62,085 nt of DNA from Thecamonas trahens ATCC 50062 (Eukaryota; Protista; Apusomonadida): NCBI RefSeq assembly GCF_000142905.1, contig NW_013657604.1, forward strand, positions 1 to 62,085, written 5' to 3'. Every line of letters starts with the position of its first letter. The stretch's first letter is position 1. A program made the position numbers and the translations under genes. Positions 1 to 62,085 of the stretch are shown here, piece after piece. The notes under the pieces were generated by a model, which had not been told where the DNA came from, did no database searches, and saw nothing but the letters and a program-made list of their open reading frames with translations.

Positions 1-2
1 GC

Positions 3-1373
3 GCGCTGCTAGCCAGTGGTATGTGCCGGATGGCGTTCACAACGAATTTCGATCCGGTTGTAGAAAAGGCTGTCGCTGAGATATCCGGAAAGACGTTGTC
101 AGCCTATCACCTCGAAGGTCCTCAGAATGCTGTGTCGGCGCTCAACAATGAACAGTATCCGATCTATTGCAAGCTACACGGTGATTTTCAGTATGACAGC
201 ATAAAGAACCTGCCATCTGATCTGGCAACGCAAAATGAAGAGCTCTCGAAGTGCATGGCCATAGCCGGTTCAAGGTTCGGCTTTGTCGTTGCAGGGTATT
301 CCGGGCGCGATGAGAGTGTAATGGCTTTGTTACGGGCCATAGTGGAAGCTCCTAACCCATTCCCGCACGGCCTCTACTGGTTGAAGATGAGGAGATCGAA
401 ACCCCTAGATAGCGTCACCGCGCTCATGAGGAACGCCAAAGCTGCCGGAGTTCGTGCCGAGTTCGTTGACATCGATACCTACGACACCGTGATGCTCCGG
501 CTGTGGCGTAATCTTCCCGATAAGCCGGATGAGCTTGATGCGAAGGTGCGAAAAGGTCGCGTTGAAAGAGTTCAGATCACAATACCAGCTCCGGAGGGTG
601 GCAAGCCTGTTCTACGCTTCAATGGGCTGCCGATGATACAGGTCCCGACGACCTGCACCAAGGTGAAGCTGAAATCTGCCACAAGCTGGGAGGCTATTGC
701 CGAGCTCAAACGAAAGCCGGAGACGGGCGCAGTTCTCACTTTTGACGGCGACGTCATGGCTTGGGGCAAACCAGACGATATTAAAGACAGCTTCGGAACG
801 GATTTCCTCGACCAAAGCGAGATGACATTCGATCCGGATTGGCGAACAGGATCGCGACTTCACATCAAGAACTTTCTCGAAGAGGGTTTAGGGTGGGCAC
901 TTTGCCGCGAACGGCCGCTGCTCCAACGTCGCCAGAGGTCTGGGGTTTCCTTGATCGTTGATCACAAGGCTCAGAATGTAGGCATTTTGGAGGACTTGTA
1001 CCGCGAGGTCGGCAAGGTCACCGGGCTAGTACCAGGGCTTTCCCTGCCAGCGACCGAAGAGCACAACGCTGTCCATCAAGTGCATTTCGCCGAGGCGGTT
1101 CACCTCTCGCTTAGTTATGCTGACGAGCGACTCTGGTTGCTCTTGAAACCCGACGTTTGGATATGGCCGACATTTGCGCGTCAGCATGCAACGCAGTTTT
1201 TAGACAGACGCAAAGCGGAACGACGGAACGACAAGCACGACCATCTGCTTTCTGCCTGGATTGGTATATTGTCCAATCATGCCGGGAGGAATGTTGAGGT
1301 GACCGTCTCTCCCTTTGAGGACGGTGTTGATTATGCAAATCCGGTTTTTGGCTTCTCAACACAGACACCTTGA
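3..1373 (+). CDS. SIR2-APAZ protein (NADase partner of short pAgo), 5' end outside the window
   Basis: Frame open from window edge; SIR2_2 motifs TTNFD, KLHGD, GYSGRD; APAZ-like C-terminal half; directly upstream of a short pAgo. Stop lies just before an N-gap, so the 3' end is less certain. Confidence 0.85.
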   Translation, partial: ALLASGMCRMAFTTNFDPVVEKAVAEISGKTLSAYHLEGPQNAVSALNNEQYPIYCKLHGDFQYDSIKNLPSDLATQNEELSKCMAIAGSRFGFVVAGYSGRDESVMALLRAIVEAPNPFPHGLYWLKMRRSKPLDSVTALMRNAKAAGVRAEFVDIDTYDTVMLRLWRNLPDKPDELDAKVRKGRVERVQITIPAPEGGKPVLRFNGLPMIQVPTTCTKVKLKSATSWEAIAELKRKPETGAVLTFDGDVMAWGKPDDIKDSFGTDFLDQSEMTFDPDWRTGSRLHIKNFLEEGLGWALCRERPLLQRRQRSGVSLIVDHKAQNVGILEDLYREVGKVTGLVPGLSLPATEEHNAVHQVHFAEAVHLSLSYADERLWLLLKPDVWIWPTFARQHATQFLDRRKAERRNDKHDHLLSAWIGILSNHAGRNVEVTVSPFEDGVDYANPVFGFSTQTP

Positions 1374-1516
1374 GGCGCCCTTAGCGCCTAGNNNNNNNNN
1401 NNNNNNNNNNNNNNNNNNNNNNNNNNNNNNNNNNNNNNNNNNNNNNNNNNNNNNNNNNNNNNNNNNNNNNNNNNNNNNNNNNNNNNNNNNNCGAATGGTT
1501 TGAAGAAGGGTAGGAA

Positions 1517-2953
1517 ATGACCAATGCGCTGCCGGCATATGCGGTCTCTCTCGAACCTGAGCTGATCTTTCACGGTGGGAAGACAGATCGTCATCCCCTA
1601 CGCGGGCTGATCAATCACGGTCCTTTCAGTCTACGGTTCGGCGCACCATCAGTGGTTCGATTTGCCGTGATTGCCCCTTACGCGGATATGGCTCGGATTG
1701 ATGGGTTGGTCCGGGAGCTGAGATCATCAGCACAGCCGAAAGAAGCACCGGCCTATTATCCGGAATATCCAGGCTTTGAAGCACTGATGCGCACGCCAAT
1801 CGCTGATATCGAAGACGCTATGCGTTTCGCATTACCGGACGAACTGGACCGACTTGCGACTGCTAGGAACAGAATGGGGTTGGCGCAGTCGTTGCTCAAT
1901 GAGGTGATCAAACTGCGAGCAGAGCGCCATCGCTTTGATGTCGCGTTGGTCTACCTGCCACGCTCCTGGAGCGATTGCTTTGAGGGCGAGAGCTTCAACT
2001 TGCACCACTTCATCAAGGCCTATTGTGCCCCCACTGGTATTCCAATCCAGATTCTGAACCAAGAGAGTTTTGATCGATCATGTAGGGCCAATGTAATGTG
2101 GGGGCTGTCTGTAGCGCTGTTTGCCAAGGCCCGCGGCGAGCCATGGAAACTCACTGGACTGGACCCGCAAGAAGCCTTCATTGGTATCAGCTATGCTACA
2201 CGCCGGAAAACCGATGGTACCGGACAGGAATATACGACATGTTGCAGCCAAGTGTTTGATCCAGATGGAACGGGGTTTCAGTTTGTCGCTTATGACGCCA
2301 AGGAGTTCACGGAGGACCGCCGACACAATCCGTATTTGTCATATTATGAAATGCAGTCCGTGCTCGCAAAGAGCTTACACGTCTATCAATCTGGCCATGT
2401 CGGCCGGACGCCCAAGAAGATAACAATCCATAAGAACACGGAGTTCAAAGAGGAGGAGATCGAGGCGGCGCTAGACAGTTTCAACGAAGGCACTGAGGTC
2501 GAACTCGTGCAGGTCGTTCAATCCACCGATTGGACTGGCCTGAGATATACTTCAGGAAGACAAGCGCAGTACGGCAACCCTGCTGAACCGCCCAAGCCAC
2601 ACAACTATCCCGTCGAGAGAGGGACATACGTTCCTATTTCTCCATCGGAGGCATTGGCTTGGTCGCAGGGAAGCGTTACCCGTGTTCAGCTCAAGAACCC
2701 TAACTACAACATCTACAAAGAGGGCGCACTCAAACCGACACCATCGCCGCTCTTATTACGCCGGTTTTCTGGCTCAGGCGGGTGGCATGAAACAGTTAAC
2801 GGCATTCTCGCGCTGACCAAAATGGATTGGAACAACAACACTTTGTATAAGAAGCTGCCAGTGACAATGGTTTATTCGGGTCGCTTCGCGGAGATTATTC
2901 AGCAAAACCCCGAGCTGGTGGATCAAGTCTTTGATTTCCGTTGCTTCATGTGA
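1517..2953 (+). CDS. Short prokaryotic Argonaute (MID-PIWI), predicted slicer-inactive
   Basis: 478 aa; MID motif ([25 protein letters not shown]); PIWI motifs [23 protein letters not shown]; C-terminal FRCFM; no N/PAZ domains. Confidence 0.92.
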
Positions 2954-3364
2954 AGGCGGCTAAAGGTGTCATATCAATATTCAACTTTGGAGTTTGAATT
3001 TCTGTCTCTCTGGATACACGATCTAGCAAAAATGGTTGATCATTCAAATAACCTTCTCGCGCCTAGATTAGCGTTTCAACGTGTAGTCAGTTAGATTGAA
3101 TTCGCTGCAGTAGAGCAGTCATTATACATAGTAGAGGATGGTACACATGGTTGGAACGGGCCCATTGAGGCATCTAAGTGTATTCTCTATTGCCCGACAG
3201 GTCGCGTGCCCTGCAAGCTATTTTGATAAGACACAAGCCGCTCCAGACAGAGAACATTACCAAATTACGATACCAATATAGAATGCACACAAGAGTAATG
3301 ATGTTTTCTACTGAAAGAGCCTATTTCTTGACATTTATTGATTTTCTTGGATTATTTTTTTGCT

Positions 3365-5353
3365 TCACGAAATAAATGGGCCACCTCTCTGCCTGCCAAT
3401 AGTCCATGATACCGTATTCCCGTCACGCATAATCCCTGATACCTGCTTGCCAAGCTGACGCTCCAGCACAGCCCGCCACGGAACAAGCGTAAACTCCCGG
3501 CTTTTCTCAATGAGCGCATATTTCCCGCTGGCAAGTTCGACCGAACGCCGTAATGTTCCCTCCACGCGCTCGCCAGAACCGGTCTCGACATAGGTCAAAC
3601 CGAGTTCTCTCGAAAGCTGTCGGGCCATACGTGCCAGTTCCCGACGTTGTAATGTATTGATCAGATCGGAACGATAGATGATCCGGTCCTGCTCCTGACG
3701 CGCCAGTCCTTCGGAAATTAGCCATTGCCGACGTCGGGCCTGAGCATCTCGCACTTCGCGACCAAAACCGGCATCCCGAACAGATAATGAGTCTGAACCC
3801 ACCAGCTCACGATCCAGCCAGGTCGCTCCGTCACTTTCCAGTTGCTGCTCAAGCGACAGATGGGATAGTTGCCGGATGATCACCGGCGAGGATTTGCCGC
3901 GCTCCCGTTCATATTCAACTGCCCGGTCGAGATGATCGGGTGCAATGATCCATGTGCCATCCGGTTCACGTTGGACACCTTGGGTTAAGCGGCGCATGGC
4001 TTCCAGCCGCCGAACATGGGCTCTGGCATATTCCTCCGTCGCTGTCGGATCATGTTCCAAATGCACGTCGATGCTGTAACGCCCGCCATTCTCCCGGGCG
4101 ATATCGGCCACCGTGCGATCAACTTTCCGGGGCTGGATGTCTCTTGGCGAGATATGAACGATGCTGTCTTCTGGAACCGGCTCGGTCGCTTCCCCTTTGC
4201 CGATCTCGACATAACGGATATTGCCATCCACCCCGTCGACGATCAGGTAATGCCGATCGTTCAGTTCATCTGCCAGACCGCGTGTGACGACACGACCGAC
4301 GATAGGCTGTTGGTCCAATTCACTTCTTGCATCAATCACAAAATCGGCGGGGCTACGGGCAATCTCCCGACGCTTCATTTCCCGGTGCAGGGTCTTGATG
4401 ATGTCATCGCGTTCGCCCATCCGGGATAATGTTGCTTCCAGACCTTGCTCAAGTCGCCACTGACCGGGGATTATCTCCTCGGCCAGTCCAAGACGCCTGA
4501 GCTTTTGCAAGCGTCCTGCCCGCAGGCTCTGACGAAAGGCATCTTTATCTGCTGCACTGACAATCCGATCCTCGCCGATCTGACGCAGCAGGTTACGGTC
4601 AATGCTGGTCAAGCGATCCTGATCGATTTCACGCCGCAACCGGTTTTCAATTTCCAGATCGGTGCGCGGTCCGAGATCGAGGCTGACAATCTCTGCCGCC
4701 CGTTCCCGCATGCCGCGTGCCATGTAGTTGCGGGCAATAACCAGATCGCGCTCCTGATCATCCTTGCCGCGCACGAGAATATGGCTGTGCGGATGGCCGG
4801 TATTGAAATGATCGACCGCGACCCAGTCGAGTGTCGTGCCCAGATCGATTTCCATCTGCCTCATCAGCCGCCGGGTCACGGGTTTGAGATCGGCATATTC
4901 TGCACCATCCTCGGCCGAGACGATAAAGCGGAACTGATGCCGATCACCATCGGCCCGTTCAAGAAACGCCTTGCCATCCGCCCGATCCTGATCGGCGCTG
5001 TAAAGCTCGCCGGGCAAACCTTCTCTTGTAACGCCGTCGCGCTGGATATAGCGCAGATGCGCCCGTGCACCCTGCATGCCTTTCCCGGTCAACCGGACAA
5101 TCCGTGATTTGATAATCACCAGACGCTGCCGAAAAGCGGCATAGTGATCACGACTGGCGAGAACCTGCCCGGCCCCGCTCGCACGTCCCAACCGGCTGCC
5201 GGTAAAACGGGACCGGCCCAAACGCCGAAATCCCCCTGCCCGATTGGTCGCTGCCAGCACTCGATGCAGGAACTTGCGCCCACCCTTGCCGCCACGCGAG
5301 CGGATCTTGCCAAGCTTGGGTTTGAAGACATCGTCAGCCATTGTGTTCTCCAC
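3365..5353 (-). CDS. rlxS: MOBP relaxase (VirD2-like, DUF3363)
   Basis: HLRYIQRDG, FRFIVSAEDG, DHFNTGHPHSH (HUH), C-terminal GATWLDRELV; start 5353 or 5341. Confidence 0.92.
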   Translation of the reverse strand: MENTMADDVFKPKLGKIRSRGGKGGRKFLHRVLAATNRAGGFRRLGRSRFTGSRLGRASGAGQVLASRDHYAAFRQRLVIIKSRIVRLTGKGMQGARAHLRYIQRDGVTREGLPGELYSADQDRADGKAFLERADGDRHQFRFIVSAEDGAEYADLKPVTRRLMRQMEIDLGTTLDWVAVDHFNTGHPHSHILVRGKDDQERDLVIARNYMARGMRERAAEIVSLDLGPRTDLEIENRLRREIDQDRLTSIDRNLLRQIGEDRIVSAADKDAFRQSLRAGRLQKLRRLGLAEEIIPGQWRLEQGLEATLSRMGERDDIIKTLHREMKRREIARSPADFVIDARSELDQQPIVGRVVTRGLADELNDRHYLIVDGVDGNIRYVEIGKGEATEPVPEDSIVHISPRDIQPRKVDRTVADIARENGGRYSIDVHLEHDPTATEEYARAHVRRLEAMRRLTQGVQREPDGTWIIAPDHLDRAVEYERERGKSSPVIIRQLSHLSLEQQLESDGATWLDRELVGSDSLSVRDAGFGREVRDAQARRRQWLISEGLARQEQDRIIYRSDLINTLQRRELARMARQLSRELGLTYVETGSGERVEGTLRRSVELASGKYALIEKSREFTLVPWRAVLERQLGKQVSGIMRDGNTVSWTIGRQRGGPFIS

Positions 5354-5409
5354 GACCTTTCAGCAACATTTGGCACCGGAAAAAGCATGGGTTTCCAAGG
5401 GATAACACC

Positions 5410-5530
5410 GATGATGGCACCATCCCCACCCGCCTTGGCACTATCTTTGATCCTGAAAAAAAGATGTGCAGACAAAGACTTGAGGGCATCGAGGCAACGC
5501 GATGGTGCCGTTCTTTTATCTTGCCCTACC
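5410..5530. promoter_or_regulatory. Candidate oriT upstream of rlxS
   Basis: TATCTTGC (5517-5524) resembles the MOBP nic motif TATCCTGC; inverted repeat GGCACCATC (5416-5424)/GATGGTGCC (5501-5509). Confidence 0.45.
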
Positions 5531-5683
5531 GGGCTTCTGAGCCACCTACCGTCCCTCCTGCGATCACCTGCGATCTCTCACTGAACCTCGGCTCGGGCAA
5601 CGGGTCGCGCACCGGCCAGGATCACCACACAAAGAAGTCGGGAGCGGCACTTGGCGGTACCGCTCCCAGGGTGGCTCATGGCA

Positions 5684-6046
5684 TCATCCGCCGCCCGCGA
5701 AGAACGCCTGATCGGCGCTCTCGAAGCTCTCGAAATGCCGCAGACCGAGCATCCAGTGGACATGCCGATCGGCATCGATGAGGCACGTCGCGACGTAGTA
5801 GCGGGCGCGGAAGTAGCCGAGAATCGCCACCCGCTCGAACGTCTCGTCTTCGTCGTCGAGGCTCTCCCAGGCGCCGAGATTCATCTCCGCGATGCGTCCG
5901 TCCCAGTGGAAATCGGCCCGCTCGGCGGCGATAAAATGCTCGATAACGGCGTCAATTCCGTCGCTGCCGAACTCGGCGGTCAAGTCGCGGCGGAGCTGCG
6001 GGAAGCGGTCGAACGCGGCGTGCGGATGCGTGTGAAGCGTGGTCAT
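5684..6046 (-). CDS. Hypothetical acidic protein (120 aa)
   Basis: ATG at 6046 with GGAGGT RBS; protein-like composition. Confidence 0.7.
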   Translation of the reverse strand: MTTLHTHPHAAFDRFPQLRRDLTAEFGSDGIDAVIEHFIAAERADFHWDGRIAEMNLGAWESLDDEDETFERVAILGYFRARYYVATCLIDADRHVHWMLGLRHFESFESADQAFFAGGG

Positions 6047-6102
6047 CGGAACCTCCATCGTTGCTGTCCTCCTCATCGAGGACAGCTCCCGCCATCGGCC
6101 GG

Positions 6103-6227
6103 CGAAGCGGCCGTCAAGGACGCCGGAGGCGCCGCGCCAGCGGGGCGCGGGGGAGCCGAAATGCGGAGCGGAGCGCCAGCGCAGCGGAGCATTTTGGGGG
6201 GACCGCGCATCCTTGACGGCCGCTTCG
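6103..6227. repeat. Perfect 18-bp inverted repeat (large stem-loop), Frpo-like candidate
   Basis: CGAAGCGGCCGTCAAGGA (6103-6120) / TCCTTGACGGCCGCTTCG (6210-6227); contains TTGACG. Confidence 0.7.
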
Positions 6228-6301
6228 TCCTGGCTGGTACGCTGGGATAACCGAGACGAGGTTCTCTCTCTCCGACAGGGCACCGTCCGTGCCGCCGCGG
6301 C

Positions 6302-6943
6302 TCATCGGTCTCTGTCCGGGACGGTGCGCAAGGGCACGAACAGGTTCCCCGAGGCCGGCGCCGCCAAGGGTTTGTGACCGCCCGCGACTGTCGTGCGCAG
6401 AGGAAAGAAGAGACGCCGATCCGGAAGGACGATCCCATCGATGCTGGTTGTCAAGCGGGTCGGATCAAGTCGCGCGAGGAATAGACGCGTCTCGCGCGGT
6501 AACGGTCGCCCGTCAGTCAGATGCTCCTGGTATCGCCTGGGCCCGGCGTTGTAGGCGGCGAACAGACCCGGGAATCCGAAGCGTTCGTAGAGGGCGCGGA
6601 GGTAGGCGGTCCCGGCCAGAATGTTGTCGCTCGGATCGTGCGGATCGTGACCAAGGCCATTTCGCCGGCGCATCTCGTCGTAGGTGTCAGGCATCACCTG
6701 CATGAGGCCCATGGCACCGGCGGATGAAGTGATCGGACGGCCGTTGAGCATGGTTCGCCCGGCGCTTTCGGCCTGGATGACCGCGCGTATCCAGAGTGCC
6801 GGGACGGCGAACCGGGCGGAGGCCCCGGCGATGAACGGCTCCCAGCGGTCGAGCCGCTGCTTGATGGCGGCCGGTTCGGCGACGGCGGAGGACGGGCACG
6901 CCAGCGTCGCGACGGCAACCATGCCCAGCACCCGGACGGTCAT
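6302..6943 (-). CDS. Lytic transglycosylase (SLT, msi107-like)
   Basis: Signal peptide; AES, GAMGLMQVMP, AAYNAGP motifs; ATGA overlap with traF stop. Confidence 0.9.
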   Translation of the reverse strand: MTVRVLGMVAVATLACPSSAVAEPAAIKQRLDRWEPFIAGASARFAVPALWIRAVIQAESAGRTMLNGRPITSSAGAMGLMQVMPDTYDEMRRRNGLGHDPHDPSDNILAGTAYLRALYERFGFPGLFAAYNAGPRRYQEHLTDGRPLPRETRLFLARLDPTRLTTSIDGIVLPDRRLFFPLRTTVAGGHKPLAAPASGNLFVPLRTVPDRDR

Positions 6944-7738
6944 TCGGTCCATAGCGGCACGAGCCTCCCAATGATCGTGGCGCACCGCACCGGCCCGAAA
7001 TACCGGCTGTCGAATGAGCCGCGGACATGTGCCATCAGCAGGAAGACCTCGTCGGCGGCGAGCGTGCGACAGCCGGTCCAGCGCGGCAGCACACGGCCGA
7101 AGGAGTCGCGATTGCGACGCGTGGCGACATACGTGCCGTTGACGAAGACGGCATCGCCGACGGCGCAGACGACATCGTCCGCAACCGCCACGAGACGCTT
7201 CACCAACGGCACCCCGACCGGCAGATAGCCACGGTCGGCCGCGAGCCGGCGGGNNNNNNNNNNNNNNNNNNNNNNNNNNNNNNNNNNNNNNNNNNNNNNN
7301 NNNNNNNNNNNNNNNNNNNNNNNNNNNNNNNNNNNNNNNNNNNNNNNNNNNNNNNNNNNNNNNNNNNNNNNNNNNNNNNNNNNNNNNNNNNNNNNNNNNN
7401 NNNNNNNNNNNNNNNNNNNNNNNNNNNNNNNNNNNNNNNNNNNNNNNNNNNNNNNNNNNNNNNNNNNNNNNNNNNNNNNNNNNNNNNNNNNNNNNNNNNN
7501 NNNNNNNNNNNNNNNNNNNNNNNNNNNNNNNNNNNNNNNNNNNNNNNNNNNNNNNNNNNNNNNNNNNNNNNNNNNNNNNNNNNNNNNNNNNNNNNNNNNN
7601 NNNNNNNNNNNNNNNNNNNNNNNNNNNNNNNNNNNNNNNNNNNNNNNNNNNNNNNNNNNNNNNNNNNNNNNNNNNNNNNNNNNNNNNNNNNNNNNNNNGG
7701 CCGCAGACGCCCGACGACAGGAGCCGGTCCTCACGCAT
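6940..7738 (-). CDS. traF: S26 family conjugative signal peptidase (TraF), interrupted by N-gap; start uncertain
   Basis: PLVKRLVAVADDVVC and SFDSRYFGPV motifs; position in rdfS-traF-slt-rlxS order. Confidence 0.8.
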
Positions 7739-7961
7739 CGGAGGTCGAGCCCTTGGACCGGGAGTCCGACCACGCGTCGAGGTCGTCGATGTGGTAGCGG
7801 ACGTAGCGACCGTGCTTGCGATACTTCGGCCCGCCGCCGGTCACGCGCATTTTCTCGAGCGTGCGGCCCGATAAGCCGACGTAGTGGGCGGCCTGGGCGG
7901 TGTTGAGGAAGGGGCTGCCTTTCTTCGCGCGGGCGGCGCGTTCGTGCTCGTCGTCGCTCAT
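7731..7961 (-). CDS. rdfS: Recombination directionality factor / excisionase (winged HTH)
   Basis: FLNTAQAAHYVGLSGRTLEKMRVTGGGPKYRKHGRYVRY; first gene of the operon; FseA box upstream. Confidence 0.85.
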   Translation of the reverse strand: MSDDEHERAARAKKGSPFLNTAQAAHYVGLSGRTLEKMRVTGGGPKYRKHGRYVRYHIDDLDAWSDSRSKGSTSDA

Positions 7962-8049
7962 CGTCGTCACCTCGTCGTCCGGAGCGCGCGACCGGCAGGA
8001 TCGCGCCGTTGACGGCGAGGATGGGCGCGCGAGGGGGCGGTCCGGGACC

Positions 8050-8077
8050 GGCGAAAACCGCCGCCCGGGCATTCGCC
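8050..8077 (-). promoter_or_regulatory. FseA-binding box upstream of rdfS
   Basis: GGCGAA-N16-TTCGCC, the inverted repeat I recall for ICEMlSym PrdfS. Confidence 0.8.
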
Positions 8078-8096
8078 GCCCCTTCCGAGACAGGCG

Positions 8097-8126
8097 AAAG
8101 GCCCCGCGCCCGAAGGGCGCGGGGCC
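8097..8126 (-). terminator. Probable intrinsic terminator after DUF736 gene
   Basis: 12-bp stem GGCCCCGCGCCC/GGGCGCGGGGCC followed by TTT on minus strand. Confidence 0.55.
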
Positions 8127-8139
8127 GAGGCGGTGGCCG

Positions 8140-8472
8140 TCAGTCGACCGGGTTCCAGATGATCGCGAAGGTGTCGGGATCGTCCTGCCCGGCGGCGCGG
8201 CCGAGGTTGGCGTAGAGCTTGCGCGGCCCGAACTCCGGGGCGGCCAGGCTCAGCGAGACGTAGCTGTTGCCCGAGTTCTGGCCCACCCGCTTCCAGGCGG
8301 CGCCGAGTTCCACCCGCTCGCGGTCGTCGGTGAAGACCCGATAGTCCGGCTGGTTGTCGGCGTCCTTGTCGCGGTTCGGCAGGAGCACGACGCTGCGCCG
8401 GATGCTGAGGGTGTTGATGAAGCCCTTGTAGGAGCCGTCCGACTGGCGGTTGACGTATCCGATGGCTGCCAT
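8140..8472 (-). CDS. DUF736 family protein
   Basis: MAAIGYV...NQPDYRV...ELGAAW...YVSLSLAAPEF...YANL...IIWN. Confidence 0.88.
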   Translation of the reverse strand: MAAIGYVNRQSDGSYKGFINTLSIRRSVVLLPNRDKDADNQPDYRVFTDDRERVELGAAWKRVGQNSGNSYVSLSLAAPEFGPRKLYANLGRAAGQDDPDTFAIIWNPVD

Positions 8473-9180
8473 TGTTCGATCCTCCGTTTGATCGTGCAGG
8501 GCGCCCATCGCCCTGCTTACGGCGGACCGTCCATGGCGGGCGCCGAACCGGTGCACCCGGAGGGCCGGAGCGTCAGCGGAGGACCGGTGGAGGCGGCTAT
8601 TTTGGAGCGCAGCGGGCGCGAGGAAGCCGCGCGCAGCGCAGCGAGCACGGCGGGGAAAATAGTCGCCGGAGCCGGTTTCGCCGGAACGGGGACCGCCATA
8701 GGTCCACAAGCCGGAGCAGGCGCGTGGGCGCTTGCAACGACGGCGGATCGGACTGGAGGCGGCGCGGTCTACGTCCGCGGACGACAGCCCTACAGGCTGC
8801 TGGAATCAGACACCGGAACCGGCTGCGGCGTAGCCCCCTGCTGACCGAACGAATGACGCCGAGACCGCATCCGGCCTCGCCACTCGATGTCCGTTGCGAG
8901 CGAGCTCAGGGTCGGCCCCCAGACGGCGGCAAGACGCGGCGCCGCGTGCTCGCTGGCCGATTGCCTTGGCGCTGGACCGCACGGCTCGCAGTTTGGCCTC
9001 GGCGGGCGGATGCGGACAATAGGCGGATCATCCAAACGCGCGAGCACGGCACCGGCCGACGACGCTTGCGCCGCCGCCCACCCCGTCTGACAGGCGCGGG
9101 ACCGCTCTCTCGGACCATCATCCGGCAGCCGCATCCGATGAGCCTTGTCTCTGCGCATGGCCACGCGGCAAATTGGGACC

Positions 9181-10392
9181 ATGGCCGACGAACCTTCACC
9201 AAATCAGCCCGTGCCGCCCTGGGCCGATGCCGATCTCTCGCGATGCCTGCCGACGCTCGCCGCCGGCGGTGAGCGTCAGGATATGGAGTTCAAGGAACGC
9301 TTTCCCGGCCAGGCACGCGATCTCGCCAAGGAGATTGCGGCCTTCGCCACCTCCAATTTCGGCACGATCCTGCTCGGCGTCTCCAAGGCGGGCGGGGTGA
9401 TCGGCCTCGCGGATTGCGAAAGCGCGTCCGAGCGGGAACGCCTGCTCGACCGCGTCGCGGGCATCTGTGCGAACAGCATCAAACCGTCGGTGACGCCGGC
9501 GCTCGCGTTCGCCGTGGTCGAAGACCGCACCGTGCTCGCCATCGCCGTGCCGAAGGGCGATGCGCCGCTCTACTACGTCGCCGGAGTGCCGTACCTCCGC
9601 CAGATGGCTACCTCGCGGCCGGCTGAGCCGCACGAGGTGATCGACCGGGTTCTCGATTGGGACCGGGCGAGAAACGGCAGCGGCCGGCCGAGCCCGGAAT
9701 CCGAGTTCTTGAGCCAGACCGCGTCGCTCGTCGTCGATGTCGTCGTATACGCCGACGAACTCGAAGAACGTCGCGTCAAGCCGTGGCTCAACGAGACACG
9801 CCACGGACTCGCATGGGCGGCCGAAACGGCGCGCGACCTCGCGGCCCGGACGCCGGGAGACTTCGCGGAGATGGTCGAGCCGTTGGAGGAGATGGCGAGC
9901 AATCTCGACCGTGCTGCACACGAACGTCTCTCCATGGGCGGCGGCTGGGACGAGATGGACGCGGCGGCGCGGGCGGCAAGGGAGACGGCACGGAGCATCT
10001 GGACACGCTGGATCGAGCCGCACGGCTTCCATGCTGACTCGGTCGCCGGCGTGCGGGAGACGGTCTCGGAAAACGCGCGAAAGCTCGCGAGCCTCGCGGC
10101 GCGGCTCCAGGAAATGGACGATCAGGGACGGCTCGACGGCATCCAGTCGTCGGCCGGAGAGATCGGACTGGTGCTGCTCAAGGCCGCAACCTTCGGCGTC
10201 GGGCTCGGGGACGATCAGCGGATCGAGGAGTTGACAGCGATCGGCCGCGCCTTGCGCGACGTGGAGACCCGGACGATCTACGCCGACGGCGGCCAGTCAG
10301 CCCGGAGAATACTCGACGACGTCCGTGACGCGAGCGCGAGGCTGAACGCTTGGCTCGCCGGCCTTCCGTCTGAAGCGGAAGCGGGAGCATGA
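9181..10392 (+). CDS. AlbA_2/Schlafen-like domain protein with helical C-terminus
   Basis: GERQDMEFKE, KEIAAFAT..GTILLGV, PYLRQMATSRPA. Confidence 0.8.
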   Translation: MADEPSPNQPVPPWADADLSRCLPTLAAGGERQDMEFKERFPGQARDLAKEIAAFATSNFGTILLGVSKAGGVIGLADCESASERERLLDRVAGICANSIKPSVTPALAFAVVEDRTVLAIAVPKGDAPLYYVAGVPYLRQMATSRPAEPHEVIDRVLDWDRARNGSGRPSPESEFLSQTASLVVDVVVYADELEERRVKPWLNETRHGLAWAAETARDLAARTPGDFAEMVEPLEEMASNLDRAAHERLSMGGGWDEMDAAARAARETARSIWTRWIEPHGFHADSVAGVRETVSENARKLASLAARLQEMDDQGRLDGIQSSAGEIGLVLLKAATFGVGLGDDQRIEELTAIGRALRDVETRTIYADGGQSARRILDDVRDASARLNAWLAGLPSEAEAGA

Positions 10393-10398
10393 ACGAGA

Positions 10399-10428
10399 GC
10401 GGGCGGCGGCCGTCGGGCCGCCGCCCGC
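10399..10428. terminator. Hairpin between convergent genes
   Basis: Perfect 13-bp stem GCGGGCGGCGGCC-GTCG-GGCCGCCGCCCGC; no clear U tract. Confidence 0.55.
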
Positions 10429-10434
10429 GACGGA

Positions 10435-12137
10435 TCACGCGGCATCGAACAGGTTGCGGACGCGCGCCCATTCGTCGGCCGTCTTGAGACTGCCGTTCTC
10501 AGTGTACGCCCGCACGGGGAACGCTAGCCAGCCGGGCAGCCAGCCCTCGACCTTGGCGCGGCCGTTCGCGCCGTCGAGGCAGTCGCGGATGATCTTCTTC
10601 TGCGTCTTCGCTTTCTCCGCGACGTTGGCGTCGGCACACCGCTTGCCCGCGACCTCGGCCAGCATGGCGTTGAGCACGGCCTTGTCGCGGATCATGTCGA
10701 AGAACGCGTCATCGGGCTGCCAGTGCTGCCCCGCGTCCACGCCCAAGTGGTTGCCGACCGCCTCGACCACAGCGCTCCCCGCCGCCATCGTTTCGGCCAT
10801 GACGCAGGCGGCAATACGCAACACGTCGTCATCGGACAGCGCCAGCAGCTTGGCGAATACGACCGCCGTGGGATAAGCGTCGTAGCCCGGCTGGGTCACG
10901 CTGTGGTGATAGTCGGGCCGGTCGAGCAAGGCCAGCACTGCCTGCCGCTCGGCGTCGAATGCCTGCTGCGCCGGGCTGTTCGCGACGCTCTCGGCGATGG
11001 CGTCACTGCCGGCCTGCTGCGGCTCGGGCTCCACCTGCCAGTGACCGGAGGACGCGACGGCATGCGCCACCATGAGCCGCAACGCCACGCCCGGGTGGGC
11101 TACGAGCGCGAGGCGGACCACGGCGTGACGGTGCAGGTCGAGGTAGTTCTGCATCGCCTTGGTGGCCTCGGGGCGCGCGACGGTGGCAGCCTCGGTCGCG
11201 TCGCCGTCCGCGTCCGCCGAGGCGGCTTTCTTGGCCGCACGGCGGACCTCCTTGCGGCTGAGCCAGCCCTCGTGGACCTCGACCTCGCCCCGGTGCGAGA
11301 CGGCGATGAACACCTTGCCGCCCTTCGTCTTCGGGGTCTTCTCGTGCTCCCAGCTATGGAAGTATTGGCCGGGCTCCAGCACGACGACCTCCGCCCATCC
11401 GGCTTCCAGAAGCGCGTCCCGCTTCGCCGCGATGGCCTCGTTCTGCTTCTGCCAGAACAGGTCGGCATCGGCGAAGTAGGCGTCCTCGCCGAACAGGTCG
11501 GCGACGATCTGGCCGGGATAGTCCTCCACCGGGAACAACGCGGCGCTGGTAGGGATCGACTGGCCGCCGAACAGCCACTGCTTCAACTGGAAGCCGCGCG
11601 GCGCGTATTGCTCTGGGTCGGCGAACAGGGCGAGCCAGTCCTTCTGCTGCGCCTTCGAGGCCAGGGTGAGATGGCGCACGGTCTCGGCGTCGATCTCGCC
11701 CTTGCGATAGGCCGTCCTGATCCTCGGCATCAGGTTCCCGAGGGCGAGGCGGCGCTTCACCATGACCTCGGNNNNNNNNNNNNNNNNNNNNNNNNNNNNN
11801 NNNNNNNNNNNNNNNNNNNNNNNNNNNNNNNNNNNNNNNNNNNNNNNNNNNNNNNNNNNNNNNNNNNNNNNNNNNNNNNNNNNNNNNNNNNNNNNNNNNN
11901 NNNNNNNNNNNNNNNNNNNNNNNNNNNNNNNNNNNNNNNNNNNNNNNNNNNNNNNNNNNNNNNNNNNNNNNNNNNNNNNNNNNNNNNNNNNNNNNNNNNN
12001 NNNNNNNNNNNNNNNNNNNNNNNNNNNNNNNNNNNNNNNNNNNNNNNNNNNNNNNNNNNNNNNNNNNNNNNNNNNNNNNNNNNNNNNNNNNNNNNNNNNN
12101 NNNNNNNNNNNNNNNNNNNNNNNNNNNNNAACTGCAT
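10435..12137 (-). CDS. ParB/RepB/Spo0J family protein (ICE-type), N-gap inside
   Basis: ATG CAG at 12137 with GGAGAG RBS; VKRRLALGNL HTH region; DLFGED; WLPGWLAFP C-terminus. Confidence 0.8.
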
Positions 12138-12207
12138 AGTCACTCTCCATGGTCTGAGGTTTGGCGGCCCCTCCCCTCGCAGCGCGCAGGCGGGGGCCGT
12201 GCGCCGC

Positions 12208-12627
12208 CTATCGGCGCGTCGGTCCCGCCCCGTCGGGCGGAAGCTCGGGATTGCGGATGCGGAGCGCGGCGGCGGCCTGCGACAGCATGCGCTCGGACTC
12301 GGTGATGCGGCCCGCGATGCGCGCCGCCTCGGCATAGACCGAGAGCGGAAAGCGGGCGGCGAAGTGGAGGTCGCGCTCGATGCCGAGCCTGAGCGGTCCC
12401 TTGACGCTCTCAAGCTCGGCGAGGCTGACATAGCCAAGCTCGGGACAGCCGAAGCCGAGGTCGCAGAGCCCGAACAGACTGTCGCCGTCCGGCATCATCT
12501 CGGTGATCAGCCACGTGGCCGCGCCGGTCGGGTCGAACAGCTTCACGACGGGGACGTGGTCGGTCTCGCGCTCGGCGGCGCCGTTGGCGAGCAGGCGCTG
12601 GCGGATGTCGTCAGGGATCAGGATCAT
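12208..12627 (-). CDS. DUF2958 family protein
   Basis: PVVKLFDPTGAATWL, FGLCDLGFGCPELGYVSLAEL, IERDLHF. Confidence 0.88.
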   Translation of the reverse strand: MILIPDDIRQRLLANGAAERETDHVPVVKLFDPTGAATWLITEMMPDGDSLFGLCDLGFGCPELGYVSLAELESVKGPLRLGIERDLHFAARFPLSVYAEAARIAGRITESERMLSQAAAALRIRNPELPPDGAGPTRR

Positions 12628-12641
12628 GGCGGGCCTCCGGG

Positions 12642-12845
12642 TCAGAACAGGTCGAGCTGGTTGCGCGCGTCCTCGTCGAACAGGCCGACGTTCAACGGCT
12701 TCTGCGGGACGCGCGGGGTGAGCGGCGCGGCCATGCGCGCCTCGATGCGTTCGCGCTGGCTGACCGGGCGGACGCCGGGAACGAGGGTCTGCTCGCCCTC
12801 TTGTGTCGGCTCGCTGGCGAGTGGCACGGGAGCGGGCGCGCTCAT
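12642..12845 (-). CDS. Small hypothetical protein
   Basis: 67 aa, ATGA-coupled to ardC; ends GLFDEDARNQLDLF. Confidence 0.65.
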   Translation of the reverse strand: MSAPAPVPLASEPTQEGEQTLVPGVRPVSQRERIEARMAAPLTPRVPQKPLNVGLFDEDARNQLDLF

Positions 12846-13747
12846 GCCGCCGCTCCCGCCGCGCCCGCCGTCTCACGGAAAGCCAACAGATAATCGGCGG
12901 CCTTGGAGGCGTGGCTCGCGGCGCGGAAGATGGCGCGGTTGTCCTCGCGCAAGACCTCGAGCCATGAGCCGATGTAGTCGGCATGGCGCACGGTGGGCGC
13001 GATGGCGAGGCTGGCGCAGACGAACGCGCTCGCCATCTCGGCGACCAGTTCCTCGCGGGCGTAGGCCTTGCAGCCGAACGAGCCCGACAGGTCGCGGGCG
13101 AGCCGGGAGGCGTGCCCGGTCCAGTGGCCGAGCTCGTGAAAGCACGTCCGGTAGTAGTTGATCTGTTCGAAAAAGGCGGGCTGCGGCGGTACCTGTATGA
13201 AGTCCGCGCTCGGCACGTAGAAGGCGCGCTCGCCGCCGATGCGGAAATCGGCACCGGTCGCGGCAATCAGCGCCTCGGCGTGCGGGACGGTCTCGCGCTC
13301 GGGCAGCGGTGCCGCCCCGCCATGGACACGCTCGGGCAGGTCCTCGCACTGCGCGACGTTGAACACGGTGAAGCGTTTGAGGAAGGGCACCGCCTGCGGC
13401 TCGTCGCCCGTCTCCGCCGCGCGCTTCCGCTCGTCCTTGGGGATGAAACGGTCGGCGTAGACGACGGTGGTGCCGCGCTCGCCCTTGCGCACGTGCCCGC
13501 CCAAGGCAAGGGCTTGGCGGAAGGTCAGCCAGTGCTGCGCGGCGTATCCCTTCTCGATGACCGCGCCCCACAGGATCAGGATGTTGATCCCGGAATAGCT
13601 GCGCTCCGTCGCCGCGTTCCGGGGTAGGCCGACCCCGGCCTTGGCCTTGCCCCAGGGCTGGACCCATGGCACCCGCCCGGCCTCAAGCTCGGCAATGATC
13701 CGGTCGGTGACCTCCTGATAGACCGTCTCCCGCTTGCGCTCCGGCAT
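12842..13747 (-). CDS. ardC: ArdC-like ssDNA-binding antirestriction protein
   Basis: YQEVTDRII..LEAG..PW..PW, YSGIN, WLTFRQA, HELGHWTGH zincin, YAREELVAE. Confidence 0.92.
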   Translation of the reverse strand: MPERKRETVYQEVTDRIIAELEAGRVPWVQPWGKAKAGVGLPRNAATERSYSGINILILWGAVIEKGYAAQHWLTFRQALALGGHVRKGERGTTVVYADRFIPKDERKRAAETGDEPQAVPFLKRFTVFNVAQCEDLPERVHGGAAPLPERETVPHAEALIAATGADFRIGGERAFYVPSADFIQVPPQPAFFEQINYYRTCFHELGHWTGHASRLARDLSGSFGCKAYAREELVAEMASAFVCASLAIAPTVRHADYIGSWLEVLREDNRAIFRAASHASKAADYLLAFRETAGAAGAAA

Positions 13748-14164
13748 GGCAAACCTCCGCTCGCAAAACCTCGCGCGCCTTTCCCCGGAAGCGGGGTGGG
13801 CGGCGAGATGCGACCGGACAGGCCCGCCGAAGAGGCGGACCGCACCCGGAGGGCCGGAACGGAGTGGAGGACCCGGAGCGCAGCGGAGGGTTGCGGGACG
13901 CCGCGGCGGGCCTAGAAGGGAGCGCCGCCCACTCCGCGCCACCGGGAAAGGCAACAGAAACAAGTTCGCCGCCCGCAAGGGCGGCGGCCGTCGGGCAGCC
14001 CGCAGGGCTGCCTATCGCGCCAGGGATCGAAGCCCGAAGGGCCGAGACGCCGTCAGGCGGCTCGGTTCACGAGAGCCCGGCGAGCGGCCGCGAGGCCGGG
14101 CGGGCGCCCTAATCGGAGAACCAAGAGCCGAAATCGATGAACTCGGGGAGCGAGGAACAGCGCC

Positions 14165-14401
14165 TCAGAGTTGAGGCTCTTTCGCGGATGTGGCGGGCCG
14201 GCGCAGGAGATCCGCTGCCTCCACGCCAAGACCCTGGGCGAGCCTGTCCACCACCTCGATGCTGGCGGCGTAAACGCTGCGCTCCAAGGCGCTGATATAG
14301 GTGCGGTCGATGTCCGCGCGGTCGGCGAGTTCTTCCTGCGACAGGCCCTGGGCCTGCCGGTATTTTCGCAGATTGAGCGCCAGCACCTCTCGTATTTCCA
14401 T
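14165..14401 (-). CDS. qseC: XRE HTH regulator, QseC-like
   Basis: LSQEELADRADIDRTYISALER; divergent from qseM-like gene. Confidence 0.8.
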   Translation of the reverse strand: MEIREVLALNLRKYRQAQGLSQEELADRADIDRTYISALERSVYAASIEVVDRLAQGLGVEAADLLRRPATSAKEPQL

Positions 14402-14419
14402 GGACGAGAGAGCACCGGC

Positions 14420-14454
14420 TTGTTGAGTATTTCACCACGGAGTATTTTCAACAA
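14420..14454. promoter_or_regulatory. Candidate QseC operator region
   Basis: Inverted repeat TTGTTGA/TCAACAA enclosing direct repeat GAGTATTT x2, in the qseC-qseM intergenic region. Confidence 0.5.
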
Positions 14455-14529
14455 TCGGCGAGATGTCGGCGTTGCAAGCCTGTTGCGGGCTTTACAGCCG
14501 AGACGCGAGCGGCGACGCGGGCAGCAACA

Positions 14530-14817
14530 ATGGCAGAGGAATTCCGCACGATGCCGACGGATAATCAGGCGCCGAAAGCCGCCGACCAAGTCCCTTGGGC
14601 GGAGCGGATCACGCCCTACGACGAATCCCATTTCGTGACCTACCTGCGGCTGTTGGATGCCGAGGCGGACGGGGCCGACTGGCGGGAGGTCTCGCGCTTG
14701 GTGCTCGGACGGGACCCGGATACCGACGCCGCCGCCCGCCGCTGTTGGGAAGACCACCTCGCGCGGGCGCACTGGATGACGCGATCCGGCTACAGGCAAC
14801 TACTCGAAGACGCCTGA
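14530..14817 (+). CDS. qseM: QseM-like antiactivator (stand-alone DUF2285)
   Basis: ITPYDESHFVTYLRLLDA, HLARAHWM..GYRQLL; convergent with msi171. Confidence 0.85.
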   Translation: MAEEFRTMPTDNQAPKAADQVPWAERITPYDESHFVTYLRLLDAEADGADWREVSRLVLGRDPDTDAAARRCWEDHLARAHWMTRSGYRQLLEDA

Positions 14818-14825
14818 GCGGCGCC

Positions 14826-15645
14826 TCAGCGGAGGAGCTTGCGGTATCCGCCGCGCATGAGCTCCCGTCCGCGGCGGACGGCGCGACGCACCTGGTCGCG
14901 CAAGTGGTCGCGCGGATCGCGCCAGTCGGCCTCGACGCGCGCCTCGCCGAAGAGCGCCACGGCGATCTCGCGATAGGGTGCGCCGGCGAGCCAGCCGTCC
15001 AGCGCCTGCAGCACCACGCGGAGCCGCCGCCCGCGCGGCTCGATCATTCGATAGTCTGGAAATCGGCCGCGCCCAACGATATTGGCGAGGCCTTCGAGCG
15101 TAGCGAGACGGGCGCGGAGATGCACGGCCGGGAGAACGGCATCGGTCAGCAGGCGCACCGGCTCGGACAGGCTTGTACCCCGGATGTCGAGTTGAAGCGC
15201 GCAGCCGGATTCCGAAAAGAGAAGGTGCTGCCGCCCGTCGGGCATCCGGAGGAGCGCCGCCCGGCACGGGACCTCCGACAAGCTGAAGCGGCCGCTATCG
15301 CCCTGCACGGCGGCGGGAAGCGCGCGGATCGGCAGCACGTGCGGACACGCGCGCGAATCCCAGAAGACGACGGCCTCGGTCGCCGTCCGCTCGGGCGCAT
15401 CGGCGAAAAAACAGGCACCAGTTGGCCAGCTCGGGCAGCTCCGTCCGCGCCGTCATGATTGTCAGGTTCGGCGCGGGCCGTTCGATCGCGACGGCCGCCG
15501 AGGCCTCGGACCAGGCGCGCCGGTAGGCCGCGTCGCGGCGCAGGAACTCCCACGCCCACCCCCGCCGCGGCAAGGCGGCGGTGTAGTCGTAGGCCGCGCA
15601 TCGGCGCCAATCCGCACCGGGGCTGCTGTTCGGCGGCTTGACCAT
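14826..15645 (-). CDS. fseA: FseA transcriptional activator from msi172 (15295-15645) + msi171 via +1 programmed frameshift, about 272 aa
   Basis: msi172 AWEFLRR motif; TGG TGC CTG TTT TTT CGC at 15420-15403; +1 frame open (FADAPERTATEAVVFW) into a DUF2285 domain ending GGYRKLLR. Confidence 0.85.
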
Positions 15646-15753
15646 ACCGGCAGGCTCCGCGTCGAGCGCGGGAGAAGACCGTCGCCTGCCCCCGATATCC
15701 CCCGTTTTCTGCGATCTCCTCCCCAGTGCCTGATTCCGAGCGCCGGGCCGAGC

Positions 15754-16386
15754 TCACGCGGCGGCGGACGCGACCGGCGCCCAGAGCACCGGGCCCGTAA
15801 GGTCGCCGCGCCGTCGCACGTTGGCGAGGCCGGCCAGGGAGACCTCGAGATAGCCGGCGACCGATCGCGTGCCGGCGAACGACCGTGGCGCCGCGATGCG
15901 CCGCAGGGGCCAGCCCGCGCGCCGCAGGATCCGTTCCATGGCGACGTCGGTGACGGTGACGATGTCGGAGAGGCCGCGGGACAGCCCGAACTCGATCATG
16001 CCCGCGAAGAGCTCGAAGGTCGCCCGGGCGACGCCATGCGCGCCTTCAGGGCCGTCGCGTTCGACGTCGAGCGCGAAGCGGCTGCTCTCCCACACGGCCG
16101 GGTCCGACGGCGCCGGCGCCCCGGCCAGCAGCGCGGCGAAGGTCTCCGTCAGCATGGTCGGGCCAATCGTCGGCAACAGCCGCACGCAGCCCTGGACGCG
16201 GCCGCCGGCGCCACGCTGCAGGAGATAGACGGGGTGGAGCGCGTCGAAGGTGTCGATCTCCATGTCGCCGCTGACCTCGACGTCCCAGTCGAGCCGCTGC
16301 TTGAAGACGCGGTAACGTAGGCGGTACATCTCGGCGAGATCATCGGCGAACGCGCCGTACCGGTCGGACGTGATGAGTTGCATCAT
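15754..16386 (-). CDS. traI: LuxI-family acyl-homoserine lactone synthase
   Basis: RLRYRVFKQRLDW, EIDTFD, GCVRLLPT, WESSRF. Confidence 0.93.
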   Translation of the reverse strand: MMQLITSDRYGAFADDLAEMYRLRYRVFKQRLDWDVEVSGDMEIDTFDALHPVYLLQRGAGGRVQGCVRLLPTIGPTMLTETFAALLAGAPAPSDPAVWESSRFALDVERDGPEGAHGVARATFELFAGMIEFGLSRGLSDIVTVTDVAMERILRRAGWPLRRIAAPRSFAGTRSVAGYLEVSLAGLANVRRRGDLTGPVLWAPVASAAA

Positions 16387-16443
16387 GATCGCCTCCTGCG
16401 AAGGGGAACTTTCGCGCATTGGAGGCGAACAGCTGGCGCGAGA

Positions 16444-16467
16444 CACCCTGTGCACTTGCACGGGGTG
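16444..16467 (-). promoter_or_regulatory. tra/lux-box-like palindrome upstream of traI
   Basis: CACCCTGTGCA-CT-TGCACGGGGTG (one mismatch); TGTGCA/TGCAC half-sites as in tra boxes. Confidence 0.7.
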
Positions 16468-16482
16468 ACGAGGTGCCCCCGC

Positions 16483-17208
16483 TCAGTGCAACGTCGGCTT
16501 GGATGCGGACAGGCGTGCCACGGCCTGGCAGACCGTGCGGACGTTGAGCTTCATTTTCGCGTTGTCGAGGTGGAACGCCACCGTGCGGCGGGAGATCCCG
16601 AGGATGCGGCCGATTTCCCAGGCGGACTTGCCCTGGGCCGCCCACTCCAGGCACTCGAACTCGCGCGGCGACAGCGCGGCGCCGTCGACGACGCGGTCGG
16701 CGGCAAGCTTGCGGCGGGCATGGGCGTGGAAATACAGCGCCATGAGCTGCAGGGCCGTGGCGTGCGCCTCGACGCTGCGGCGGAACGCCGGATGACGCTC
16801 GTCGGCGGCGAAGGTCACGGCGGCGACCGGCCCACGCCCGTCGTGGATCGGAATGGTGAAGCCGCAGCGGATGCCGAAGGCGGCCGCCTCGTCGAAGAAC
16901 TGCTGTTGCCGCTTGGTGAGCTCAGACTGCCCGGCGCCGGGCCCCCATTCGAAGGGATCGGCACCGCGCGTCGCCTGGAGGATGACCGGGTCGACGCGCT
17001 CGTAGTGGCTTTCGACGTAGTGGCCGATCCAGGCGGCCGGATAGGTGGAGACCACCAGCGCCTCCGCCCCACGCCGGTGGGGCATGGACAGATAGGCGAA
17101 GCAGGTGAGGTCGAGCGCGGCCGCTGCGTCGGCCATGGCCTTGTGCAGGTCGTCGAGGTCGACGCTTTCCGCGAGGCGGTCGATGAAGGTCTGAAAGATG
17201 CGATGCAT
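16483..17208 (-). CDS. traR: LuxR-family AHL receptor
   Basis: YPAAWIGHY, VDPV, PFEW autoinducer-binding residues; LSPREFECLEWAAQGKSAWEI HTH. Confidence 0.92.
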   Translation of the reverse strand: MHRIFQTFIDRLAESVDLDDLHKAMADAAAALDLTCFAYLSMPHRRGAEALVVSTYPAAWIGHYVESHYERVDPVILQATRGADPFEWGPGAGQSELTKRQQQFFDEAAAFGIRCGFTIPIHDGRGPVAAVTFAADERHPAFRRSVEAHATALQLMALYFHAHARRKLAADRVVDGAALSPREFECLEWAAQGKSAWEIGRILGISRRTVAFHLDNAKMKLNVRTVCQAVARLSASKPTLH

Positions 17209-17469
17209 CCGTCTTCCTTCCGATCGACGCGAATGGGGCCTTCCATTTCGGATCGTCTTGCCGTCGCCTGCCCAGGGCCCATACGCGAAATCCGTTGCAG
17301 GAATTCTATCGCTGGTGCGCTCGACGAAACAAGCAACGAACCAAAACTTGTGAGGACTGTTATTGGCCATACGCCTCGGAAACAACGGCCGATCTTCGGT
17401 TTCCTGCCCTCCTCCGGACGATGTCGGCATCGTCGGCCACCGTCGCCGGCGGTCACCGTGATCGTCGCT

Positions 17470-18371
17470 TCACGTCACGACGCCAGGGGATCCCCCTTCC
17501 GACCATTGCCGGTCAAACGGCTGCCCTTGGCGGAGCGCTTCCGTGAGCGGCGTGAGGAATTCCCTGATGGAGCCGACCACATCGGGGAGCGCCGGTGGCG
17601 GAAGAGCCGGGCGTCCCCGGCGTTGGAATGCCTGCCACTGCTGCTGCTTGCCCCGGTCGCCCGCGAACTCGTCGCTCAGCCCCACCGGGGTGACCTCGGG
17701 CAGCGCGGTGCCGCGCCGGTCGAAGGTGACGCGGACCGCCGGGGCGAGCGTCTGTCCATCGAACGGGAAGGACGACGCCAGCACCCAGAGATCGTAGAAG
17801 TCCTTCATCCGGCTGTTCAGCATGCCGAGCGAGACGATCGCCTCGTACTTTTCGGCGACTACCGTCTCCCGTGGATAGGCGCGGATGCGCGGGGCGGGAA
17901 GCGCGAGAAGCGACGGGGACTCGATCTCCTCGGCCTTCGGCGTCACGGCGTCGCCGAAACCGATGTCGACCTGAACCGATAGGCGGGCACTGGCGAGCTG
18001 TGCCTCGAGGCGCACGCGGGCGCCGGGGTGCCCTTCCTCGTCCCGCATCGGCTCGACCTGGACGGACTCGGTGATGAACTCAAGGCCGTCGTCTTCCTCC
18101 ACGGGCGTATCGCAGAGCGCCCGGAAGGTCGTGGTCAGCGCCTCGATGTCCCGTTCGCCGAAGCCGAGAAGGTCGAGGTCGCGCGTGGCGCGATACGGTT
18201 CACCGGTCCAGAGGATGAAGAGCAGGGCGCCTTTCAGGATGAAGCGGTCCCAATGACCAGACGTCCCGAGGCGATAGAGAAGCCGTTCCAGGGCGTAGCG
18301 GATGAAGACGAGATCGACGTCCTCGCCGCGCTCGCGGGCGCGGTTGGTGAGGCGCTGGCGAACGGACGCCG
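17470..18371 (-). pseudogene. AbiEii/AbiGii nucleotidyltransferase toxin lacking its start codon
   Basis: Frame open upstream of 18102 (ASVRQRLTN..RYALERLLYRL..FILKG); AEKYEA, SRMKDFYD; first codons replaced by IS end; no AbiEi. Confidence 0.8.
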
Positions 18372-18586
18372 AGAGGTGGCTCGGCTTGTCTGAACAGTTT
18401 CGGGGCTGTCGCTAAGTGGATGTCCGCCTAGGTTAGGCTGCGGCCGGGATTGGCTGCTGCGTCGTGAGATATGCCTGATCGGGGGCCTGCCCGCCAAGCG
18501 ATGATTGGGGTCTCCGGCCGTTGTAGAACGCCAGGTACCGGCTGATCGAGGCGCGGGCCTCCGGTACGTTGGCATAGGCGCGCAGT
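18372..18586 (-). mobile_element. IS3-family remnant (transposase C-terminus and terminal sequence)
   Basis: LRAYANVPEARASISRYLAFYNGRRPQSSLGGQAPDQAY; end sequence CCACTTA...CTGTTCAGACAAGCCGAGCCACCTCT. Confidence 0.8.
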
Positions 18587-18793
18587 TGGCGTCGAACGCC
18601 GCCTTGCCTGCTCTTGCGAGGGGCAGAGCCTCGGAACGGTGACGTCAGTCGTCGTGTCGCGCGACAATGGTGCGATGGCTTTCCATCCGACAAAGACAGC
18701 ACCGGCAGCGACCACGGTGATGACAAAAATGGCGGCCGGACTTGAACGGCGCTGCAGGTCCGTGGCTGAGCGCTTATACTTCTTTTGGTTCAT
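18578..18793 (-). pseudogene. Truncated, frameshifted membrane-anchored cytochrome c
   Basis: N-terminal TM helix then, after a frame change, AGKAAFDANCA cut at the CxxCH position. Confidence 0.5.
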
Positions 18794-18895
18794 GTCTAAT
18801 CTCTTCCGATGCGTTGGCATCCAGTCGAGAGTCGTGCGGGCGCCGTCGACAACCGGTCATTCCGACTGGTCTATGGAGCCGATAATGAATTCGGC

Positions 18896-19567
18896 TCATT
18901 GTCGGTCCCCCTCAACGGCCGGGCTGGTGAAAATGTCTTTGAGGCGGGGCATGAACCGGGGCACTCTCTCGGCGTAGCGTCGGTACACGTCACCCAATTC
19001 GGCTTCGACTTCCCGCTCTTCGCGCAGGGAAAGACGCCAGTACATGACAAGCAGAACGGGAAACATCGCCAGTGTGAGAATGGTCGGCCACTGGAACAGG
19101 AACCCAACCAGAATCAGGACGAAGCCGACATATTGAGGATGGCGAATGCGGGCGTAAGGCCCCGTGGTCGCGAGCGTTCCCGTCCGTTGTGCTTGGTAAA
19201 GGACGCGCCAAGCGGCGGAGAGCAGGATGAACCCGCCGCCGATAAAGCCGAAACTCAGAATGTGGAAGGGCCCGAGGTGCGGGTTTGCCTTCCAGCCAAA
19301 CAGCATTTCCAGGAGATGGCCGGAATCATGGGCAAGCCAGTCGACGCTTGGGTAGTTGGTCTGCAACCAGCCCGATAGGAAATATATGGTGAGCGGGAAG
19401 CCGTACATCTCAGTGAAAAGCGCGACCAGAAAGGCGCTGAAAGCACCGAATGAGCGCCAGTCCCGGCCAGTCTTCGGCTTAAAGAAGCTAAAGGCGAACA
19501 GGATGAAGATCGCCGAGTTGACCACCACCAAGAACCAGAGGCCGTAGGCTGGAACTTCGTTGCTCAT
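18896..19567 (-). CDS. Isoprenylcysteine carboxyl methyltransferase family membrane protein
   Basis: ATTGPYARIRHPQY, REERE, YAERVPRF. Confidence 0.88.
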   Translation of the reverse strand: MSNEVPAYGLWFLVVVNSAIFILFAFSFFKPKTGRDWRSFGAFSAFLVALFTEMYGFPLTIYFLSGWLQTNYPSVDWLAHDSGHLLEMLFGWKANPHLGPFHILSFGFIGGGFILLSAAWRVLYQAQRTGTLATTGPYARIRHPQYVGFVLILVGFLFQWPTILTLAMFPVLLVMYWRLSLREEREVEAELGDVYRRYAERVPRFMPRLKDIFTSPAVEGDRQ

Positions 19568-19806
19568 CTGTCGTCCTCCCGCGGTTCGTCGCGGTGCGAT
19601 CCGTGATCGCCCCCGTGGCTGCCATGCATGAAGAAATGCATGCCCACGCAGAGTCCGAGAATGAGGAGGAGCGGCAGATAGCCCAGAATATGCGCGGCAT
19701 GCTCTTCCCACAGGAAGTAACCCGCCACTGCCAGGAATCCGAGCAACACCATGCCCGAACGGGAGAAAATGAAGCTCCGAAAGCCGCTGGTTTCATGCTG
19801 CGCCAT
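19564..19806 (-). CDS. DUF2933 family protein
   Basis: WEEHAAH..LLILGLCVGMHFFMHGSHG. Confidence 0.85.
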   Translation of the reverse strand: MAQHETSGFRSFIFSRSGMVLLGFLAVAGYFLWEEHAAHILGYLPLLLILGLCVGMHFFMHGSHGGDHGSHRDEPREDDR

Positions 19807-19854
19807 GTCGCGTCCCCTCTTCCGACCCTCGTCGTTTCCGAAATACGGTCGAGG

Positions 19855-20931
19855 TCATCCGCCCGCGCCCTGAACCATCTGATGGCCTTTGCCGCCGATC
19901 TGGATCTCTCCGCGAATCCTGAGATCCCGCTGATCGATCACCCAAATTTTCGGCTCGTCGGCGCTGGAGACGTAGAGCTTGCCCGTCCCGCGAATGACGG
20001 CGAGGTGGTACGGGGCGGGAGCCGAGGAAACACTGCGCTGGGCGCCGGTAGCGAGATCGATGGCAACCACCTTGTCGCCACCAAGGACCGCGATGAAGAG
20101 CGCGCCGCCGTCATCGGACAGGTCGATCCCGTGGAGGGCCGTTTCGAGGCGAATCGTCTTCACAACCGTCTGGTCGCCGACCTCAACGACGGAGACCGTG
20201 CCGTCGTCGACGTTGTTGACGTAGAGAGTGACGCCATCTCTGGACAGAACGATGTGTTCGGGGCTGCCGCCGACAACGGTATTCGACCGGACGATCCACC
20301 GTGCCGTGTCGATCTCGCTGACCGTGTCGTTGCCGGCGTTGCTGACGTAAAGACGGTCACCGCCAGGAGCGAAGGCCGCGTAATTGGGCAGGGGCCCGGT
20401 GGCGACCGTCGCGACCACCTCATAGGAGCCGAGGTCGATGGCACTGATTGATCCGGCGTTGGGATGGGTGACGACGGCGAACCGGCCATCGTCACTGACC
20501 GCGACGTGATGGACGGCGCCGGGTACGTCGATGCGCCGGACCACGGACCCGTCGACCGTTCGAACAACCGAGACCGTGCTGACTTCCGCGACGGCGTTCC
20601 TGGCATCGGGGGAGGCGGCACCATGGTGCGCGGCATGCTCGTCTTCGGAAACGCCCGCCGGCTTCGCGACAGCTTCGCCGTCTGATGCGCGCGTCTCGAA
20701 GCTTCCGGCAATCAAGAACTGTCCGTCGGGCGTTCCGGCGAGCCCATGAACCGCCGCCGGACCAGTCAACGTATCGACGATTTCGTCCGTCGCGGCATCG
20801 ACAGCGACGATCTTGTTCTCCCCGCCGAGAGGCACATACACGAGCGGTTCAGCAAGAGCCGTCTGCGCTCCCAACGCCAAGGCCATCAGTCCTGTCCAGG
20901 CGGCGGCCCGGGAAAACGATATGACGTTCAT
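19855..20931 (-). CDS. Secreted YncE/YVTN beta-propeller protein with His-rich loop
   Basis: Signal peptide; repeated LYVSN/VSVID blades; EDEHAAHH. Confidence 0.8.
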   Translation of the reverse strand: MNVISFSRAAAWTGLMALALGAQTALAEPLVYVPLGGENKIVAVDAATDEIVDTLTGPAAVHGLAGTPDGQFLIAGSFETRASDGEAVAKPAGVSEDEHAAHHGAASPDARNAVAEVSTVSVVRTVDGSVVRRIDVPGAVHHVAVSDDGRFAVVTHPNAGSISAIDLGSYEVVATVATGPLPNYAAFAPGGDRLYVSNAGNDTVSEIDTARWIVRSNTVVGGSPEHIVLSRDGVTLYVNNVDDGTVSVVEVGDQTVVKTIRLETALHGIDLSDDGGALFIAVLGGDKVVAIDLATGAQRSVSSAPAPYHLAVIRGTGKLYVSSADEPKIWVIDQRDLRIRGEIQIGGKGHQMVQGAGG

Positions 20932-20982
20932 AGCTTGTGGTTCCTTTCCGTAAAGCGCATTGCCGCGCCGGGATGAGCCCTT

Positions 20983-23343
20983 CTAGATCTTCACCGAGCG
21001 CAGCCGGAGAGCGTTGCCGACTACCGATACGGACGACAGGCTCATCGCCGCGGCTGCGAATATCGGCGAGATCAAAATCCCGAAGAACGGGAACAGAACC
21101 CCTGCCGCCACCGGCACGCCTGCGGCGTTGTAGAACAGGGCGAAGAACAGGTTCTGCTTGATGTTGCGCATCGTCGCGCGCGAGAGCTTCCTGGCCCGGA
21201 CGATGCCGTTGAGATCACCCTTGACCAAGGTGAAACCCGCGCTCTCGATCGCCACGTCGGCGCCGGTGCCCATGGCGATGCCGACATCGGCCTGGGCCAG
21301 TGCAGGCGCGTCGTTGACGCCATCGCCTGCCATCACGACCTTTCGGCCTTCGTCTTGCAGATCCTTGATGATGCGCGCCTTGTCTTCGGGCAACACGTCG
21401 GCACGGATCTCGTCGATCCCGAGTTTTCCAGCCACCGCCTTCGCGGTACGCTCGTTGTCGCCAGTCGCCATGACGATGCGGAAGCCTTGTTCGTGCAGCG
21501 CCTTCAGCGCGTCCGGCGTCGTCTCCTTGACCGGATCGGCAACCGACACGAGACCGGCGATTTCGGACCCGACGATGACGAACATCACCGTTTCGCCTTC
21601 GTCACGTCGAGCATTGGCGGTCTCGGAGAGCTTGCCGCCGTCGAGCCCCAGATCGGCGAGCAGCTTTGCGTTGCCGAGCGCCACTGATTTGCCGTCGACG
21701 ACGCCTTTTACCCCTTTGCCGGTGACGGCTTCGAATTCATCCGCGTTAGCCAGCGCAACATCGCGTTCTTCGGCCCCGGTGACGATGGCTTCGGCGAGTG
21801 GGTGCTCCGAGCCCCGCTCCAGGCTTGCGGCCAAGCGCAGCACCTCGTCCTCCTCATGCCCGGGTTGCGGCAAGACCGCGACGAGCTTCGGCTTGCCGAC
21901 GGTCAGCGTCCCCGTCTTGTCGACGATCAGCGTGTCGACCTTGGCGAAGCGTTCCAGCGCCTCGGCGTTCTTGATGAGCACGCCGGCTTGCGCGCCTCGG
22001 CCCGTCGCCGTCATGATCGACATCGGCGTTGCCAGGCCCAGCGCGCACGGACAGGCGATGATCAAAACGGCGACTGCCGAGACCAGTCCGTATGAGAGGG
22101 CCGGGGCAGGCCCCCAAAGAGACCATGCGATGAACGAGAGAATTGCAATGACGATCACGGCCGGTACGAACTTGCCCGCCACAGAGTCGGCAAGTTTCTG
22201 GATCGGGGCACGGCTGCGCTGCGCGTTCGCGACCATCTCGACGATCTGGCTCAGCATGGTGTCGGAGCCGACGCGTTCGGCTTCGATCACGAGACTGCCC
22301 GTGCCGTTGATTGTGGCGCCGGTGACCTTGTCGCCCTCGACTTTCTCGACCGGAACCGGTTCGCCAGAGATCATCGATTCATCGATCGACGAACGTCCCT
22401 CGACCACCACGCCGTCGACGGGGACCTTATCGCCCGGGCGGACGCGCAGCCGATCGCCGACCTTGACGTCCTCGAGCGGGATTTCTTCCTCGCTCCCGTC
22501 CTTGCGGATCACCCGGGCGGTCTTGGCGGCCATATCCAAAAGGGCGCGAATCGCCGAGCCCGTTCGCTCGCGCGCGCCAAGCTCCATCACCTGGCCGAGC
22601 AGCACCAGCACGACGATCACGGCGCCGGCTTCGAAATAAACCCCGACATGGCCCTCCGCATCGCGAAATCCGTCCGGGAAAATCTCCGGCACGAGCACGG
22701 CGACGACACTGAAGAGATAGGCCGCGCCGACGCCCATCCCGATGAGCGTGAACATGTTGAGACTGCGGTTGATCACCGACTTGACGCCACGCACGAAGAA
22801 TGGCCAACCGGCCCAGAGAATGACCGGTGTCCCCAAAGCGAGTTCGATCCACAGCGTCGCACGCTCGCCGAAGATGTCGCGGACGAAACCGAGCCCAACA
22901 AAGGGGCCCATCGTCAGCACAAGAAGCGGAACCGTCAGCACGGCGCCGATCCAAAACCGGCGCTTGAAATCAACAAGCTCGGGATTCGGTCCGTCATCGG
23001 GGGCTGGAACCCCCATAGGCTCCAGCGCCATGCCGCAGATCGGACATTCTCCCGGTTCGTCCCGCACGATCTCGGGATGCATCGGGCAGGTATATTTCGT
23101 GCCCTTAGGCGCTGTTTCGGCCTTGTGCTCGCCGGCGAGATAATGCTCCGGGTCGGCCGCGAACTTGTCGTGGCACTTTTGAGAACAAAAGTGATAGGTC
23201 TCACCCTCGTACTCTTGGCTCGGCTTGTCCTGATCCAACTGCACCGTCATTCCGCAAACCGGATCTCTGGCCGTCATAGCCTTGACGGAACCTGTTGTAC
23301 CGTCAGAGCGATGGCTGTGATCGTGATCATCGTGCTTATTCAT
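20983..23343 (-). CDS. copA: Cu(I)/Ag(I) P1B-1 ATPase with His-rich N-terminus, YHS and heavy-metal-binding domains
   Basis: DPVCGM, YTCPMHP..CPICGM, CPC, DKTGT, HP, GDGVND, YN, MSLSS. Confidence 0.95.
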
Positions 23344-23422
23344 TGGCTTGTTCCGGCTTTCCGGTTCGATTGACGATGGATGTGCGGTCTTCCGCGGCTC
23401 TGGCTTTTGTTGGAAGACGGTT

Positions 23423-23758
23423 TCAGTCGGAGAGCAGACGCTTTCGTTCTTCGAACTCTTCCTTGTCGATCTCGCCGCGGGCAAAGCGTTCGTGAAGGAT
23501 GTCGAGGGGCCCGTTCGTTCGTGATTGCGATCGGGTTACCCGTCCTGAATCGCCACCCAGCCAGCGGACCGCGAGCACGATCGCGAGGATGATCCCGCCC
23601 CAGAAGACAATCATCATGACGGAGCCAAAAATCATGTGTCCCCAGCCCCAGCCATAGTGCCAATAGTCGGATCGATCGGCCGAGGTTTGCGCAAGTGCCG
23701 GCATCGAGACCACCGCGGTGGGCAGCGCCAGGGCCAAATTCGTCAATCGTCTTCTCAT
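23423..23758 (-). CDS. SHOCT-domain membrane protein
   Basis: [23 protein letters not shown]. Confidence 0.85.
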
Positions 23759-23890
23759 TTGACGCTCCTTTCGTGGTACATGGCCTGTCCAATCATCTCT
23801 TCGATGTGAAATGCGACTTCGGCGTACAAACCGTCACCGCTGTCGGTATTCGCGGAAACGTTCGCAGGATCTCTGTTCTCACATCTATAA

Positions 23891-23917
23891 GGACGACGAG
23901 AGACGCTCAGCGTTACA
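23891..23917 (-). promoter_or_regulatory. ECF-type promoter upstream of SHOCT-copA operon
   Basis: TGTAAC-N16-CGTCC. Confidence 0.65.
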
Positions 23918-24206
23918 GTGACGGGGATTCACAGGCAGTGGCCGCCGGGCGGGCGGACTGAGGCGGCAGAGATCGTCTGAAGCCCTTTGGGAGCCTCGCC
24001 TGCCGTGCCTGAACAGGCGTAGAGCGAAGGCGGAACAGCGGCACTCGGCCCGAAATCGGCTGCCGATCTTCCATAGATCGGTCGTTCGAAACCCTACAAA
24101 ATTGCGTCCCGGATACTCGTAAAGGTCCTCTGCAAGGGACGCATCGCTCACGCTTTTACGACGATCCGTTCTTCGTCTGACGTCACAGGTCTGCGGCTAC
24201 GTATCC

Positions 24207-24413
24207 TTACCGGCCGATGGCTGCGAGAAATAGGCCAGTGGAGGAGGAGTATCGTTCCGGCGCTGTAAGAAAGAGCTTGTGACAGCCCTCCGAGCAGAAA
24301 AAATACGCCCAGCCCTCACGCTCCTCGTGAGCGACGGCCTTTTCGGGCGTCAGGCGCATGCCGCATACCGGGTCGGTGACCACTACGTCTTTTTCGGGTT
24401 CGAAGCCGGCCAT
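24207..24413 (-). CDS. YHS domain protein
   Basis: DPVCGM, YFFCSEGC..F..APERY; coupled to fabI. Confidence 0.85.
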   Translation of the reverse strand: MAGFEPEKDVVVTDPVCGMRLTPEKAVAHEEREGWAYFFCSEGCHKLFLTAPERYSSSTGLFLAAIGR

Positions 24414-25195
24414 CAGTGAAACACCATCCCTTCGATGTGAAAGCCCGCGTCGACGTAGAGCGTTTCCCCGGTGATGGCGCTCGTATAATCGCTCGCCAGC
24501 ATAAGCGCCGTACGTCCCACCTCGCAGGCGTCCACCGTGCGCCGCAGCGGTGCCTTGCGGACGGTCTCATTCAATAGTTCGTCGAAATGCTCGATGCCCG
24601 AGGCGGCGCGTGTCGCGACCGCCCCGGCCGAAATCGCGTTCACCCGGATCGCCTTGCCACCGTGTTCATGGGCCAGGTAGCGTACAGACGCTTCAAGGGC
24701 GGCTTTGACTGGCCCCATGACATTGTAATGATCGACCACTTTTTCTGCGCCGTAGTAGCTGAGCGTCGTCAAGCTGCCACCTTTGTCCATGAGCGGCTCG
24801 GCGAGCTTCGCCATACGGATGAAGGAGTGGCACGAGATAAGCATCGATTCAGCGAAGCCTTCTCCCGAACAATCGGTCAACCGGCCATGGAGATCTTCCT
24901 TACGGGCCCACCCGATCGCATGAAACAGAAAATCCAATCGGCCCCATTTCTGCTCGATCTCCCCGAAGACGGCCTCCAATTGTCCCGGCTCGGCGACATT
25001 GCAGGGCAGGAAAAGTTGCGCGTCCACCTGTTGCGAAAGCGGCTCAACAAAGGGCTTGGCCTTGTCGTTCAGATAGGTGATGGCAAGATCGGCGCCGGCG
25101 TTCCGAAAATGCTGGGCCGCCGACCAGGCCAAACTGTGTTCGTTGGCAATTCCCACCACCAACCCCTTCCGGCCTTTCATATCGATGAGTTCCAT
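24413..25195 (-). CDS. fabI: Enoyl-ACP reductase
   Basis: GIANEHSLAW, YYGAEKV..YNVMGPVKAALE. Confidence 0.92.
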   Translation of the reverse strand: MELIDMKGRKGLVVGIANEHSLAWSAAQHFRNAGADLAITYLNDKAKPFVEPLSQQVDAQLFLPCNVAEPGQLEAVFGEIEQKWGRLDFLFHAIGWARKEDLHGRLTDCSGEGFAESMLISCHSFIRMAKLAEPLMDKGGSLTTLSYYGAEKVVDHYNVMGPVKAALEASVRYLAHEHGGKAIRVNAISAGAVATRAASGIEHFDELLNETVRKAPLRRTVDACEVGRTALMLASDYTSAITGETLYVDAGFHIEGMVFH

Positions 25196-25307
25196 TTTTT
25201 GCGCTTGCTCCTTTCTCCGGCCAGGCGGGCCAGGCGCGATCCGTCTCGCCGCGCACGATATTATTCGGGACCAGACATAGCTGCGGACGACAGGGTCACA
25301 GCCTGGG

Positions 25308-27026
25308 TCAGGGCATCAGCACATAGGTGCCGGGCGCTTCGCCCAGCCGCCGATAGCCCTTGCGCGCCGCCCCCAGGCCAGGGGGCTTAACGGGTTCACC
25401 CGAATGGTTGCTAAGCCACCCTAGCCAACAGGGCCACCATGAACCCTCATGGTGGGTGGCCCGCGCCTGCCAGGTGTCAGGGTCCAGGTAGGCCGCGAGA
25501 TCATCGTGGGTGGCGATCTGGTGACGACGCCGGGTGTTGCCAGGTGGGCTCACAATGCCGGCATTGTGGCCGCCATTGGATAGTACGAAGGTAACATCAG
25601 CATTGGTTTGGCTGTGGATCTTGTAAACCGACCGCCACGGCGCGACATGGTCCGAGAGCGTGCTGACCGCAAAAATCGGAATGCGGATGTCATGCAACGA
25701 CACCGGGCGACCGTCGACGCAATAGCGTTCGTCCGCCAGATCATTATCGAGGAACAGCTGCCGGAGATATTCGGAGTGCATCCTGGCAGGCATGCGCGTG
25801 GCGTCAGCATTCCACGCCATCAGGTCGAACATCGGTCGGCGCTGTCCCATGAGATAATTCTGAACCATGGCCGACCAGATGAGGTCGTTGGAGCGAAGCA
25901 GCTGGAACGTGCCGGCCATCTGCTTGGTATCGAGACAGCCCTGCTCGGCCATGATGTCCTCAAGAAAGCTGACCTGGGCCGCGTCAATGAACAGCATCAA
26001 TTCGCCGGCTTCCGTGAAGTCCGTCTGCGCGGCGAAGAGGGTCATGGTTGCCAGCCGGTCGTCGCCATCGCGGACCATGGCCGCCGCAGCAATCGATAAG
26101 AGCGTTCCACCGAGGCAGTAGCCGACGCCGTGGACGCGGCTTTCCGGCGCGATAGCTGACACCGCGTCGAGCGCGGCCATGACGCCCAGCCGGCGATAGT
26201 CCTCCATACCAAGGTCGCGATCTTCGACCGTCGGATTTTTCCAGGAGATCATGAAGACCGTGTGACCCTTCTCGACCAAGTATTTCACCAGCGAGTTCTC
26301 GGGGCTAAGGTCGAGGATATAGTATTTCATGATCCAGGCAGGCACGATCAGGATAGGCTCGGGATGAACCTTATCCGTCGCCGGCATGTATTGGATCAGT
26401 TCGATCAATTCGTTACGGAAAATCACTTGGCCCGGTGTAACCGCCAGGTTGTCGCCGACCGCAAACCGTTCCGTGCCGGCAGGTGGCCCCCCACGGACCG
26501 CGCGTTGCCAGTCCTCGAAGAAGTTCACCGCGCCGCGTACCAGATTTTGGCCCCCGGTATCGAGGGTCTCCTTCAGGACCTCGGGGTTGCTCGACGGAAA
26601 ATTCGCAGGCGACATCATATCGAGCAACTGCCGGGCAACGAAGGAAACGACCTCTTCATGGTGCCTGGAGACGCCGGAGATGCCGGTTGTGGCGTTGTGC
26701 CACCATTGCTGGGTCAGGAGAAAACCCTGATAGATCGCGTTATATGGCCATGCCTGCCACGGATCACCGGCAAAGCGTTTGTCCTGCGGCAGGGGCTCGA
26801 TGCAGGCCTCGCAATGAGGATCCGAGCAAGCCCGTGAACAGTATTCCAGATAGCGCGCCCATTTGCGGGCGGCCTTCCGAACTAGTTCTATTTGCTTGTC
26901 GGGCGACATGACGAGATGCTGCGCCCAGTCCGTATACGCTTGAGCAAGCGCCACGGGCGACACACCGGCGGTGATCTGCCCGAGTGTCGCGTGGAGAGGT
27001 TGATCCAGGGATAAACCCCTTCCCAT
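25308..27026 (-). CDS. phaC: Class I PHA synthase; possible 5' frameshift from ATG 27093
   Basis: PAWIMKYYILDL, GYCLGG, WNAD, DHVAPW, GGHNAG, GSWW. Confidence 0.92.
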   Translation of the reverse strand: MGRGLSLDQPLHATLGQITAGVSPVALAQAYTDWAQHLVMSPDKQIELVRKAARKWARYLEYCSRACSDPHCEACIEPLPQDKRFAGDPWQAWPYNAIYQGFLLTQQWWHNATTGISGVSRHHEEVVSFVARQLLDMMSPANFPSSNPEVLKETLDTGGQNLVRGAVNFFEDWQRAVRGGPPAGTERFAVGDNLAVTPGQVIFRNELIELIQYMPATDKVHPEPILIVPAWIMKYYILDLSPENSLVKYLVEKGHTVFMISWKNPTVEDRDLGMEDYRRLGVMAALDAVSAIAPESRVHGVGYCLGGTLLSIAAAAMVRDGDDRLATMTLFAAQTDFTEAGELMLFIDAAQVSFLEDIMAEQGCLDTKQMAGTFQLLRSNDLIWSAMVQNYLMGQRRPMFDLMAWNADATRMPARMHSEYLRQLFLDNDLADERYCVDGRPVSLHDIRIPIFAVSTLSDHVAPWRSVYKIHSQTNADVTFVLSNGGHNAGIVSPPGNTRRRHQIATHDDLAAYLDPDTWQARATHHEGSWWPCWLGWLSNHSGEPVKPPGLGAARKGYRRLGEAPGTYVLMP

Positions 27027-27096
27027 CGGTTCGTTGCGAGGCGTTGCCAGCGCGGTTTGCTCCGTTCGTATTTTCGTTGGATGGTGCCCCCATGGT

Positions 27097-28119
27097 TCAC
27101 GCTCCCATCGGACAGCACGCGGCTTCAGGTTGAGCCGCGCAATGAATGGCCGATTCCGATTCTCCTTGTTGCAACTGCTGCGACCGAGGCAGCGCAGGTT
27201 GATGCATCAGGACGGCGAGCGCCAGCGCCGCCAACCGGGCGGCCGGCGGATCGGCGCGGGAGCTGAGCACCACCGGCGCGGCGAGGCCCATGACGACGCC
27301 CGCCGCCGTGGCGCCGGCCAGATATTCGAGATTCTTGGCCAAGATGTTGCCGGAAACGAGATCGGGGACCAGCAGGATATCGACATCTCCGGCGACCTCC
27401 GAGACGATGCCTTTCTCGCGGGCTGCGTCGGCTGAGATGGCGTTGTCAAAAGCCATCGGGCCATCGACGATCGCACCTGCAATCTGGCCCCGTTTGGCCA
27501 TCAAAGCGAGACAGGCCGCGTCGAGGGTCGATGCAATGGCCGGATTGACCGTCTCGACCGCCGACAACACAGCTGCCTTCGGTGCTTCTATGCCAAGGAG
27601 CGTGAAAAGTGCGATGGCGTTCTCAAGAATCTGCGCTTTCGCGTTGAGGTCCGGCATGATGTTGATGGCCGCGTCCGTGATCGCGAGGAGCTTCGGATAG
27701 GCTGGAATGTCGACCATGAAGACGTGGCTGACGCGGCGACCTGGGAGTCTGAGGCCCTGGTCCGTGTCTAGCAGGGCCCGCATGAAGGCATCGGTGTGAA
27801 TGTGACCTTTCATGACCGCGTCGGCATCGCCGTTTCGGACGAGATCGACACCGGCGCGGGCTGTCTCGGCGTCGCTCTTTGCGGATACGATCGCAGCCCG
27901 GTCGATCTCCACATTGGAGGAGGCTGCGCAGGCCAGAATCGCGTCGGGATCGCCGACGAGCCGGGGCTCGATCAGGCCAAGCGCCACGGCTTCCTGAACC
28001 GTTTCGAGGACAAGGCCTTGATCGGCGGCGACCACGGCGACGCGGATCGGCGTCCGCTCCTTCGCGCGTGCGACGAGATCTTCGAGAGTGGCGGGATGAT
28101 CAACCATGGGCTCGCACAT
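27097..28119 (-). CDS. Phosphate acetyl/butyryltransferase
   Basis: MKGHIHTD, ITDAAINI.P, DGPMAFDNA, SRAD. Confidence 0.9.
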   Translation of the reverse strand: MCEPMVDHPATLEDLVARAKERTPIRVAVVAADQGLVLETVQEAVALGLIEPRLVGDPDAILACAASSNVEIDRAAIVSAKSDAETARAGVDLVRNGDADAVMKGHIHTDAFMRALLDTDQGLRLPGRRVSHVFMVDIPAYPKLLAITDAAINIMPDLNAKAQILENAIALFTLLGIEAPKAAVLSAVETVNPAIASTLDAACLALMAKRGQIAGAIVDGPMAFDNAISADAAREKGIVSEVAGDVDILLVPDLVSGNILAKNLEYLAGATAAGVVMGLAAPVVLSSRADPPAARLAALALAVLMHQPALPRSQQLQQGESESAIHCAAQPEAACCPMGA

Positions 28120-29338
28120 TCTCCTTTCCGGATGCCCTCAGAATGTTTTGAGTATGGCGCGCGATGGCCAACTCCTCGTCAGTCTTGAAGGCTTCGATGA
28201 GCACACCGCTGTCGTCGGTCGAGACAACGCGTTGTTGACCGGCGTTCCGCTCCGCATCAAGCGTGAGACCGAGATAATCGAGCCCCTCGCAGATGCTGGC
28301 GCGGATTTCGGGCGAGTTAGCGCCAATACCGCCGGTGAAAATCAACCGATCGAGACCGCCGAGCGCGGCCGTCAGGCCAGCCAGGTGCCGGCGTGCATGG
28401 TGGCTGAAGAAGTCGATCGCCTCCGCCGCCTCTGGAACGTCCCGCCGGGCCAGGAGATCGGCCATGTTGCGGCTCAAGCCGGACAGACCGAGCAGGCCCG
28501 ATTCGGTGTAGAGCACCTGTTGAAGGGCGTCGGGAGTCATTTGCTTTTCGATCAGGAGATGCAGGAGAACGCCGGGATCGAGATCGCCGGGACGCGTCCC
28601 CATGGGAAGGCCGGCAAGTGTACTGAAGCCCATGGTGGTCTCGACGCTGTGTCCGTTCCTGATCGCCGCCATCGACGCGCCGTTGCCGAGATGGGCAACA
28701 ATGATTCGTTCCTCCGCAGCTGCGTCGCCGTCACGCCGGCGTACCTCGCCGATGACATACTCATAAGACAGGCCGTGAAAACCGTAGCGCCGGATACCCT
28801 CTTGCTCGAAACGGCGCGGCAAGCCGGTCAAGCGCGCCACACGTGACAAGCCATGGTGAAACGCGGTGTCGAAGCAGGCGACCTGCGGGAGATCGGGCCG
28901 TTGTCGTCGGACCGCCGTGATGCCGGCCAGGTTATGGGGCAGATGGAGGGGCGCGAGCGGGACCAGTTGCTTCAGCCGGACCTCAAGCGCGGGCGTGACC
29001 ACAAGCGAACAATCACAGCCCTCTCCGCCATGTACCAACCGGTGGCCAACGGCAACGGGTGTCGCTTGCGTGTCGCGATCCTCGGCCCAGTTCAGAAGCA
29101 GGTCGAGGGCCGCGTCATGGTCGGGAATTGCCCGCATTTCATCGACCAGTGCCGTCCCGTCCGCTGCCCTCACAAGGAAACGTCCTTCGTCGAAGCCAAT
29201 GCGTTCCAGAGAACCCGACCAGGTTCGCTGGGGCTCGGCGGGAGCCGCGTCGAACAGCGCGAACTTGACGCTGGAGGATCCACTATTGATGACCAGGATC
29301 GCGCCATCAACGGCCATCGTTCTTCGCCTCGCCTTCAT
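28100..29338 (-). CDS. ackA: Acetate/propionate kinase
   Basis: INSGSSSVK, HRLVHGG, FDTAFH, YGFHGLS, HLGNGAS, TDEE. Confidence 0.93.
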   Translation of the reverse strand: MKARRRTMAVDGAILVINSGSSSVKFALFDAAPAEPQRTWSGSLERIGFDEGRFLVRAADGTALVDEMRAIPDHDAALDLLLNWAEDRDTQATPVAVGHRLVHGGEGCDCSLVVTPALEVRLKQLVPLAPLHLPHNLAGITAVRRQRPDLPQVACFDTAFHHGLSRVARLTGLPRRFEQEGIRRYGFHGLSYEYVIGEVRRRDGDAAAEERIIVAHLGNGASMAAIRNGHSVETTMGFSTLAGLPMGTRPGDLDPGVLLHLLIEKQMTPDALQQVLYTESGLLGLSGLSRNMADLLARRDVPEAAEAIDFFSHHARRHLAGLTAALGGLDRLIFTGGIGANSPEIRASICEGLDYLGLTLDAERNAGQQRVVSTDDSGVLIEAFKTDEELAIARHTQNILRASGKENVRAHG

Positions 29339-31130
29339 TCCCTACTGTTCCCGCCGCGGATGTCTCCTGGCCGTAAAGCTGCCCGAACGCCTGTTCGTAG
29401 CCGGCGTCGCGCCACTCGCGGACCTGCTCGATCGCCCCGGAAAATTCGGCGAAAAGCTCCCGTTCCCTTTCCAGCAAAGGATGATCCTCGGGCAGCGGTT
29501 TCCGCGTCTTGGCAATACCATCTGCCAGAGCCGCGACACCGCGCATCCATGGGTTGAACGACTCGGAAAACAAGTAACGGCTCGTTCGCATCGGATGCAG
29601 CCACTTCAACGACTCCGCGGTCCATGGATTGCTCGCCATCTGAACCCACGGACTGACGAAGCTCCGGTAGAACGCCTCGCCCGCCTCGGAAACAGCCCGC
29701 ACTTGTTCGAATGCCTGGCTTTGCTCCGGAAACTTCAGATCCTCGACCCGCCGCTCGTCAAACCGCACGGTGAATTGCGGCTTGTGGCAGTCGGGGTCGC
29801 CGCTCGGGTTGTCGATCTTCATCTCGTAGAGGCCCGGAGCGAGGGCTTCGATCTCATCGAGGTTTTCGAGAATGGCGCGATGTTCAAGGCGGGCGACCTT
29901 GGCCGACACGAAGATGCCGAGATGGCCCACATGCGGATTGGTCAGATAGACGATCCGTTGACCCGCCTTCTTCAGATCGGCCGTATCCTCATATACGGTC
30001 GGAATCCAGCCCAGAGCCTGATGCGGCGGCGTGATGTTGTCTCCGTAGGAGGCAAAGATGACCAACGGATTGCGGATGCGGCGCAAATCGGCGATGCAGC
30101 CGTCGCAGATGCGCATGATGCCCTGTTCCAGCTTGTTGCCGATGAACAGGTTTTCGACGATCGCCAGTATTTCTTCGCGGCTGAGGAAATAGAACCCGTT
30201 CCACCAGCGCTCGAACTCGAGGAAGCGCTCGCTCTCGGTATCGACCTTGTGGAACAGACCGGCGTATTTCTCCCAAATAGCCTTTTCCGGCTTCAGGTTC
30301 TCGAAATTCAGGGCCAGCCACGCGCCATCGAAGCGGCCGTTGCCGAGATCGGCCGTCAAATGCGTGAGCCAGGCGCCGCCGAGCAGTCCTCCGGTCACCC
30401 GCATCGGATTGACGCCGGCCTCGCCTGACCAATAGGACAGCGGCGAGCCGTTCAGCACAGCAGGGCCGACCAGACCCTCACAGTCGGCCGAGAGCAGAGT
30501 CATCGCCCAACCGGCCTGACAGTTGCCGTAAAGGACAGGCGGCGTGCCGGAATGGCGTCCGGCGACCTCCTCCACGAAGCGCCTGAGTGCATGTAACACG
30601 TCGGCCAGTGTCTGGCCGGGCGATGGCTCCGGGAAAAAGATCACGAAATATGTTGGATGCCCCTCGTGGAGCGCCATGCCGACTTCGGAATCGTGCTTGA
30701 ACCCGCCGATCCCCGGCCCGTGCCCGGCGCGCGGATCGACCACGATGACCGGCGGCTTGTCGGGATCGACGCAGTCGTCCCAGCAGTCATCGCCGACTTC
30801 CGTAATCCGCAGGAGCGCATAGTTCGCGGGAGGCTCGAAGCGCCGTGCGTCGAGGATCGTCTCGTATTTGAAGTCGAGCAACGGCGGCAAACCGGCGCGT
30901 TCATGCTCGAGCATATTGTCGGCGCGTTGTCTGAGCGTGTCCCAGAAAAGGATCGTCCGCTGCCAGAGGTCGACCTGGTAGTCGACGAGATCCTGGCCCG
31001 GCAGTCGAGCGTCCGAAGCATCCTCCACACGCTTCTGACGCCGGGCATCCGCCTGGCTTACCAGTTTAAGTGCGGGTGCCCGTTTGTCGCCGGCATCGGT
31101 CGTGGCTTTTTGCCTCTTTGCCGTCGTCAT
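29307..31130 (-). CDS. DUF3141 family alpha/beta hydrolase (PhaC-related)
   Basis: DPRAGHGPGIGGFK, GNCQAG, GDNITPP, GHLGIF. Confidence 0.88.
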   Translation of the reverse strand: MTTAKRQKATTDAGDKRAPALKLVSQADARRQKRVEDASDARLPGQDLVDYQVDLWQRTILFWDTLRQRADNMLEHERAGLPPLLDFKYETILDARRFEPPANYALLRITEVGDDCWDDCVDPDKPPVIVVDPRAGHGPGIGGFKHDSEVGMALHEGHPTYFVIFFPEPSPGQTLADVLHALRRFVEEVAGRHSGTPPVLYGNCQAGWAMTLLSADCEGLVGPAVLNGSPLSYWSGEAGVNPMRVTGGLLGGAWLTHLTADLGNGRFDGAWLALNFENLKPEKAIWEKYAGLFHKVDTESERFLEFERWWNGFYFLSREEILAIVENLFIGNKLEQGIMRICDGCIADLRRIRNPLVIFASYGDNITPPHQALGWIPTVYEDTADLKKAGQRIVYLTNPHVGHLGIFVSAKVARLEHRAILENLDEIEALAPGLYEMKIDNPSGDPDCHKPQFTVRFDERRVEDLKFPEQSQAFEQVRAVSEAGEAFYRSFVSPWVQMASNPWTAESLKWLHPMRTSRYLFSESFNPWMRGVAALADGIAKTRKPLPEDHPLLERERELFAEFSGAIEQVREWRDAGYEQAFGQLYGQETSAAGTVGNEGEAKNDGR

Positions 31131-31465
31131 GGCCGGCCTCCCCGGCCACTGTGCGCGGCAAAGAAATTGTAAAGCGGCGCGAAGACCAGTGCCACATACC
31201 AGCCATAGGCGAAGCTCTCGGCCAGGCCGAGGAAAAAGCTCTGCCAGCTCAGCCAAGTGAAGCCAGGAAGGAGCCGGAACCAGCTTTGATACATCGCCTG
31301 GCCGGGAAACAAAAGGTCGAAGCCGACGCAAAGAGCGAAGGTGACGGCCAGGAAGAGGCCTAGGCTCAAGCCGAGCGCCATCACGGGTATTCTTGAAGCA
31401 GACTGAACCGGCAGGGGCGTCCCCGCGCGCGGCGGCGTCCTCGAAGAGATATTGAGATCAGACAT
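31127..31465 (-). CDS. DUF5676-like membrane protein
   Basis: LLPGFTWLSWQSFFLGLAESFAYGWY. Confidence 0.75.
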   Translation of the reverse strand: MSDLNISSRTPPRAGTPLPVQSASRIPVMALGLSLGLFLAVTFALCVGFDLLFPGQAMYQSWFRLLPGFTWLSWQSFFLGLAESFAYGWYVALVFAPLYNFFAAHSGRGGRP

Positions 31466-31817
31466 GGCGGTCCTCCAACTGGGGCGTCGGCGTCTCGGTC
31501 TTGGCACCGGGTCCGACATATTGCTCGGGCGCAGCCTCAAAGCGCTCCCGGCATTCCCGCGAGCAAAAATAATAAACACTGCCGTCATGGACGCTCGGCT
31601 TGGCCTTGTCGGTACTGACGGTCTTGCCACAGACGGGATCGACGTCCTTGGTTGGGGGAATCCACCGCAACTCCTCGGCATTCTTTTGCCGGCTGTGGTT
31701 CGCATCGCCGTGCTTGGCCTTGCCGTGCCCATGTCCCATGACATGGGCGCCGCAGCCGAAGCGCATCATCACGAAGATGATCACCGCCCAGATCAGGAAG
31801 TAGGAAAGCGCGTTCAT
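31458..31817 (-). CDS. Membrane-anchored YHS domain protein
   Basis: TM + MMRFGCGAHVMGHGH; DPVCGK, YYFCSREC. Confidence 0.85.
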   Translation of the reverse strand: MNALSYFLIWAVIIFVMMRFGCGAHVMGHGHGKAKHGDANHSRQKNAEELRWIPPTKDVDPVCGKTVSTDKAKPSVHDGSVYYFCSRECRERFEAAPEQYVGPGAKTETPTPQLEDRHV

Positions 31818-31832
31818 GAACCCTGCCCGCGA

Positions 31833-32279
31833 CTACTTTTTCGCTGCGCTTGTCTTCGAGGCTGCGGTGCCGTCGTTCTCCGACCGCTTCACGGCAGCGC
31901 TCTCGTCGTCCTGGCCCGCCGCCGCTCGGCTCGCCTCGTGCACCAGCCCGGCGCAGCATTTGGACGTGATCTCGGCAAGCTCCCCAACATGGCTGGCGAG
32001 CGCCCCGAAGAGATCGCGATAGGCCTCGGCTTGCCGTTCGAAAAGAGCCTTTGGATCCGAAGCGTTTTCGCCAGGCTCGAACGCCGCGCTCATCTGGCCG
32101 ACGCGGGTTTCAAGGAATTCGGCCTGGCGCCTAGTGACCGCTTCCGTCGTGTCGAACATGAGATTCGTCATGCTCCGGAGCGCTTCAACATTACGCATTT
32201 GCAGGGCCGTGATGGCTTCGAGGTCGAGCCCCCGATACTGCAGAACTGCGGGATTGGTGGGTTTGGATGTGTTTGGCAT
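31833..32279 (-). CDS. Phasin family protein
   Basis: Ala-rich helical protein, RNVEAL..RRQAEF; AAGGAG RBS; PHA context. Confidence 0.75.
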   Translation of the reverse strand: MPNTSKPTNPAVLQYRGLDLEAITALQMRNVEALRSMTNLMFDTTEAVTRRQAEFLETRVGQMSAAFEPGENASDPKALFERQAEAYRDLFGALASHVGELAEITSKCCAGLVHEASRAAAGQDDESAAVKRSENDGTAASKTSAAKK

Positions 32280-32373
32280 GGTCGGCTCCTTCGGATGGTC
32301 CATCAGATTGAGAACGGGTGACCTGAAGCTGGTGCGCGACGGCGCGCCAATGTATTCGGGCCGTCGTTCAGAT

Positions 32374-32400
32374 AGACGGTCCGGGGAGCAATTCGTTACA
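32374..32400 (-). promoter_or_regulatory. ECF-type promoter upstream of the phasin operon; -35 overlaps the sigma stop codon
   Basis: TGTAAC-N16-CGTCT. Confidence 0.7.
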
Positions 32401-33010
32401 GTTCGGAGGGTCCTTCCCCGATCTCCGCACGAACATGGCCGGCGTAGTCGCACTCGCAATCGAGATAGCCATGAATTGGGCAGGTCCGACAGGTCTCTTC
32501 CAGCTGCTGCCGCAAGGCCTGGCGGGCCCGGTGCAGACGCACGCGAAAATTGCTCTCCGTGATGCCGAGCGTGCCAGCGATACTTTGGCGGGACTCGCCG
32601 ATCAAGTCGGCGCGCCACAAGATTTCCGCATACTCCGACTTTAGGGTCGGAAGAAGTTTGTAAAGGCACACACAGACAAAGAGATCGAGATCGCTCTTGG
32701 CTTCGCCGGTCAAGAGCACTGACTCCAGATAGTGGTATTCCGCGTCCCTTTGACGCTTCTTGCCTTGGGCGCGGTAATAGTCGACTAACGTCGTCTCCAA
32801 CACCCGGCGCATCCAGGCGCGCAGCTTTTCCGTGTCGCGAACATCGCCAACCCGGGCAAGCACCTTGACGTAGAAATCGTGCAGAACGTCGGCGGCCTCC
32901 TCTTCATTGCCGAGCCGCCGCGCGAGAAAGCGAAAGAAGTCCTGCTGAATTTCCACCATGACTGCATGGACAGCGTCTCGTGGTGAATCACTGTCTTGAT
33001 CGTCAGTCAT
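32396..33010 (-). CDS. CorE-like ECF sigma factor (CxC + Cys-rich tail)
   Basis: sigma2 (AADVLHD, AWMRR), CVC linker, sigma4 (RVRLHRARQAL), tail CRTCPIHGYLDCEC. Confidence 0.88.
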   Translation of the reverse strand: MTDDQDSDSPRDAVHAVMVEIQQDFFRFLARRLGNEEEAADVLHDFYVKVLARVGDVRDTEKLRAWMRRVLETTLVDYYRAQGKKRQRDAEYHYLESVLLTGEAKSDLDLFVCVCLYKLLPTLKSEYAEILWRADLIGESRQSIAGTLGITESNFRVRLHRARQALRQQLEETCRTCPIHGYLDCECDYAGHVRAEIGEGPSEL

Positions 33011-33117
33011 GTTCTCTCCCGGCCTCGTAGATATGGCGAGAGATCATTTTCACCTGTTGCGATATAAATCTCGAAAATAGCGTGATCGCCGGATGATGAG
33101 CGGGGCTTGGCAACTGC

Positions 33118-34431
33118 TCAGTGACCGCCATGTTTTTCCTCCGCGGTCCAGCGCGACAGAAAGACGCGCTCATAGGCGAACACTGCGGCGATGGCGGCGA
33201 CCGCGATGACCACGATAAGCGGATCTGATTGCAGCTTTATGGCGCCAAAGACGCCGAGCACGAGCGCGTCGAGCGCGATAGCCATAATCAGTACCCAGCC
33301 GCTCGCGTCGATCTCGTGGCGCAGGCGGCGGAACACGCCCCAATGGATCAGGATATCCATCACCAGGTAGAAGAAGGCGCCGAGCGATGCGATGCGGCTG
33401 AGATCAAAAAGCACCGTCAGGACTCCCGCAATCACCACGGTGTAAACCAACGTGTGCTCGCGGATCGGACCGGACATGCCGAAATGACTGTGGGGGATCA
33501 TCTTCATGTCGGTCAGCATCGCCAGCATGCGCGAGACGGCAAAGACACTGGCGAGCAGCCCCGAGGCGGTCGCGACAACAGCAAGCGCGATGGTGAAATA
33601 GAAACCGTAAGGACCGAGGGCCGGTTCGGCTGCCTCCGCGAGCGAATAGTCTTTCGCGGCGACGATCTCGTCGAGCGAGAGACTGGAACCGACCGCGAAC
33701 GCGACCAGCAGATAGACCACCACGCAAATCGCGATTGAAATGATGATCGTGCGGCCGACATTGCGATGCGGATCGACGATCTCGGCGCCACTGTTGGTGA
33801 TCGTCGTGAAGCCCTTGAATGCGAGGATCGAAAACGCGATCGACGCCGTGAAGCCGGCGATCGGGATGGATTGCGACGACCCTGACGCCGGCTCGAAGGT
33901 GAAGCCGCCGGCCACCAGCGCGGCAATGCCGAAGGCGGCGATGCCACCGATTTTCAGGAATGCCATGACGACTGAGAACAGGCCAACGGAGCGATTGCCC
34001 GATATGTTAACAAGATAGGCGAAGACGATCAGCCCGACGCCAAGCGCGGGCACGAGAATGCTGCCTGCCTCTAATTCGAATGGCCTGAGAACGTAGGCGC
34101 CGAAAGTCCGCGCGACGAGACTCTCGTTGATCACCATGGAGAGCGCCATCAGCAAAGCGGCGGCGGCCGCAATTGCCCCCGGCCCATAGGCCTTCTGCAA
34201 GATCATTGCGATTCCGCCAGCGGACGGGAAAGCATTCGACATCTTCACATAGGTATAGGCGCTGAATCCGGTAACGATCCCGCCGGCGATGAAGGAAAGC
34301 GGAAACCACGGGCCCGCAAGTTCTGCAATCTGACCGGTAAGCGCGAAGATTCCCGCTCCGATCATGACGCCGGTGCCCATCGAGACACCGCCGGTCAGAG
34401 TGATGCTGTTCGCCTGGTAATCAGATTTCAT
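33118..34431 (-). CDS. APC family permease
   Basis: GTGVMIGAGIF, FPSAGG, about 12 hydrophobic segments. Confidence 0.88.
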   Translation of the reverse strand: MKSDYQANSITLTGGVSMGTGVMIGAGIFALTGQIAELAGPWFPLSFIAGGIVTGFSAYTYVKMSNAFPSAGGIAMILQKAYGPGAIAAAAALLMALSMVINESLVARTFGAYVLRPFELEAGSILVPALGVGLIVFAYLVNISGNRSVGLFSVVMAFLKIGGIAAFGIAALVAGGFTFEPASGSSQSIPIAGFTASIAFSILAFKGFTTITNSGAEIVDPHRNVGRTIIISIAICVVVYLLVAFAVGSSLSLDEIVAAKDYSLAEAAEPALGPYGFYFTIALAVVATASGLLASVFAVSRMLAMLTDMKMIPHSHFGMSGPIREHTLVYTVVIAGVLTVLFDLSRIASLGAFFYLVMDILIHWGVFRRLRHEIDASGWVLIMAIALDALVLGVFGAIKLQSDPLIVVIAVAAIAAVFAYERVFLSRWTAEEKHGGH

Positions 34432-34532
34432 CAGATCCTCTCGCCCACTCTATAGAATATGGGCATTCCTATACTGCACATTGTCTCTGCCGTTCTGCCC
34501 ACACCAGAAATATTCTATGAGCATTTGGAAGG

Positions 34533-35042
34533 CTAATTCATACTGTCCGTATTTTGAGGTGGCATCGGGGCCGACTTGAACCTCTTGTCCGCGTTGCCGC
34601 GAGTCGGCTCGGTGCAGGATCGCCACGGCCAAAGACGTGCCATCGCGATATATATGAAGGATCCCGACCAAGCGATCAGCAACAGGCCGTTCAAGGCCTC
34701 AACGCCGGTGATGAAGCGGAGGTGATCAGAAGGAAACACATCGCCGAGCCCGAGCGAGGTGTAGCTCACGATCGAAAAATAGAGGTAGTCGAGCGGCTCG
34801 GCGACGGCCAGGCCGCCGAAACCGCCGAGGGCGAGGACGCCATCACCAAGCGCATAGGCGACCGCATAAATCCCAATCTCGATGAGATGCGCTGCGGTCA
34901 CCATAAGAACGATGACCAGGATACGCACACCAGCGGTCATCGCGATGCGCGCCATGCCACCGGACAGCCAACGCAGAACCGCATAATGAAATAAGAACGT
35001 CAATATGGCGAGTGACAGCGCCAGTATTGTCGCGACAAGCAT
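34533..35042 (-). CDS. Ion_trans_2 (K-channel-like) protein
   Basis: YFSIVSYTSLGLGD pore-like motif, GVEALNG. Confidence 0.8.
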   Translation of the reverse strand: MLVATILALSLAILTFLFHYAVLRWLSGGMARIAMTAGVRILVIVLMVTAAHLIEIGIYAVAYALGDGVLALGGFGGLAVAEPLDYLYFSIVSYTSLGLGDVFPSDHLRFITGVEALNGLLLIAWSGSFIYIAMARLWPWRSCTEPTRGNADKRFKSAPMPPQNTDSMN

Positions 35043-35199
35043 TTTGGCCCCTATCCTTCGGCATTCTTGTTTTTAAGTATCTTTGTGGCCGCTTGAACGC
35101 GGAGAAAACGGCATGAAGCACTATGGTCACGCAGCGACGGTAGGTTTGAACGGCATCTTCAAGCTACCTGCCCGTCACCTGCGGATCCGACAGTCAGCA

Positions 35200-36387
35200 T
35201 CAGGACGTCCGCTCCAAGGTGAGTGCGATGCCCTGCCCGCCGCCGATGCAGAGCGTCACCAAGCCCCGCTTGACCCCATTGCGCTCCATTGCATGCAGGA
35301 GTCGCGTCGTCAAAACGGCCCCCGTTGCGCCGATCGGATGACCGTGGGCAATAGCGCCGCCTTCGACGTTGACGATGTCTTGTTCGATTCCGATCTCACG
35401 CGCGAGCGCAACGGCAATGGCGGCAAAGGCCTCATTGATCTCGACGCGGTCGAGATCGCCAACGCTCCAGCCCGCCCGCTCCAGAGCCTGAAAGACGGCC
35501 GGTACCGGTCCGAGGCCGAACATGCCGGGATCGACCGCGCCCACACCGTAGGAAACCAACCTGGCCATGGGTTTAAGACCGTTCTTCTCCGCCCAAGTCG
35601 CCTCGGCGATTATCATCGCCGCCGCGCCGCTGTTGAGTCCCGGCGCATTGCCAGCCGTAATCGTACCCTCCTTGCGGAAGGCAGGCCTGAGCTTGCTCAG
35701 ACTGTCGAGGGTCGTGTCGGGTCGGTTGTGTTCATCGGCGTCGAATGTGGTCGTCTCCTTACGAGTCTTGAGTTCTACCGGAGCGATCTCTTGCTTGAAA
35801 TTGCCAGCAGCCTGCGCCTCGGAAAAGCGCCGCTGAGAGCGTTCGGCCCAGCGATCCTGATCTTCGCGCGTAATCTGAGCCTTCTTCACCAAGTCTTCCG
35901 TGTGCCAGCCGGAGTGCTCGCTGGAAAAGGCGTCGTTCAGGCCGTCACGGAGCATGCTGTCGTGCATCTGGGCATCACCCATGCGATAACCCCAGCGCCC
36001 GTTTTGAACGATGTAGGGGGCCTGGTCCATGTTCTCCATGCCGCCGGCGACCGCGCAGTCGATATGTCCGAGCATGATCTCCTGGGCCGCCGAGGCGATC
36101 GCCTGAGCCCCAGAGCCGCACACCCGATTGACGGTCATCGCTGGCACGCCAACCGGAATGTCAGCACCGATTGCCGCCTGGCGTGAAGGGTTCATTCTGG
36201 CGCCCGCCTGGATCACCTGTCCCATGACCACGGTTTGAACGAGCGAGGGATCGACGCCCGACCGCTCGATCGTCGCGCGGATCGCCGTTGCGCCGAGCTC
36301 GGTCGCCGGCAGATCTTTCAAGGATCCTCCATAGGTGCCGATCGCGGTGCGCACGGGGGTACAAAGCATAACCTGCTTGTGAGTCAT
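35200..36387 (-). CDS. phaA: Acetyl-CoA acetyltransferase (beta-ketothiolase)
   Basis: NRVCGSG, NEAF, GHPIGATG, LCIGGGQG. Confidence 0.93.
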   Translation of the reverse strand: MTHKQVMLCTPVRTAIGTYGGSLKDLPATELGATAIRATIERSGVDPSLVQTVVMGQVIQAGARMNPSRQAAIGADIPVGVPAMTVNRVCGSGAQAIASAAQEIMLGHIDCAVAGGMENMDQAPYIVQNGRWGYRMGDAQMHDSMLRDGLNDAFSSEHSGWHTEDLVKKAQITREDQDRWAERSQRRFSEAQAAGNFKQEIAPVELKTRKETTTFDADEHNRPDTTLDSLSKLRPAFRKEGTITAGNAPGLNSGAAAMIIAEATWAEKNGLKPMARLVSYGVGAVDPGMFGLGPVPAVFQALERAGWSVGDLDRVEINEAFAAIAVALAREIGIEQDIVNVEGGAIAHGHPIGATGAVLTTRLLHAMERNGVKRGLVTLCIGGGQGIALTLERTS

Positions 36388-36438
36388 CGGTGTGCTTTCC
36401 TTCTTGTCTCGCTTGAGTGGATTGGTTCCTGATTCCGC

Positions 36439-37161
36439 TCAGATCAGGTACTGGCCGCCATTGACGGTCAGTGTCGAACCCGTGATGAAACCCGCGTCGT
36501 CGCTCGCCAGAAACACCACGGCCCGGGCAATTTCCTCGGGTTGGCCGAGGCGGCCGACCGGGATCTGGGCGACGATGCTATCGAGAACCTTAGGGGGAAC
36601 GTCGGCGACCATGTCGGTCTCGATATAGCCCGGGGCAATGGCGTTGACGGTGACGCCTTTGGCGGCGCTCTCGAGCGCTAGCGCCTTGGTGAATCCCAGA
36701 AGACCGGCTTTCGCCGCCGCATAGTTGGTCTGGCCCAGTTGGCCCTTCTGGCCATTAATCGAGCTGATGTTGATAATGCGGCCGTAACCGCGCTCCCGCA
36801 TCGGGGAAATGACGGTGCGGCACATAGTGAAACAAGCGGTCAAATCGGTATCGATTACCGCGCGCCAGTGCTCTGACGTTAATTTATGGAGCATAGCGTC
36901 GCGGGTGATCCCCGCATTGTTCACGAGAATCTCGACCGGGCCATATGCGGTGGTGATTTTCGCGACGGCGGCGGCGCAGGCCTCGTCATCGGCCACATCC
37001 CATTTGAAAACAGGGATGCCCGTTGCCGCCTTGAAGTCTTCGGCCGCCAGATCGTTGCCGTGGTAGCTAGCGGCGACCGTATAGCCCGCATCGCGCAGGG
37101 TTCTGGCAATCGCGGAGCCGATTCCGCGCGTGCCGCCGGTCACCAATGCCGTTCGTCCCAT
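36439..37161 (-). CDS. phaB: Acetoacetyl-CoA reductase
   Basis: TGGTRGIG, NNAGITRD, GQKGQLGQTNYAAAKAG. Confidence 0.93.
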   Translation of the reverse strand: MGRTALVTGGTRGIGSAIARTLRDAGYTVAASYHGNDLAAEDFKAATGIPVFKWDVADDEACAAAVAKITTAYGPVEILVNNAGITRDAMLHKLTSEHWRAVIDTDLTACFTMCRTVISPMRERGYGRIINISSINGQKGQLGQTNYAAAKAGLLGFTKALALESAAKGVTVNAIAPGYIETDMVADVPPKVLDSIVAQIPVGRLGQPEEIARAVVFLASDDAGFITGSTLTVNGGQYLI

Positions 37162-37316
37162 GATTTCAACCCCCGTAAGAGATACCAGCCGCTCTGCAAC
37201 GGCCGTTGCAGCCTTGTGCGAAAACTGCAGATTGCGTTGTGTCGCGTTGGGCAAGGTCTTTGATCACGTTCATTCCTCCTGACGGGCTCAATCCTTCGGG
37301 GTCCTCCATGTCTAGA

Positions 37317-37343
37317 AGACGATGCCCGGCTGGCTCCGTTACA
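37317..37343 (-). promoter_or_regulatory. ECF-type promoter upstream of phaB-phaA
   Basis: TGTAAC-N16-CGTCT. Confidence 0.7.
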
Positions 37344-37417
37344 CAAGGAGCGCTGATCGCATAGTCGTTCGACGGGAAGGAAAGCTCCGACCCGCTCCGG
37401 TGGCCGTGAAGGATTTG

Positions 37418-37445
37418 TGTAACTTTCGGCGACCCATTCACGTCT
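37418..37445 (+). promoter_or_regulatory. ECF-type promoter, divergent, upstream of sigma4-only ORF
   Basis: TGTAAC-N17-CGTCT. Confidence 0.6.
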
Positions 37446-37514
37446 TATGTGACGCCAATGAAAATCCGGGTGGGCACACCGTCCCGGTTTTGAGCAGCGG
37501 AGGAGCGAGGCCAA

Positions 37515-37976
37515 GTGATCGAGACGATGGAAGATGGAAACCGCGCCGCTTCAAAAGCCGGCCTGATTGATCCAGATAACGAACAGCTCGTTCATCCAGA
37601 AGGGTTTTTAACCCCAAGGTGCCAGCCATGCCGACGCCAGCGCGACAGCCTTGATGGTGGCGTTTTGGCGGCACACAAAGGCCGGAACGGAAATAGCGAC
37701 GGGGAGGGAGATTCTGGGTGTCCACCGGACTCGGACGGCTCCGACGACACCGAGATGGAGGCAATTCTGCAGGAGTTTATCGAAACGCTTATGCGTCTCT
37801 TGGAACCCCGCTACGCCGAGGTGGTGTGGCGCGCGGAAATTCTGAATCATCCGCCCACCAGGATCGCCACAGATCTCGGTCTCAGCGAACAGATAGTCAT
37901 CAGACGACTTCAGCTAGGCCGCCGGACCCTCCTACACCTCGTCATGTTGACGCTGGAACCCCCTCTTAAGGTTTGA
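37515..37976 (+). CDS. Sigma region 4-only protein related to the CorE-like sigmas
   Basis: LEPRYAEVVWRAEIL..IATDLGLS..RRLQLGRRTL aligns with their sigma4; no sigma2, no Cys tail. Confidence 0.6.
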   Translation: MIETMEDGNRAASKAGLIDPDNEQLVHPEGFLTPRCQPCRRQRDSLDGGVLAAHKGRNGNSDGEGDSGCPPDSDGSDDTEMEAILQEFIETLMRLLEPRYAEVVWRAEILNHPPTRIATDLGLSEQIVIRRLQLGRRTLLHLVMLTLEPPLKV

Positions 37977-38290
37977 TGCCCAAACATTTTGACTGTTCCG
38001 TGCTGGGAAATAAAACGGCAATCAAGAATTTACTTGGAATCGACAGTAGCGACAGATAAATTGGCAATAACTCTCGAGTTTCTGCGAATTTACCCCTGTC
38101 CCGTCCAATCAAGGGATGAGATAGGGGCTGATCTCGAAGAGGGGAGTGACAGGTGGTCTGATGCGATGCAATGATCCTGGATCCTTTCACGCTGAAGCCG
38201 GTGGTAGCCGCGGGAGCGTCTGCCTCGCCGTGGCGCGAAATGAACGCAGAACTTTGTAGTCAAAGAGTACGTGAAGAGAGGATAGAATCA

Positions 38291-39226
38291 ATGAGCCAAG
38301 CCCATAGCGGCCATGCCGGCCACATGCCGTCAAGCGGACGGGGAATGGTGATCTCGGCTTGGCTGACCGGCATCTATTTCGTAATCGAGATGGGCATCGG
38401 CCTCTGGACGGGCTCGATCGCGGTGATTTCCGACGCCTTCCACACCTTCTCGGCGGTGGGTGGCGTACTAGTCGCGATCGTCGCCGCCAAGCTTGCCCGC
38501 CGCCCCGCCGACGAGGATCGCAGTTTCGGCTGGTACCGCGCCGAGATTATCGGAGCGCTCGTCAATGGCGGCTTCCTTCTGGGCATGGCGCTCATCGTGA
38601 TCGTAATGGGTGCGATGCGGCTGTCCGACCCGATCGAGCTGCCTACCGGGCCGATGCTTTGGGCCGCGGCGGGCGGGCTTTTCACCGAGTTTATTTCGCT
38701 CGGCTTGATCTGGAAGCAGAGCCAGAGCGACCTGAACGTGAAAGGCGCACTTTGGCACATCATTCAAACCTTCGTCGGCAGCCTGCTCATTATCGTGACG
38801 GCACTCGTGATTCAATTCACCGGGTTCCTGCTGATCGATCCGATCCTTGGTATGGGCTTCGGCTTCGTGCTGCTCTGGGCCAGCTGGGGCATTCTGCGCG
38901 ACGCTGCTCACCTATTGATGGAAGGCACACCGGCCGACGTCGGCCTGTCCGATGTCACCGGCGCGCTGGAGCAGGTCGAAGGCGTTGCGAATGCCCACCA
39001 CGTTCATGCCTGGGCTCTGACCAGCGGCCGTTACGTCTTCTCCGGTCATGTGCGCGTCGCCGACGAGACCGATCCCCAAGCGGTCCTGGCGGCAGCGCAC
39101 GCCATGCTCAAAGAAAAATTCGGATTCTTCTTCGTCACCTTGCAGGTCGAGGACACCTGCCTTGATGAGTCCGGGGCTGAAGCCATCGACGTGACGCGCA
39201 CGGCAGGGGGCCGCAGCCGGAAATGA
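38291..39226 (+). CDS. Cation diffusion facilitator (CzcD/ZitB-like)
   Basis: SDAFH, FGWYRAE, LNVKGALWH, HHVHAW. Confidence 0.9.
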   Translation: MSQAHSGHAGHMPSSGRGMVISAWLTGIYFVIEMGIGLWTGSIAVISDAFHTFSAVGGVLVAIVAAKLARRPADEDRSFGWYRAEIIGALVNGGFLLGMALIVIVMGAMRLSDPIELPTGPMLWAAAGGLFTEFISLGLIWKQSQSDLNVKGALWHIIQTFVGSLLIIVTALVIQFTGFLLIDPILGMGFGFVLLWASWGILRDAAHLLMEGTPADVGLSDVTGALEQVEGVANAHHVHAWALTSGRYVFSGHVRVADETDPQAVLAAAHAMLKEKFGFFFVTLQVEDTCLDESGAEAIDVTRTAGGRSRK

Positions 39227-40137
39227 AGATCGTTCTCCTGCTCCTGCTGATCACGCTGTCGGAGGCCACAATCGGCGTGTTCGTGAAGCTCACCGACGGA
39301 CTGATCCCGATCCAGACGCTGAATTTCTACGCTCTGAGCTTCGCGGCCGCCTTTCTGATGGCGGTCATGCCGCTGGCGACCGGCCGGCCCTTGCGCTTTC
39401 CGAAAGGCAACCTGAAAGACACCGCGATCATCGGCGTGCTGATCGCCACGCAGATCAGCGTTTTCAACTACGCCATGACGCTGGTGCCCATCGCCAATGC
39501 GGTGATCTTCTGGAGCGTCGCGCCCTTCTTCGTGTTCATCTTCTCGGCGCTGTTTCTCGGTGAAAAGGCACGCAAGAGCTACATCCTGATCTTCGCCGTC
39601 GCGCTGACCGGTATCGTCCTCGCCAAGCCGCTTGAGGGCGGCCACATGATCGGCAACCTCGTCGCACTCGGCGACGGCGCGATCTACGCCGCCATGGTCA
39701 CCTACATGCGCTACGAAGGAAAGACCGAGGCCGGCAACGACATCGCCTGGTCGATGCTCGCGGGGGCGCTGATCCTGTCGCCAGCGCTCATCCTCGCCGG
39801 CCCCGGCACGCCCGCCGCGACCATCTCCTATGCCGCACTCGGGATGGACCTGCCGGTGATGCTCTGGGCAGCGGGGCTGGGCATCGTCTCGACCGGCTTC
39901 GCCTATTTCGGCATCTCCATCGTCCTCAAGACGCTCAACGCCAATGTCTATGCGCTCGTCGATATCATCGTCTCGCCGGTCGTGGCGTCAACGCTGGGCT
40001 ACCTTATCTTCGCCGAAATCCCGGCGCAGGGCATGATCTATGGTGGCGCATTGCTGCTCGGGGCCGGTTTCTGGTTGACCCGCGAGATGTCGCGCGGCGC
40101 GGAAAACCGGGCCGTTCATCCCTGCCAGTGTGCGTGA
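39223..40137 (+). CDS. DMT/EamA family transporter
   Basis: About 10 TM, APFFV..LFLGEK; ends HPCQCA. Confidence 0.8.
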   Translation: MKIVLLLLLITLSEATIGVFVKLTDGLIPIQTLNFYALSFAAAFLMAVMPLATGRPLRFPKGNLKDTAIIGVLIATQISVFNYAMTLVPIANAVIFWSVAPFFVFIFSALFLGEKARKSYILIFAVALTGIVLAKPLEGGHMIGNLVALGDGAIYAAMVTYMRYEGKTEAGNDIAWSMLAGALILSPALILAGPGTPAATISYAALGMDLPVMLWAAGLGIVSTGFAYFGISIVLKTLNANVYALVDIIVSPVVASTLGYLIFAEIPAQGMIYGGALLLGAGFWLTREMSRGAENRAVHPCQCA

Positions 40138-40254
40138 ACCGAACGGATCAACTCGTGTGAATCCAATCAGCAACGACACGAGACTTGGCAGACAAACGCC
40201 AGTAGGTCGTGATGGTGGTGTCGCGGGACGGATAGACGATGGGATGAAAGTCGA

Positions 40255-41148
40255 GTGACCGTTGGAATCATCGCGCAAATCATTCTGGTCATGTTGCTTT
40301 GGGCTGCCTGCTTCCCGCTGATAACCGTCGGCATTGAATTTGCCCCTCACCTGACATTCGCCACGCTGCGCGCGTTCCTGGCAGGCGCAGCGTTGATCAT
40401 CGTCGCGCTTGCATTGCGGCAGCCCCTGCCCAAAAGTCGTCGAATCTGGACAATGTTGGCCATCGTTGGCGCAGGTGCCACCAGCCTGGGCTTCTTGGGG
40501 ATGTTCCATGCCGCGGAATTCGTTTCCCCGGGCATCGCCACTGTAATCGCCAACACCCAACCGCTGTTGGCGGCGGGCCTGGCGGGTATCATCCTCAAAG
40601 AACAGTTGACCGCGCTGGGCAAAGCAGGCCTTGCCTTGGGCTTTATGGGGATACTCGTCATCACTTCGCCCCAGATACTCACCGGCGGGCAAGAAAATTA
40701 CATTCTAGGAGTAGCCTATATTGTCCTGGCTGCACTCGGCGTCACGGTGAGCAACGTTGTAATTAAACGAATTGCCGGAAACGTCGACGCCCTTATGGCA
40801 ATGGGCCTCCAGTTGCTCATCGGCAGTGTTCCGCTCGCTATTGTCGCCTGGGCCACGGAGGAGCCAACAACGATCCGATGGTCGTTGCCATTTGTAGGCG
40901 CGCTCCTTGTTCTCAGTCTGTTCGGGTCGGCGTTAGTATACTGGCTATGGTTCTCCGTGCTGGAGAAAGCGCCTCTCAACCGCGCGAACGCGTTAAGCTT
41001 CCTGATCCCGATTTTCGGCCTTGCAATGGGCGCTTTGTTTTACGGTGAGACCCTTGGCTGGATGCAGATCGTCGGCATTGTCCTTGCGATTCTTGGGGTC
41101 GTGTTGGTGACGCGCAGAGGGACTAAGCCGGCCAGAATGGCCGGATAA
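40255..41148 (+). CDS. DMT/EamA family transporter
   Basis: About 10 TM, LRAFLAG, NTQPLL..LKE, FLIPIFG..GE. Confidence 0.85.
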   Translation: MTVGIIAQIILVMLLWAACFPLITVGIEFAPHLTFATLRAFLAGAALIIVALALRQPLPKSRRIWTMLAIVGAGATSLGFLGMFHAAEFVSPGIATVIANTQPLLAAGLAGIILKEQLTALGKAGLALGFMGILVITSPQILTGGQENYILGVAYIVLAALGVTVSNVVIKRIAGNVDALMAMGLQLLIGSVPLAIVAWATEEPTTIRWSLPFVGALLVLSLFGSALVYWLWFSVLEKAPLNRANALSFLIPIFGLAMGALFYGETLGWMQIVGIVLAILGVVLVTRRGTKPARMAG

Positions 41149-41408
41149 GGGCAACCGTGTTGGTTTGCTGCTGCCCGGCCTAGGTTCGCGCCCGGCGTCC
41201 ACCACAGATTTCTCTCGACTTACCTTCGACCACGGCGGTTGCCCTTACTGAACTACTGTACCGTTACTCTTTATGGCTTTGATTTAGATCAATGCCGTTG
41301 CTCTCGATTCTCGTATTATGAACCCGAAACTCGACCCCTATGGTGGGTTTTAGCGCAAGGCTAGCGTGGGGTGTTTTTGTGCGTTGACCTAAGGCGCTCA
41401 GCCCGAAG

Positions 41409-42098
41409 ATGTTTCCAGATCGCCCGATCTTGCCAACTCGGGCCGAGGTTTTGAGCATGACTGTAGCAACACATAAGACGATTAAAACCGACCCACTTTC
41501 CGATGAGCTCGACAACACGTCACGGCCGATGACCCCGGAAATAGAAATGGCACTCACCGACTATTATCACGAATTTCGTCGCTATCTCGTGCGCCGGGTC
41601 GGCGATTCGGTCACTGCGGAGGATGTGCTTCAAACTTTCTGCGTGCGAGTCATCAACAGCGGGACAGTACTTAGGAATAGCGAAAGTGTGGTCGCCTGGT
41701 TGTATACGGTGTTGCGCTCGGTGCTGACCGATCATTACCGCAGTGAGGCTGCACGGCGGCGCCGAAAAGACAGCTACATGCAAGACCAGATGGTATTGGC
41801 CGACGGCCAGGTAGATCTAGCGAACGAGAAAGGCGTTTGCAGCTGTCTTCGAAAGCTTGTGCCGGGGTTGCGCCCGGACTATGCAGAGATTCTTGAACGG
41901 ATCGATCTGTCGGATGAACCGCGTGAACGAGCCGCAGCTGATCTTGGGATCACACCATCGAATGCGAGAGTGCGCCTGCATCGGGCGCGCCAAGCACTGC
42001 GTGTTTCTCTAGCAGCGTTCTGCACCGATTGCTCCGAAGGTAGATTTGACGACTGCACTTGTGAATCAATGCGCGACGGCAAGAGCTGTAGCTTGTAA
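41409..42098 (+). CDS. Second CorE-like ECF sigma factor (start may be further downstream, e.g. 41529)
   Basis: AEDVLQ, AWLY, CSC linker, RVRLHRARQAL, tail CTDCSEGRFDDCTC. Confidence 0.88.
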   Translation: MFPDRPILPTRAEVLSMTVATHKTIKTDPLSDELDNTSRPMTPEIEMALTDYYHEFRRYLVRRVGDSVTAEDVLQTFCVRVINSGTVLRNSESVVAWLYTVLRSVLTDHYRSEAARRRRKDSYMQDQMVLADGQVDLANEKGVCSCLRKLVPGLRPDYAEILERIDLSDEPRERAAADLGITPSNARVRLHRARQALRVSLAAFCTDCSEGRFDDCTCESMRDGKSCSL

Positions 42099-42299
42099 CT
42101 ATCACAAAGTTCTACAACTGCCCTTCTATCGGCGGGCTGAACCGCGCCGGGTTTGCCGAAGGCTTCAACTCTCAAGAGGATGGAGCGATGAAAGAGAACA
42201 AACCCCTACTGACATACTCAGGCTGAAGTGCGCGCGAGGTGATGAGCCCATACGATCTCGAAGCCTTCTAGACTGAGACCGACGCGGGATTCGGCGACG

Positions 42300-42542
42300 G
42301 GATATGAAACTGTTTCCACAGCGTCCTTGTCCACGCTCAGGCCAGAATGCGCCGACTTGATGTCGCGTGTAGAGCTGTTGGGAGATCCGCGGAATCGTGC
42401 GGCAGCGCCTCGGCGCCGACTTGAAGAATGTCGCTGTGCGGCTGTATCACGGCTAAGCAGGCACTGGAAAAGCAGCAGCAGGGGATTTGTTTGTGCCTGA
42501 TCTGCCCGATCCATGGTTTCCTCGACTGCCGCTGTGAAGAGA
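42300..42542 (+). pseudogene. Frameshifted remnant of a CorE-like sigma factor
   Basis: Across frames: LSTLRPECADLMSRVELLGDPRNRAAA / LGADLKNVAVRLYH / AKQALEKQ..CLICPIHGFLDCRCEE. Confidence 0.75.
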
Positions 42543-42543
42543 C

Positions 42544-42628
42544 GGATTGTGCACGGGGCCGGATTGTGCACGGGGCCGGATTGTGCACGGGGCCGGATTG
42601 TGCACGGGGCCGGATTGTGCACGGGGCC
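42544..42628. repeat. Tandem repeat, 5 x 17 bp
   Basis: GGATTGTGCACGGGGCC, five perfect adjacent copies. Confidence 0.95.
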
Positions 42629-42645
42629 GGCAGGTGGGCTGAAGC

Positions 42646-42672
42646 TGTAACGGCGGGCAAGTCGTTCCGTCT
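42646..42672 (+). promoter_or_regulatory. ECF-type promoter upstream of Met-rich protein gene
   Basis: TGTAAC-N16-CGTCT. Confidence 0.7.
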
Positions 42673-42787
42673 GTAAGTCCAGGTGGTTGTGCCTTCGGGT
42701 CACCATAGCGATCCGATGTCCGACGCAGCACCGGTTGCGCCGTCTCCACCCCTACAGCGTCTTTCATCCCAACCAAGGAGACCAGAG

Positions 42788-43318
42788 ATGACAGATTCAA
42801 GAACGATGATACCTTCCAGCACGATGCGTTTGCCGGGTTTGAAAGCTCTCGCCATAGCCGCGGGCCTCACCGTCCTCACCGCGGCAGGTGCGTTGTCGGC
42901 CCAGCATGGAGCAAAGCCACAGCAAGGCCAATCCCAGCAGATGCAGCAGCAGATGCAAGGCGGACCGTCCTTCGAGCGCATGCAGGAGATGATGCAGCAG
43001 GCCCGCGAGACAACAGACCCTGCCGAGCGCCGGCAGCTCATGCGCCAGCACATGCAGATGATGGTCGAGAAGATGCAGGCGATGCACGGCATGATGGGGA
43101 ACATGCCCATGCAGGGCCAGATGGGCGGCCGGATGTCGGGCCATCAGGGATCCGGCAGTCAGGGCATGGGCATGTCCGGGGACATGTCGGACGATATGTC
43201 CGAACGGATGCAGCAGATGATGGGGCGCATGCAAGAGCAGCAGGGCATGATGCAGCAGATGATGCAACAGATGCTCGAACAGCAGCGCATGATGATGGAG
43301 ATGGACGAAGACCGCTAA
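42788..43318 (+). CDS. Secreted Met/Gln-rich protein
   Basis: AAGGAG RBS; signal peptide ending ALSA; about 34 Met in about 138 mature residues. Confidence 0.8.
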   Translation: MTDSRTMIPSSTMRLPGLKALAIAAGLTVLTAAGALSAQHGAKPQQGQSQQMQQQMQGGPSFERMQEMMQQARETTDPAERRQLMRQHMQMMVEKMQAMHGMMGNMPMQGQMGGRMSGHQGSGSQGMGMSGDMSDDMSERMQQMMGRMQEQQGMMQQMMQQMLEQQRMMMEMDEDR

Positions 43319-43388
43319 CGTCTGGAAGGCGGCTGCCGCATCCTGTATGCGGCAGCCGCCCCCAAGGAGAGAAAGGGACGGTTCTGTA

Positions 43389-43541
43389 ATGCTGGTGCAG
43401 TTCGACTTCGTCTGTAACGGTCCCTTCGGCCAGGACGTGGCCGAGGCGATGGACGGGCTGGCGCCCGCCATTGAAAACCTCAACGCCAAGCTGTTCGACG
43501 TGCACCGTCCCCTGAGCGAAATCACCAAAGGACCAATGTGA
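43389..43541 (+). pseudogene. Internally deleted YdhR-like monooxygenase
   Basis: N-terminal QFDFVCNGPFG..LAPAI joined to C-terminal AKLFDVHRPLSEI; middle of YdhR absent. Confidence 0.6.
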
Positions 43542-44263
43542 ACGAAGGGCAGGACACACGACCCAATCCACCCTGGCCTCGCATCATCGCCGGTCTGGCG
43601 GTGTTGGCCGTCTTCCTCGCGACCGTCCTTGTGTTATGGCGCATCGGCATACTGGACCGCCTGCGCGACGGCGCAGCGCTTGAGCAGGCTGTGATGCAAT
43701 TCGGCCCGCTCGGCCCCTTTTTGATCATCGGCCTGATGACCGTCGCCATTGTCATGAGCCCGATTCCAAGCGCGCCGATCGCGCTCGCCTCCGGCGCGGC
43801 CTACGGCCATTACTGGGGCGCGTTCTACGTTGCCATTGGCTCCGAGATCGGCGCCCTAACCGCTTTTGGCGTCGCGCGCCTCTTCGGATACGACGCACTC
43901 AAGGCATGGCTCGGCACGCGGCTGTCGATGGGTGTCCTGCACCGCTTCATCACGTCCCAGAACGCCCTCATGGCGGTCGTGTTCGCGACACGGCTCATGC
44001 CGTTCCTGTCCTTCGACATCATCAGCTACGCCGCCGGTCTGACGCCGCTCAGGACTTGGCGCTTTGCCGTTGCGACCCTGTTCGGTATCATCCCGGCGAG
44101 CTTCCTGCTCGCGCATTTCGGAGATGAGCTCGCCTCCGGTGACTGGCGGCGTGCCGGGTTAACGGTGCTCGCCCTTGGGCTCATAACCCTGCTTCCTCTT
44201 GCCTGGAAGACTGCTCCGGCGCGCTACCGACTAGCTCTGAAGCGCTTATTAAAGCTTGGATAA
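43538..44263 (+). CDS. TVP38/TMEM64 (DedA/VTT) family membrane protein
   Basis: PIPSAPIALASGAAYG, RLMPFLSFDIISYAAG. Confidence 0.88.
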   Translation: MNEGQDTRPNPPWPRIIAGLAVLAVFLATVLVLWRIGILDRLRDGAALEQAVMQFGPLGPFLIIGLMTVAIVMSPIPSAPIALASGAAYGHYWGAFYVAIGSEIGALTAFGVARLFGYDALKAWLGTRLSMGVLHRFITSQNALMAVVFATRLMPFLSFDIISYAAGLTPLRTWRFAVATLFGIIPASFLLAHFGDELASGDWRRAGLTVLALGLITLLPLAWKTAPARYRLALKRLLKLG

Positions 44264-44542
44264 GCGAGGAACCCCGCGTCGCAATAGCAGTTCTGGCGGT
44301 ATGTCAGCGTGAATCCCAACGTGACTTGCTTGTGCAACCTCGCCAAGCCGCATTAGTCGGCCCGATTTTACAGAACACAACCTTGCCATGCGTAGGCGAC
44401 ATCAACACCTATGGCGCCATCGCGCCATGAGCAAAAGTTCCAGAAATACCGAACACTCCTCCTCCGAGTATGGCTACAGCTTGATTTTTAGTGGTTCCCA
44501 TATGGTACCCGATCGCATTTCCGGACTATAGCTTGAGAGTCG

Positions 44543-44575
44543 AAAAGCTCGCTAGCGTGCTGTACTAGCGGGCTT
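44543..44575 (-). terminator. Intrinsic terminator after tRNA 3' fragment
   Basis: AAGCCCGCTAG..CTAGCGAGCTTTT on minus strand. Confidence 0.65.
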
Positions 44576-44579
44576 AATT

Positions 44580-44596
44580 TGGTTGCAGGGGCAGGA
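44580..44596 (-). mobile_element. att-like fragment of tRNA-fMet 3' end
   Basis: Minus strand TCCTGCCCCTGCAACCA vs typical initiator tRNA end TCCTGCCCCCGCAACCA. Confidence 0.65.
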
Positions 44597-44705
44597 AGCC
44601 ACCGGCAGCCAAACTCGCTAGTCGTGGCCGTATGATGGCAGCAAGCCATCCTCCGTAGGATGAAGGACACCGCTCTAATCGGTGCCACGGTGGACAAGAA
44701 CCTTC

Positions 44706-45128
44706 TCATGCGGACAACGCATCCACGATCGGACATTCCGGTACGTCGCCGCCATCGCACTTCGCCGCCATGTCCTTGAGCACGCGCTCCATGCGCCTGA
44801 GATCGGCAATCTTGCGGCGGATGTCGGCGATGTGGGCCAGCGTCATCTCCTGTACCTCTCCACAGCTGTAGTCGCCACCATCAACGAGCCGCAGCAGTGC
44901 GCGGATCTCGTCGAGCGAGAAGCCCAGTTCTCGGCTCCGGCGGATGAAGGCGAGCCGCTTGAGATGCGCGGTTTCATAAATCCGCTGTCCGCCGGCGGTG
45001 CGCGGCGGCTTGGGCATGATGCCGATCCGCTCGTAGTAGCGGATCGTCTCGATGTTGACCCCGGTATGTTTCGAGATCGTTCCGATTCCATAACTGGCGG
45101 TCGTCATCTCATTGTCCTGTCTCACCAT
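44706..45128 (-). CDS. merR: Hg-type MerR regulator
   Basis: ETIRYYERIG HTH; three Cys (YSCGE, KCDG, ECPI); divergent from merT; start 45128 or 45107. Confidence 0.88.
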   Translation of the reverse strand: MVRQDNEMTTASYGIGTISKHTGVNIETIRYYERIGIMPKPPRTAGGQRIYETAHLKRLAFIRRSRELGFSLDEIRALLRLVDGGDYSCGEVQEMTLAHIADIRRKIADLRRMERVLKDMAAKCDGGDVPECPIVDALSA

Positions 45129-45136
45129 TTTCTCCC

Positions 45137-45167
45137 TTGAACCTGTAGCGACTACAGCTCCTATCTT
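45137..45167 (+). promoter_or_regulatory. MerR-type promoter/operator of mer operon
   Basis: TTGAAC-N19-TATCTT with dyad CTGTAG-CGA-CTACAG. Confidence 0.85.
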
Positions 45168-45187
45168 AACATGGCAAGACCGAACTG

Positions 45188-45616
45188 GTGAGGACCAAGC
45201 CAATGGCTCGAGCGGACGAAACGGCGGCCGGCGCAATGGAAATCGGGCAGGAAACGGAAGGCGCTCAACGGCGCACCGGCTGGGCGGCTGCCGGCGGCAT
45301 TCTCGGTGCTGTCGGTGCGTCGTCCTGCTGCATTCTGCCGCTGGTGCTGTTCAGCCTCGGCGCCGGCGGCGCCTGGATCGGCAACCTGACGGCGCTGGCG
45401 CCCTATCAGCCGATCTTCGTCGCCGTCACCCTTGGCTTCCTCGGGTACGGTTTCTACGCCGTCTACTGGAAACCGCGGAAAGCCTGTGCCGAAGGCGCGG
45501 CGTGTGCGCGCGCCCTCCCGGGCCGCACCGTCAAGGCCGCCCTTTGGGTCGCGACGGCACTGGTCGCCGCCGCGATCGCTTTTCCCTACGTCGCACCGAC
45601 ACTGCTTGGCGTTTGA
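45188..45616 (+). CDS. merT: Mercuric transport protein
   Basis: ASSCCILPLVL, AWIGNLTALAPY, ACAEGAAC. Confidence 0.92.
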   Translation: MRTKPMARADETAAGAMEIGQETEGAQRRTGWAAAGGILGAVGASSCCILPLVLFSLGAGGAWIGNLTALAPYQPIFVAVTLGFLGYGFYAVYWKPRKACAEGAACARALPGRTVKAALWVATALVAAAIAFPYVAPTLLGV

Positions 45617-45635
45617 ATGGAAGGAGGTTCGACGG

Positions 45636-45920
45636 ATGATTCGCGCGCTTTTCGCTGCCTTGGTCCTTACAAGCCTCTTTGTCGGTACCGCGGCCATCGC
45701 CGCCCAACGGACGGTGACACTCGCCGTCGACGGCATGACGTGCGCGAGCTGCCCCTACATCGTGAAACAGTCGCTATCCCGCGTGCCGGGCGTCGAGCGG
45801 GTCGAGGTCTCGTACGCGGACAAGCGGGCCGTCGTAACCTTCGACGACTCGAGAACGGACGTTGCCGCGCTGACGAAGGCGACCGCCGGCGTCGGCTTTC
45901 CTTCCGCGCTCGTGGAATAG
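45636..45920 (+). CDS. merP: Periplasmic Hg-binding protein
   Basis: Signal peptide, GMTCASCP, GFPS. Confidence 0.92.
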   Translation: MIRALFAALVLTSLFVGTAAIAAQRTVTLAVDGMTCASCPYIVKQSLSRVPGVERVEVSYADKRAVVTFDDSRTDVAALTKATAGVGFPSALVE

Positions 45921-45921
45921 A

Positions 45922-46179
45922 GTGATGGCGCTGGACGATCGCAAGGTTCTCGCCACGGGAGTTGTCGGCTCCGTCGTCGCGGCGATCTGCTGCTTCACGC
46001 CGGTGCTCGTCGTGGTACTCGGCGCCGCCGGGCTCGCGGCCTGGCTCGGATGGATCGACTACGTGCTGCTGCCCGCGCTCGCGCTTTTCCTAGGAATTAC
46101 CGCCTACGGCCTGTATCTGCGCCGCTGCCGCGTGAAAGCCGCGGCCGCCGCAACATCGAACCCGGAGCATTCGACATGA
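45922..46179 (+). CDS. merF: Mercury transporter
   Basis: AICCFTPVLV, IDYVLLPAL. Confidence 0.88.
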   Translation: MMALDDRKVLATGVVGSVVAAICCFTPVLVVVLGAAGLAAWLGWIDYVLLPALALFLGITAYGLYLRRCRVKAAAAATSNPEHST

Positions 46180-47621
46180 CCCTGATGACCGACGACTGCT
46201 GCACCACCGGCCAGACCGGACTCCGCCGCACCTATGATCTCGCCGTGATCGGAGCGGGCTCGGCCGGCTTCTCGGCCGCGATCACGGCCGCCGAGCTGGG
46301 CGCACGGGTGGCGCTCATCGGCCATGGCACGATCGGCGGAACCTGCGTGAACGTCGGCTGCGTGCCCTCCAAGACGCTGATCCGGGCAGCCGAGACACTG
46401 CACCAAGGCCGCGCGGCTGAACGATTCGCCGGCATCGAGGCCCGCGTCGGGCTTACCGACTGGTCCGCTACCGTCTCGCAGAAGGACGAGCTGGTGGGCG
46501 CGCTGCGTCAGGCGAAGTACAAGGACCTGCTCGCGGCGTACGAAGGGATCACCTACGTCGAAGGACGGGCGCGGCTCGCCACTGACGGCGTCCTGGTCGA
46601 GGGAGAGCCGCTGCGGGCCGGCAAGGTGGTGATCACCACTGGGGCCCGCCCTGCCCTGCCGTCGATCCCCGGCATCGAGGAGGTGTCCTATCTCACCAGC
46701 ACCACGGTGCTCGAGATCGCAGAGCTGCCGCGATCGCTGCTCATCATCGGCGGCGGTTATATCGGCTGCGAGCTGGCACAGCTCTTCGCGCGCGCCGGCG
46801 TCGAGGTGACGATCGCCTGCCGCCGCGGCCTGCTGCCGGCGGCCGAGCCGGAGGTCGGCACCGCCCTCACCGGGTACTTCGAGGATGAAGGCATCCGCGT
46901 GCGAAGCGGGCTCAAATACCGCCAGATCCGTGAGACGGAAGACGGCGTGATCCTGAACGCGCTCGCGGAGGGCAACGACGTACGCCTCGAGGCAGAGCGG
47001 GTCCTGATCGCCAGCGGCCGACGACCGAACACGGAGGAGATGGGCCTCGCCGAGGCAGGCGTTGTCCTGTTACCGAACGGCGGCATCGAGGTCGACGAAC
47101 GCCTGCGCACGACGAAGGCCGGCATCTACGCCGCCGGCGACGTCACTGGCCGCGACCAGTTCGTCTACATGGCCGCCTATGCTGCCCGGCTCGCGGCGGA
47201 GAACGCGCTCAACGGCGACAGCCGGCGCTACGACAACGCGGCGATGCCGGCGGTCGTGTTCACCGATCCCCAGGTCGCCAGCGTCGGCCTGACCGAGGCC
47301 GCGGCGGGCCAGGCCGGCCACCGGGTCAAGACCTCTCTCCTGTCGCTCGACCAGGTGCCTCGCGCGTTGGCAGCGCGCGACACGCGCGGCCTGATCAAGC
47401 TCGTGGCGGAGGAGGAGACGGACCGGCTGCTCGGCGCGCACATTCTCGCGCCCGAAGGCGCCGACAGCATCCAGACGGCCGTTCTCGCCATCAAGCACGG
47501 ACTCACGGTCGCCGAGCTTGCGGAGACGATCTTCCCCTATCTCACAACGGTCGAGGGCCTGAAGCTCGCCGCCCAGACGTTCACGCGCGACGTGGCCAGG
47601 CTTTCCTGCTGCGCGGGGTAA
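46176..47621 (+). CDS. merA: Mercuric reductase without NmerA domain
   Basis: GGTCVNVGCVPSK, FPYLT, C-terminal LSCCAG. Confidence 0.95.
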   Translation: MTLMTDDCCTTGQTGLRRTYDLAVIGAGSAGFSAAITAAELGARVALIGHGTIGGTCVNVGCVPSKTLIRAAETLHQGRAAERFAGIEARVGLTDWSATVSQKDELVGALRQAKYKDLLAAYEGITYVEGRARLATDGVLVEGEPLRAGKVVITTGARPALPSIPGIEEVSYLTSTTVLEIAELPRSLLIIGGGYIGCELAQLFARAGVEVTIACRRGLLPAAEPEVGTALTGYFEDEGIRVRSGLKYRQIRETEDGVILNALAEGNDVRLEAERVLIASGRRPNTEEMGLAEAGVVLLPNGGIEVDERLRTTKAGIYAAGDVTGRDQFVYMAAYAARLAAENALNGDSRRYDNAAMPAVVFTDPQVASVGLTEAAAGQAGHRVKTSLLSLDQVPRALAARDTRGLIKLVAEEETDRLLGAHILAPEGADSIQTAVLAIKHGLTVAELAETIFPYLTTVEGLKLAAQTFTRDVARLSCCAG

Positions 47622-47629
47622 CGGGGGCC

Positions 47630-47845
47630 ATGGAGACCGGCGACAAGGTCCTGGCGTTGCTCGGTGCGAAGGTGCTCTGCTGCGTCGCGCTGGTTCTCGC
47701 CGCCACCGGTGTCCTGGGAGGGTTTGGCGCCTGGCTGATCGACGGTGCCGGAGGGTGGCTCGTTGCCGGCCTGATCGTTGCGGCCATCGTGGCGCTCATG
47801 CTCGGACGCCGACAGGAGCGGACGAAGACGCGCCATCCCGGATGA
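47630..47845 (+). CDS. Small two-TM protein with CC pair
   Basis: KVLCCVALVL; 8 nt after merA. Confidence 0.65.
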   Translation: METGDKVLALLGAKVLCCVALVLAATGVLGGFGAWLIDGAGGWLVAGLIVAAIVALMLGRRQERTKTRHPG

Positions 47846-47913
47846 GGCATCCTATATGAGGCGACAGGAACCTGCCGCTACGCGCCCCGTTTTCGACTCA
47901 GGACGAGAATAGG

Positions 47914-49266
47914 ATGACCCAACGTTTCGACCTGGTGGTAATCGGCACCGGCACCGCCGCAAGCGGCGTAGCGAGCCGCTGTCGCAATGCTGGCTGGTCG
48001 GTGGCCATTGTCGACGAACGCCCCTTTGGCGGGACCTGCGCGTTGCGCGGCTGCGATCCTAAGAAGGTGCTGCGACGCACGGCCGAGGTGGTGGATGCCG
48101 CGCGACTCATGAACGGACACGGAATCACTGGTCCCGCCCCCACCGTAGATTGGCCCGCCCTCATGGCCTTCAAGCGGAGCTTCACCGATCCGGTCCCCAA
48201 TGCGCGGGAAAAGGCCTTCGCGGACAAAGGCATCGCCACCTTCAAGGGTACAGCGCAGTTTATTGGCGAAAACACGATTTCCGTCGGCGAGGACCGGCTC
48301 GAAGCCCGATACATCGTGATCACAAGCGGGGCGAAGCCGGTGCCGCTCTCCATGCCCGGTGCCGAGCACGTCATCACCAGCGACGACTTTCTGGAGCTGG
48401 AGGCGCTGCCGAAACGTGTGCTTCTGATCGGCGGCGGGTACGTTTCCTTCGAGTTCGCCCATATCGCCGCACGCGCCGGTGCCGAGGTGGTCATGGTCGA
48501 CCGGGGCGAACGGCCGCTCAAGGCGTTCGATCCCGACCTCGTCGACATGCTGGTCGACCGCACGCGGGCCCTCGGCATCACCTTCCGCGCCAAGGCCGAA
48601 GTGACGGCGATCGAGCAGGCGAACGGCGGGCTTGGCGTCATTGCCAGGATCGACGGCGCCGAAGAGCGGTTCGAGGCGGACCTCGTCGTGCACGGCGCCG
48701 GCCGGGCCGCGGCGATCAGCGCGCTGGAGCCCGACAAGGCGAACGTCAAGGCGGACGGTACGGGCGTCGAGGTCAACGAGTATCTGCAGAGCCTCACGAA
48801 CCCGGCGGTCTATGCCGCCGGCGACGCCGCGGCGACAGCGGGGCCGCCGCTCACGCCGGTCGCCAGCCTGGAGGCCAAGGCGGTGGCGGCGAACCTGTTG
48901 GAAGGAAACCACGCCACGCCCGACTACACCGGCGTGCCGAGCGCCGTGTTCACCGTTCCCGAATTGGTGCGTGTCGGTCTGAGCGAAGCCGACGCAACGG
49001 CGCAGGGCCTCGAATTCGAATGCAAATTCTCAGACATGCGGGGCTGGTTCTCCGTCCGTCGCGTCGGAGAAACCCACGCCGCGGCGAAAGTGCTGGTCGA
49101 GCACGGATCGGGACGGATCCTTGGCGCGCACATCCTCGGGCCGGAAGCGAGCGAGACCATCAACCTCTTCGGCCTCGCCATGCGCACCGGGCTAAAGGCG
49201 GAAGACCTCAAGGGCCTGGTCAGCGCCTATCCGTCGGCAGGCTCGGATATCGGCTCTCTGATCTGA
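47914..49266 (+). CDS. Pyridine nucleotide-disulfide oxidoreductase (glutathione-reductase-like)
   Basis: GGTCALRGCDPKK, IGGGYVSFE, C-terminal AYPS. Confidence 0.88.
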   Translation: MTQRFDLVVIGTGTAASGVASRCRNAGWSVAIVDERPFGGTCALRGCDPKKVLRRTAEVVDAARLMNGHGITGPAPTVDWPALMAFKRSFTDPVPNAREKAFADKGIATFKGTAQFIGENTISVGEDRLEARYIVITSGAKPVPLSMPGAEHVITSDDFLELEALPKRVLLIGGGYVSFEFAHIAARAGAEVVMVDRGERPLKAFDPDLVDMLVDRTRALGITFRAKAEVTAIEQANGGLGVIARIDGAEERFEADLVVHGAGRAAAISALEPDKANVKADGTGVEVNEYLQSLTNPAVYAAGDAAATAGPPLTPVASLEAKAVAANLLEGNHATPDYTGVPSAVFTVPELVRVGLSEADATAQGLEFECKFSDMRGWFSVRRVGETHAAAKVLVEHGSGRILGAHILGPEASETINLFGLAMRTGLKAEDLKGLVSAYPSAGSDIGSLI

Positions 49267-49405
49267 CGCCGCGCTCGTCATGGTCTGAGACAGGCGCAAA
49301 GCCTTCCACGGCGCTGGAAGCGCTTCCCAGGTCGATGTAGCGTTCCTGACCGGCTTCCCGACGGAATAACCACCGTCTCTCCTTTCCCGGCACGACTCCG
49401 ATCCC

Positions 49406-49437
49406 TTGACTCTGTACCGTGGTACGGAGCGTAGGCT
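49406..49437 (+). promoter_or_regulatory. MerR-type promoter/operator, 20-bp spacer
   Basis: TTGACT-N20-TAGGCT with dyad CTGTAC-CGTG-GTACGG. Confidence 0.75.
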
Positions 49438-49453
49438 TCAATGAGCGATCGAG

Positions 49454-49921
49454 GTGAGAGACATGATTGGCATGACCATCAGCAGGGCCGCGCAGGCGGC
49501 CGGCGTTGGCGTCGAGACGGTCCGCTTCTACGAGCGCAAGGGCCTGATCGAGCAGCCCCCGAAGCCCGCCGCCTCAGGCTTTCGGAGCTATCCCGACGAG
49601 ACCATCGAACGCATCCGCTTCATCCGGCAGGCGCAAGAGCTGGGCTTCTCGTTGCGCGAGGTCCGGGAGCTCCTGGAGCTGCGCGCCGATCCCGAGGCGG
49701 ATGCGGCCGACGTCCGGGCCCGGGCTACGGCGAAGCTCGACGACGTGAACGAGAAGATGCGCCAGCTCCAGCGCATCGGACAGGCCTTGGAGGCACTGAT
49801 CGCGTCTTGTCCCGGCCACGGCGAGCTCGGCTGCTGCTCGATCATGGAGGCGCTGGAAGGTCACCAAAAGGCGGACGTCGGGGCCACGGAAGCCGTTGAT
49901 ACAAAGCCAAGATCAGGATGA
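49454..49921 (+). CDS. MerR-family metal regulator
   Basis: GVETVRFYERKGL; C-terminal CPGHGELGCC. Confidence 0.9.
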   Translation: MRDMIGMTISRAAQAAGVGVETVRFYERKGLIEQPPKPAASGFRSYPDETIERIRFIRQAQELGFSLREVRELLELRADPEADAADVRARATAKLDDVNEKMRQLQRIGQALEALIASCPGHGELGCCSIMEALEGHQKADVGATEAVDTKPRSG

Positions 49922-51419
49922 CGGAGCTCCTTGCGCAGTTTCAGGCGCTTCCGGCGATCTCCCTCGCGGCCTTCGCGCTGGTGGCGGCCGCCGGCCTTTT
50001 TCATTGGCTTGGCCCCGAGCTCGGTGCCGCTGGCCTCGGTGGTCGTCGGCTCGGTCGCCGGGCGTGTAACCGGGGTGATCGCACCGACGGCGCGTCTTTT
50101 GCTCCTGTTCGCCGGCGGGTTCGTGCTCGGCATCGCCACGGTGGATGCCGCCATCGGCGGGCTGTTCGGATTCGTCGGCGACCTCGTCATTCGCGTGCTC
50201 GCCGGCTCCCTGGCGATTACCAACTCGTGCTTGCGGGCCTGCTGGTGGCCATGGNNNNNNNNNNNNNNNNNNNNNNNNNNNNNNNNNNNNNNNNNNNNNN
50301 NNNNNNNNNNNNNNNNNNNNNNNNNNNNNNNNNNNNNNNNNNNNNNNNNNNNNNNNNNNNNNNNNNNNNNNNNNNNNNNNNNNNNNNNNNNNNNNNNNNN
50401 NNNNNNNNNNNNNNNNNNNNNNNNNNNNNNNNNNNNNNNNNNNNNNNNNNNNNNNNNNNNNNNNNNNNNNNNNNNNNNNNNNNNNNNNNNNNNNNNNNNN
50501 NNNNNNNNNNNNNNNNNNNNNNNNNNNNNNNNNNNNNNNNNNNNNNNNNNNNNNNNNNNNNNNNNNNNNNNNNNNNNNNNNNNNNNNNNNNNNNNNNNNN
50601 NNNNNNNNNNNNNNNNNNNNNNNNNNNNNNNNNNNNNNNNNNNNNNNNNNNNNNNNNNNNNNNNNNNNNNNNNNNNNNNNNNNNNNNNNNNNNNNNNNNN
50701 NNNNNNNNNNNNNNNNNNNNNNNNNNNNNNNNNNNNNNNNNNNNNNNNNNNNNNNNNNNNNNNNNNNNNNNNNNNNNNNNNNNNNNNNNNNNNNNNNNNN
50801 NNNNNNNNNNNNNNNNNNNNNNNNNNNNNNNNNNNNNNNNNNNNNNNNNNNNNNNNNNNNNNNNNNNNNNNNNNNNNNNNNNNNNNNNNNNNNNNNNNNN
50901 NNNNNNNNNNNNNNNNNNNNNNNNNNNNNNNNNNNNNNNNNNNNNNNNNNNNNNNNNNNNNNNNNNNNNNNNNNNNNNNNNNNNNNNNNNNNNNNNNNNN
51001 NNNNNNNNNNNNNNNNNNNNNNNNNNNNNNNNNNNNNNNNNNNNNNNNNNNNNNNNNNNNNNNNNNNNNNNNNNNNNNNNNNNNNNNNNNNNNNNNNNNN
51101 NNNNNNNNNNNNNNNNNNNNNNNNNNNNNNNNNNNNNNNNNNNNNNNNNNNNNNNNNNNNNNNNNNNNNNNNNNNNNNNNNNNNNNNNNNNNNNNNNNNN
51201 NNNNNNNNNNNNNNNNNNNNNNNNNNNNNNNNNNNNNNNNNNNNNNNGGCGCTGTCGCTGCCGCTGGTGCTGCCGCGCGTTTCAGCGGCGCGCCGGGCGC
51301 TCGACTGGCTCGCCGGCCTGTCGCGCCGCATCCCCGTCTGGACCGGCTTGGTGCTGATCGTCCTCGGCGCGTGGTCGATCTGGTTCGGGTTGTTCGTGAA
51401 CCTGGAGGACTGGACATGA
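49918..51419 (+). CDS. CcdA/DsbD-like membrane protein(s); frameshift near 49996 and about 1 kb N-gap, may be two genes
   Basis: AAAGLF then IGLAPSSVPL in another frame; 3' end WTGLVLIVLGAWSIW. Confidence 0.5.
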
Positions 51420-52885
51420 TGGCATGCACGCGCGCTTTCCGCGCCACAGTCGCGGTCGCCGCCGGCGTGGTGATCGCCTCGACCGCGGGCGCTCCCTCCA
51501 TCAGAGCCGCCGACGACGTCCATTACGGACCGGATACCGTCGACATCGCGGCCCATTGGGCGGCGCGCGCGACCCTCGCCAACGCGGTGATGTTCAGCGG
51601 CCTGGGAGAGCCGCTCTCGATCTCCATGTCGACGGCCGACGACATCCTGAAGCATGCAGGTTACATTGCCCGGCCCCCGATGCCCGACATGGCCACCGTC
51701 GGGGCCGTTTATGCCGCCGGAAGCCCGGCGCTGAAACAGACGCCCGACTTCTCGGATTTGCAGACATTGCGGTGGGGTCCCGCGAGCTTCGACCGGACGC
51801 TGGAGCCGGCCGCCCAGGCCTGGGCGCTGATCAAGATCACCAGCCCGGCGTTCCACCTCAACTTCCATGACGACAAGGCGGACAGGCGCGTCGCGCTGAT
51901 GATGCTGCCGCAAGCCCGGGCGCAGGCCGAGGTCCTGGCGGAGCGGCTTCTCACCGGCCCGGGCCTGTTCGCGGCCCGTTCTTCGGACGGCACCTTCGCC
52001 GAACCCCGCGCCCACGACCAGGCCGTGGTGTTGTGGGGTGTGTCCAACCTGATCCTCGCCGCGACGAGCGAGCGCGAGGACTACTGGCACACGGCCTGGC
52101 GCGAGCTCGTCGACGCCGGCGATTATCGCGAGCTGTCGGACCGCGCCCTCGCGGCCGTCGAGCAGTTGCCGCCCAACACCCCCCGGGACCAAGCCCTGGC
52201 GATCGAGGCGCTGGGCCGCTACGCGCTCGCCACGAACGACGCGCAACGCCGCGAAAAAGCCCTGACGCTGGCACGTCGCCACGCCAACGCGCTGACGCAG
52301 GTACGGAATGTCTCGCTGAGCGATGCCGCGCTTGCCGTCTACGGCCTCGTCGAGGCCGGCCGGCTGCTGCGGGATGACGGGTTCGCGAAGGCAGCGGCCA
52401 CCGCATTCGAGACCGGGCTGCTTCCGAAGTGGGACGACCGGCTCGGCGCGTTCCGCACGGACGAGCCCGTCAGCTATACGCCGTCCATCACGGCCGCCGT
52501 CGTGGCAGCGCTGAATGCGATGCGCTGGCACGGCTCGGGCGATCTCGCGAAGGAAGCAAACCGCCTTTATCCGGGGTTTCTCGAAACGGTTCTGGTCGAT
52601 GCGAGACTGCAGCTCGCGAGCCCGCTGCCGCTGGTCCCGGCCCGCTACCGCGAGGGCTGGCCCGATACGGCCTTCGCGCATCCGGCGCTGCCGACACCGG
52701 AGAAAGCCGGCCTCGCACCGGTCTTCGCCGGCGAGGTCGTACACGAGAACGGGACGTGGCGCGTCTCCGATCGCCGCTTTCGCACGGCAGACGCGATGTT
52801 CCTCGCCAACATGCTGGTGATGCCGCACGAGGGACAGGCCGACACGTTCCTGCCCGCGAACCGGCTCGAGAGCCTCGACAGATAG
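51416..52885 (+). CDS. Secreted hypothetical protein, probably alpha-helical repeat (toroid) fold
   Basis: Signal peptide; ATGA coupling; repeated amphipathic helices. Confidence 0.75.
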   Translation: MMACTRAFRATVAVAAGVVIASTAGAPSIRAADDVHYGPDTVDIAAHWAARATLANAVMFSGLGEPLSISMSTADDILKHAGYIARPPMPDMATVGAVYAAGSPALKQTPDFSDLQTLRWGPASFDRTLEPAAQAWALIKITSPAFHLNFHDDKADRRVALMMLPQARAQAEVLAERLLTGPGLFAARSSDGTFAEPRAHDQAVVLWGVSNLILAATSEREDYWHTAWRELVDAGDYRELSDRALAAVEQLPPNTPRDQALAIEALGRYALATNDAQRREKALTLARRHANALTQVRNVSLSDAALAVYGLVEAGRLLRDDGFAKAAATAFETGLLPKWDDRLGAFRTDEPVSYTPSITAAVVAALNAMRWHGSGDLAKEANRLYPGFLETVLVDARLQLASPLPLVPARYREGWPDTAFAHPALPTPEKAGLAPVFAGEVVHENGTWRVSDRRFRTADAMFLANMLVMPHEGQADTFLPANRLESLDR

Positions 52886-52894
52886 GAGAAGGAC

Positions 52895-55437
52895 ATGGCC
52901 GAAGCCATCGCGCAACAGGCACGGGACCGGGGCATCGAGAGCCTGCAACTCAAGATCGGGGGCATGAGCTGCTCGTTCTGCACGAACGCGATCGAGCGCG
53001 GACTCCGCCGCGAGAAGGGCATCGAGGAGGTGCATGTCTCCCTCGCCCACGAGGAGGCCCTGGTGCGGTTCCGGTCGGACGAGACCGACGAGACGCGGAT
53101 CAAGGACACGTTGCGCGCCCTCGGCTTCATCGTGCGCGACCCGCGCAAGGTCGGCGGCTTCGACGAGCAACTCGACCTCAAGCGCAAGGAGCGCAACGAC
53201 CTGATCTCGGCGGCGAGCCTCGCCCTTCTCATGTTCTGCGCGATGGCCGCCATGTGGCTCGGCCTCTGGCAGATGCAGGACTGGCACGCCTGGACGGCGT
53301 GGGCGTTCGCCACTTACACCTTCGGCTGGAACGGCCGGCGCATCATCCGTATGGCGTGGGGCGCCGCGTGGCGCGGCATCACCAACCAGCACGTGCTGCT
53401 CTCGGTCGGCGCCATCGGCGCCTATATCGGCGGCCTCCTCGGCGCCCCGCTACCGTTCCTCGGCTGGTACGGCTTCGTCGGGTTCCCGCCCGTCGACTTC
53501 TTCGGCGTGGTGGTGTTCCTGACCACCTATCACTTGCTGTCCGGCTACGTCTCGCTCGTGGTGCGCACGAAGGCGTCGGAGAGCGTGCGCCGGCTCCTGG
53601 AGATGCAGCCACCGACGGCCCGGGTTGTTCGCGACGGCCGGGAAGAGGACGTCGCGATCGACGAGGTCGCGATCGACGACCGCGTCCGCGTGCGCCCCGG
53701 CGACCGCATCCCGGTGGACGGCACGGTGGAGGACGGCACGTCGGCGGTCGACCAGTCGATCGTCACGGGCGAGCCGATCCCCGAGGAAAAGAAGCAGGGC
53801 GACGAGGTGATCGGCGGCAGCGTCAACCAGACCGGCACGCTGCTCATCCGCGTCACCCGCACCGGCGAGGACAGCTTCCTGCGCCAGGTCGCGCGCCACG
53901 TCGAAGAGGCGAAGGCGATGAAGCCGGGGATCATCGTCCTGGTCGACCGGGTGCTGCTCTACTACGTCCCGGCGGTGCTCGGGATATCGGCGGCGGCGCT
54001 CCTGTTCTGGGGCTTTGCGCCGCTGGCCTGGGGCGGCGCCATGCAGTGGGTCACGGCGATCTATGCCGCGGTCACGGTGCTCGTGATGGGCTATCCCTGC
54101 GCACTGGGCATGGCGACGCCGCTGGCGCTGATCCGTGGTGGCGGCATGGCGGCCGAGCGCGGCATCCTGATGCGCTCGGGCGAGGCGTTTCAGATCCTCA
54201 AGGACATAACCCATGTCGTGCTCGACAAGACCGGCACGCTCACCGAGGGCAAGCCGCGGCTCGTCGCCGCCGAGGCAGTCGGTGATTTCGGCCGGGACGA
54301 GGTCCTGCGCCTGGCTGCGGGCACCGAGTCGGCCTCGGAACATCCGCTTGCCAGCGCCATCGTCGACGGCGCGGTGGAACAGGGGCTCGAGATACCGCAA
54401 GCGCGCGACTTCCAGGCAACGGCCGGGCAGGGCGTCGAGGCGACCGTCGCGGGGCGCCGGGTCCTGGTCGGCACGACCCGCTTCCTGCGCGCGAGCGGGG
54501 TCGACGTCGCGCCGGCAGAAGAGATGCTCGACCGGCACGAGGCACAGGCGCACACCGCCGTGCTTGTCGCGGTCGACGGGGTGGTCGCCGGGGTGCTCGC
54601 GATCGCCGACGCGGTCAAGCCGGACGCGAGGGATGCCATCGCGGAGCTCAAGGGGCGCGGCATCACGCCGGTCATGCTGACCGGCGACAACGAACGCACC
54701 GCCAGGGCCGTCGCCGGTCAGGTCGGTATCGAAGAGGTCCANNNNNNNNNNNNNNNNNNNNNNNNNNNNNNNNNNNNNNNNNNNNNNNNNNNNNNNNNNN
54801 NNNNNNNNNNNNNNNNNNNNNNNNNNNNNNNNNNNNNNNNNNNNNGCTGATGCAGGCGCATGTCGGCATCGCCATCGGCGCGGGCACCGACATCGCGATC
54901 GAGTCCTCCGATGTCGTGCTGATCGGCGAACGCCTCGGCGCCGTGCCGGAGGCGATCACGATCGGCGGCATGAGCTATCGCAAGACGGTGCAGAACCTGT
55001 GGCTCGCGTTCTTCTTCAACGGCGTCGGCGTGCCGCTCGCGGCCACCGGGGTCGTGCATCCCTCCTGGGCCATGGCCGCCATGGCCGCCAGCGTCACCCT
55101 CGTGCTCGCCAACTCGTTCGGCGGGCAGGTCTTCACGCGCGGCAAGGCGCGGACAGATCACGTGCCGGAACATCCCAGGCAGGCCCCCGAGGAAAGCCGG
55201 AATACTCCTGACACCAATGGTTCGGAGCTCAGGCTCTCGGTGCCGAGCATTCACTGCCAGGGCTGCATCGAGACCATCGAAGCCAACCTGCGGCTCGAGC
55301 CGGGGATCGGTCGTATCGAGGGGGACGAGAAGTCGAAGACGATCCGGGTCGCCTACGACGCCGCCGACACCTCCCCGGGCACGATCGAGGCCGCCGTCAC
55401 AAGACTGGGGCACAGGGTGGAAAAGCGGTCCGTCTGA
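52895..55437 (+). CDS. Atypical P1B ATPase (YPC) with N- and C-terminal HMA domains; N-gap 54742-54845
   Basis: [38 protein letters not shown]. Confidence 0.9.
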
Positions 55438-55448
55438 GGGTTGGACGC

Positions 55449-55479
55449 TTGAACCTCCCCCCACAGGAGGTTTTATACG
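55449..55479 (+). promoter_or_regulatory. CueR-like promoter/operator
   Basis: TTGAAC-N19-TATACG with dyad AACCTCC-N7-GGAGGTT. Confidence 0.75.
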
Positions 55480-55486
55480 AGTGGAC

Positions 55487-56011
55487 ATGGAACAGCATTC
55501 GACCGGCGGACTCTACTCGATCGGCGAGGCGGCCGAGGCTACCGGCCTGTCGGTGAAGGCAATCCGCCATTATGAAGAAGTCGGCCTGATCCCGCGGCCG
55601 CGCCGACACGACGGCAACGCCCGGACGGGCGGCAACCGCCTCTATACGGAATCGGAACTCGCCAGGCTCCGGTTCGTCCGGCAGGCCCGGCATCTCGACT
55701 TGGGGCTGGACGAGATACGCCGCCTCCTCGAGATCGCCGAGGAGACCTGCCCGAGCCGGCACCCCGATTATCGTCGGATCCTGACCGGCCACCTGGAGAC
55801 GGTGACCCGCCGCATCGACCAGTTGAGCGACTTGCAGACGAAGCTAACGACGCTGCTGTCGAAGGATGGATCCGGGCGTGTCCGACGCTGCTCCGGCGAC
55901 GGCTGTGGCTGCCTCGACGCGGATCCCGCCCCTGGCCGAAAGCGCGCTGGTCGTGAGGCGAACGCCGGCGGAACCCGACAGAGAAAGGGCCGGGACCCCG
56001 GTTCGCCATGA
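55487..56011 (+). CDS. MerR-family (CueR-like) regulator
   Basis: SVKAIRHYEEVGL; CPS and CSGDGCGC. Confidence 0.88.
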   Translation: MEQHSTGGLYSIGEAAEATGLSVKAIRHYEEVGLIPRPRRHDGNARTGGNRLYTESELARLRFVRQARHLDLGLDEIRRLLEIAEETCPSRHPDYRRILTGHLETVTRRIDQLSDLQTKLTTLLSKDGSGRVRRCSGDGCGCLDADPAPGRKRAGREANAGGTRQRKGRDPGSP

Positions 56012-56607
56012 ACCGGTTGATCTGGTCCGCCCTCCGGAGATGGCTTTATCTGCGCCGCGGCCGCATGCCGCCGGCCGATCTCGACGGGCCGGTGTGGTAT
56101 TTCGCGTTCGGCTCCAACATGAACGAGCGCCTGTTCCGCGAGCGTCGTCACATGACGCCGATCGAGACCCGGATCGCCCGGCTGGACGGCTACCGCCTGC
56201 GGTTCGCCGTCGCAGGGCGGCGAAGTCCACGCACGTCGGCCCGTTTCGTGGAGGTTATCCAGGGGATCGACCAGGTCGCCCCGGGCGGACGCAAGCCGGG
56301 CGTCTCGGCTCCGGCCGATATCGTGGAAGCGCCTGGCGAACACGTCTGGGGCGTGCTCTATCTGCTTCCGTTCCGCAAGTTCGTCCGGCTCGACGCGAGC
56401 GAGGGGCGGCAGTACGCCTATTTGTGGGTCGACGTCGAGGATCAGGATGGCCGGACAGTCCACGCCCTCACATATTGCGTCCCCTATCCCGCTCCGGAAG
56501 GGCGCCCCTCGCGCGGTTATCTGGAGCTGATCCGTACCGCCGTACACGAGCGAGGTATGCCCGAAAGCTACGTCGCTTTCCTGGATCGCGTGGAGCCGCG
56601 GCCGTGA
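56008..56607 (+). CDS. Gamma-glutamylcyclotransferase family protein
   Basis: WYFAFGSNM, VWGVLY, LDASEG, PSRGYL. Confidence 0.85.
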   Translation: MNRLIWSALRRWLYLRRGRMPPADLDGPVWYFAFGSNMNERLFRERRHMTPIETRIARLDGYRLRFAVAGRRSPRTSARFVEVIQGIDQVAPGGRKPGVSAPADIVEAPGEHVWGVLYLLPFRKFVRLDASEGRQYAYLWVDVEDQDGRTVHALTYCVPYPAPEGRPSRGYLELIRTAVHERGMPESYVAFLDRVEPRP

Positions 56608-57662
56608 TCGAGCTGGACGAAACCACCCCCGTGGCGACGCGGCGGCCGCGCCGCCGTTGGCTCAACTGGCTGGGCACGGCGATCGGTCTCGGCCTGATCG
56701 CCCTTCTCGCCTGGCGGCTCGACTGGCGCCAGTTCGCCGAGGTGCTGCAATCCGCCCGGCCGGAGTTCGTGCTCGCCACCTTCCTGGCGATCACGCTGGA
56801 GCAGGTCATCCGGGGCTGGAAGTGGCGCCAGATCCTGACGCCTGTCTGCGACTGCCGGACATCGCACCTGTTCGGCGCGACCATGGCCGGCTATCTCGCC
56901 AACCTCCTCGTGCCGCTCGGCCTCAGCCCCTTCGTCCGGTCGTGGCTCGTCGCCCGCAAACAGAAGATTTCGGTGAGCTGCGCGCTGGCCACGGTCGCCA
57001 TCGACCGCCTGGTCGACGGGCTGGTGTTCGCGGGCATCGTCGTTGTCGTCGTGCCGGCCGCGGTCATCCCCGACCCGAACGGCAATATCGGCCTCGGCCT
57101 CCTCCTGGGCGCCGGCGGCAGCGCGGTGGCGATCGTGGTGGCACTCGTCCTGCTCGTGCACCACAAGCGCCGGTCGGCATCCGGCATCGGGATTCTGCTC
57201 GTGCTTGTCGACCGCCTGCCGAAGCGAGTCTCGGTCCGCGCGCGGTCGCTCGCGCTCGCCTTCGCCGACGGGATCGTCTGGCCGCGGGAGCGATGGCGGG
57301 GCGCCGCCATCGTAATGGCCAGCATCGTCATCAAGCTGATCGCGGCCTCGCATCTTTTCTGGGCGGGCCTCGCCTTCGGCGTGGTGCTGGAGCCGCTCGT
57401 CTATCTCGCCTTGCTGGCGATCCTCGGTTTCATCGTCATTCTTGCGCATATGGCCAGGGTACCCGCCGGCTTCGTCGTTGGCGCCGTGTTCTCGCTCGGC
57501 CTCTTCGGGGTCGGGGACGCCACCGCTCTTGCCATGGTCACCGTAGTCATGGCGGCGAACATGCTGGCCGTTGCCCTCTTCGGCGGCTGGGGGCTCTGGG
57601 CCCACGGGGTCGGTCTCGGCGATCTCGGCCGGCGGAAGGTCGCGGCCGATGGTAGCCCGTGA
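56604..57662 (+). CDS. Lysylphosphatidylglycerol synthase TM-domain (UPF0104) protein
   Basis: RGWKWRQIL, GYLANLLVP, ATVAIDRLVD; GTGA coupling. Confidence 0.82.
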   Translation: MIELDETTPVATRRPRRRWLNWLGTAIGLGLIALLAWRLDWRQFAEVLQSARPEFVLATFLAITLEQVIRGWKWRQILTPVCDCRTSHLFGATMAGYLANLLVPLGLSPFVRSWLVARKQKISVSCALATVAIDRLVDGLVFAGIVVVVVPAAVIPDPNGNIGLGLLLGAGGSAVAIVVALVLLVHHKRRSASGIGILLVLVDRLPKRVSVRARSLALAFADGIVWPRERWRGAAIVMASIVIKLIAASHLFWAGLAFGVVLEPLVYLALLAILGFIVILAHMARVPAGFVVGAVFSLGLFGVGDATALAMVTVVMAANMLAVALFGGWGLWAHGVGLGDLGRRKVAADGSP

Positions 57663-58914
57663 ACGATCCAGCCGCTTCACGCGCATCGCCACCGCCGGTG
57701 CCTTCTTCCAGGGCGGCGCCGCCGCGGTCGATACCGGAACGATCATGGCAAGCCTCGTCCACGGTCTCACCGGCAGCTCCGTCGCGGTCGGCGCGACAGC
57801 GGCGATCACCCGCTACGGCTGGCTATTCCCGCAGTTGTTCGTCGCCTGGTTCGCTCAAGCCCGGCGACGGCGCATGCCGTTCTACGCCCTGGGCGCGTTC
57901 GGCCGGGTCGCCTGCCTGATCGGCGTTGGCGGCATCGTTCTCATGGCCGGTCCCACGCCAGCGTCTTCGCTGGTTATCGGGTTCTTCACATTGTGGACGC
58001 TCTATGCCTTCGTCGGGGGCATCCTCGCGGTCCCCTACAACGACATCGTCGCTCGCTCCATTCCATCGGCCCGGCGCAGCCGTCTCCTGGCCCTGCGGTT
58101 CTTCGCGGGCGGGCTGCTGGCCCTCGGCGTCGCCGCCGTCGCCGGGCGGGCGATCGACGCGCTGGCGTTCCCCGCCGGACACGCGGTGGTTCTGCTGACC
58201 GGGGCCGGGCTGCTGCTGGTCTCGGCGATCTCCTTCGTCTCCGCCGGCGAGCCATTGGCGCCTGAGCCGAAGCAAGCGACCGGCTTCGGGCAGTTCCTCC
58301 GGGAGGGGTTGGACGTGTTCCGGCAGGATCGGCGCTTTCGCCTTTTCGTGGGCGTGCGCTGGCTCGACGGCACCGTCATGATGGCGCTGCCCTTCTACGT
58401 GGTGGCGGCGACGCAGGCCGGTGTCACTGCGGCGGAGGTCGCGATGCTGCTCGGCGCGCAGACGGCAGGTGCGCTCCTGTCCAACCCGCTCTGGGGCTGG
58501 TGGGGCGACCGGCTCGGCAAGCGGCGACTGCTCGGCGTCACGGCGGCGCTCGCGATCGCGGCGCCGTTGCTCACGGTCCTCTGGATGGGCGTCGTGCCTC
58601 CGGGCGGAACCGCCGCCCTTCCCGCCTTCGCGGCGATCTTTCTGGTCCTGGGCGCAGTGAACAACGGCGGCAACATTGCCCATCTGGGATATCTCTGGGA
58701 GATCTCGCCGGACGACCGACGGCCCGCCTACAGCGGCTACTTCAATGCGCTCGTTGCGCCGGCGGCGCTGTCGCCGATCATCGGTGCGGCAGTGGTCGAG
58801 GCGCTCGGTCTGTCTGCGGTCTTCGTGGCGGGCGCCGTGGCCGCCGTCGGCCAGGTCATCGCCGTCCAGCGCCTGCGCCATATCGAAGAGGAAATGGTGG
58901 CGCCATGTTCTTGA
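57649..58914 (+). CDS. MFS transporter
   Basis: About 12 TM, WGWWGDRLGKR motif A. Confidence 0.85.
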   Translation: MVARERSSRFTRIATAGAFFQGGAAAVDTGTIMASLVHGLTGSSVAVGATAAITRYGWLFPQLFVAWFAQARRRRMPFYALGAFGRVACLIGVGGIVLMAGPTPASSLVIGFFTLWTLYAFVGGILAVPYNDIVARSIPSARRSRLLALRFFAGGLLALGVAAVAGRAIDALAFPAGHAVVLLTGAGLLLVSAISFVSAGEPLAPEPKQATGFGQFLREGLDVFRQDRRFRLFVGVRWLDGTVMMALPFYVVAATQAGVTAAEVAMLLGAQTAGALLSNPLWGWWGDRLGKRRLLGVTAALAIAAPLLTVLWMGVVPPGGTAALPAFAAIFLVLGAVNNGGNIAHLGYLWEISPDDRRPAYSGYFNALVAPAALSPIIGAAVVEALGLSAVFVAGAVAAVGQVIAVQRLRHIEEEMVAPCS

Positions 58915-59471
58915 TCCTGAAACGCGCGCTCCGACGCGGCATCGCCCGGTCGTGGTGGCTGTCCAAGCTCTGGTATCGCCGCTCCGGCCTCCGCGTAGAG
59001 GGACAGCCCGCGGATCAGGTGTGGTACTTCGCCTTCGGCGCCAACATGCACGACAGCGCGTTTCGCGAGCGCCGCCGCATGCGGCCTCTCGAGTGGCGGC
59101 CCGGACGGATCAGGGACTATCGCCTGCGCTTCAACCTCGAGGGGCGTCCGAAGGGGAAGGCCGCGCCCGCGAATATCGAGCCGTGCCCCGGCGGCGAGGT
59201 CTGGGGCGTGCTCTACCGGATCACCCGGCGCGACCTGATCTGGCTGGACAGCACCGAAGGGGTCCCCGGCCCGCGCTACCGTCAACTCTGGGCCGAGGCG
59301 GAGGACAGGGAAGGAAACCGCATGCGCTGCGTCACCTATATCGCAGAGGGGAAGGAAACGGATGGTAATCCGTCCCTGCGCTACATCACCCTGCTTCGCG
59401 AAGGGGCCCGTGCTCATGACCTGCCGGAGCACTGGGTGCGGTTCCTCAATAATGTGAAGCACGCTGAGTGA
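58905..59471 (+). CDS. Second gamma-glutamylcyclotransferase family protein
   Basis: WYFAFGANM, VWGVLY, LDSTEG, PSLRY. Confidence 0.85.
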   Translation: MFLILKRALRRGIARSWWLSKLWYRRSGLRVEGQPADQVWYFAFGANMHDSAFRERRRMRPLEWRPGRIRDYRLRFNLEGRPKGKAAPANIEPCPGGEVWGVLYRITRRDLIWLDSTEGVPGPRYRQLWAEAEDREGNRMRCVTYIAEGKETDGNPSLRYITLLREGARAHDLPEHWVRFLNNVKHAE

Positions 59472-59480
59472 TGATCAATC

Positions 59481-59521
59481 AAAAAAACAAAGACCCCACA
59501 AGCGGTTAAGCTTGCGGGGCC
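59481..59521 (-). terminator. Intrinsic terminator after tRNA 3' fragment
   Basis: GGCCCCGCAAGC-TTAACC-GCTTGTGGGGTC then TTTGTTTTTTT on minus strand. Confidence 0.75.
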
Positions 59522-59559
59522 TCGGTCAGATTTGGATTTCGAGCGAGTTATAACAAAAG

Positions 59560-59573
59560 TGGTTGCGGGGGCA
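59560..59573 (-). mobile_element. Second att-like fragment of tRNA-fMet 3' end
   Basis: Minus strand TGCCCCCGCAACCA; 13/14 identical to the 44580 copy; lies at a change in gene content. Confidence 0.65.
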
Positions 59574-59693
59574 TACCTGTTTGCCCAATTCTTTTCCCCG
59601 AGAAACATCAGATTTTGGTGCACTCGGTAGAGAATTGAGACCATACATTTCCGATCCTTGTCAAGTCGTTAACGGCATGATGGGGGTCCTACA

Positions 59694-60059
59694 ATGCCAG
59701 CCGAATGGGGTCAGGCGAAGATCGAAATCCTTGCTTTGCGAGATGAAATTCTCGGCAAGCTTGAGCAAGGCATTCTGGTCAGAACAATCTACGAAGAACT
59801 GAGCGCATCGGGACGTATCACAATGTCTCGCAGGTCATTCTATGACCGCGTTAAACGACTGCGTACTGAAGCCTCGAAGTCCACACGCAATACCTCTGCG
59901 CAATCCACTGGGCGCACCAGCAAACCAATCCAGAACTACCTCACTGAGAAGTCGAAGCCAGCCACAAGCAATTTGCTCCCAAGCCTCAAGGCCGAAGAGC
60001 AAGAAGAGCTTGATCGCTTGTGGGAAGGGTCCTCGGACAACACGGAGGAAACTCCGTGA
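59694..60059 (+). CDS. TraK-like relaxosome protein
   Basis: KIEILALRDEI..IYEELSASGRITMSRRSFY; upstream of traL. Confidence 0.65.
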   Translation: MPAEWGQAKIEILALRDEILGKLEQGILVRTIYEELSASGRITMSRRSFYDRVKRLRTEASKSTRNTSAQSTGRTSKPIQNYLTEKSKPATSNLLPSLKAEEQEELDRLWEGSSDNTEETP

Positions 60060-60292
60060 ACTCCTGGAAATCAGATTACCTCACTCTTCACACCCGCCTG
60101 CGGCAAGCCCGCGAGAGCAAACACCTCACCCAAGCTGGTGCAGGTGAATGTATCGGCGTGTGCGAACGCACCTATCGAGACTTTGAGGCTGGCAGGACGG
60201 ATCTGTCAGCAGCCCACATGTTCCGCCTCGCCACTGTGCTGGGCATCAAAATTATTATTTCAGATGGAGTTATCGCCGATGGCGTTGATTAA
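60056..60292 (+). CDS. XRE HTH regulator
   Basis: LRQARESKHLTQ..IGVCERTYRDFEAG; GTGA coupling. Confidence 0.75.
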   Translation: MNSWKSDYLTLHTRLRQARESKHLTQAGAGECIGVCERTYRDFEAGRTDLSAAHMFRLATVLGIKIIISDGVIADGVD

Positions 60293-61022
60293 TCTTACCC
60301 TTCAGGGCAAGGGCGGGGTCGGCAAGTCGTTTGTCGCAAGCCTTCTCGCGCAGCATTACCTCAAACGCGACACCCCGCTTCATTGCTATGATACCGATCC
60401 GGTCAACCAGACCTTTGCCGGATACAAGGCATTCCCCGTCGAAACCATTCGCCTGGGCGAACGTCCTGACGAGATCAACCCGCGCTATTTCGATGCCCTG
60501 ATCGAACAGATCATGATCGGCCCGGAAGACGGGGTTGTGTGATCGATAACGGGGCCCAGCACCTTCCTGCCGCTGCTTGGCTATATGGTTGAAGCACAGG
60601 CCCTGCAAATGCTGGCCGATGCCGGTCATGAAGTCCGGCTTCATACGATCCTGACAGGTGGCCAGGCGCTTAATGATACCATGCAAGGGCTGCATCAGGT
60701 CTTGCAGAGCGTTCCCGATATTCCGGTCGTCGTCTGGCTCAATGAATATTTCGGGCGGATCGAACGCAAGAACGCATCTGGCGAAGTCGAGAGCTTCGAG
60801 CATTCCGGACTTTACAAGAAAAACAAGAACCGCATTCACGCGCTGGTCCGTTTACCCGAGGTTCGCAAAGAAACCTTTGGCCATGACATTGAACAGATGA
60901 TGCGTGCCCGCCTGACCTTCGATGAAGCAGGCAGCCACGCAGACTTCCCCTTGATGTCGCGCCAGCGCCTGATGATGACCTGGCGTAGCATTGGGGCCTC
61001 CATGGAACAGGCGGTGCTGTAA
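60279..61022 (+). pseudogene. traL: TraL P-loop protein broken by two compensating indels and a TGA (or sequencing error)
   Basis: LQGKGGVGKS, DTDPVN, VVWLNEYFG, MSRQRL; IDNGA motif out of frame at 60540-60560. Confidence 0.8.
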
Positions 61023-61462
61023 TGGCCAGCGTTCTTGATGAGGCTCCTCCGCCGCCCCTGACCATGGACAGCATCGAAGAGCTGCGCACCCATTTGTGGA
61101 AAGTTCATCAGGTCACCGTCGAGGACGGTGACCCGGTGCTCATGATCTACACCATCCACAAGGTCGTGCTCGACGAGCATCGCCGCCTGATCGATCAGCA
61201 TAACCGCACCCTGTCCGGGATCATCCAGGCACAGGCAGAAACCTTCACCAACGAAGTCACTGCCGCCATCGAGGACTTCAAGAATGAAGCCCTGACTGAT
61301 GCCGTGCGGGAACGTCTGTCTGCCATGCAGGAAGCCGCCCGCCTTGCTGATATGGCGCAGGACCGCTTTCGCAAGATGGTCAAGCTGATCTCCATCCTCA
61401 CCGCTCTCAATCTGGTCGCCGTCGTCTTCACGCTGGGCGTCCTCACCGTTTTGACGATTTGA
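61022..61462 (+). CDS. TraM-like conjugal transfer protein
   Basis: HQVTVEDGDPVLMI, coiled coil, C-terminal TM; follows traL. Confidence 0.65.
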   Translation: MASVLDEAPPPPLTMDSIEELRTHLWKVHQVTVEDGDPVLMIYTIHKVVLDEHRRLIDQHNRTLSGIIQAQAETFTNEVTAAIEDFKNEALTDAVRERLSAMQEAARLADMAQDRFRKMVKLISILTALNLVAVVFTLGVLTVLTI

Positions 61463-61480
61463 CGACAAGGAAAACAGAAC

Positions 61481-61795
61481 ATGGATAAACGCAACCTTCT
61501 CAAAATCGCTGTCATCGCTGGCCTTGCCACATTGGCCATGACCGAACCCGCTTTTGCGCAAGACACTACAGGTGGCAACTGGTGGGATCCGGTTGTCTCC
61601 TTCCTCGAACTTCTGGCCGAAGGCTTTGGCAAGATCTTCGCCATCGCGCTTGGTCTTGGTTTGGTCGTCTATGGTGGTTGGGGAGCCTTCACAGGCAGGC
61701 TCGATCCACAACGCGGCATCATGATGGTGATTGGTGGCATCCTGGTCACTGCAGGACCGGCCATTGCTTCGGGTCTTCTGGGGGTTCTCAAATGA
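61481..61795 (+). CDS. TrbC/VirB2 pilin
   Basis: Signal ending PAFAQ followed by two hydrophobic helices. Confidence 0.75.
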   Translation: MDKRNLLKIAVIAGLATLAMTEPAFAQDTTGGNWWDPVVSFLELLAEGFGKIFAIALGLGLVVYGGWGAFTGRLDPQRGIMMVIGGILVTAGPAIASGLLGVLK

Positions 61796-62085
61796 AAGCC
61801 GCCAGTGCTGTTCTCATTCAGGTCCAGCGCCAGATGACGCTGATCGGTCTACCGATCTCGCTTTTGCTTGTTGCCGGTCTCGTTGGCGTTCTGGGTTTTG
61901 TCCTGCCCGTCGTGTTCGATTTTCCTGCCCTGGTTATTCCAGGCGGGATCGTGGGCTTTGTCGGCGCATGGATCTATCTCGTCAAACATCAGCGGATCAA
62001 TCCGAACTATGACCGCGATCTGCTGGTGACCCCAATGTTTTGGGGCAGCCGTAAGGGTGAGCGCCTCCTGACCACGGGAGGTCGC
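61792..62085 (+). CDS. VirB3/TrbD-like membrane protein, runs off the window
   Basis: ATGA-coupled to pilin; RQMTLIGLP followed by two TM segments. Confidence 0.5.
   Translation, partial: MKAASAVLIQVQRQMTLIGLPISLLLVAGLVGVLGFVLPVVFDFPALVIPGGIVGFVGAWIYLVKHQRINPNYDRDLLVTPMFWGSRKGERLLTTGGR

Follow-up and report, generated by a model that had tools for sequence, protein, structure and literature searches.

We characterized a block of genes at ~18.9-43.3 kb of a 62,085-nt stretch of DNA (the window), in which two CorE-like ECF sigma factor genes, sigA and sigB, are found together with metal export and PHA genes (Table 1). Five copies of a shared promoter, P1 to P5, were located in the block, as a series on the minus strand (P3, P2, P1) and a pair on the plus strand (P4, P5). 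P3 heads phaB-phaA-channel-permease-sigA, P2 heads phasin-YHS-DUF5676-DUF3141-kinase-phosphotransacylase-phaC-fabI-YHS and P1 heads SHOCT-copA-YncE, while P4 heads sigma4-only-CDF-EamA-EamA-sigB and P5 the Met-rich protein. This gene content matches that listed in an earlier note on this DNA (SHOCT-copA, phasin to fabI-YHS and phaB-phaA).

Table 1. Features of the block, ordered by position in the window.
Feature	Position	Strand	Basis and characteristics
ICMT/PEMT-like membrane methyltransferase	18896-19711	-	Pfam PEMT and ICMT matches
YncE-like beta-propeller, N-terminal signal-like segment	19855-20931	-	Pfam YNCE
CopA, P1B-1 type Cu(I)/Ag(I) ATPase	20983-23484	-	Pfam E1-E2_ATPase, Hydrolase, YHS, HMBD
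SHOCT-domain membrane protein, first gene after P1	23423-23758	-	Pfam SHOCT
P1, ECF-type promoter TGTAAC-N16-CGTCC	23891-23917	-	Motif search
Small soluble YHS-domain protein, last in PHA operon	24207-24413	-	Pfam YHS, E 1e-14
FabI, enoyl-ACP reductase	24413-25195	-	NCBIfam NF005717 equivalog, 406 bits vs cut-off 337
PhaC, class I-like PHA synthase	25308-27026	-	Pfam PhaC_N and PHBC_N; lipase box GYCLGG
Phosphotransacylase, Ptb / "enoyl-CoA hydratase-Pta" type	27097-28119	-	Pfam PTA_PTB
Acetate/propionate/butyrate-family kinase	28100-29338	-	Pfam Acetate_kinase, E 1e-108
DUF3141 alpha/beta-hydrolase-fold protein	29307-31133	-	Pfam DUF3141, E 4e-206
Small two-helix membrane protein, DUF5676-like	31127-31440 (bounds approximate)	-	ORF translation
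Membrane-anchored His-rich YHS-domain protein	31458-31817	-	Pfam YHS
Phasin	31833-32279	-	Pfam Phasin_2, E 1e-11, above cut-off
P2, promoter TGTAAC-N16-CGTCT	32374-32400	-	Motif search
sigA, CorE-like ECF sigma	32396-33010	-	CxC at 112-114; tail C173, C176, C184, C186
APC-family permease	33118-34431	-	Pfam AA_permease_2
Small two-TM ion (K+) channel	34533-35042	-	Pfam Ion_trans_2
PhaA/BktB-type beta-ketothiolase	35200-36387	-	Pfam Thiolase_N and Thiolase_C; TIGR01930 above cut-off
PhaB, acetoacetyl-CoA reductase	36439-37161	-	TIGR01829, 357 bits vs cut-off 302
P3, promoter TGTAAC-N16-CGTCT	37317-37343	-	Motif search
P4, promoter TGTAAC-N17-CGTCT, divergent from P3	37418-37445	+	Motif search
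Sigma4-only ORF	37515-37976	+	No CxC, no Cys tail; weak Sigma70_r4_2 match below cut-off
Cation diffusion facilitator (CzcD-type) exporter	38171-39226	+	Pfam Cation_efflux and ZT_dimer
Two EamA-family transporters	39223-41148 (39223-40137, 40255-41148)	+	Pfam EamA
sigB, second CorE-like ECF sigma	41409-42098	+	CxC; 5-Cys tail
Decayed third CorE-like sigma gene, C-terminal end	42430-42630	+	Tail CPIHGFLDCRC in translation, sigA-like
P5, promoter TGTAAC-N16-CGTCT	42646-42672	+	Motif search
Secreted Met/Gln-rich protein	42788-43318	+	37 Met in 176 residues

Both sigma factors contain Sigma70_r2 and r4_2 domains with a CxC motif between them and a Cys-rich tail, which together form the CorE-type signature (CxC linker, Cx2C...CxC tail). 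The two proteins are 41% identical and their -35-reading helix is nearly the same. Across 19 aligned homologues, the first CxC Cys and the first tail Cys were invariant, with at least 90% conservation of the other CxC Cys and of two more Cys in the tail; the tail itself was modelled at low confidence (pLDDT ~50). No anti-sigma domain was recognised in any scanned ORF of the block. The domain scan and these residues bear out the earlier description of two intact ECF sigmas without a recognisable anti-sigma factor. The curated family nearest to both is SigZ, which has been placed in ECF238 together with CorE2 (PMC7826278). The sigma4-only ORF shares 31% identity with the part of sigB that spans linker and sigma4, and homologues with 55-58% identity come after the motif in two related loci (L038, L040). 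The remnant of the third sigma gene runs into a perfect tandem repeat of 5.2 x 17 bp (42543-42630).

The motif TGTAAC-N16/17-CGTC has exactly five matches in the window, at 23892-23917(-), 32375-32400(-), 37318-37343(-), 37418-37444(+) and 42646-42671(+), compared with a mean of 0.03 in shuffled sequence; 0/100 shuffles reached five. All of them are co-oriented with the next gene and lie 71-157 nt upstream of an operon start, the start codon being ~134 nt away for SHOCT, 96 nt for the phasin, ~157 nt for phaB, 71 nt for the sigma4-only ORF and 117 nt for the Met-rich protein. The claim of correctly oriented sites at five operon starts therefore holds, with coordinates that were exact and one base longer than our pattern (CGTCY). 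A near-match at 43413 was not counted because it reads CGTG in place of CGTC and is located within a short remnant of coding sequence. The shared promoter consensus reads aC-TGTAAC-G-N15-CGTC-T. At P2, the TAA stop of sigA falls within the -35 hexamer, and the N17 spacing of P4 is retained at the same operon in diverged relatives. The whole 28.7-Mb assembly contains 30 motif sites, five of them on this contig, which also carries the assembly's only two CorE-like sigma genes.

In 80 loci surrounding homologous sigma genes (1.46 Mb), 154 exact motif sites were found vs 2 for the reversed motif and 3-5 for wrong spacers (12-15 or 18-21), in a set biased towards sigmas with the same promoter because the loci were retrieved by peptide patterns including the -35-reading helix and CxC. 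Enrichment over background is thus seen in related loci as well as here. Further, bases outside the search pattern are conserved (C at -1, 77%; G after TGTAAC, 84%; T after CGTC, 72%), and in a footprint alignment of 8 diverged P2 loci the only long invariant blocks are the -35, the -10 and the ribosome-binding site. Lineages with only ~50% sigma identity show a TGTAAT/CGTCT variant before the phasin gene. The motif lies directly upstream of the sigma gene in 17/118 cases, which on sequence grounds is classical ECF autoregulation. In the window, neither sigA nor sigB has its own motif directly upstream, so that autoregulation would rely on read-through; a sigma stop codon within the -35 element was found in at least 15 lineages. 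Elsewhere among the relatives, the motif also targets P-type ATPases and multicopper oxidase, both of which are Myxococcus CorE targets (PMC3107203).

Immediately downstream of the sigma gene, 15-16 lineages (collapsed at 85% identity) have a PHA-type operon, with the strict motif in between in 13 of them. In ~15 sigma lineages from many bacterial families, the operon directly behind the promoter is phasin/YHS-DUF3141-ackA-ptb-phaC-fabI, and 15 of the sigma-PHA lineages fall within one clade (SH-aLRT 92) with hosts from Thalassospiraceae to Halomonadaceae. Within the PHA gene set, the DUF3141 protein carries a GNCQ[AG]G motif with invariant Cys, C205, D365 and H404 being invariant in 11 homologues; it has a weak PHA_synth_III_C match, and its Atlas neighbours are named PHA synthase or depolymerase. 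The best NCBIfam match of PhaC is TIGR01838, below its cut-off, and the C-terminal half of the phosphotransacylase matches NF006045 above cut-off. In L111, the annotation at the stretch homologous to the DUF5676-like ORF reads DUF5676 family membrane protein.

On the metal side, CopA has N-terminal YHS and HMBD domains as well as CPC, YN and MxxSS motifs, and the SHOCT-CopA pair comes after the motif in several relatives. The YncE gene likewise follows copA in relatives (annotated as YncE family protein in L111). The ICMT/PEMT-like methyltransferase gene is possibly the last of the copA operon; ICMT genes also adjoin copA on a Halomonas KO116 plasmid. A GC-rich hairpin lies 3' of the gene for the Met/Gln-rich protein, a homologue of which comes after the motif in L098. 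Sequence comparison, genome-wide counts and the phylogenetic footprint support the motif both before the metal export operons and at the head of the complete PHA gene set.

Assembled RNA contigs of one public run (X2), which cannot prove start, strand or level, are suggestive of starts at P2 and P3. A 6.4-kb contig has a depth of 61 and extends from within phaC to 32352, which is 23 nt beyond the P2 -10; Illumina adapter follows, and there is a tenfold step to the upstream contig (depth 6). A 3.9-kb contig (33406-37301) ends 17 nt past the P3 -10, and 37302-37373 are uncovered. In another RNA run (X1), the region is covered evenly.

The proteins of the block are 95-100% identical in Thalassospira profundimaris WP0211 and mostly so in a Tepidicaulis isolate and a Rhodobiaceae MAG (lowest 86-92%). 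In four other genomes, 12/14 TGTAAC-type sites fall within the same island. The explanation that we consider probable as a whole is a block carried as cargo on a horizontally mobile metal island, with two CorE-like ECF sigmas and one shared promoter at its core. The sequence comparisons give good support to a putative regulon that includes the PHA genes. From the experiments on CorE and CorE2 (PMC3107203, PMC4937300), together with the metal genes of the regulon, we infer that metal is the activating signal. Each sigma would be inactive until metal is bound by the CxC linker and four tail Cys, as in CorE and CorE2. Judging from gene neighbourhood, sigA most likely senses copper, its clade being linked to copA and PHA genes, and sigB most likely Zn, Cd or Co, since it lies within a CDF operon like CorE2. 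Given the nearly identical -35-reading helix and the common hexamers, either metal should switch on all targets together. These would comprise the exporters CopA and CDF, the Met-rich protein for binding in the periplasm and the PHA/acyl-CoA module. Each sigma gene is the last of a motif-driven operon, which would result in positive feedback. Our tentative view is that the PHA module most likely serves as a carbon, reductant and energy buffer that, with respiration poisoned by metal, would divert acetyl-CoA and NAD(P)H to polymer; the phosphotransacylase and kinase could give back ATP. Of the earlier claim that metal switches on detoxification and a full PHA pathway, the shared promoter before both gene sets is upheld by sequence comparison, whereas PHA synthesis would be one candidate output. 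Since a butyryl-type phosphotransacylase, a kinase, FabI and the PhaC-like DUF3141 protein are encoded in the operon as well, flux could take more than one direction and serve more than one purpose.

Alternatively, the regulon may be real with a Cys cluster that senses thiol or redox stress (oxidants, electrophiles) instead of a specific metal, like zinc-binding anti-sigma domains. In this case, the role of the PHA genes under oxidative stress would be that of a sink for reductant, and any response of the metal exporters would be indirect. We regard this as unlikely. The CxC and Cys-rich tail have indeed been called reminiscent of ZAS redox-sensing domains (PMC6851896), the CorE response depends on the copper redox state (PMC3107203), and cyclopropane-fatty-acid synthase (23 loci) and CBS-BON proteins, with general envelope/stress functions, are found behind the motif in relatives. 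However, the recurrent targets are nearly all metal-specific (Cu(I) ATPases, CDF, multicopper oxidase, YHS, DUF2933 and Met-rich proteins), DNA binding by CorE and CorE2 requires metals, and both are inactivated, not activated, by loss of the tail or CxC (PMC3107203, PMC4937300). It is also conceivable that promoters and metal response are real and that the PHA genes are just carried along. Their co-transcription would then be an accident of how the island was put together, without a role in metal tolerance, and P2 would serve the membrane YHS and DUF5676 metal proteins. In L054, L056, L057 and L067 the first gene after the promoter is YHS and not the phasin, phaB-phaA lies behind the motif in few lineages, and the same PHA module occurs elsewhere with a PhaR regulator and without metal genes (bioRxiv 10.1101/2025.03.12.642780). 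An accident seems improbable to us, though, with a sigma-promoter-PHA order that has survived in numerous host families, through repeated transfers and at sigma identities as low as ~50%, and PHA genes bracketed at both ends by YHS genes. Roseobacter-group loci keep DUF3141 and FabI behind the motif, with no PhaC, AckA or Pta found by tblastn. A Halomonas plasmid links copA and PHA genes in one string (copA-DUF3141-kinase-transacylase-phaC) even without this sigma or the motif, so that the metal-PHA linkage can do without this regulator.

The 26-27-nt element might even be no promoter of these sigmas at all. It could be a repeat with a structural role in the mobile element, as a site of recombination or insertion, or it could be recognized by a sigma of the host, for example EcfG, the alphaproteobacterial general-stress factor, whose consensus GGAAC-N16/17-CGTT it resembles in outline. 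Its location on mobile islands would fit, yet we find this very hard to credit: conservation is confined to the two hexamers and a few bases beside them, the spacer being free in sequence but strict in length (16-17), and 5/5 window sites point to a start codon. Genome-wide, sites lie mostly in islands and not across a stress regulon, and the element precedes sigma genes themselves (the 17 cases above). It also occurs beside sigma homologues in Marinobacter and Halomonas, which are not known to have EcfG.

With regard to the preferred reading of a metal-sensing ECF regulon on a mobile island, the label "new system" used before is overstated: the sigma factor class is already known, and what is new is regulon content and architecture. 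The literature searched for a CorE/ECF-PHA or copper-PHA regulon yielded no description of such a regulon. The sigma-promoter pairing of copper/zinc export genes with a full PHA set is conserved across many marine bacteria.

The closest known counterparts are CorE (copper) and CorE2 (cadmium/zinc) of Myxococcus xanthus, CorE-like ECF sigmas of the former ECF44, now within ECF238 (PMC3107203, PMC4937300, PMC8999054). By published features, the likeness extends to an ECF sigma of two domains that has CxC in its sigma2-sigma4 linker and four conserved Cys in a Cys-rich C-terminal extension, the lack of an anti-sigma factor, the metal gene neighbourhood, family targets including P1B ATPases, multicopper oxidase and a CDF next to the sigma gene (as for CorE2), and a sigma4-only paralogue nearby (compare MXAN_0974). 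In contrast to Myxococcus, the genes here are carried on a mobile island by alpha- and gammaproteobacteria, and within one block two such sigmas have a promoter type in common. The short tail of sigA has only four Cys, without the extra Cys that the literature reports as kept in delta-proteobacteria and acidobacteria. Each sigma gene ends a motif-driven operon, in many relatives with its stop within the next -35 element, and the regulon holds a complete PHA gene set, which has not been reported for CorE or CorE2. In Cupriavidus metallidurans CH34, copper stress is linked to phasin, PhaC and PhaZ levels, and PHB has been proposed as a recovery energy reserve (PMC11886801). That physiological copper-PHB link was seen as a correlation in proteomic data on a PHB system that is chromosomal and regulated differently, and no dedicated metal sensor or promoter joining copper and PHB was described there (PMC11886801). 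In gene content, a counterpart exists on genomic islands of Pseudomonas as the mobile class I PHA module phaP-DUF3141-eutD(pta)-ackA-phaC-fabI-phbB-paaJ (bioRxiv 10.1101/2025.03.12.642780); both have a phasin, DUF3141, phosphotransacylase, kinase, PhaC, FabI, reductase and thiolase on horizontally transferred islands. In Pseudomonas, the usual regulator PhaR accompanies the module along with an efflux pump, whereas no PhaR-type ORF was found among the scanned ORFs of the block; here, the operon instead starts at an ECF promoter, carries YHS metal-binding proteins at both ends and abuts copA.

The genes identified in the metal/PHA block of the window (see table) agree with those listed in the earlier note. 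The block has a GC content of about 60%, and the segments on either side of it are mosaic, at 35-70% GC. Its proteins are 95-100% identical in Thalassospira profundimaris WP0211, a cultured strain. The window, one complete contig of 62 kb, is plainly bacterial, inside a 28.7-Mb Thecamonas trahens assembly of 131 contigs; given this and the identity of the metal/PHA proteins to those of the Thalassospira isolate, an associated bacterium is its probable source. The whole assembly holds two CorE-like sigma genes, sigA and sigB, and both lie in the window. The complete stretch is also present in several DNA runs of one study, labelled as different organisms. Among the side features, a 35% GC segment with strong AT skew lies inside 60-70% GC surroundings and its long ORFs gave no Pfam match. 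The N-terminus of a short ORF between the Met-rich gene and a VTT/DedA gene may resemble that of a YdhR-type monooxygenase.

Coordinates of the features discussed, in the window and in comparison loci (L-numbers) of other genomes
Location	Strand	Feature	Remark
Left third of window		Conjugation and defence genes	DUF3363 protein, SLT transglycosylase, ArdC, LuxR, AbiEii, SIR2-like protein
Right third of window		Mercury-type and further metal genes	
~18.9-44.3 kb	-	Metal/PHA block	phaB, phaA, small ion channel, APC permease, sigA
~18.9-44.3 kb	-	Metal/PHA block, next	phasin, membrane YHS protein, DUF5676-like, DUF3141, acetate-family kinase, butyryl-type phosphotransacylase, phaC, fabI, small YHS protein
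~18.9-44.3 kb	-	Metal/PHA block, next	SHOCT, Cu(I)-type CopA (CPC, YN, MxxSS), YncE-like propeller, ICMT-like protein
~18.9-44.3 kb	+	Metal/PHA block	sigma4-only ORF, CDF exporter, two EamA transporters, sigB, decayed sigma remnant, secreted protein (one-fifth methionine)
23891	-	Motif site P1	heads SHOCT-copA
29307-31133		DUF3141 gene	
32374	-	Motif site P2	heads phasin...phaC-fabI-YHS
32396-33010	-	sigA	
37165-37270		Short ORF between P3 and phaB	hairpin adjoining at 37186-37205
37317	-	Motif site P3	heads phaB-phaA...sigA
37418	+	Motif site P4	heads sigma4-only ORF-CDF-EamA-EamA-sigB
41409-42098	+	sigB	
42094-42099		TGTAAC containing the TAA stop of sigB	no CGTC 16-17 nt on
42430-42630		Remnant of the C-terminus of a third CorE-like sigma gene	tail CPIHGFLDCRC
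42646	+	Motif site P5	heads Met-rich protein
43389-43541		Short ORF between Met-rich and VTT/DedA genes	contains the near-match at 43413-43439
43413-43439		Sixth motif candidate, rejected	CGTG for CGTC; inside short coding remnant
50001-52000		35% GC segment	
L033:10608-10640		P2 spacer in the Tepidicaulis island	2-bp insertion (N18)
L041:6683-8269		CYTH-CHAD protein gene	headed by motif
L050:3971-5848		Multicopper oxidase gene	headed by motif
L058:8528-9844		Cyclopropane-fatty-acid synthase gene	behind motif, divergent from sigma gene; likewise in 22 other loci
L100-L110, ~4800-8000		sigB-like sigma, motif, DUF3141 and FabI	Roseobacter group
NZ_CP011053.1 2863-29292 (L111)		Same-strand gene string	Halomonas sp. 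KO116 plasmid

The motif TGTAAC-N16/17-CGTC, put forward in the earlier note with CGTCY, stands out clearly from background: it was seen five times in the window against an expectation of 0.03, with each copy oriented toward the next start codon at a distance of 71-157 nt. Beyond the window, 154 exact copies were counted in 80 loci (1.46 Mb) around sigA homologues of other genomes, a set biased to sigmas sharing this promoter because the peptide patterns used for retrieval included the -35-reading helix and CxC. As controls in the same loci, the reversed pattern gave 2 copies, and spacers of 12-15 or 18-21 nt gave 3-5. The spacer was 16 nt in 111 of the 118 distinct motif sites, and bases outside the search pattern were conserved as well (aC before and G after TGTAAC, T.T after CGTC). 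When the sigma-to-phasin spacer was aligned for eight diverged hosts, the only long invariant blocks were the -35, the -10 and the ribosome-binding site. Genome-wide, 12 of 14 TGTAAC-type sites in four other genomes (3.6-6.2 Mb) fell in the island (4/4, 3/3, 3/4 and 2/3). The features of an ECF-type promoter are present, namely AAC in the -35, CGT in the -10, a spacing fixed at 16-17 and co-occurrence with a sigma gene. As judged from these comparisons, the motif is a real, promoter-type element. Sigma-70-like promoters and intrinsic terminators showed no enrichment, and a convincing terminator was found between none of the genes of the proposed operons. In the Tepidicaulis island, P2 is a natural variant with an N18 spacer, which might make it a weaker promoter. 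The short ORF between P3 and phaB, some 35-47 codons long, has a strong ribosome-binding site (AGGAGG) and could encode a leader peptide; its conservation is uninformative because it was found only in near-identical island copies.

Both sigma factors consist of Sigma70_r2 and Sigma70_r4_2 with no further Pfam domain. Between sigma2 and sigma4.2 they carry a CxC (VCVCL in sigA, VCSCL in sigB), whose first cysteine is invariant across 19 aligned homologues and whose second is present in at least 90%; CxC is strictly conserved in the CorE-like group (PMC4937300, PMC6851896). The tail of sigA contains C173, C176, C184 and C186 within about 32 residues, that of sigB a Cx2C...CxC arrangement and one extra cysteine, and across the same homologues the first tail cysteine is invariant and two further ones are kept in at least 90%. 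The tail expected of the CorE-like group is C-terminal, 21-50 residues long and carries four conserved cysteines. The published definition of the group combines a protein limited to sigma2 and sigma4, the CxC, this Cys-rich tail, nearby metal genes and no anti-sigma factor (PMC4937300, PMC6851896, PMC8999054). The earlier note had recognised no anti-sigma factor, and within Pfam-recognisable domains none was detected among the scanned ORFs of 18.9-44.3 kb. The closest curated family of both proteins is SigZ (TIGR02959), at 88-91 bits and below its cut-off of 169; SigZ is a member of ECF238, together with CorE2 (PMC7826278). By the published features of the group, sigA and sigB are of CorE type; by sequence, they are candidates for ECF238. 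They share 41% identity and an almost identical -35-reading helix, which fits a shared -35 hexamer. In the AlphaFold model of sigA, both domains are confident and the Cys tail is low (pLDDT ~50), which makes the model uninformative on the metal site.

Several lines of comparison place PHA genes under this promoter. The thiolase (TIGR01930), the acetoacetyl-CoA reductase (TIGR01829) and the phasin (Phasin_2) score above their cut-offs, and PhaC contains PhaC_N and GYCLGG, of the GxCxGG type. With 558 bits, PhaC is below the class I cut-off of 623, so that it can be called class I-like but not a confirmed class I enzyme. With thiolase, reductase, synthase and phasin, the gene set of a predicted PHA (PHB) pathway is present; the transacylase belongs to the butyryl / enoyl-CoA-hydratase-fused type. 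Collapsed at 85% identity, the sigma genes form 60 lineages. A phasin- or YHS-led operon was found directly downstream of the sigma gene in 15-16 lineages, 13 of them with a strict motif between, and a P-type ATPase follows the sigma gene in about 13. The PHA-type operon of these relatives comprises DUF3141, kinase, transacylase, phaC, fabI and YHS with varying completeness. In the sigma tree, 15 PHA-linked lineages fall within one clade of 27 (SH-aLRT 92), whose sister clade is linked to copA. Their hosts belong to Thalassospiraceae, Sneathiellaceae, Aurantimonadaceae, Rhodovibrionaceae, Sphingomonadales, Methyloligellaceae, Parvularculaceae and Halomonadaceae. In the Hyphococcus and Parvularcula lineages sigma identity is only about 50%, yet gene order is kept and TGTAAT-N16-CGTCT precedes the phasin gene. 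On this comparative footing, we regard the PHA genes as regulon members beyond mere neighbours. At the sequence level the promoter is established, as are its link to the sigma genes and the conserved place of the export and PHA operons in the regulon.

Further targets recur in relatives: cyclopropane-fatty-acid synthase in 23 loci and P-type ATPases in 15, as well as DUF2933, multicopper oxidase and a CYTH-CHAD protein, whose CHAD domain is a type associated with polyphosphate granules. In the Roseobacter group loci L100-L110, where the motif precedes DUF3141 and FabI, PhaC, AckA and Pta were not found by tblastn; DUF3141-FabI, and not PhaC, may accordingly be the core that is conserved downstream of the promoter.

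Eleven public runs recorded as RNA contain part or most of the stretch. RNA contigs of four runs were placed on 32001-38000, which bears on P2, P3 and partly on P4. In one run (X2), a 6.4-kb contig with a depth of 61 extends from inside phaC to 32352, 23 nt past the P2 -10, and continues into Illumina adapter; the contig over sigA, upstream of 32352, has a depth of 6. A 3.9-kb contig of the same run covers 33406-37301 and ends 17 nt past the P3 -10, with the divergent promoter gap at 37302-37373 uncovered. These contigs agree with starts at P2 and P3 and with co-transcription of each operon, but the evidence is suggestive only, since it comes from one run and another covers the region evenly; contig ends cannot prove a transcript start.

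The arrangement of sigma genes and promoters suggests autoregulation. A motif lies directly upstream of 17 of 118 sigma genes in the comparison loci, the usual mark of an autoregulated ECF factor. The sigma gene ends with its TAA stop within TGTAAC or TGTAAT in 15 or more lineages; with the stop inside the -35 hexamer, sigma gene and next promoter therefore form one cassette. In case of sigA and sigB, relaxed scans (one mismatch, spacers 15-18) detected no site directly upstream. Instead, each closes an operon headed by the motif (sigA that of P3, sigB that of P4) without a convincing internal terminator, and feedback would thus reach them by read-through. The TGTAAC at the sigB stop looks like such a cassette with the -10 lost. 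The remnant of a third sigma gene leads into a tandem repeat (5.2 x 17 bp, perfect) whose end lies 16 nt upstream of P5. Taken together, the remnant and the -10-less TGTAAC suggest repeated formation and loss of the cassette. Tandem pairs of CorE-like sigma genes also occur in six comparison loci (L093, L096, L084, L095, L097 and L107). The order in L093 and L096 is sigma, promoter, sigma, promoter, copA (P-type ATPase), an arrangement suggestive of a sigma cascade in two steps. In L084 and L097 a motif copy lies before the ATPase only.

By analogy with CorE and CorE2, each sigma factor would become active only once its CxC and tail cysteines bind metal. From its neighbourhood, sigA is probably a copper sensor, as its clade sits with copA, YHS and PHA genes, and sigB, located like CorE2 in a CDF operon, probably senses Zn, Cd or Co. 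Either metal signal would then fire all five promoters, and the N17 spacer of P4, which is conserved, may bias that promoter to sigB. The least secure part of this explanation is the purpose of the PHA module. We favour a role as a buffer of carbon, reductant and ATP that supports efflux while metal damages respiration; in Cupriavidus, copper stress is linked to PHB turnover (PMC11886801). We consider it rather unlikely that the PHA-type operon serves metal defence in its own right instead of ordinary carbon storage. Here, the metal-activated sigma would switch on a polymerase pair (PhaC and DUF3141), the membrane YHS and DUF5676 proteins and the kinase-phosphotransacylase, and the polymer or short 3-hydroxybutyrate chains would sequester or help move copper, or the module would power the copper pump by substrate-level ATP when respiration is poisoned. 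If true, the operon would be a portable "metal-induced granule" module across marine bacteria.

Bearing on the proposed polymerase pair, DUF3141 has an invariant cysteine in GNCQ[AG]G at the nucleophile elbow and invariant D365 and H404 (alignment A2). This predicted Cys-Asp-His is the triad type of PHA synthases, not of serine hydrolases. No PDB relative was found by sequence. The AlphaFold model, built with 11 sequences, was weak (mean pLDDT 59), and the Foldseek hits were limited to generic alpha/beta hydrolases (TM ~0.3); at the level of the model, the alpha/beta-hydrolase fold class is confirmed. A PhaC-like function is suggested by the invariant Cys, Asp and His and by weak profile hits.

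The linkage of copper and PHA genes also exists under other regulation. The KO116 plasmid carries copA, YHS, DUF5676, DUF2933, ICMT, NhaA, DUF3141, kinase, transacylase, phaC and YHS in one same-strand string, and neither a CorE-like sigma nor the motif was found in that stretch.

For the CorE-like group, these results delimit a promoter sharply and give a regulon in one of its large branches, that of marine bacteria; the predicted regulon would extend past metal export to storage-polymer and acyl-CoA metabolism. A genetic basis would then exist for scattered reports linking copper stress and PHB metabolism, and the DUF3141, DUF5676 and YHS proteins gain a testable setting. A sigma gene whose stop codon forms the next -35 amounts to a very compact cassette: it is self-contained, lacks an anti-sigma factor and appears to be metal-switched. 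It is of interest for biosensors and metal-induced bioplastic production. The earlier note knew of no such regulon, and our searches of open-access papers yielded none that connects an ECF sigma, CorE-like or other, with PHA genes; the link is likewise absent from reviews on metal-responsive ECF factors. Individually, the class of sigma factor, the logic of ECF promoters and the mobile PHA module are all known. What is new, as far as we can tell, is that they occur combined, together with the promoter as defined here and the cassette with a stop codon inside the promoter. Similar to Myxococcus CorE, whose targets are ATPases and a multicopper oxidase, the relatives studied here have both among their motif targets (PMC3107203), and Pseudomonas islands carry a similar mobile PHA module, there with PhaR (bioRxiv 10.1101/2025.03.12.642780).
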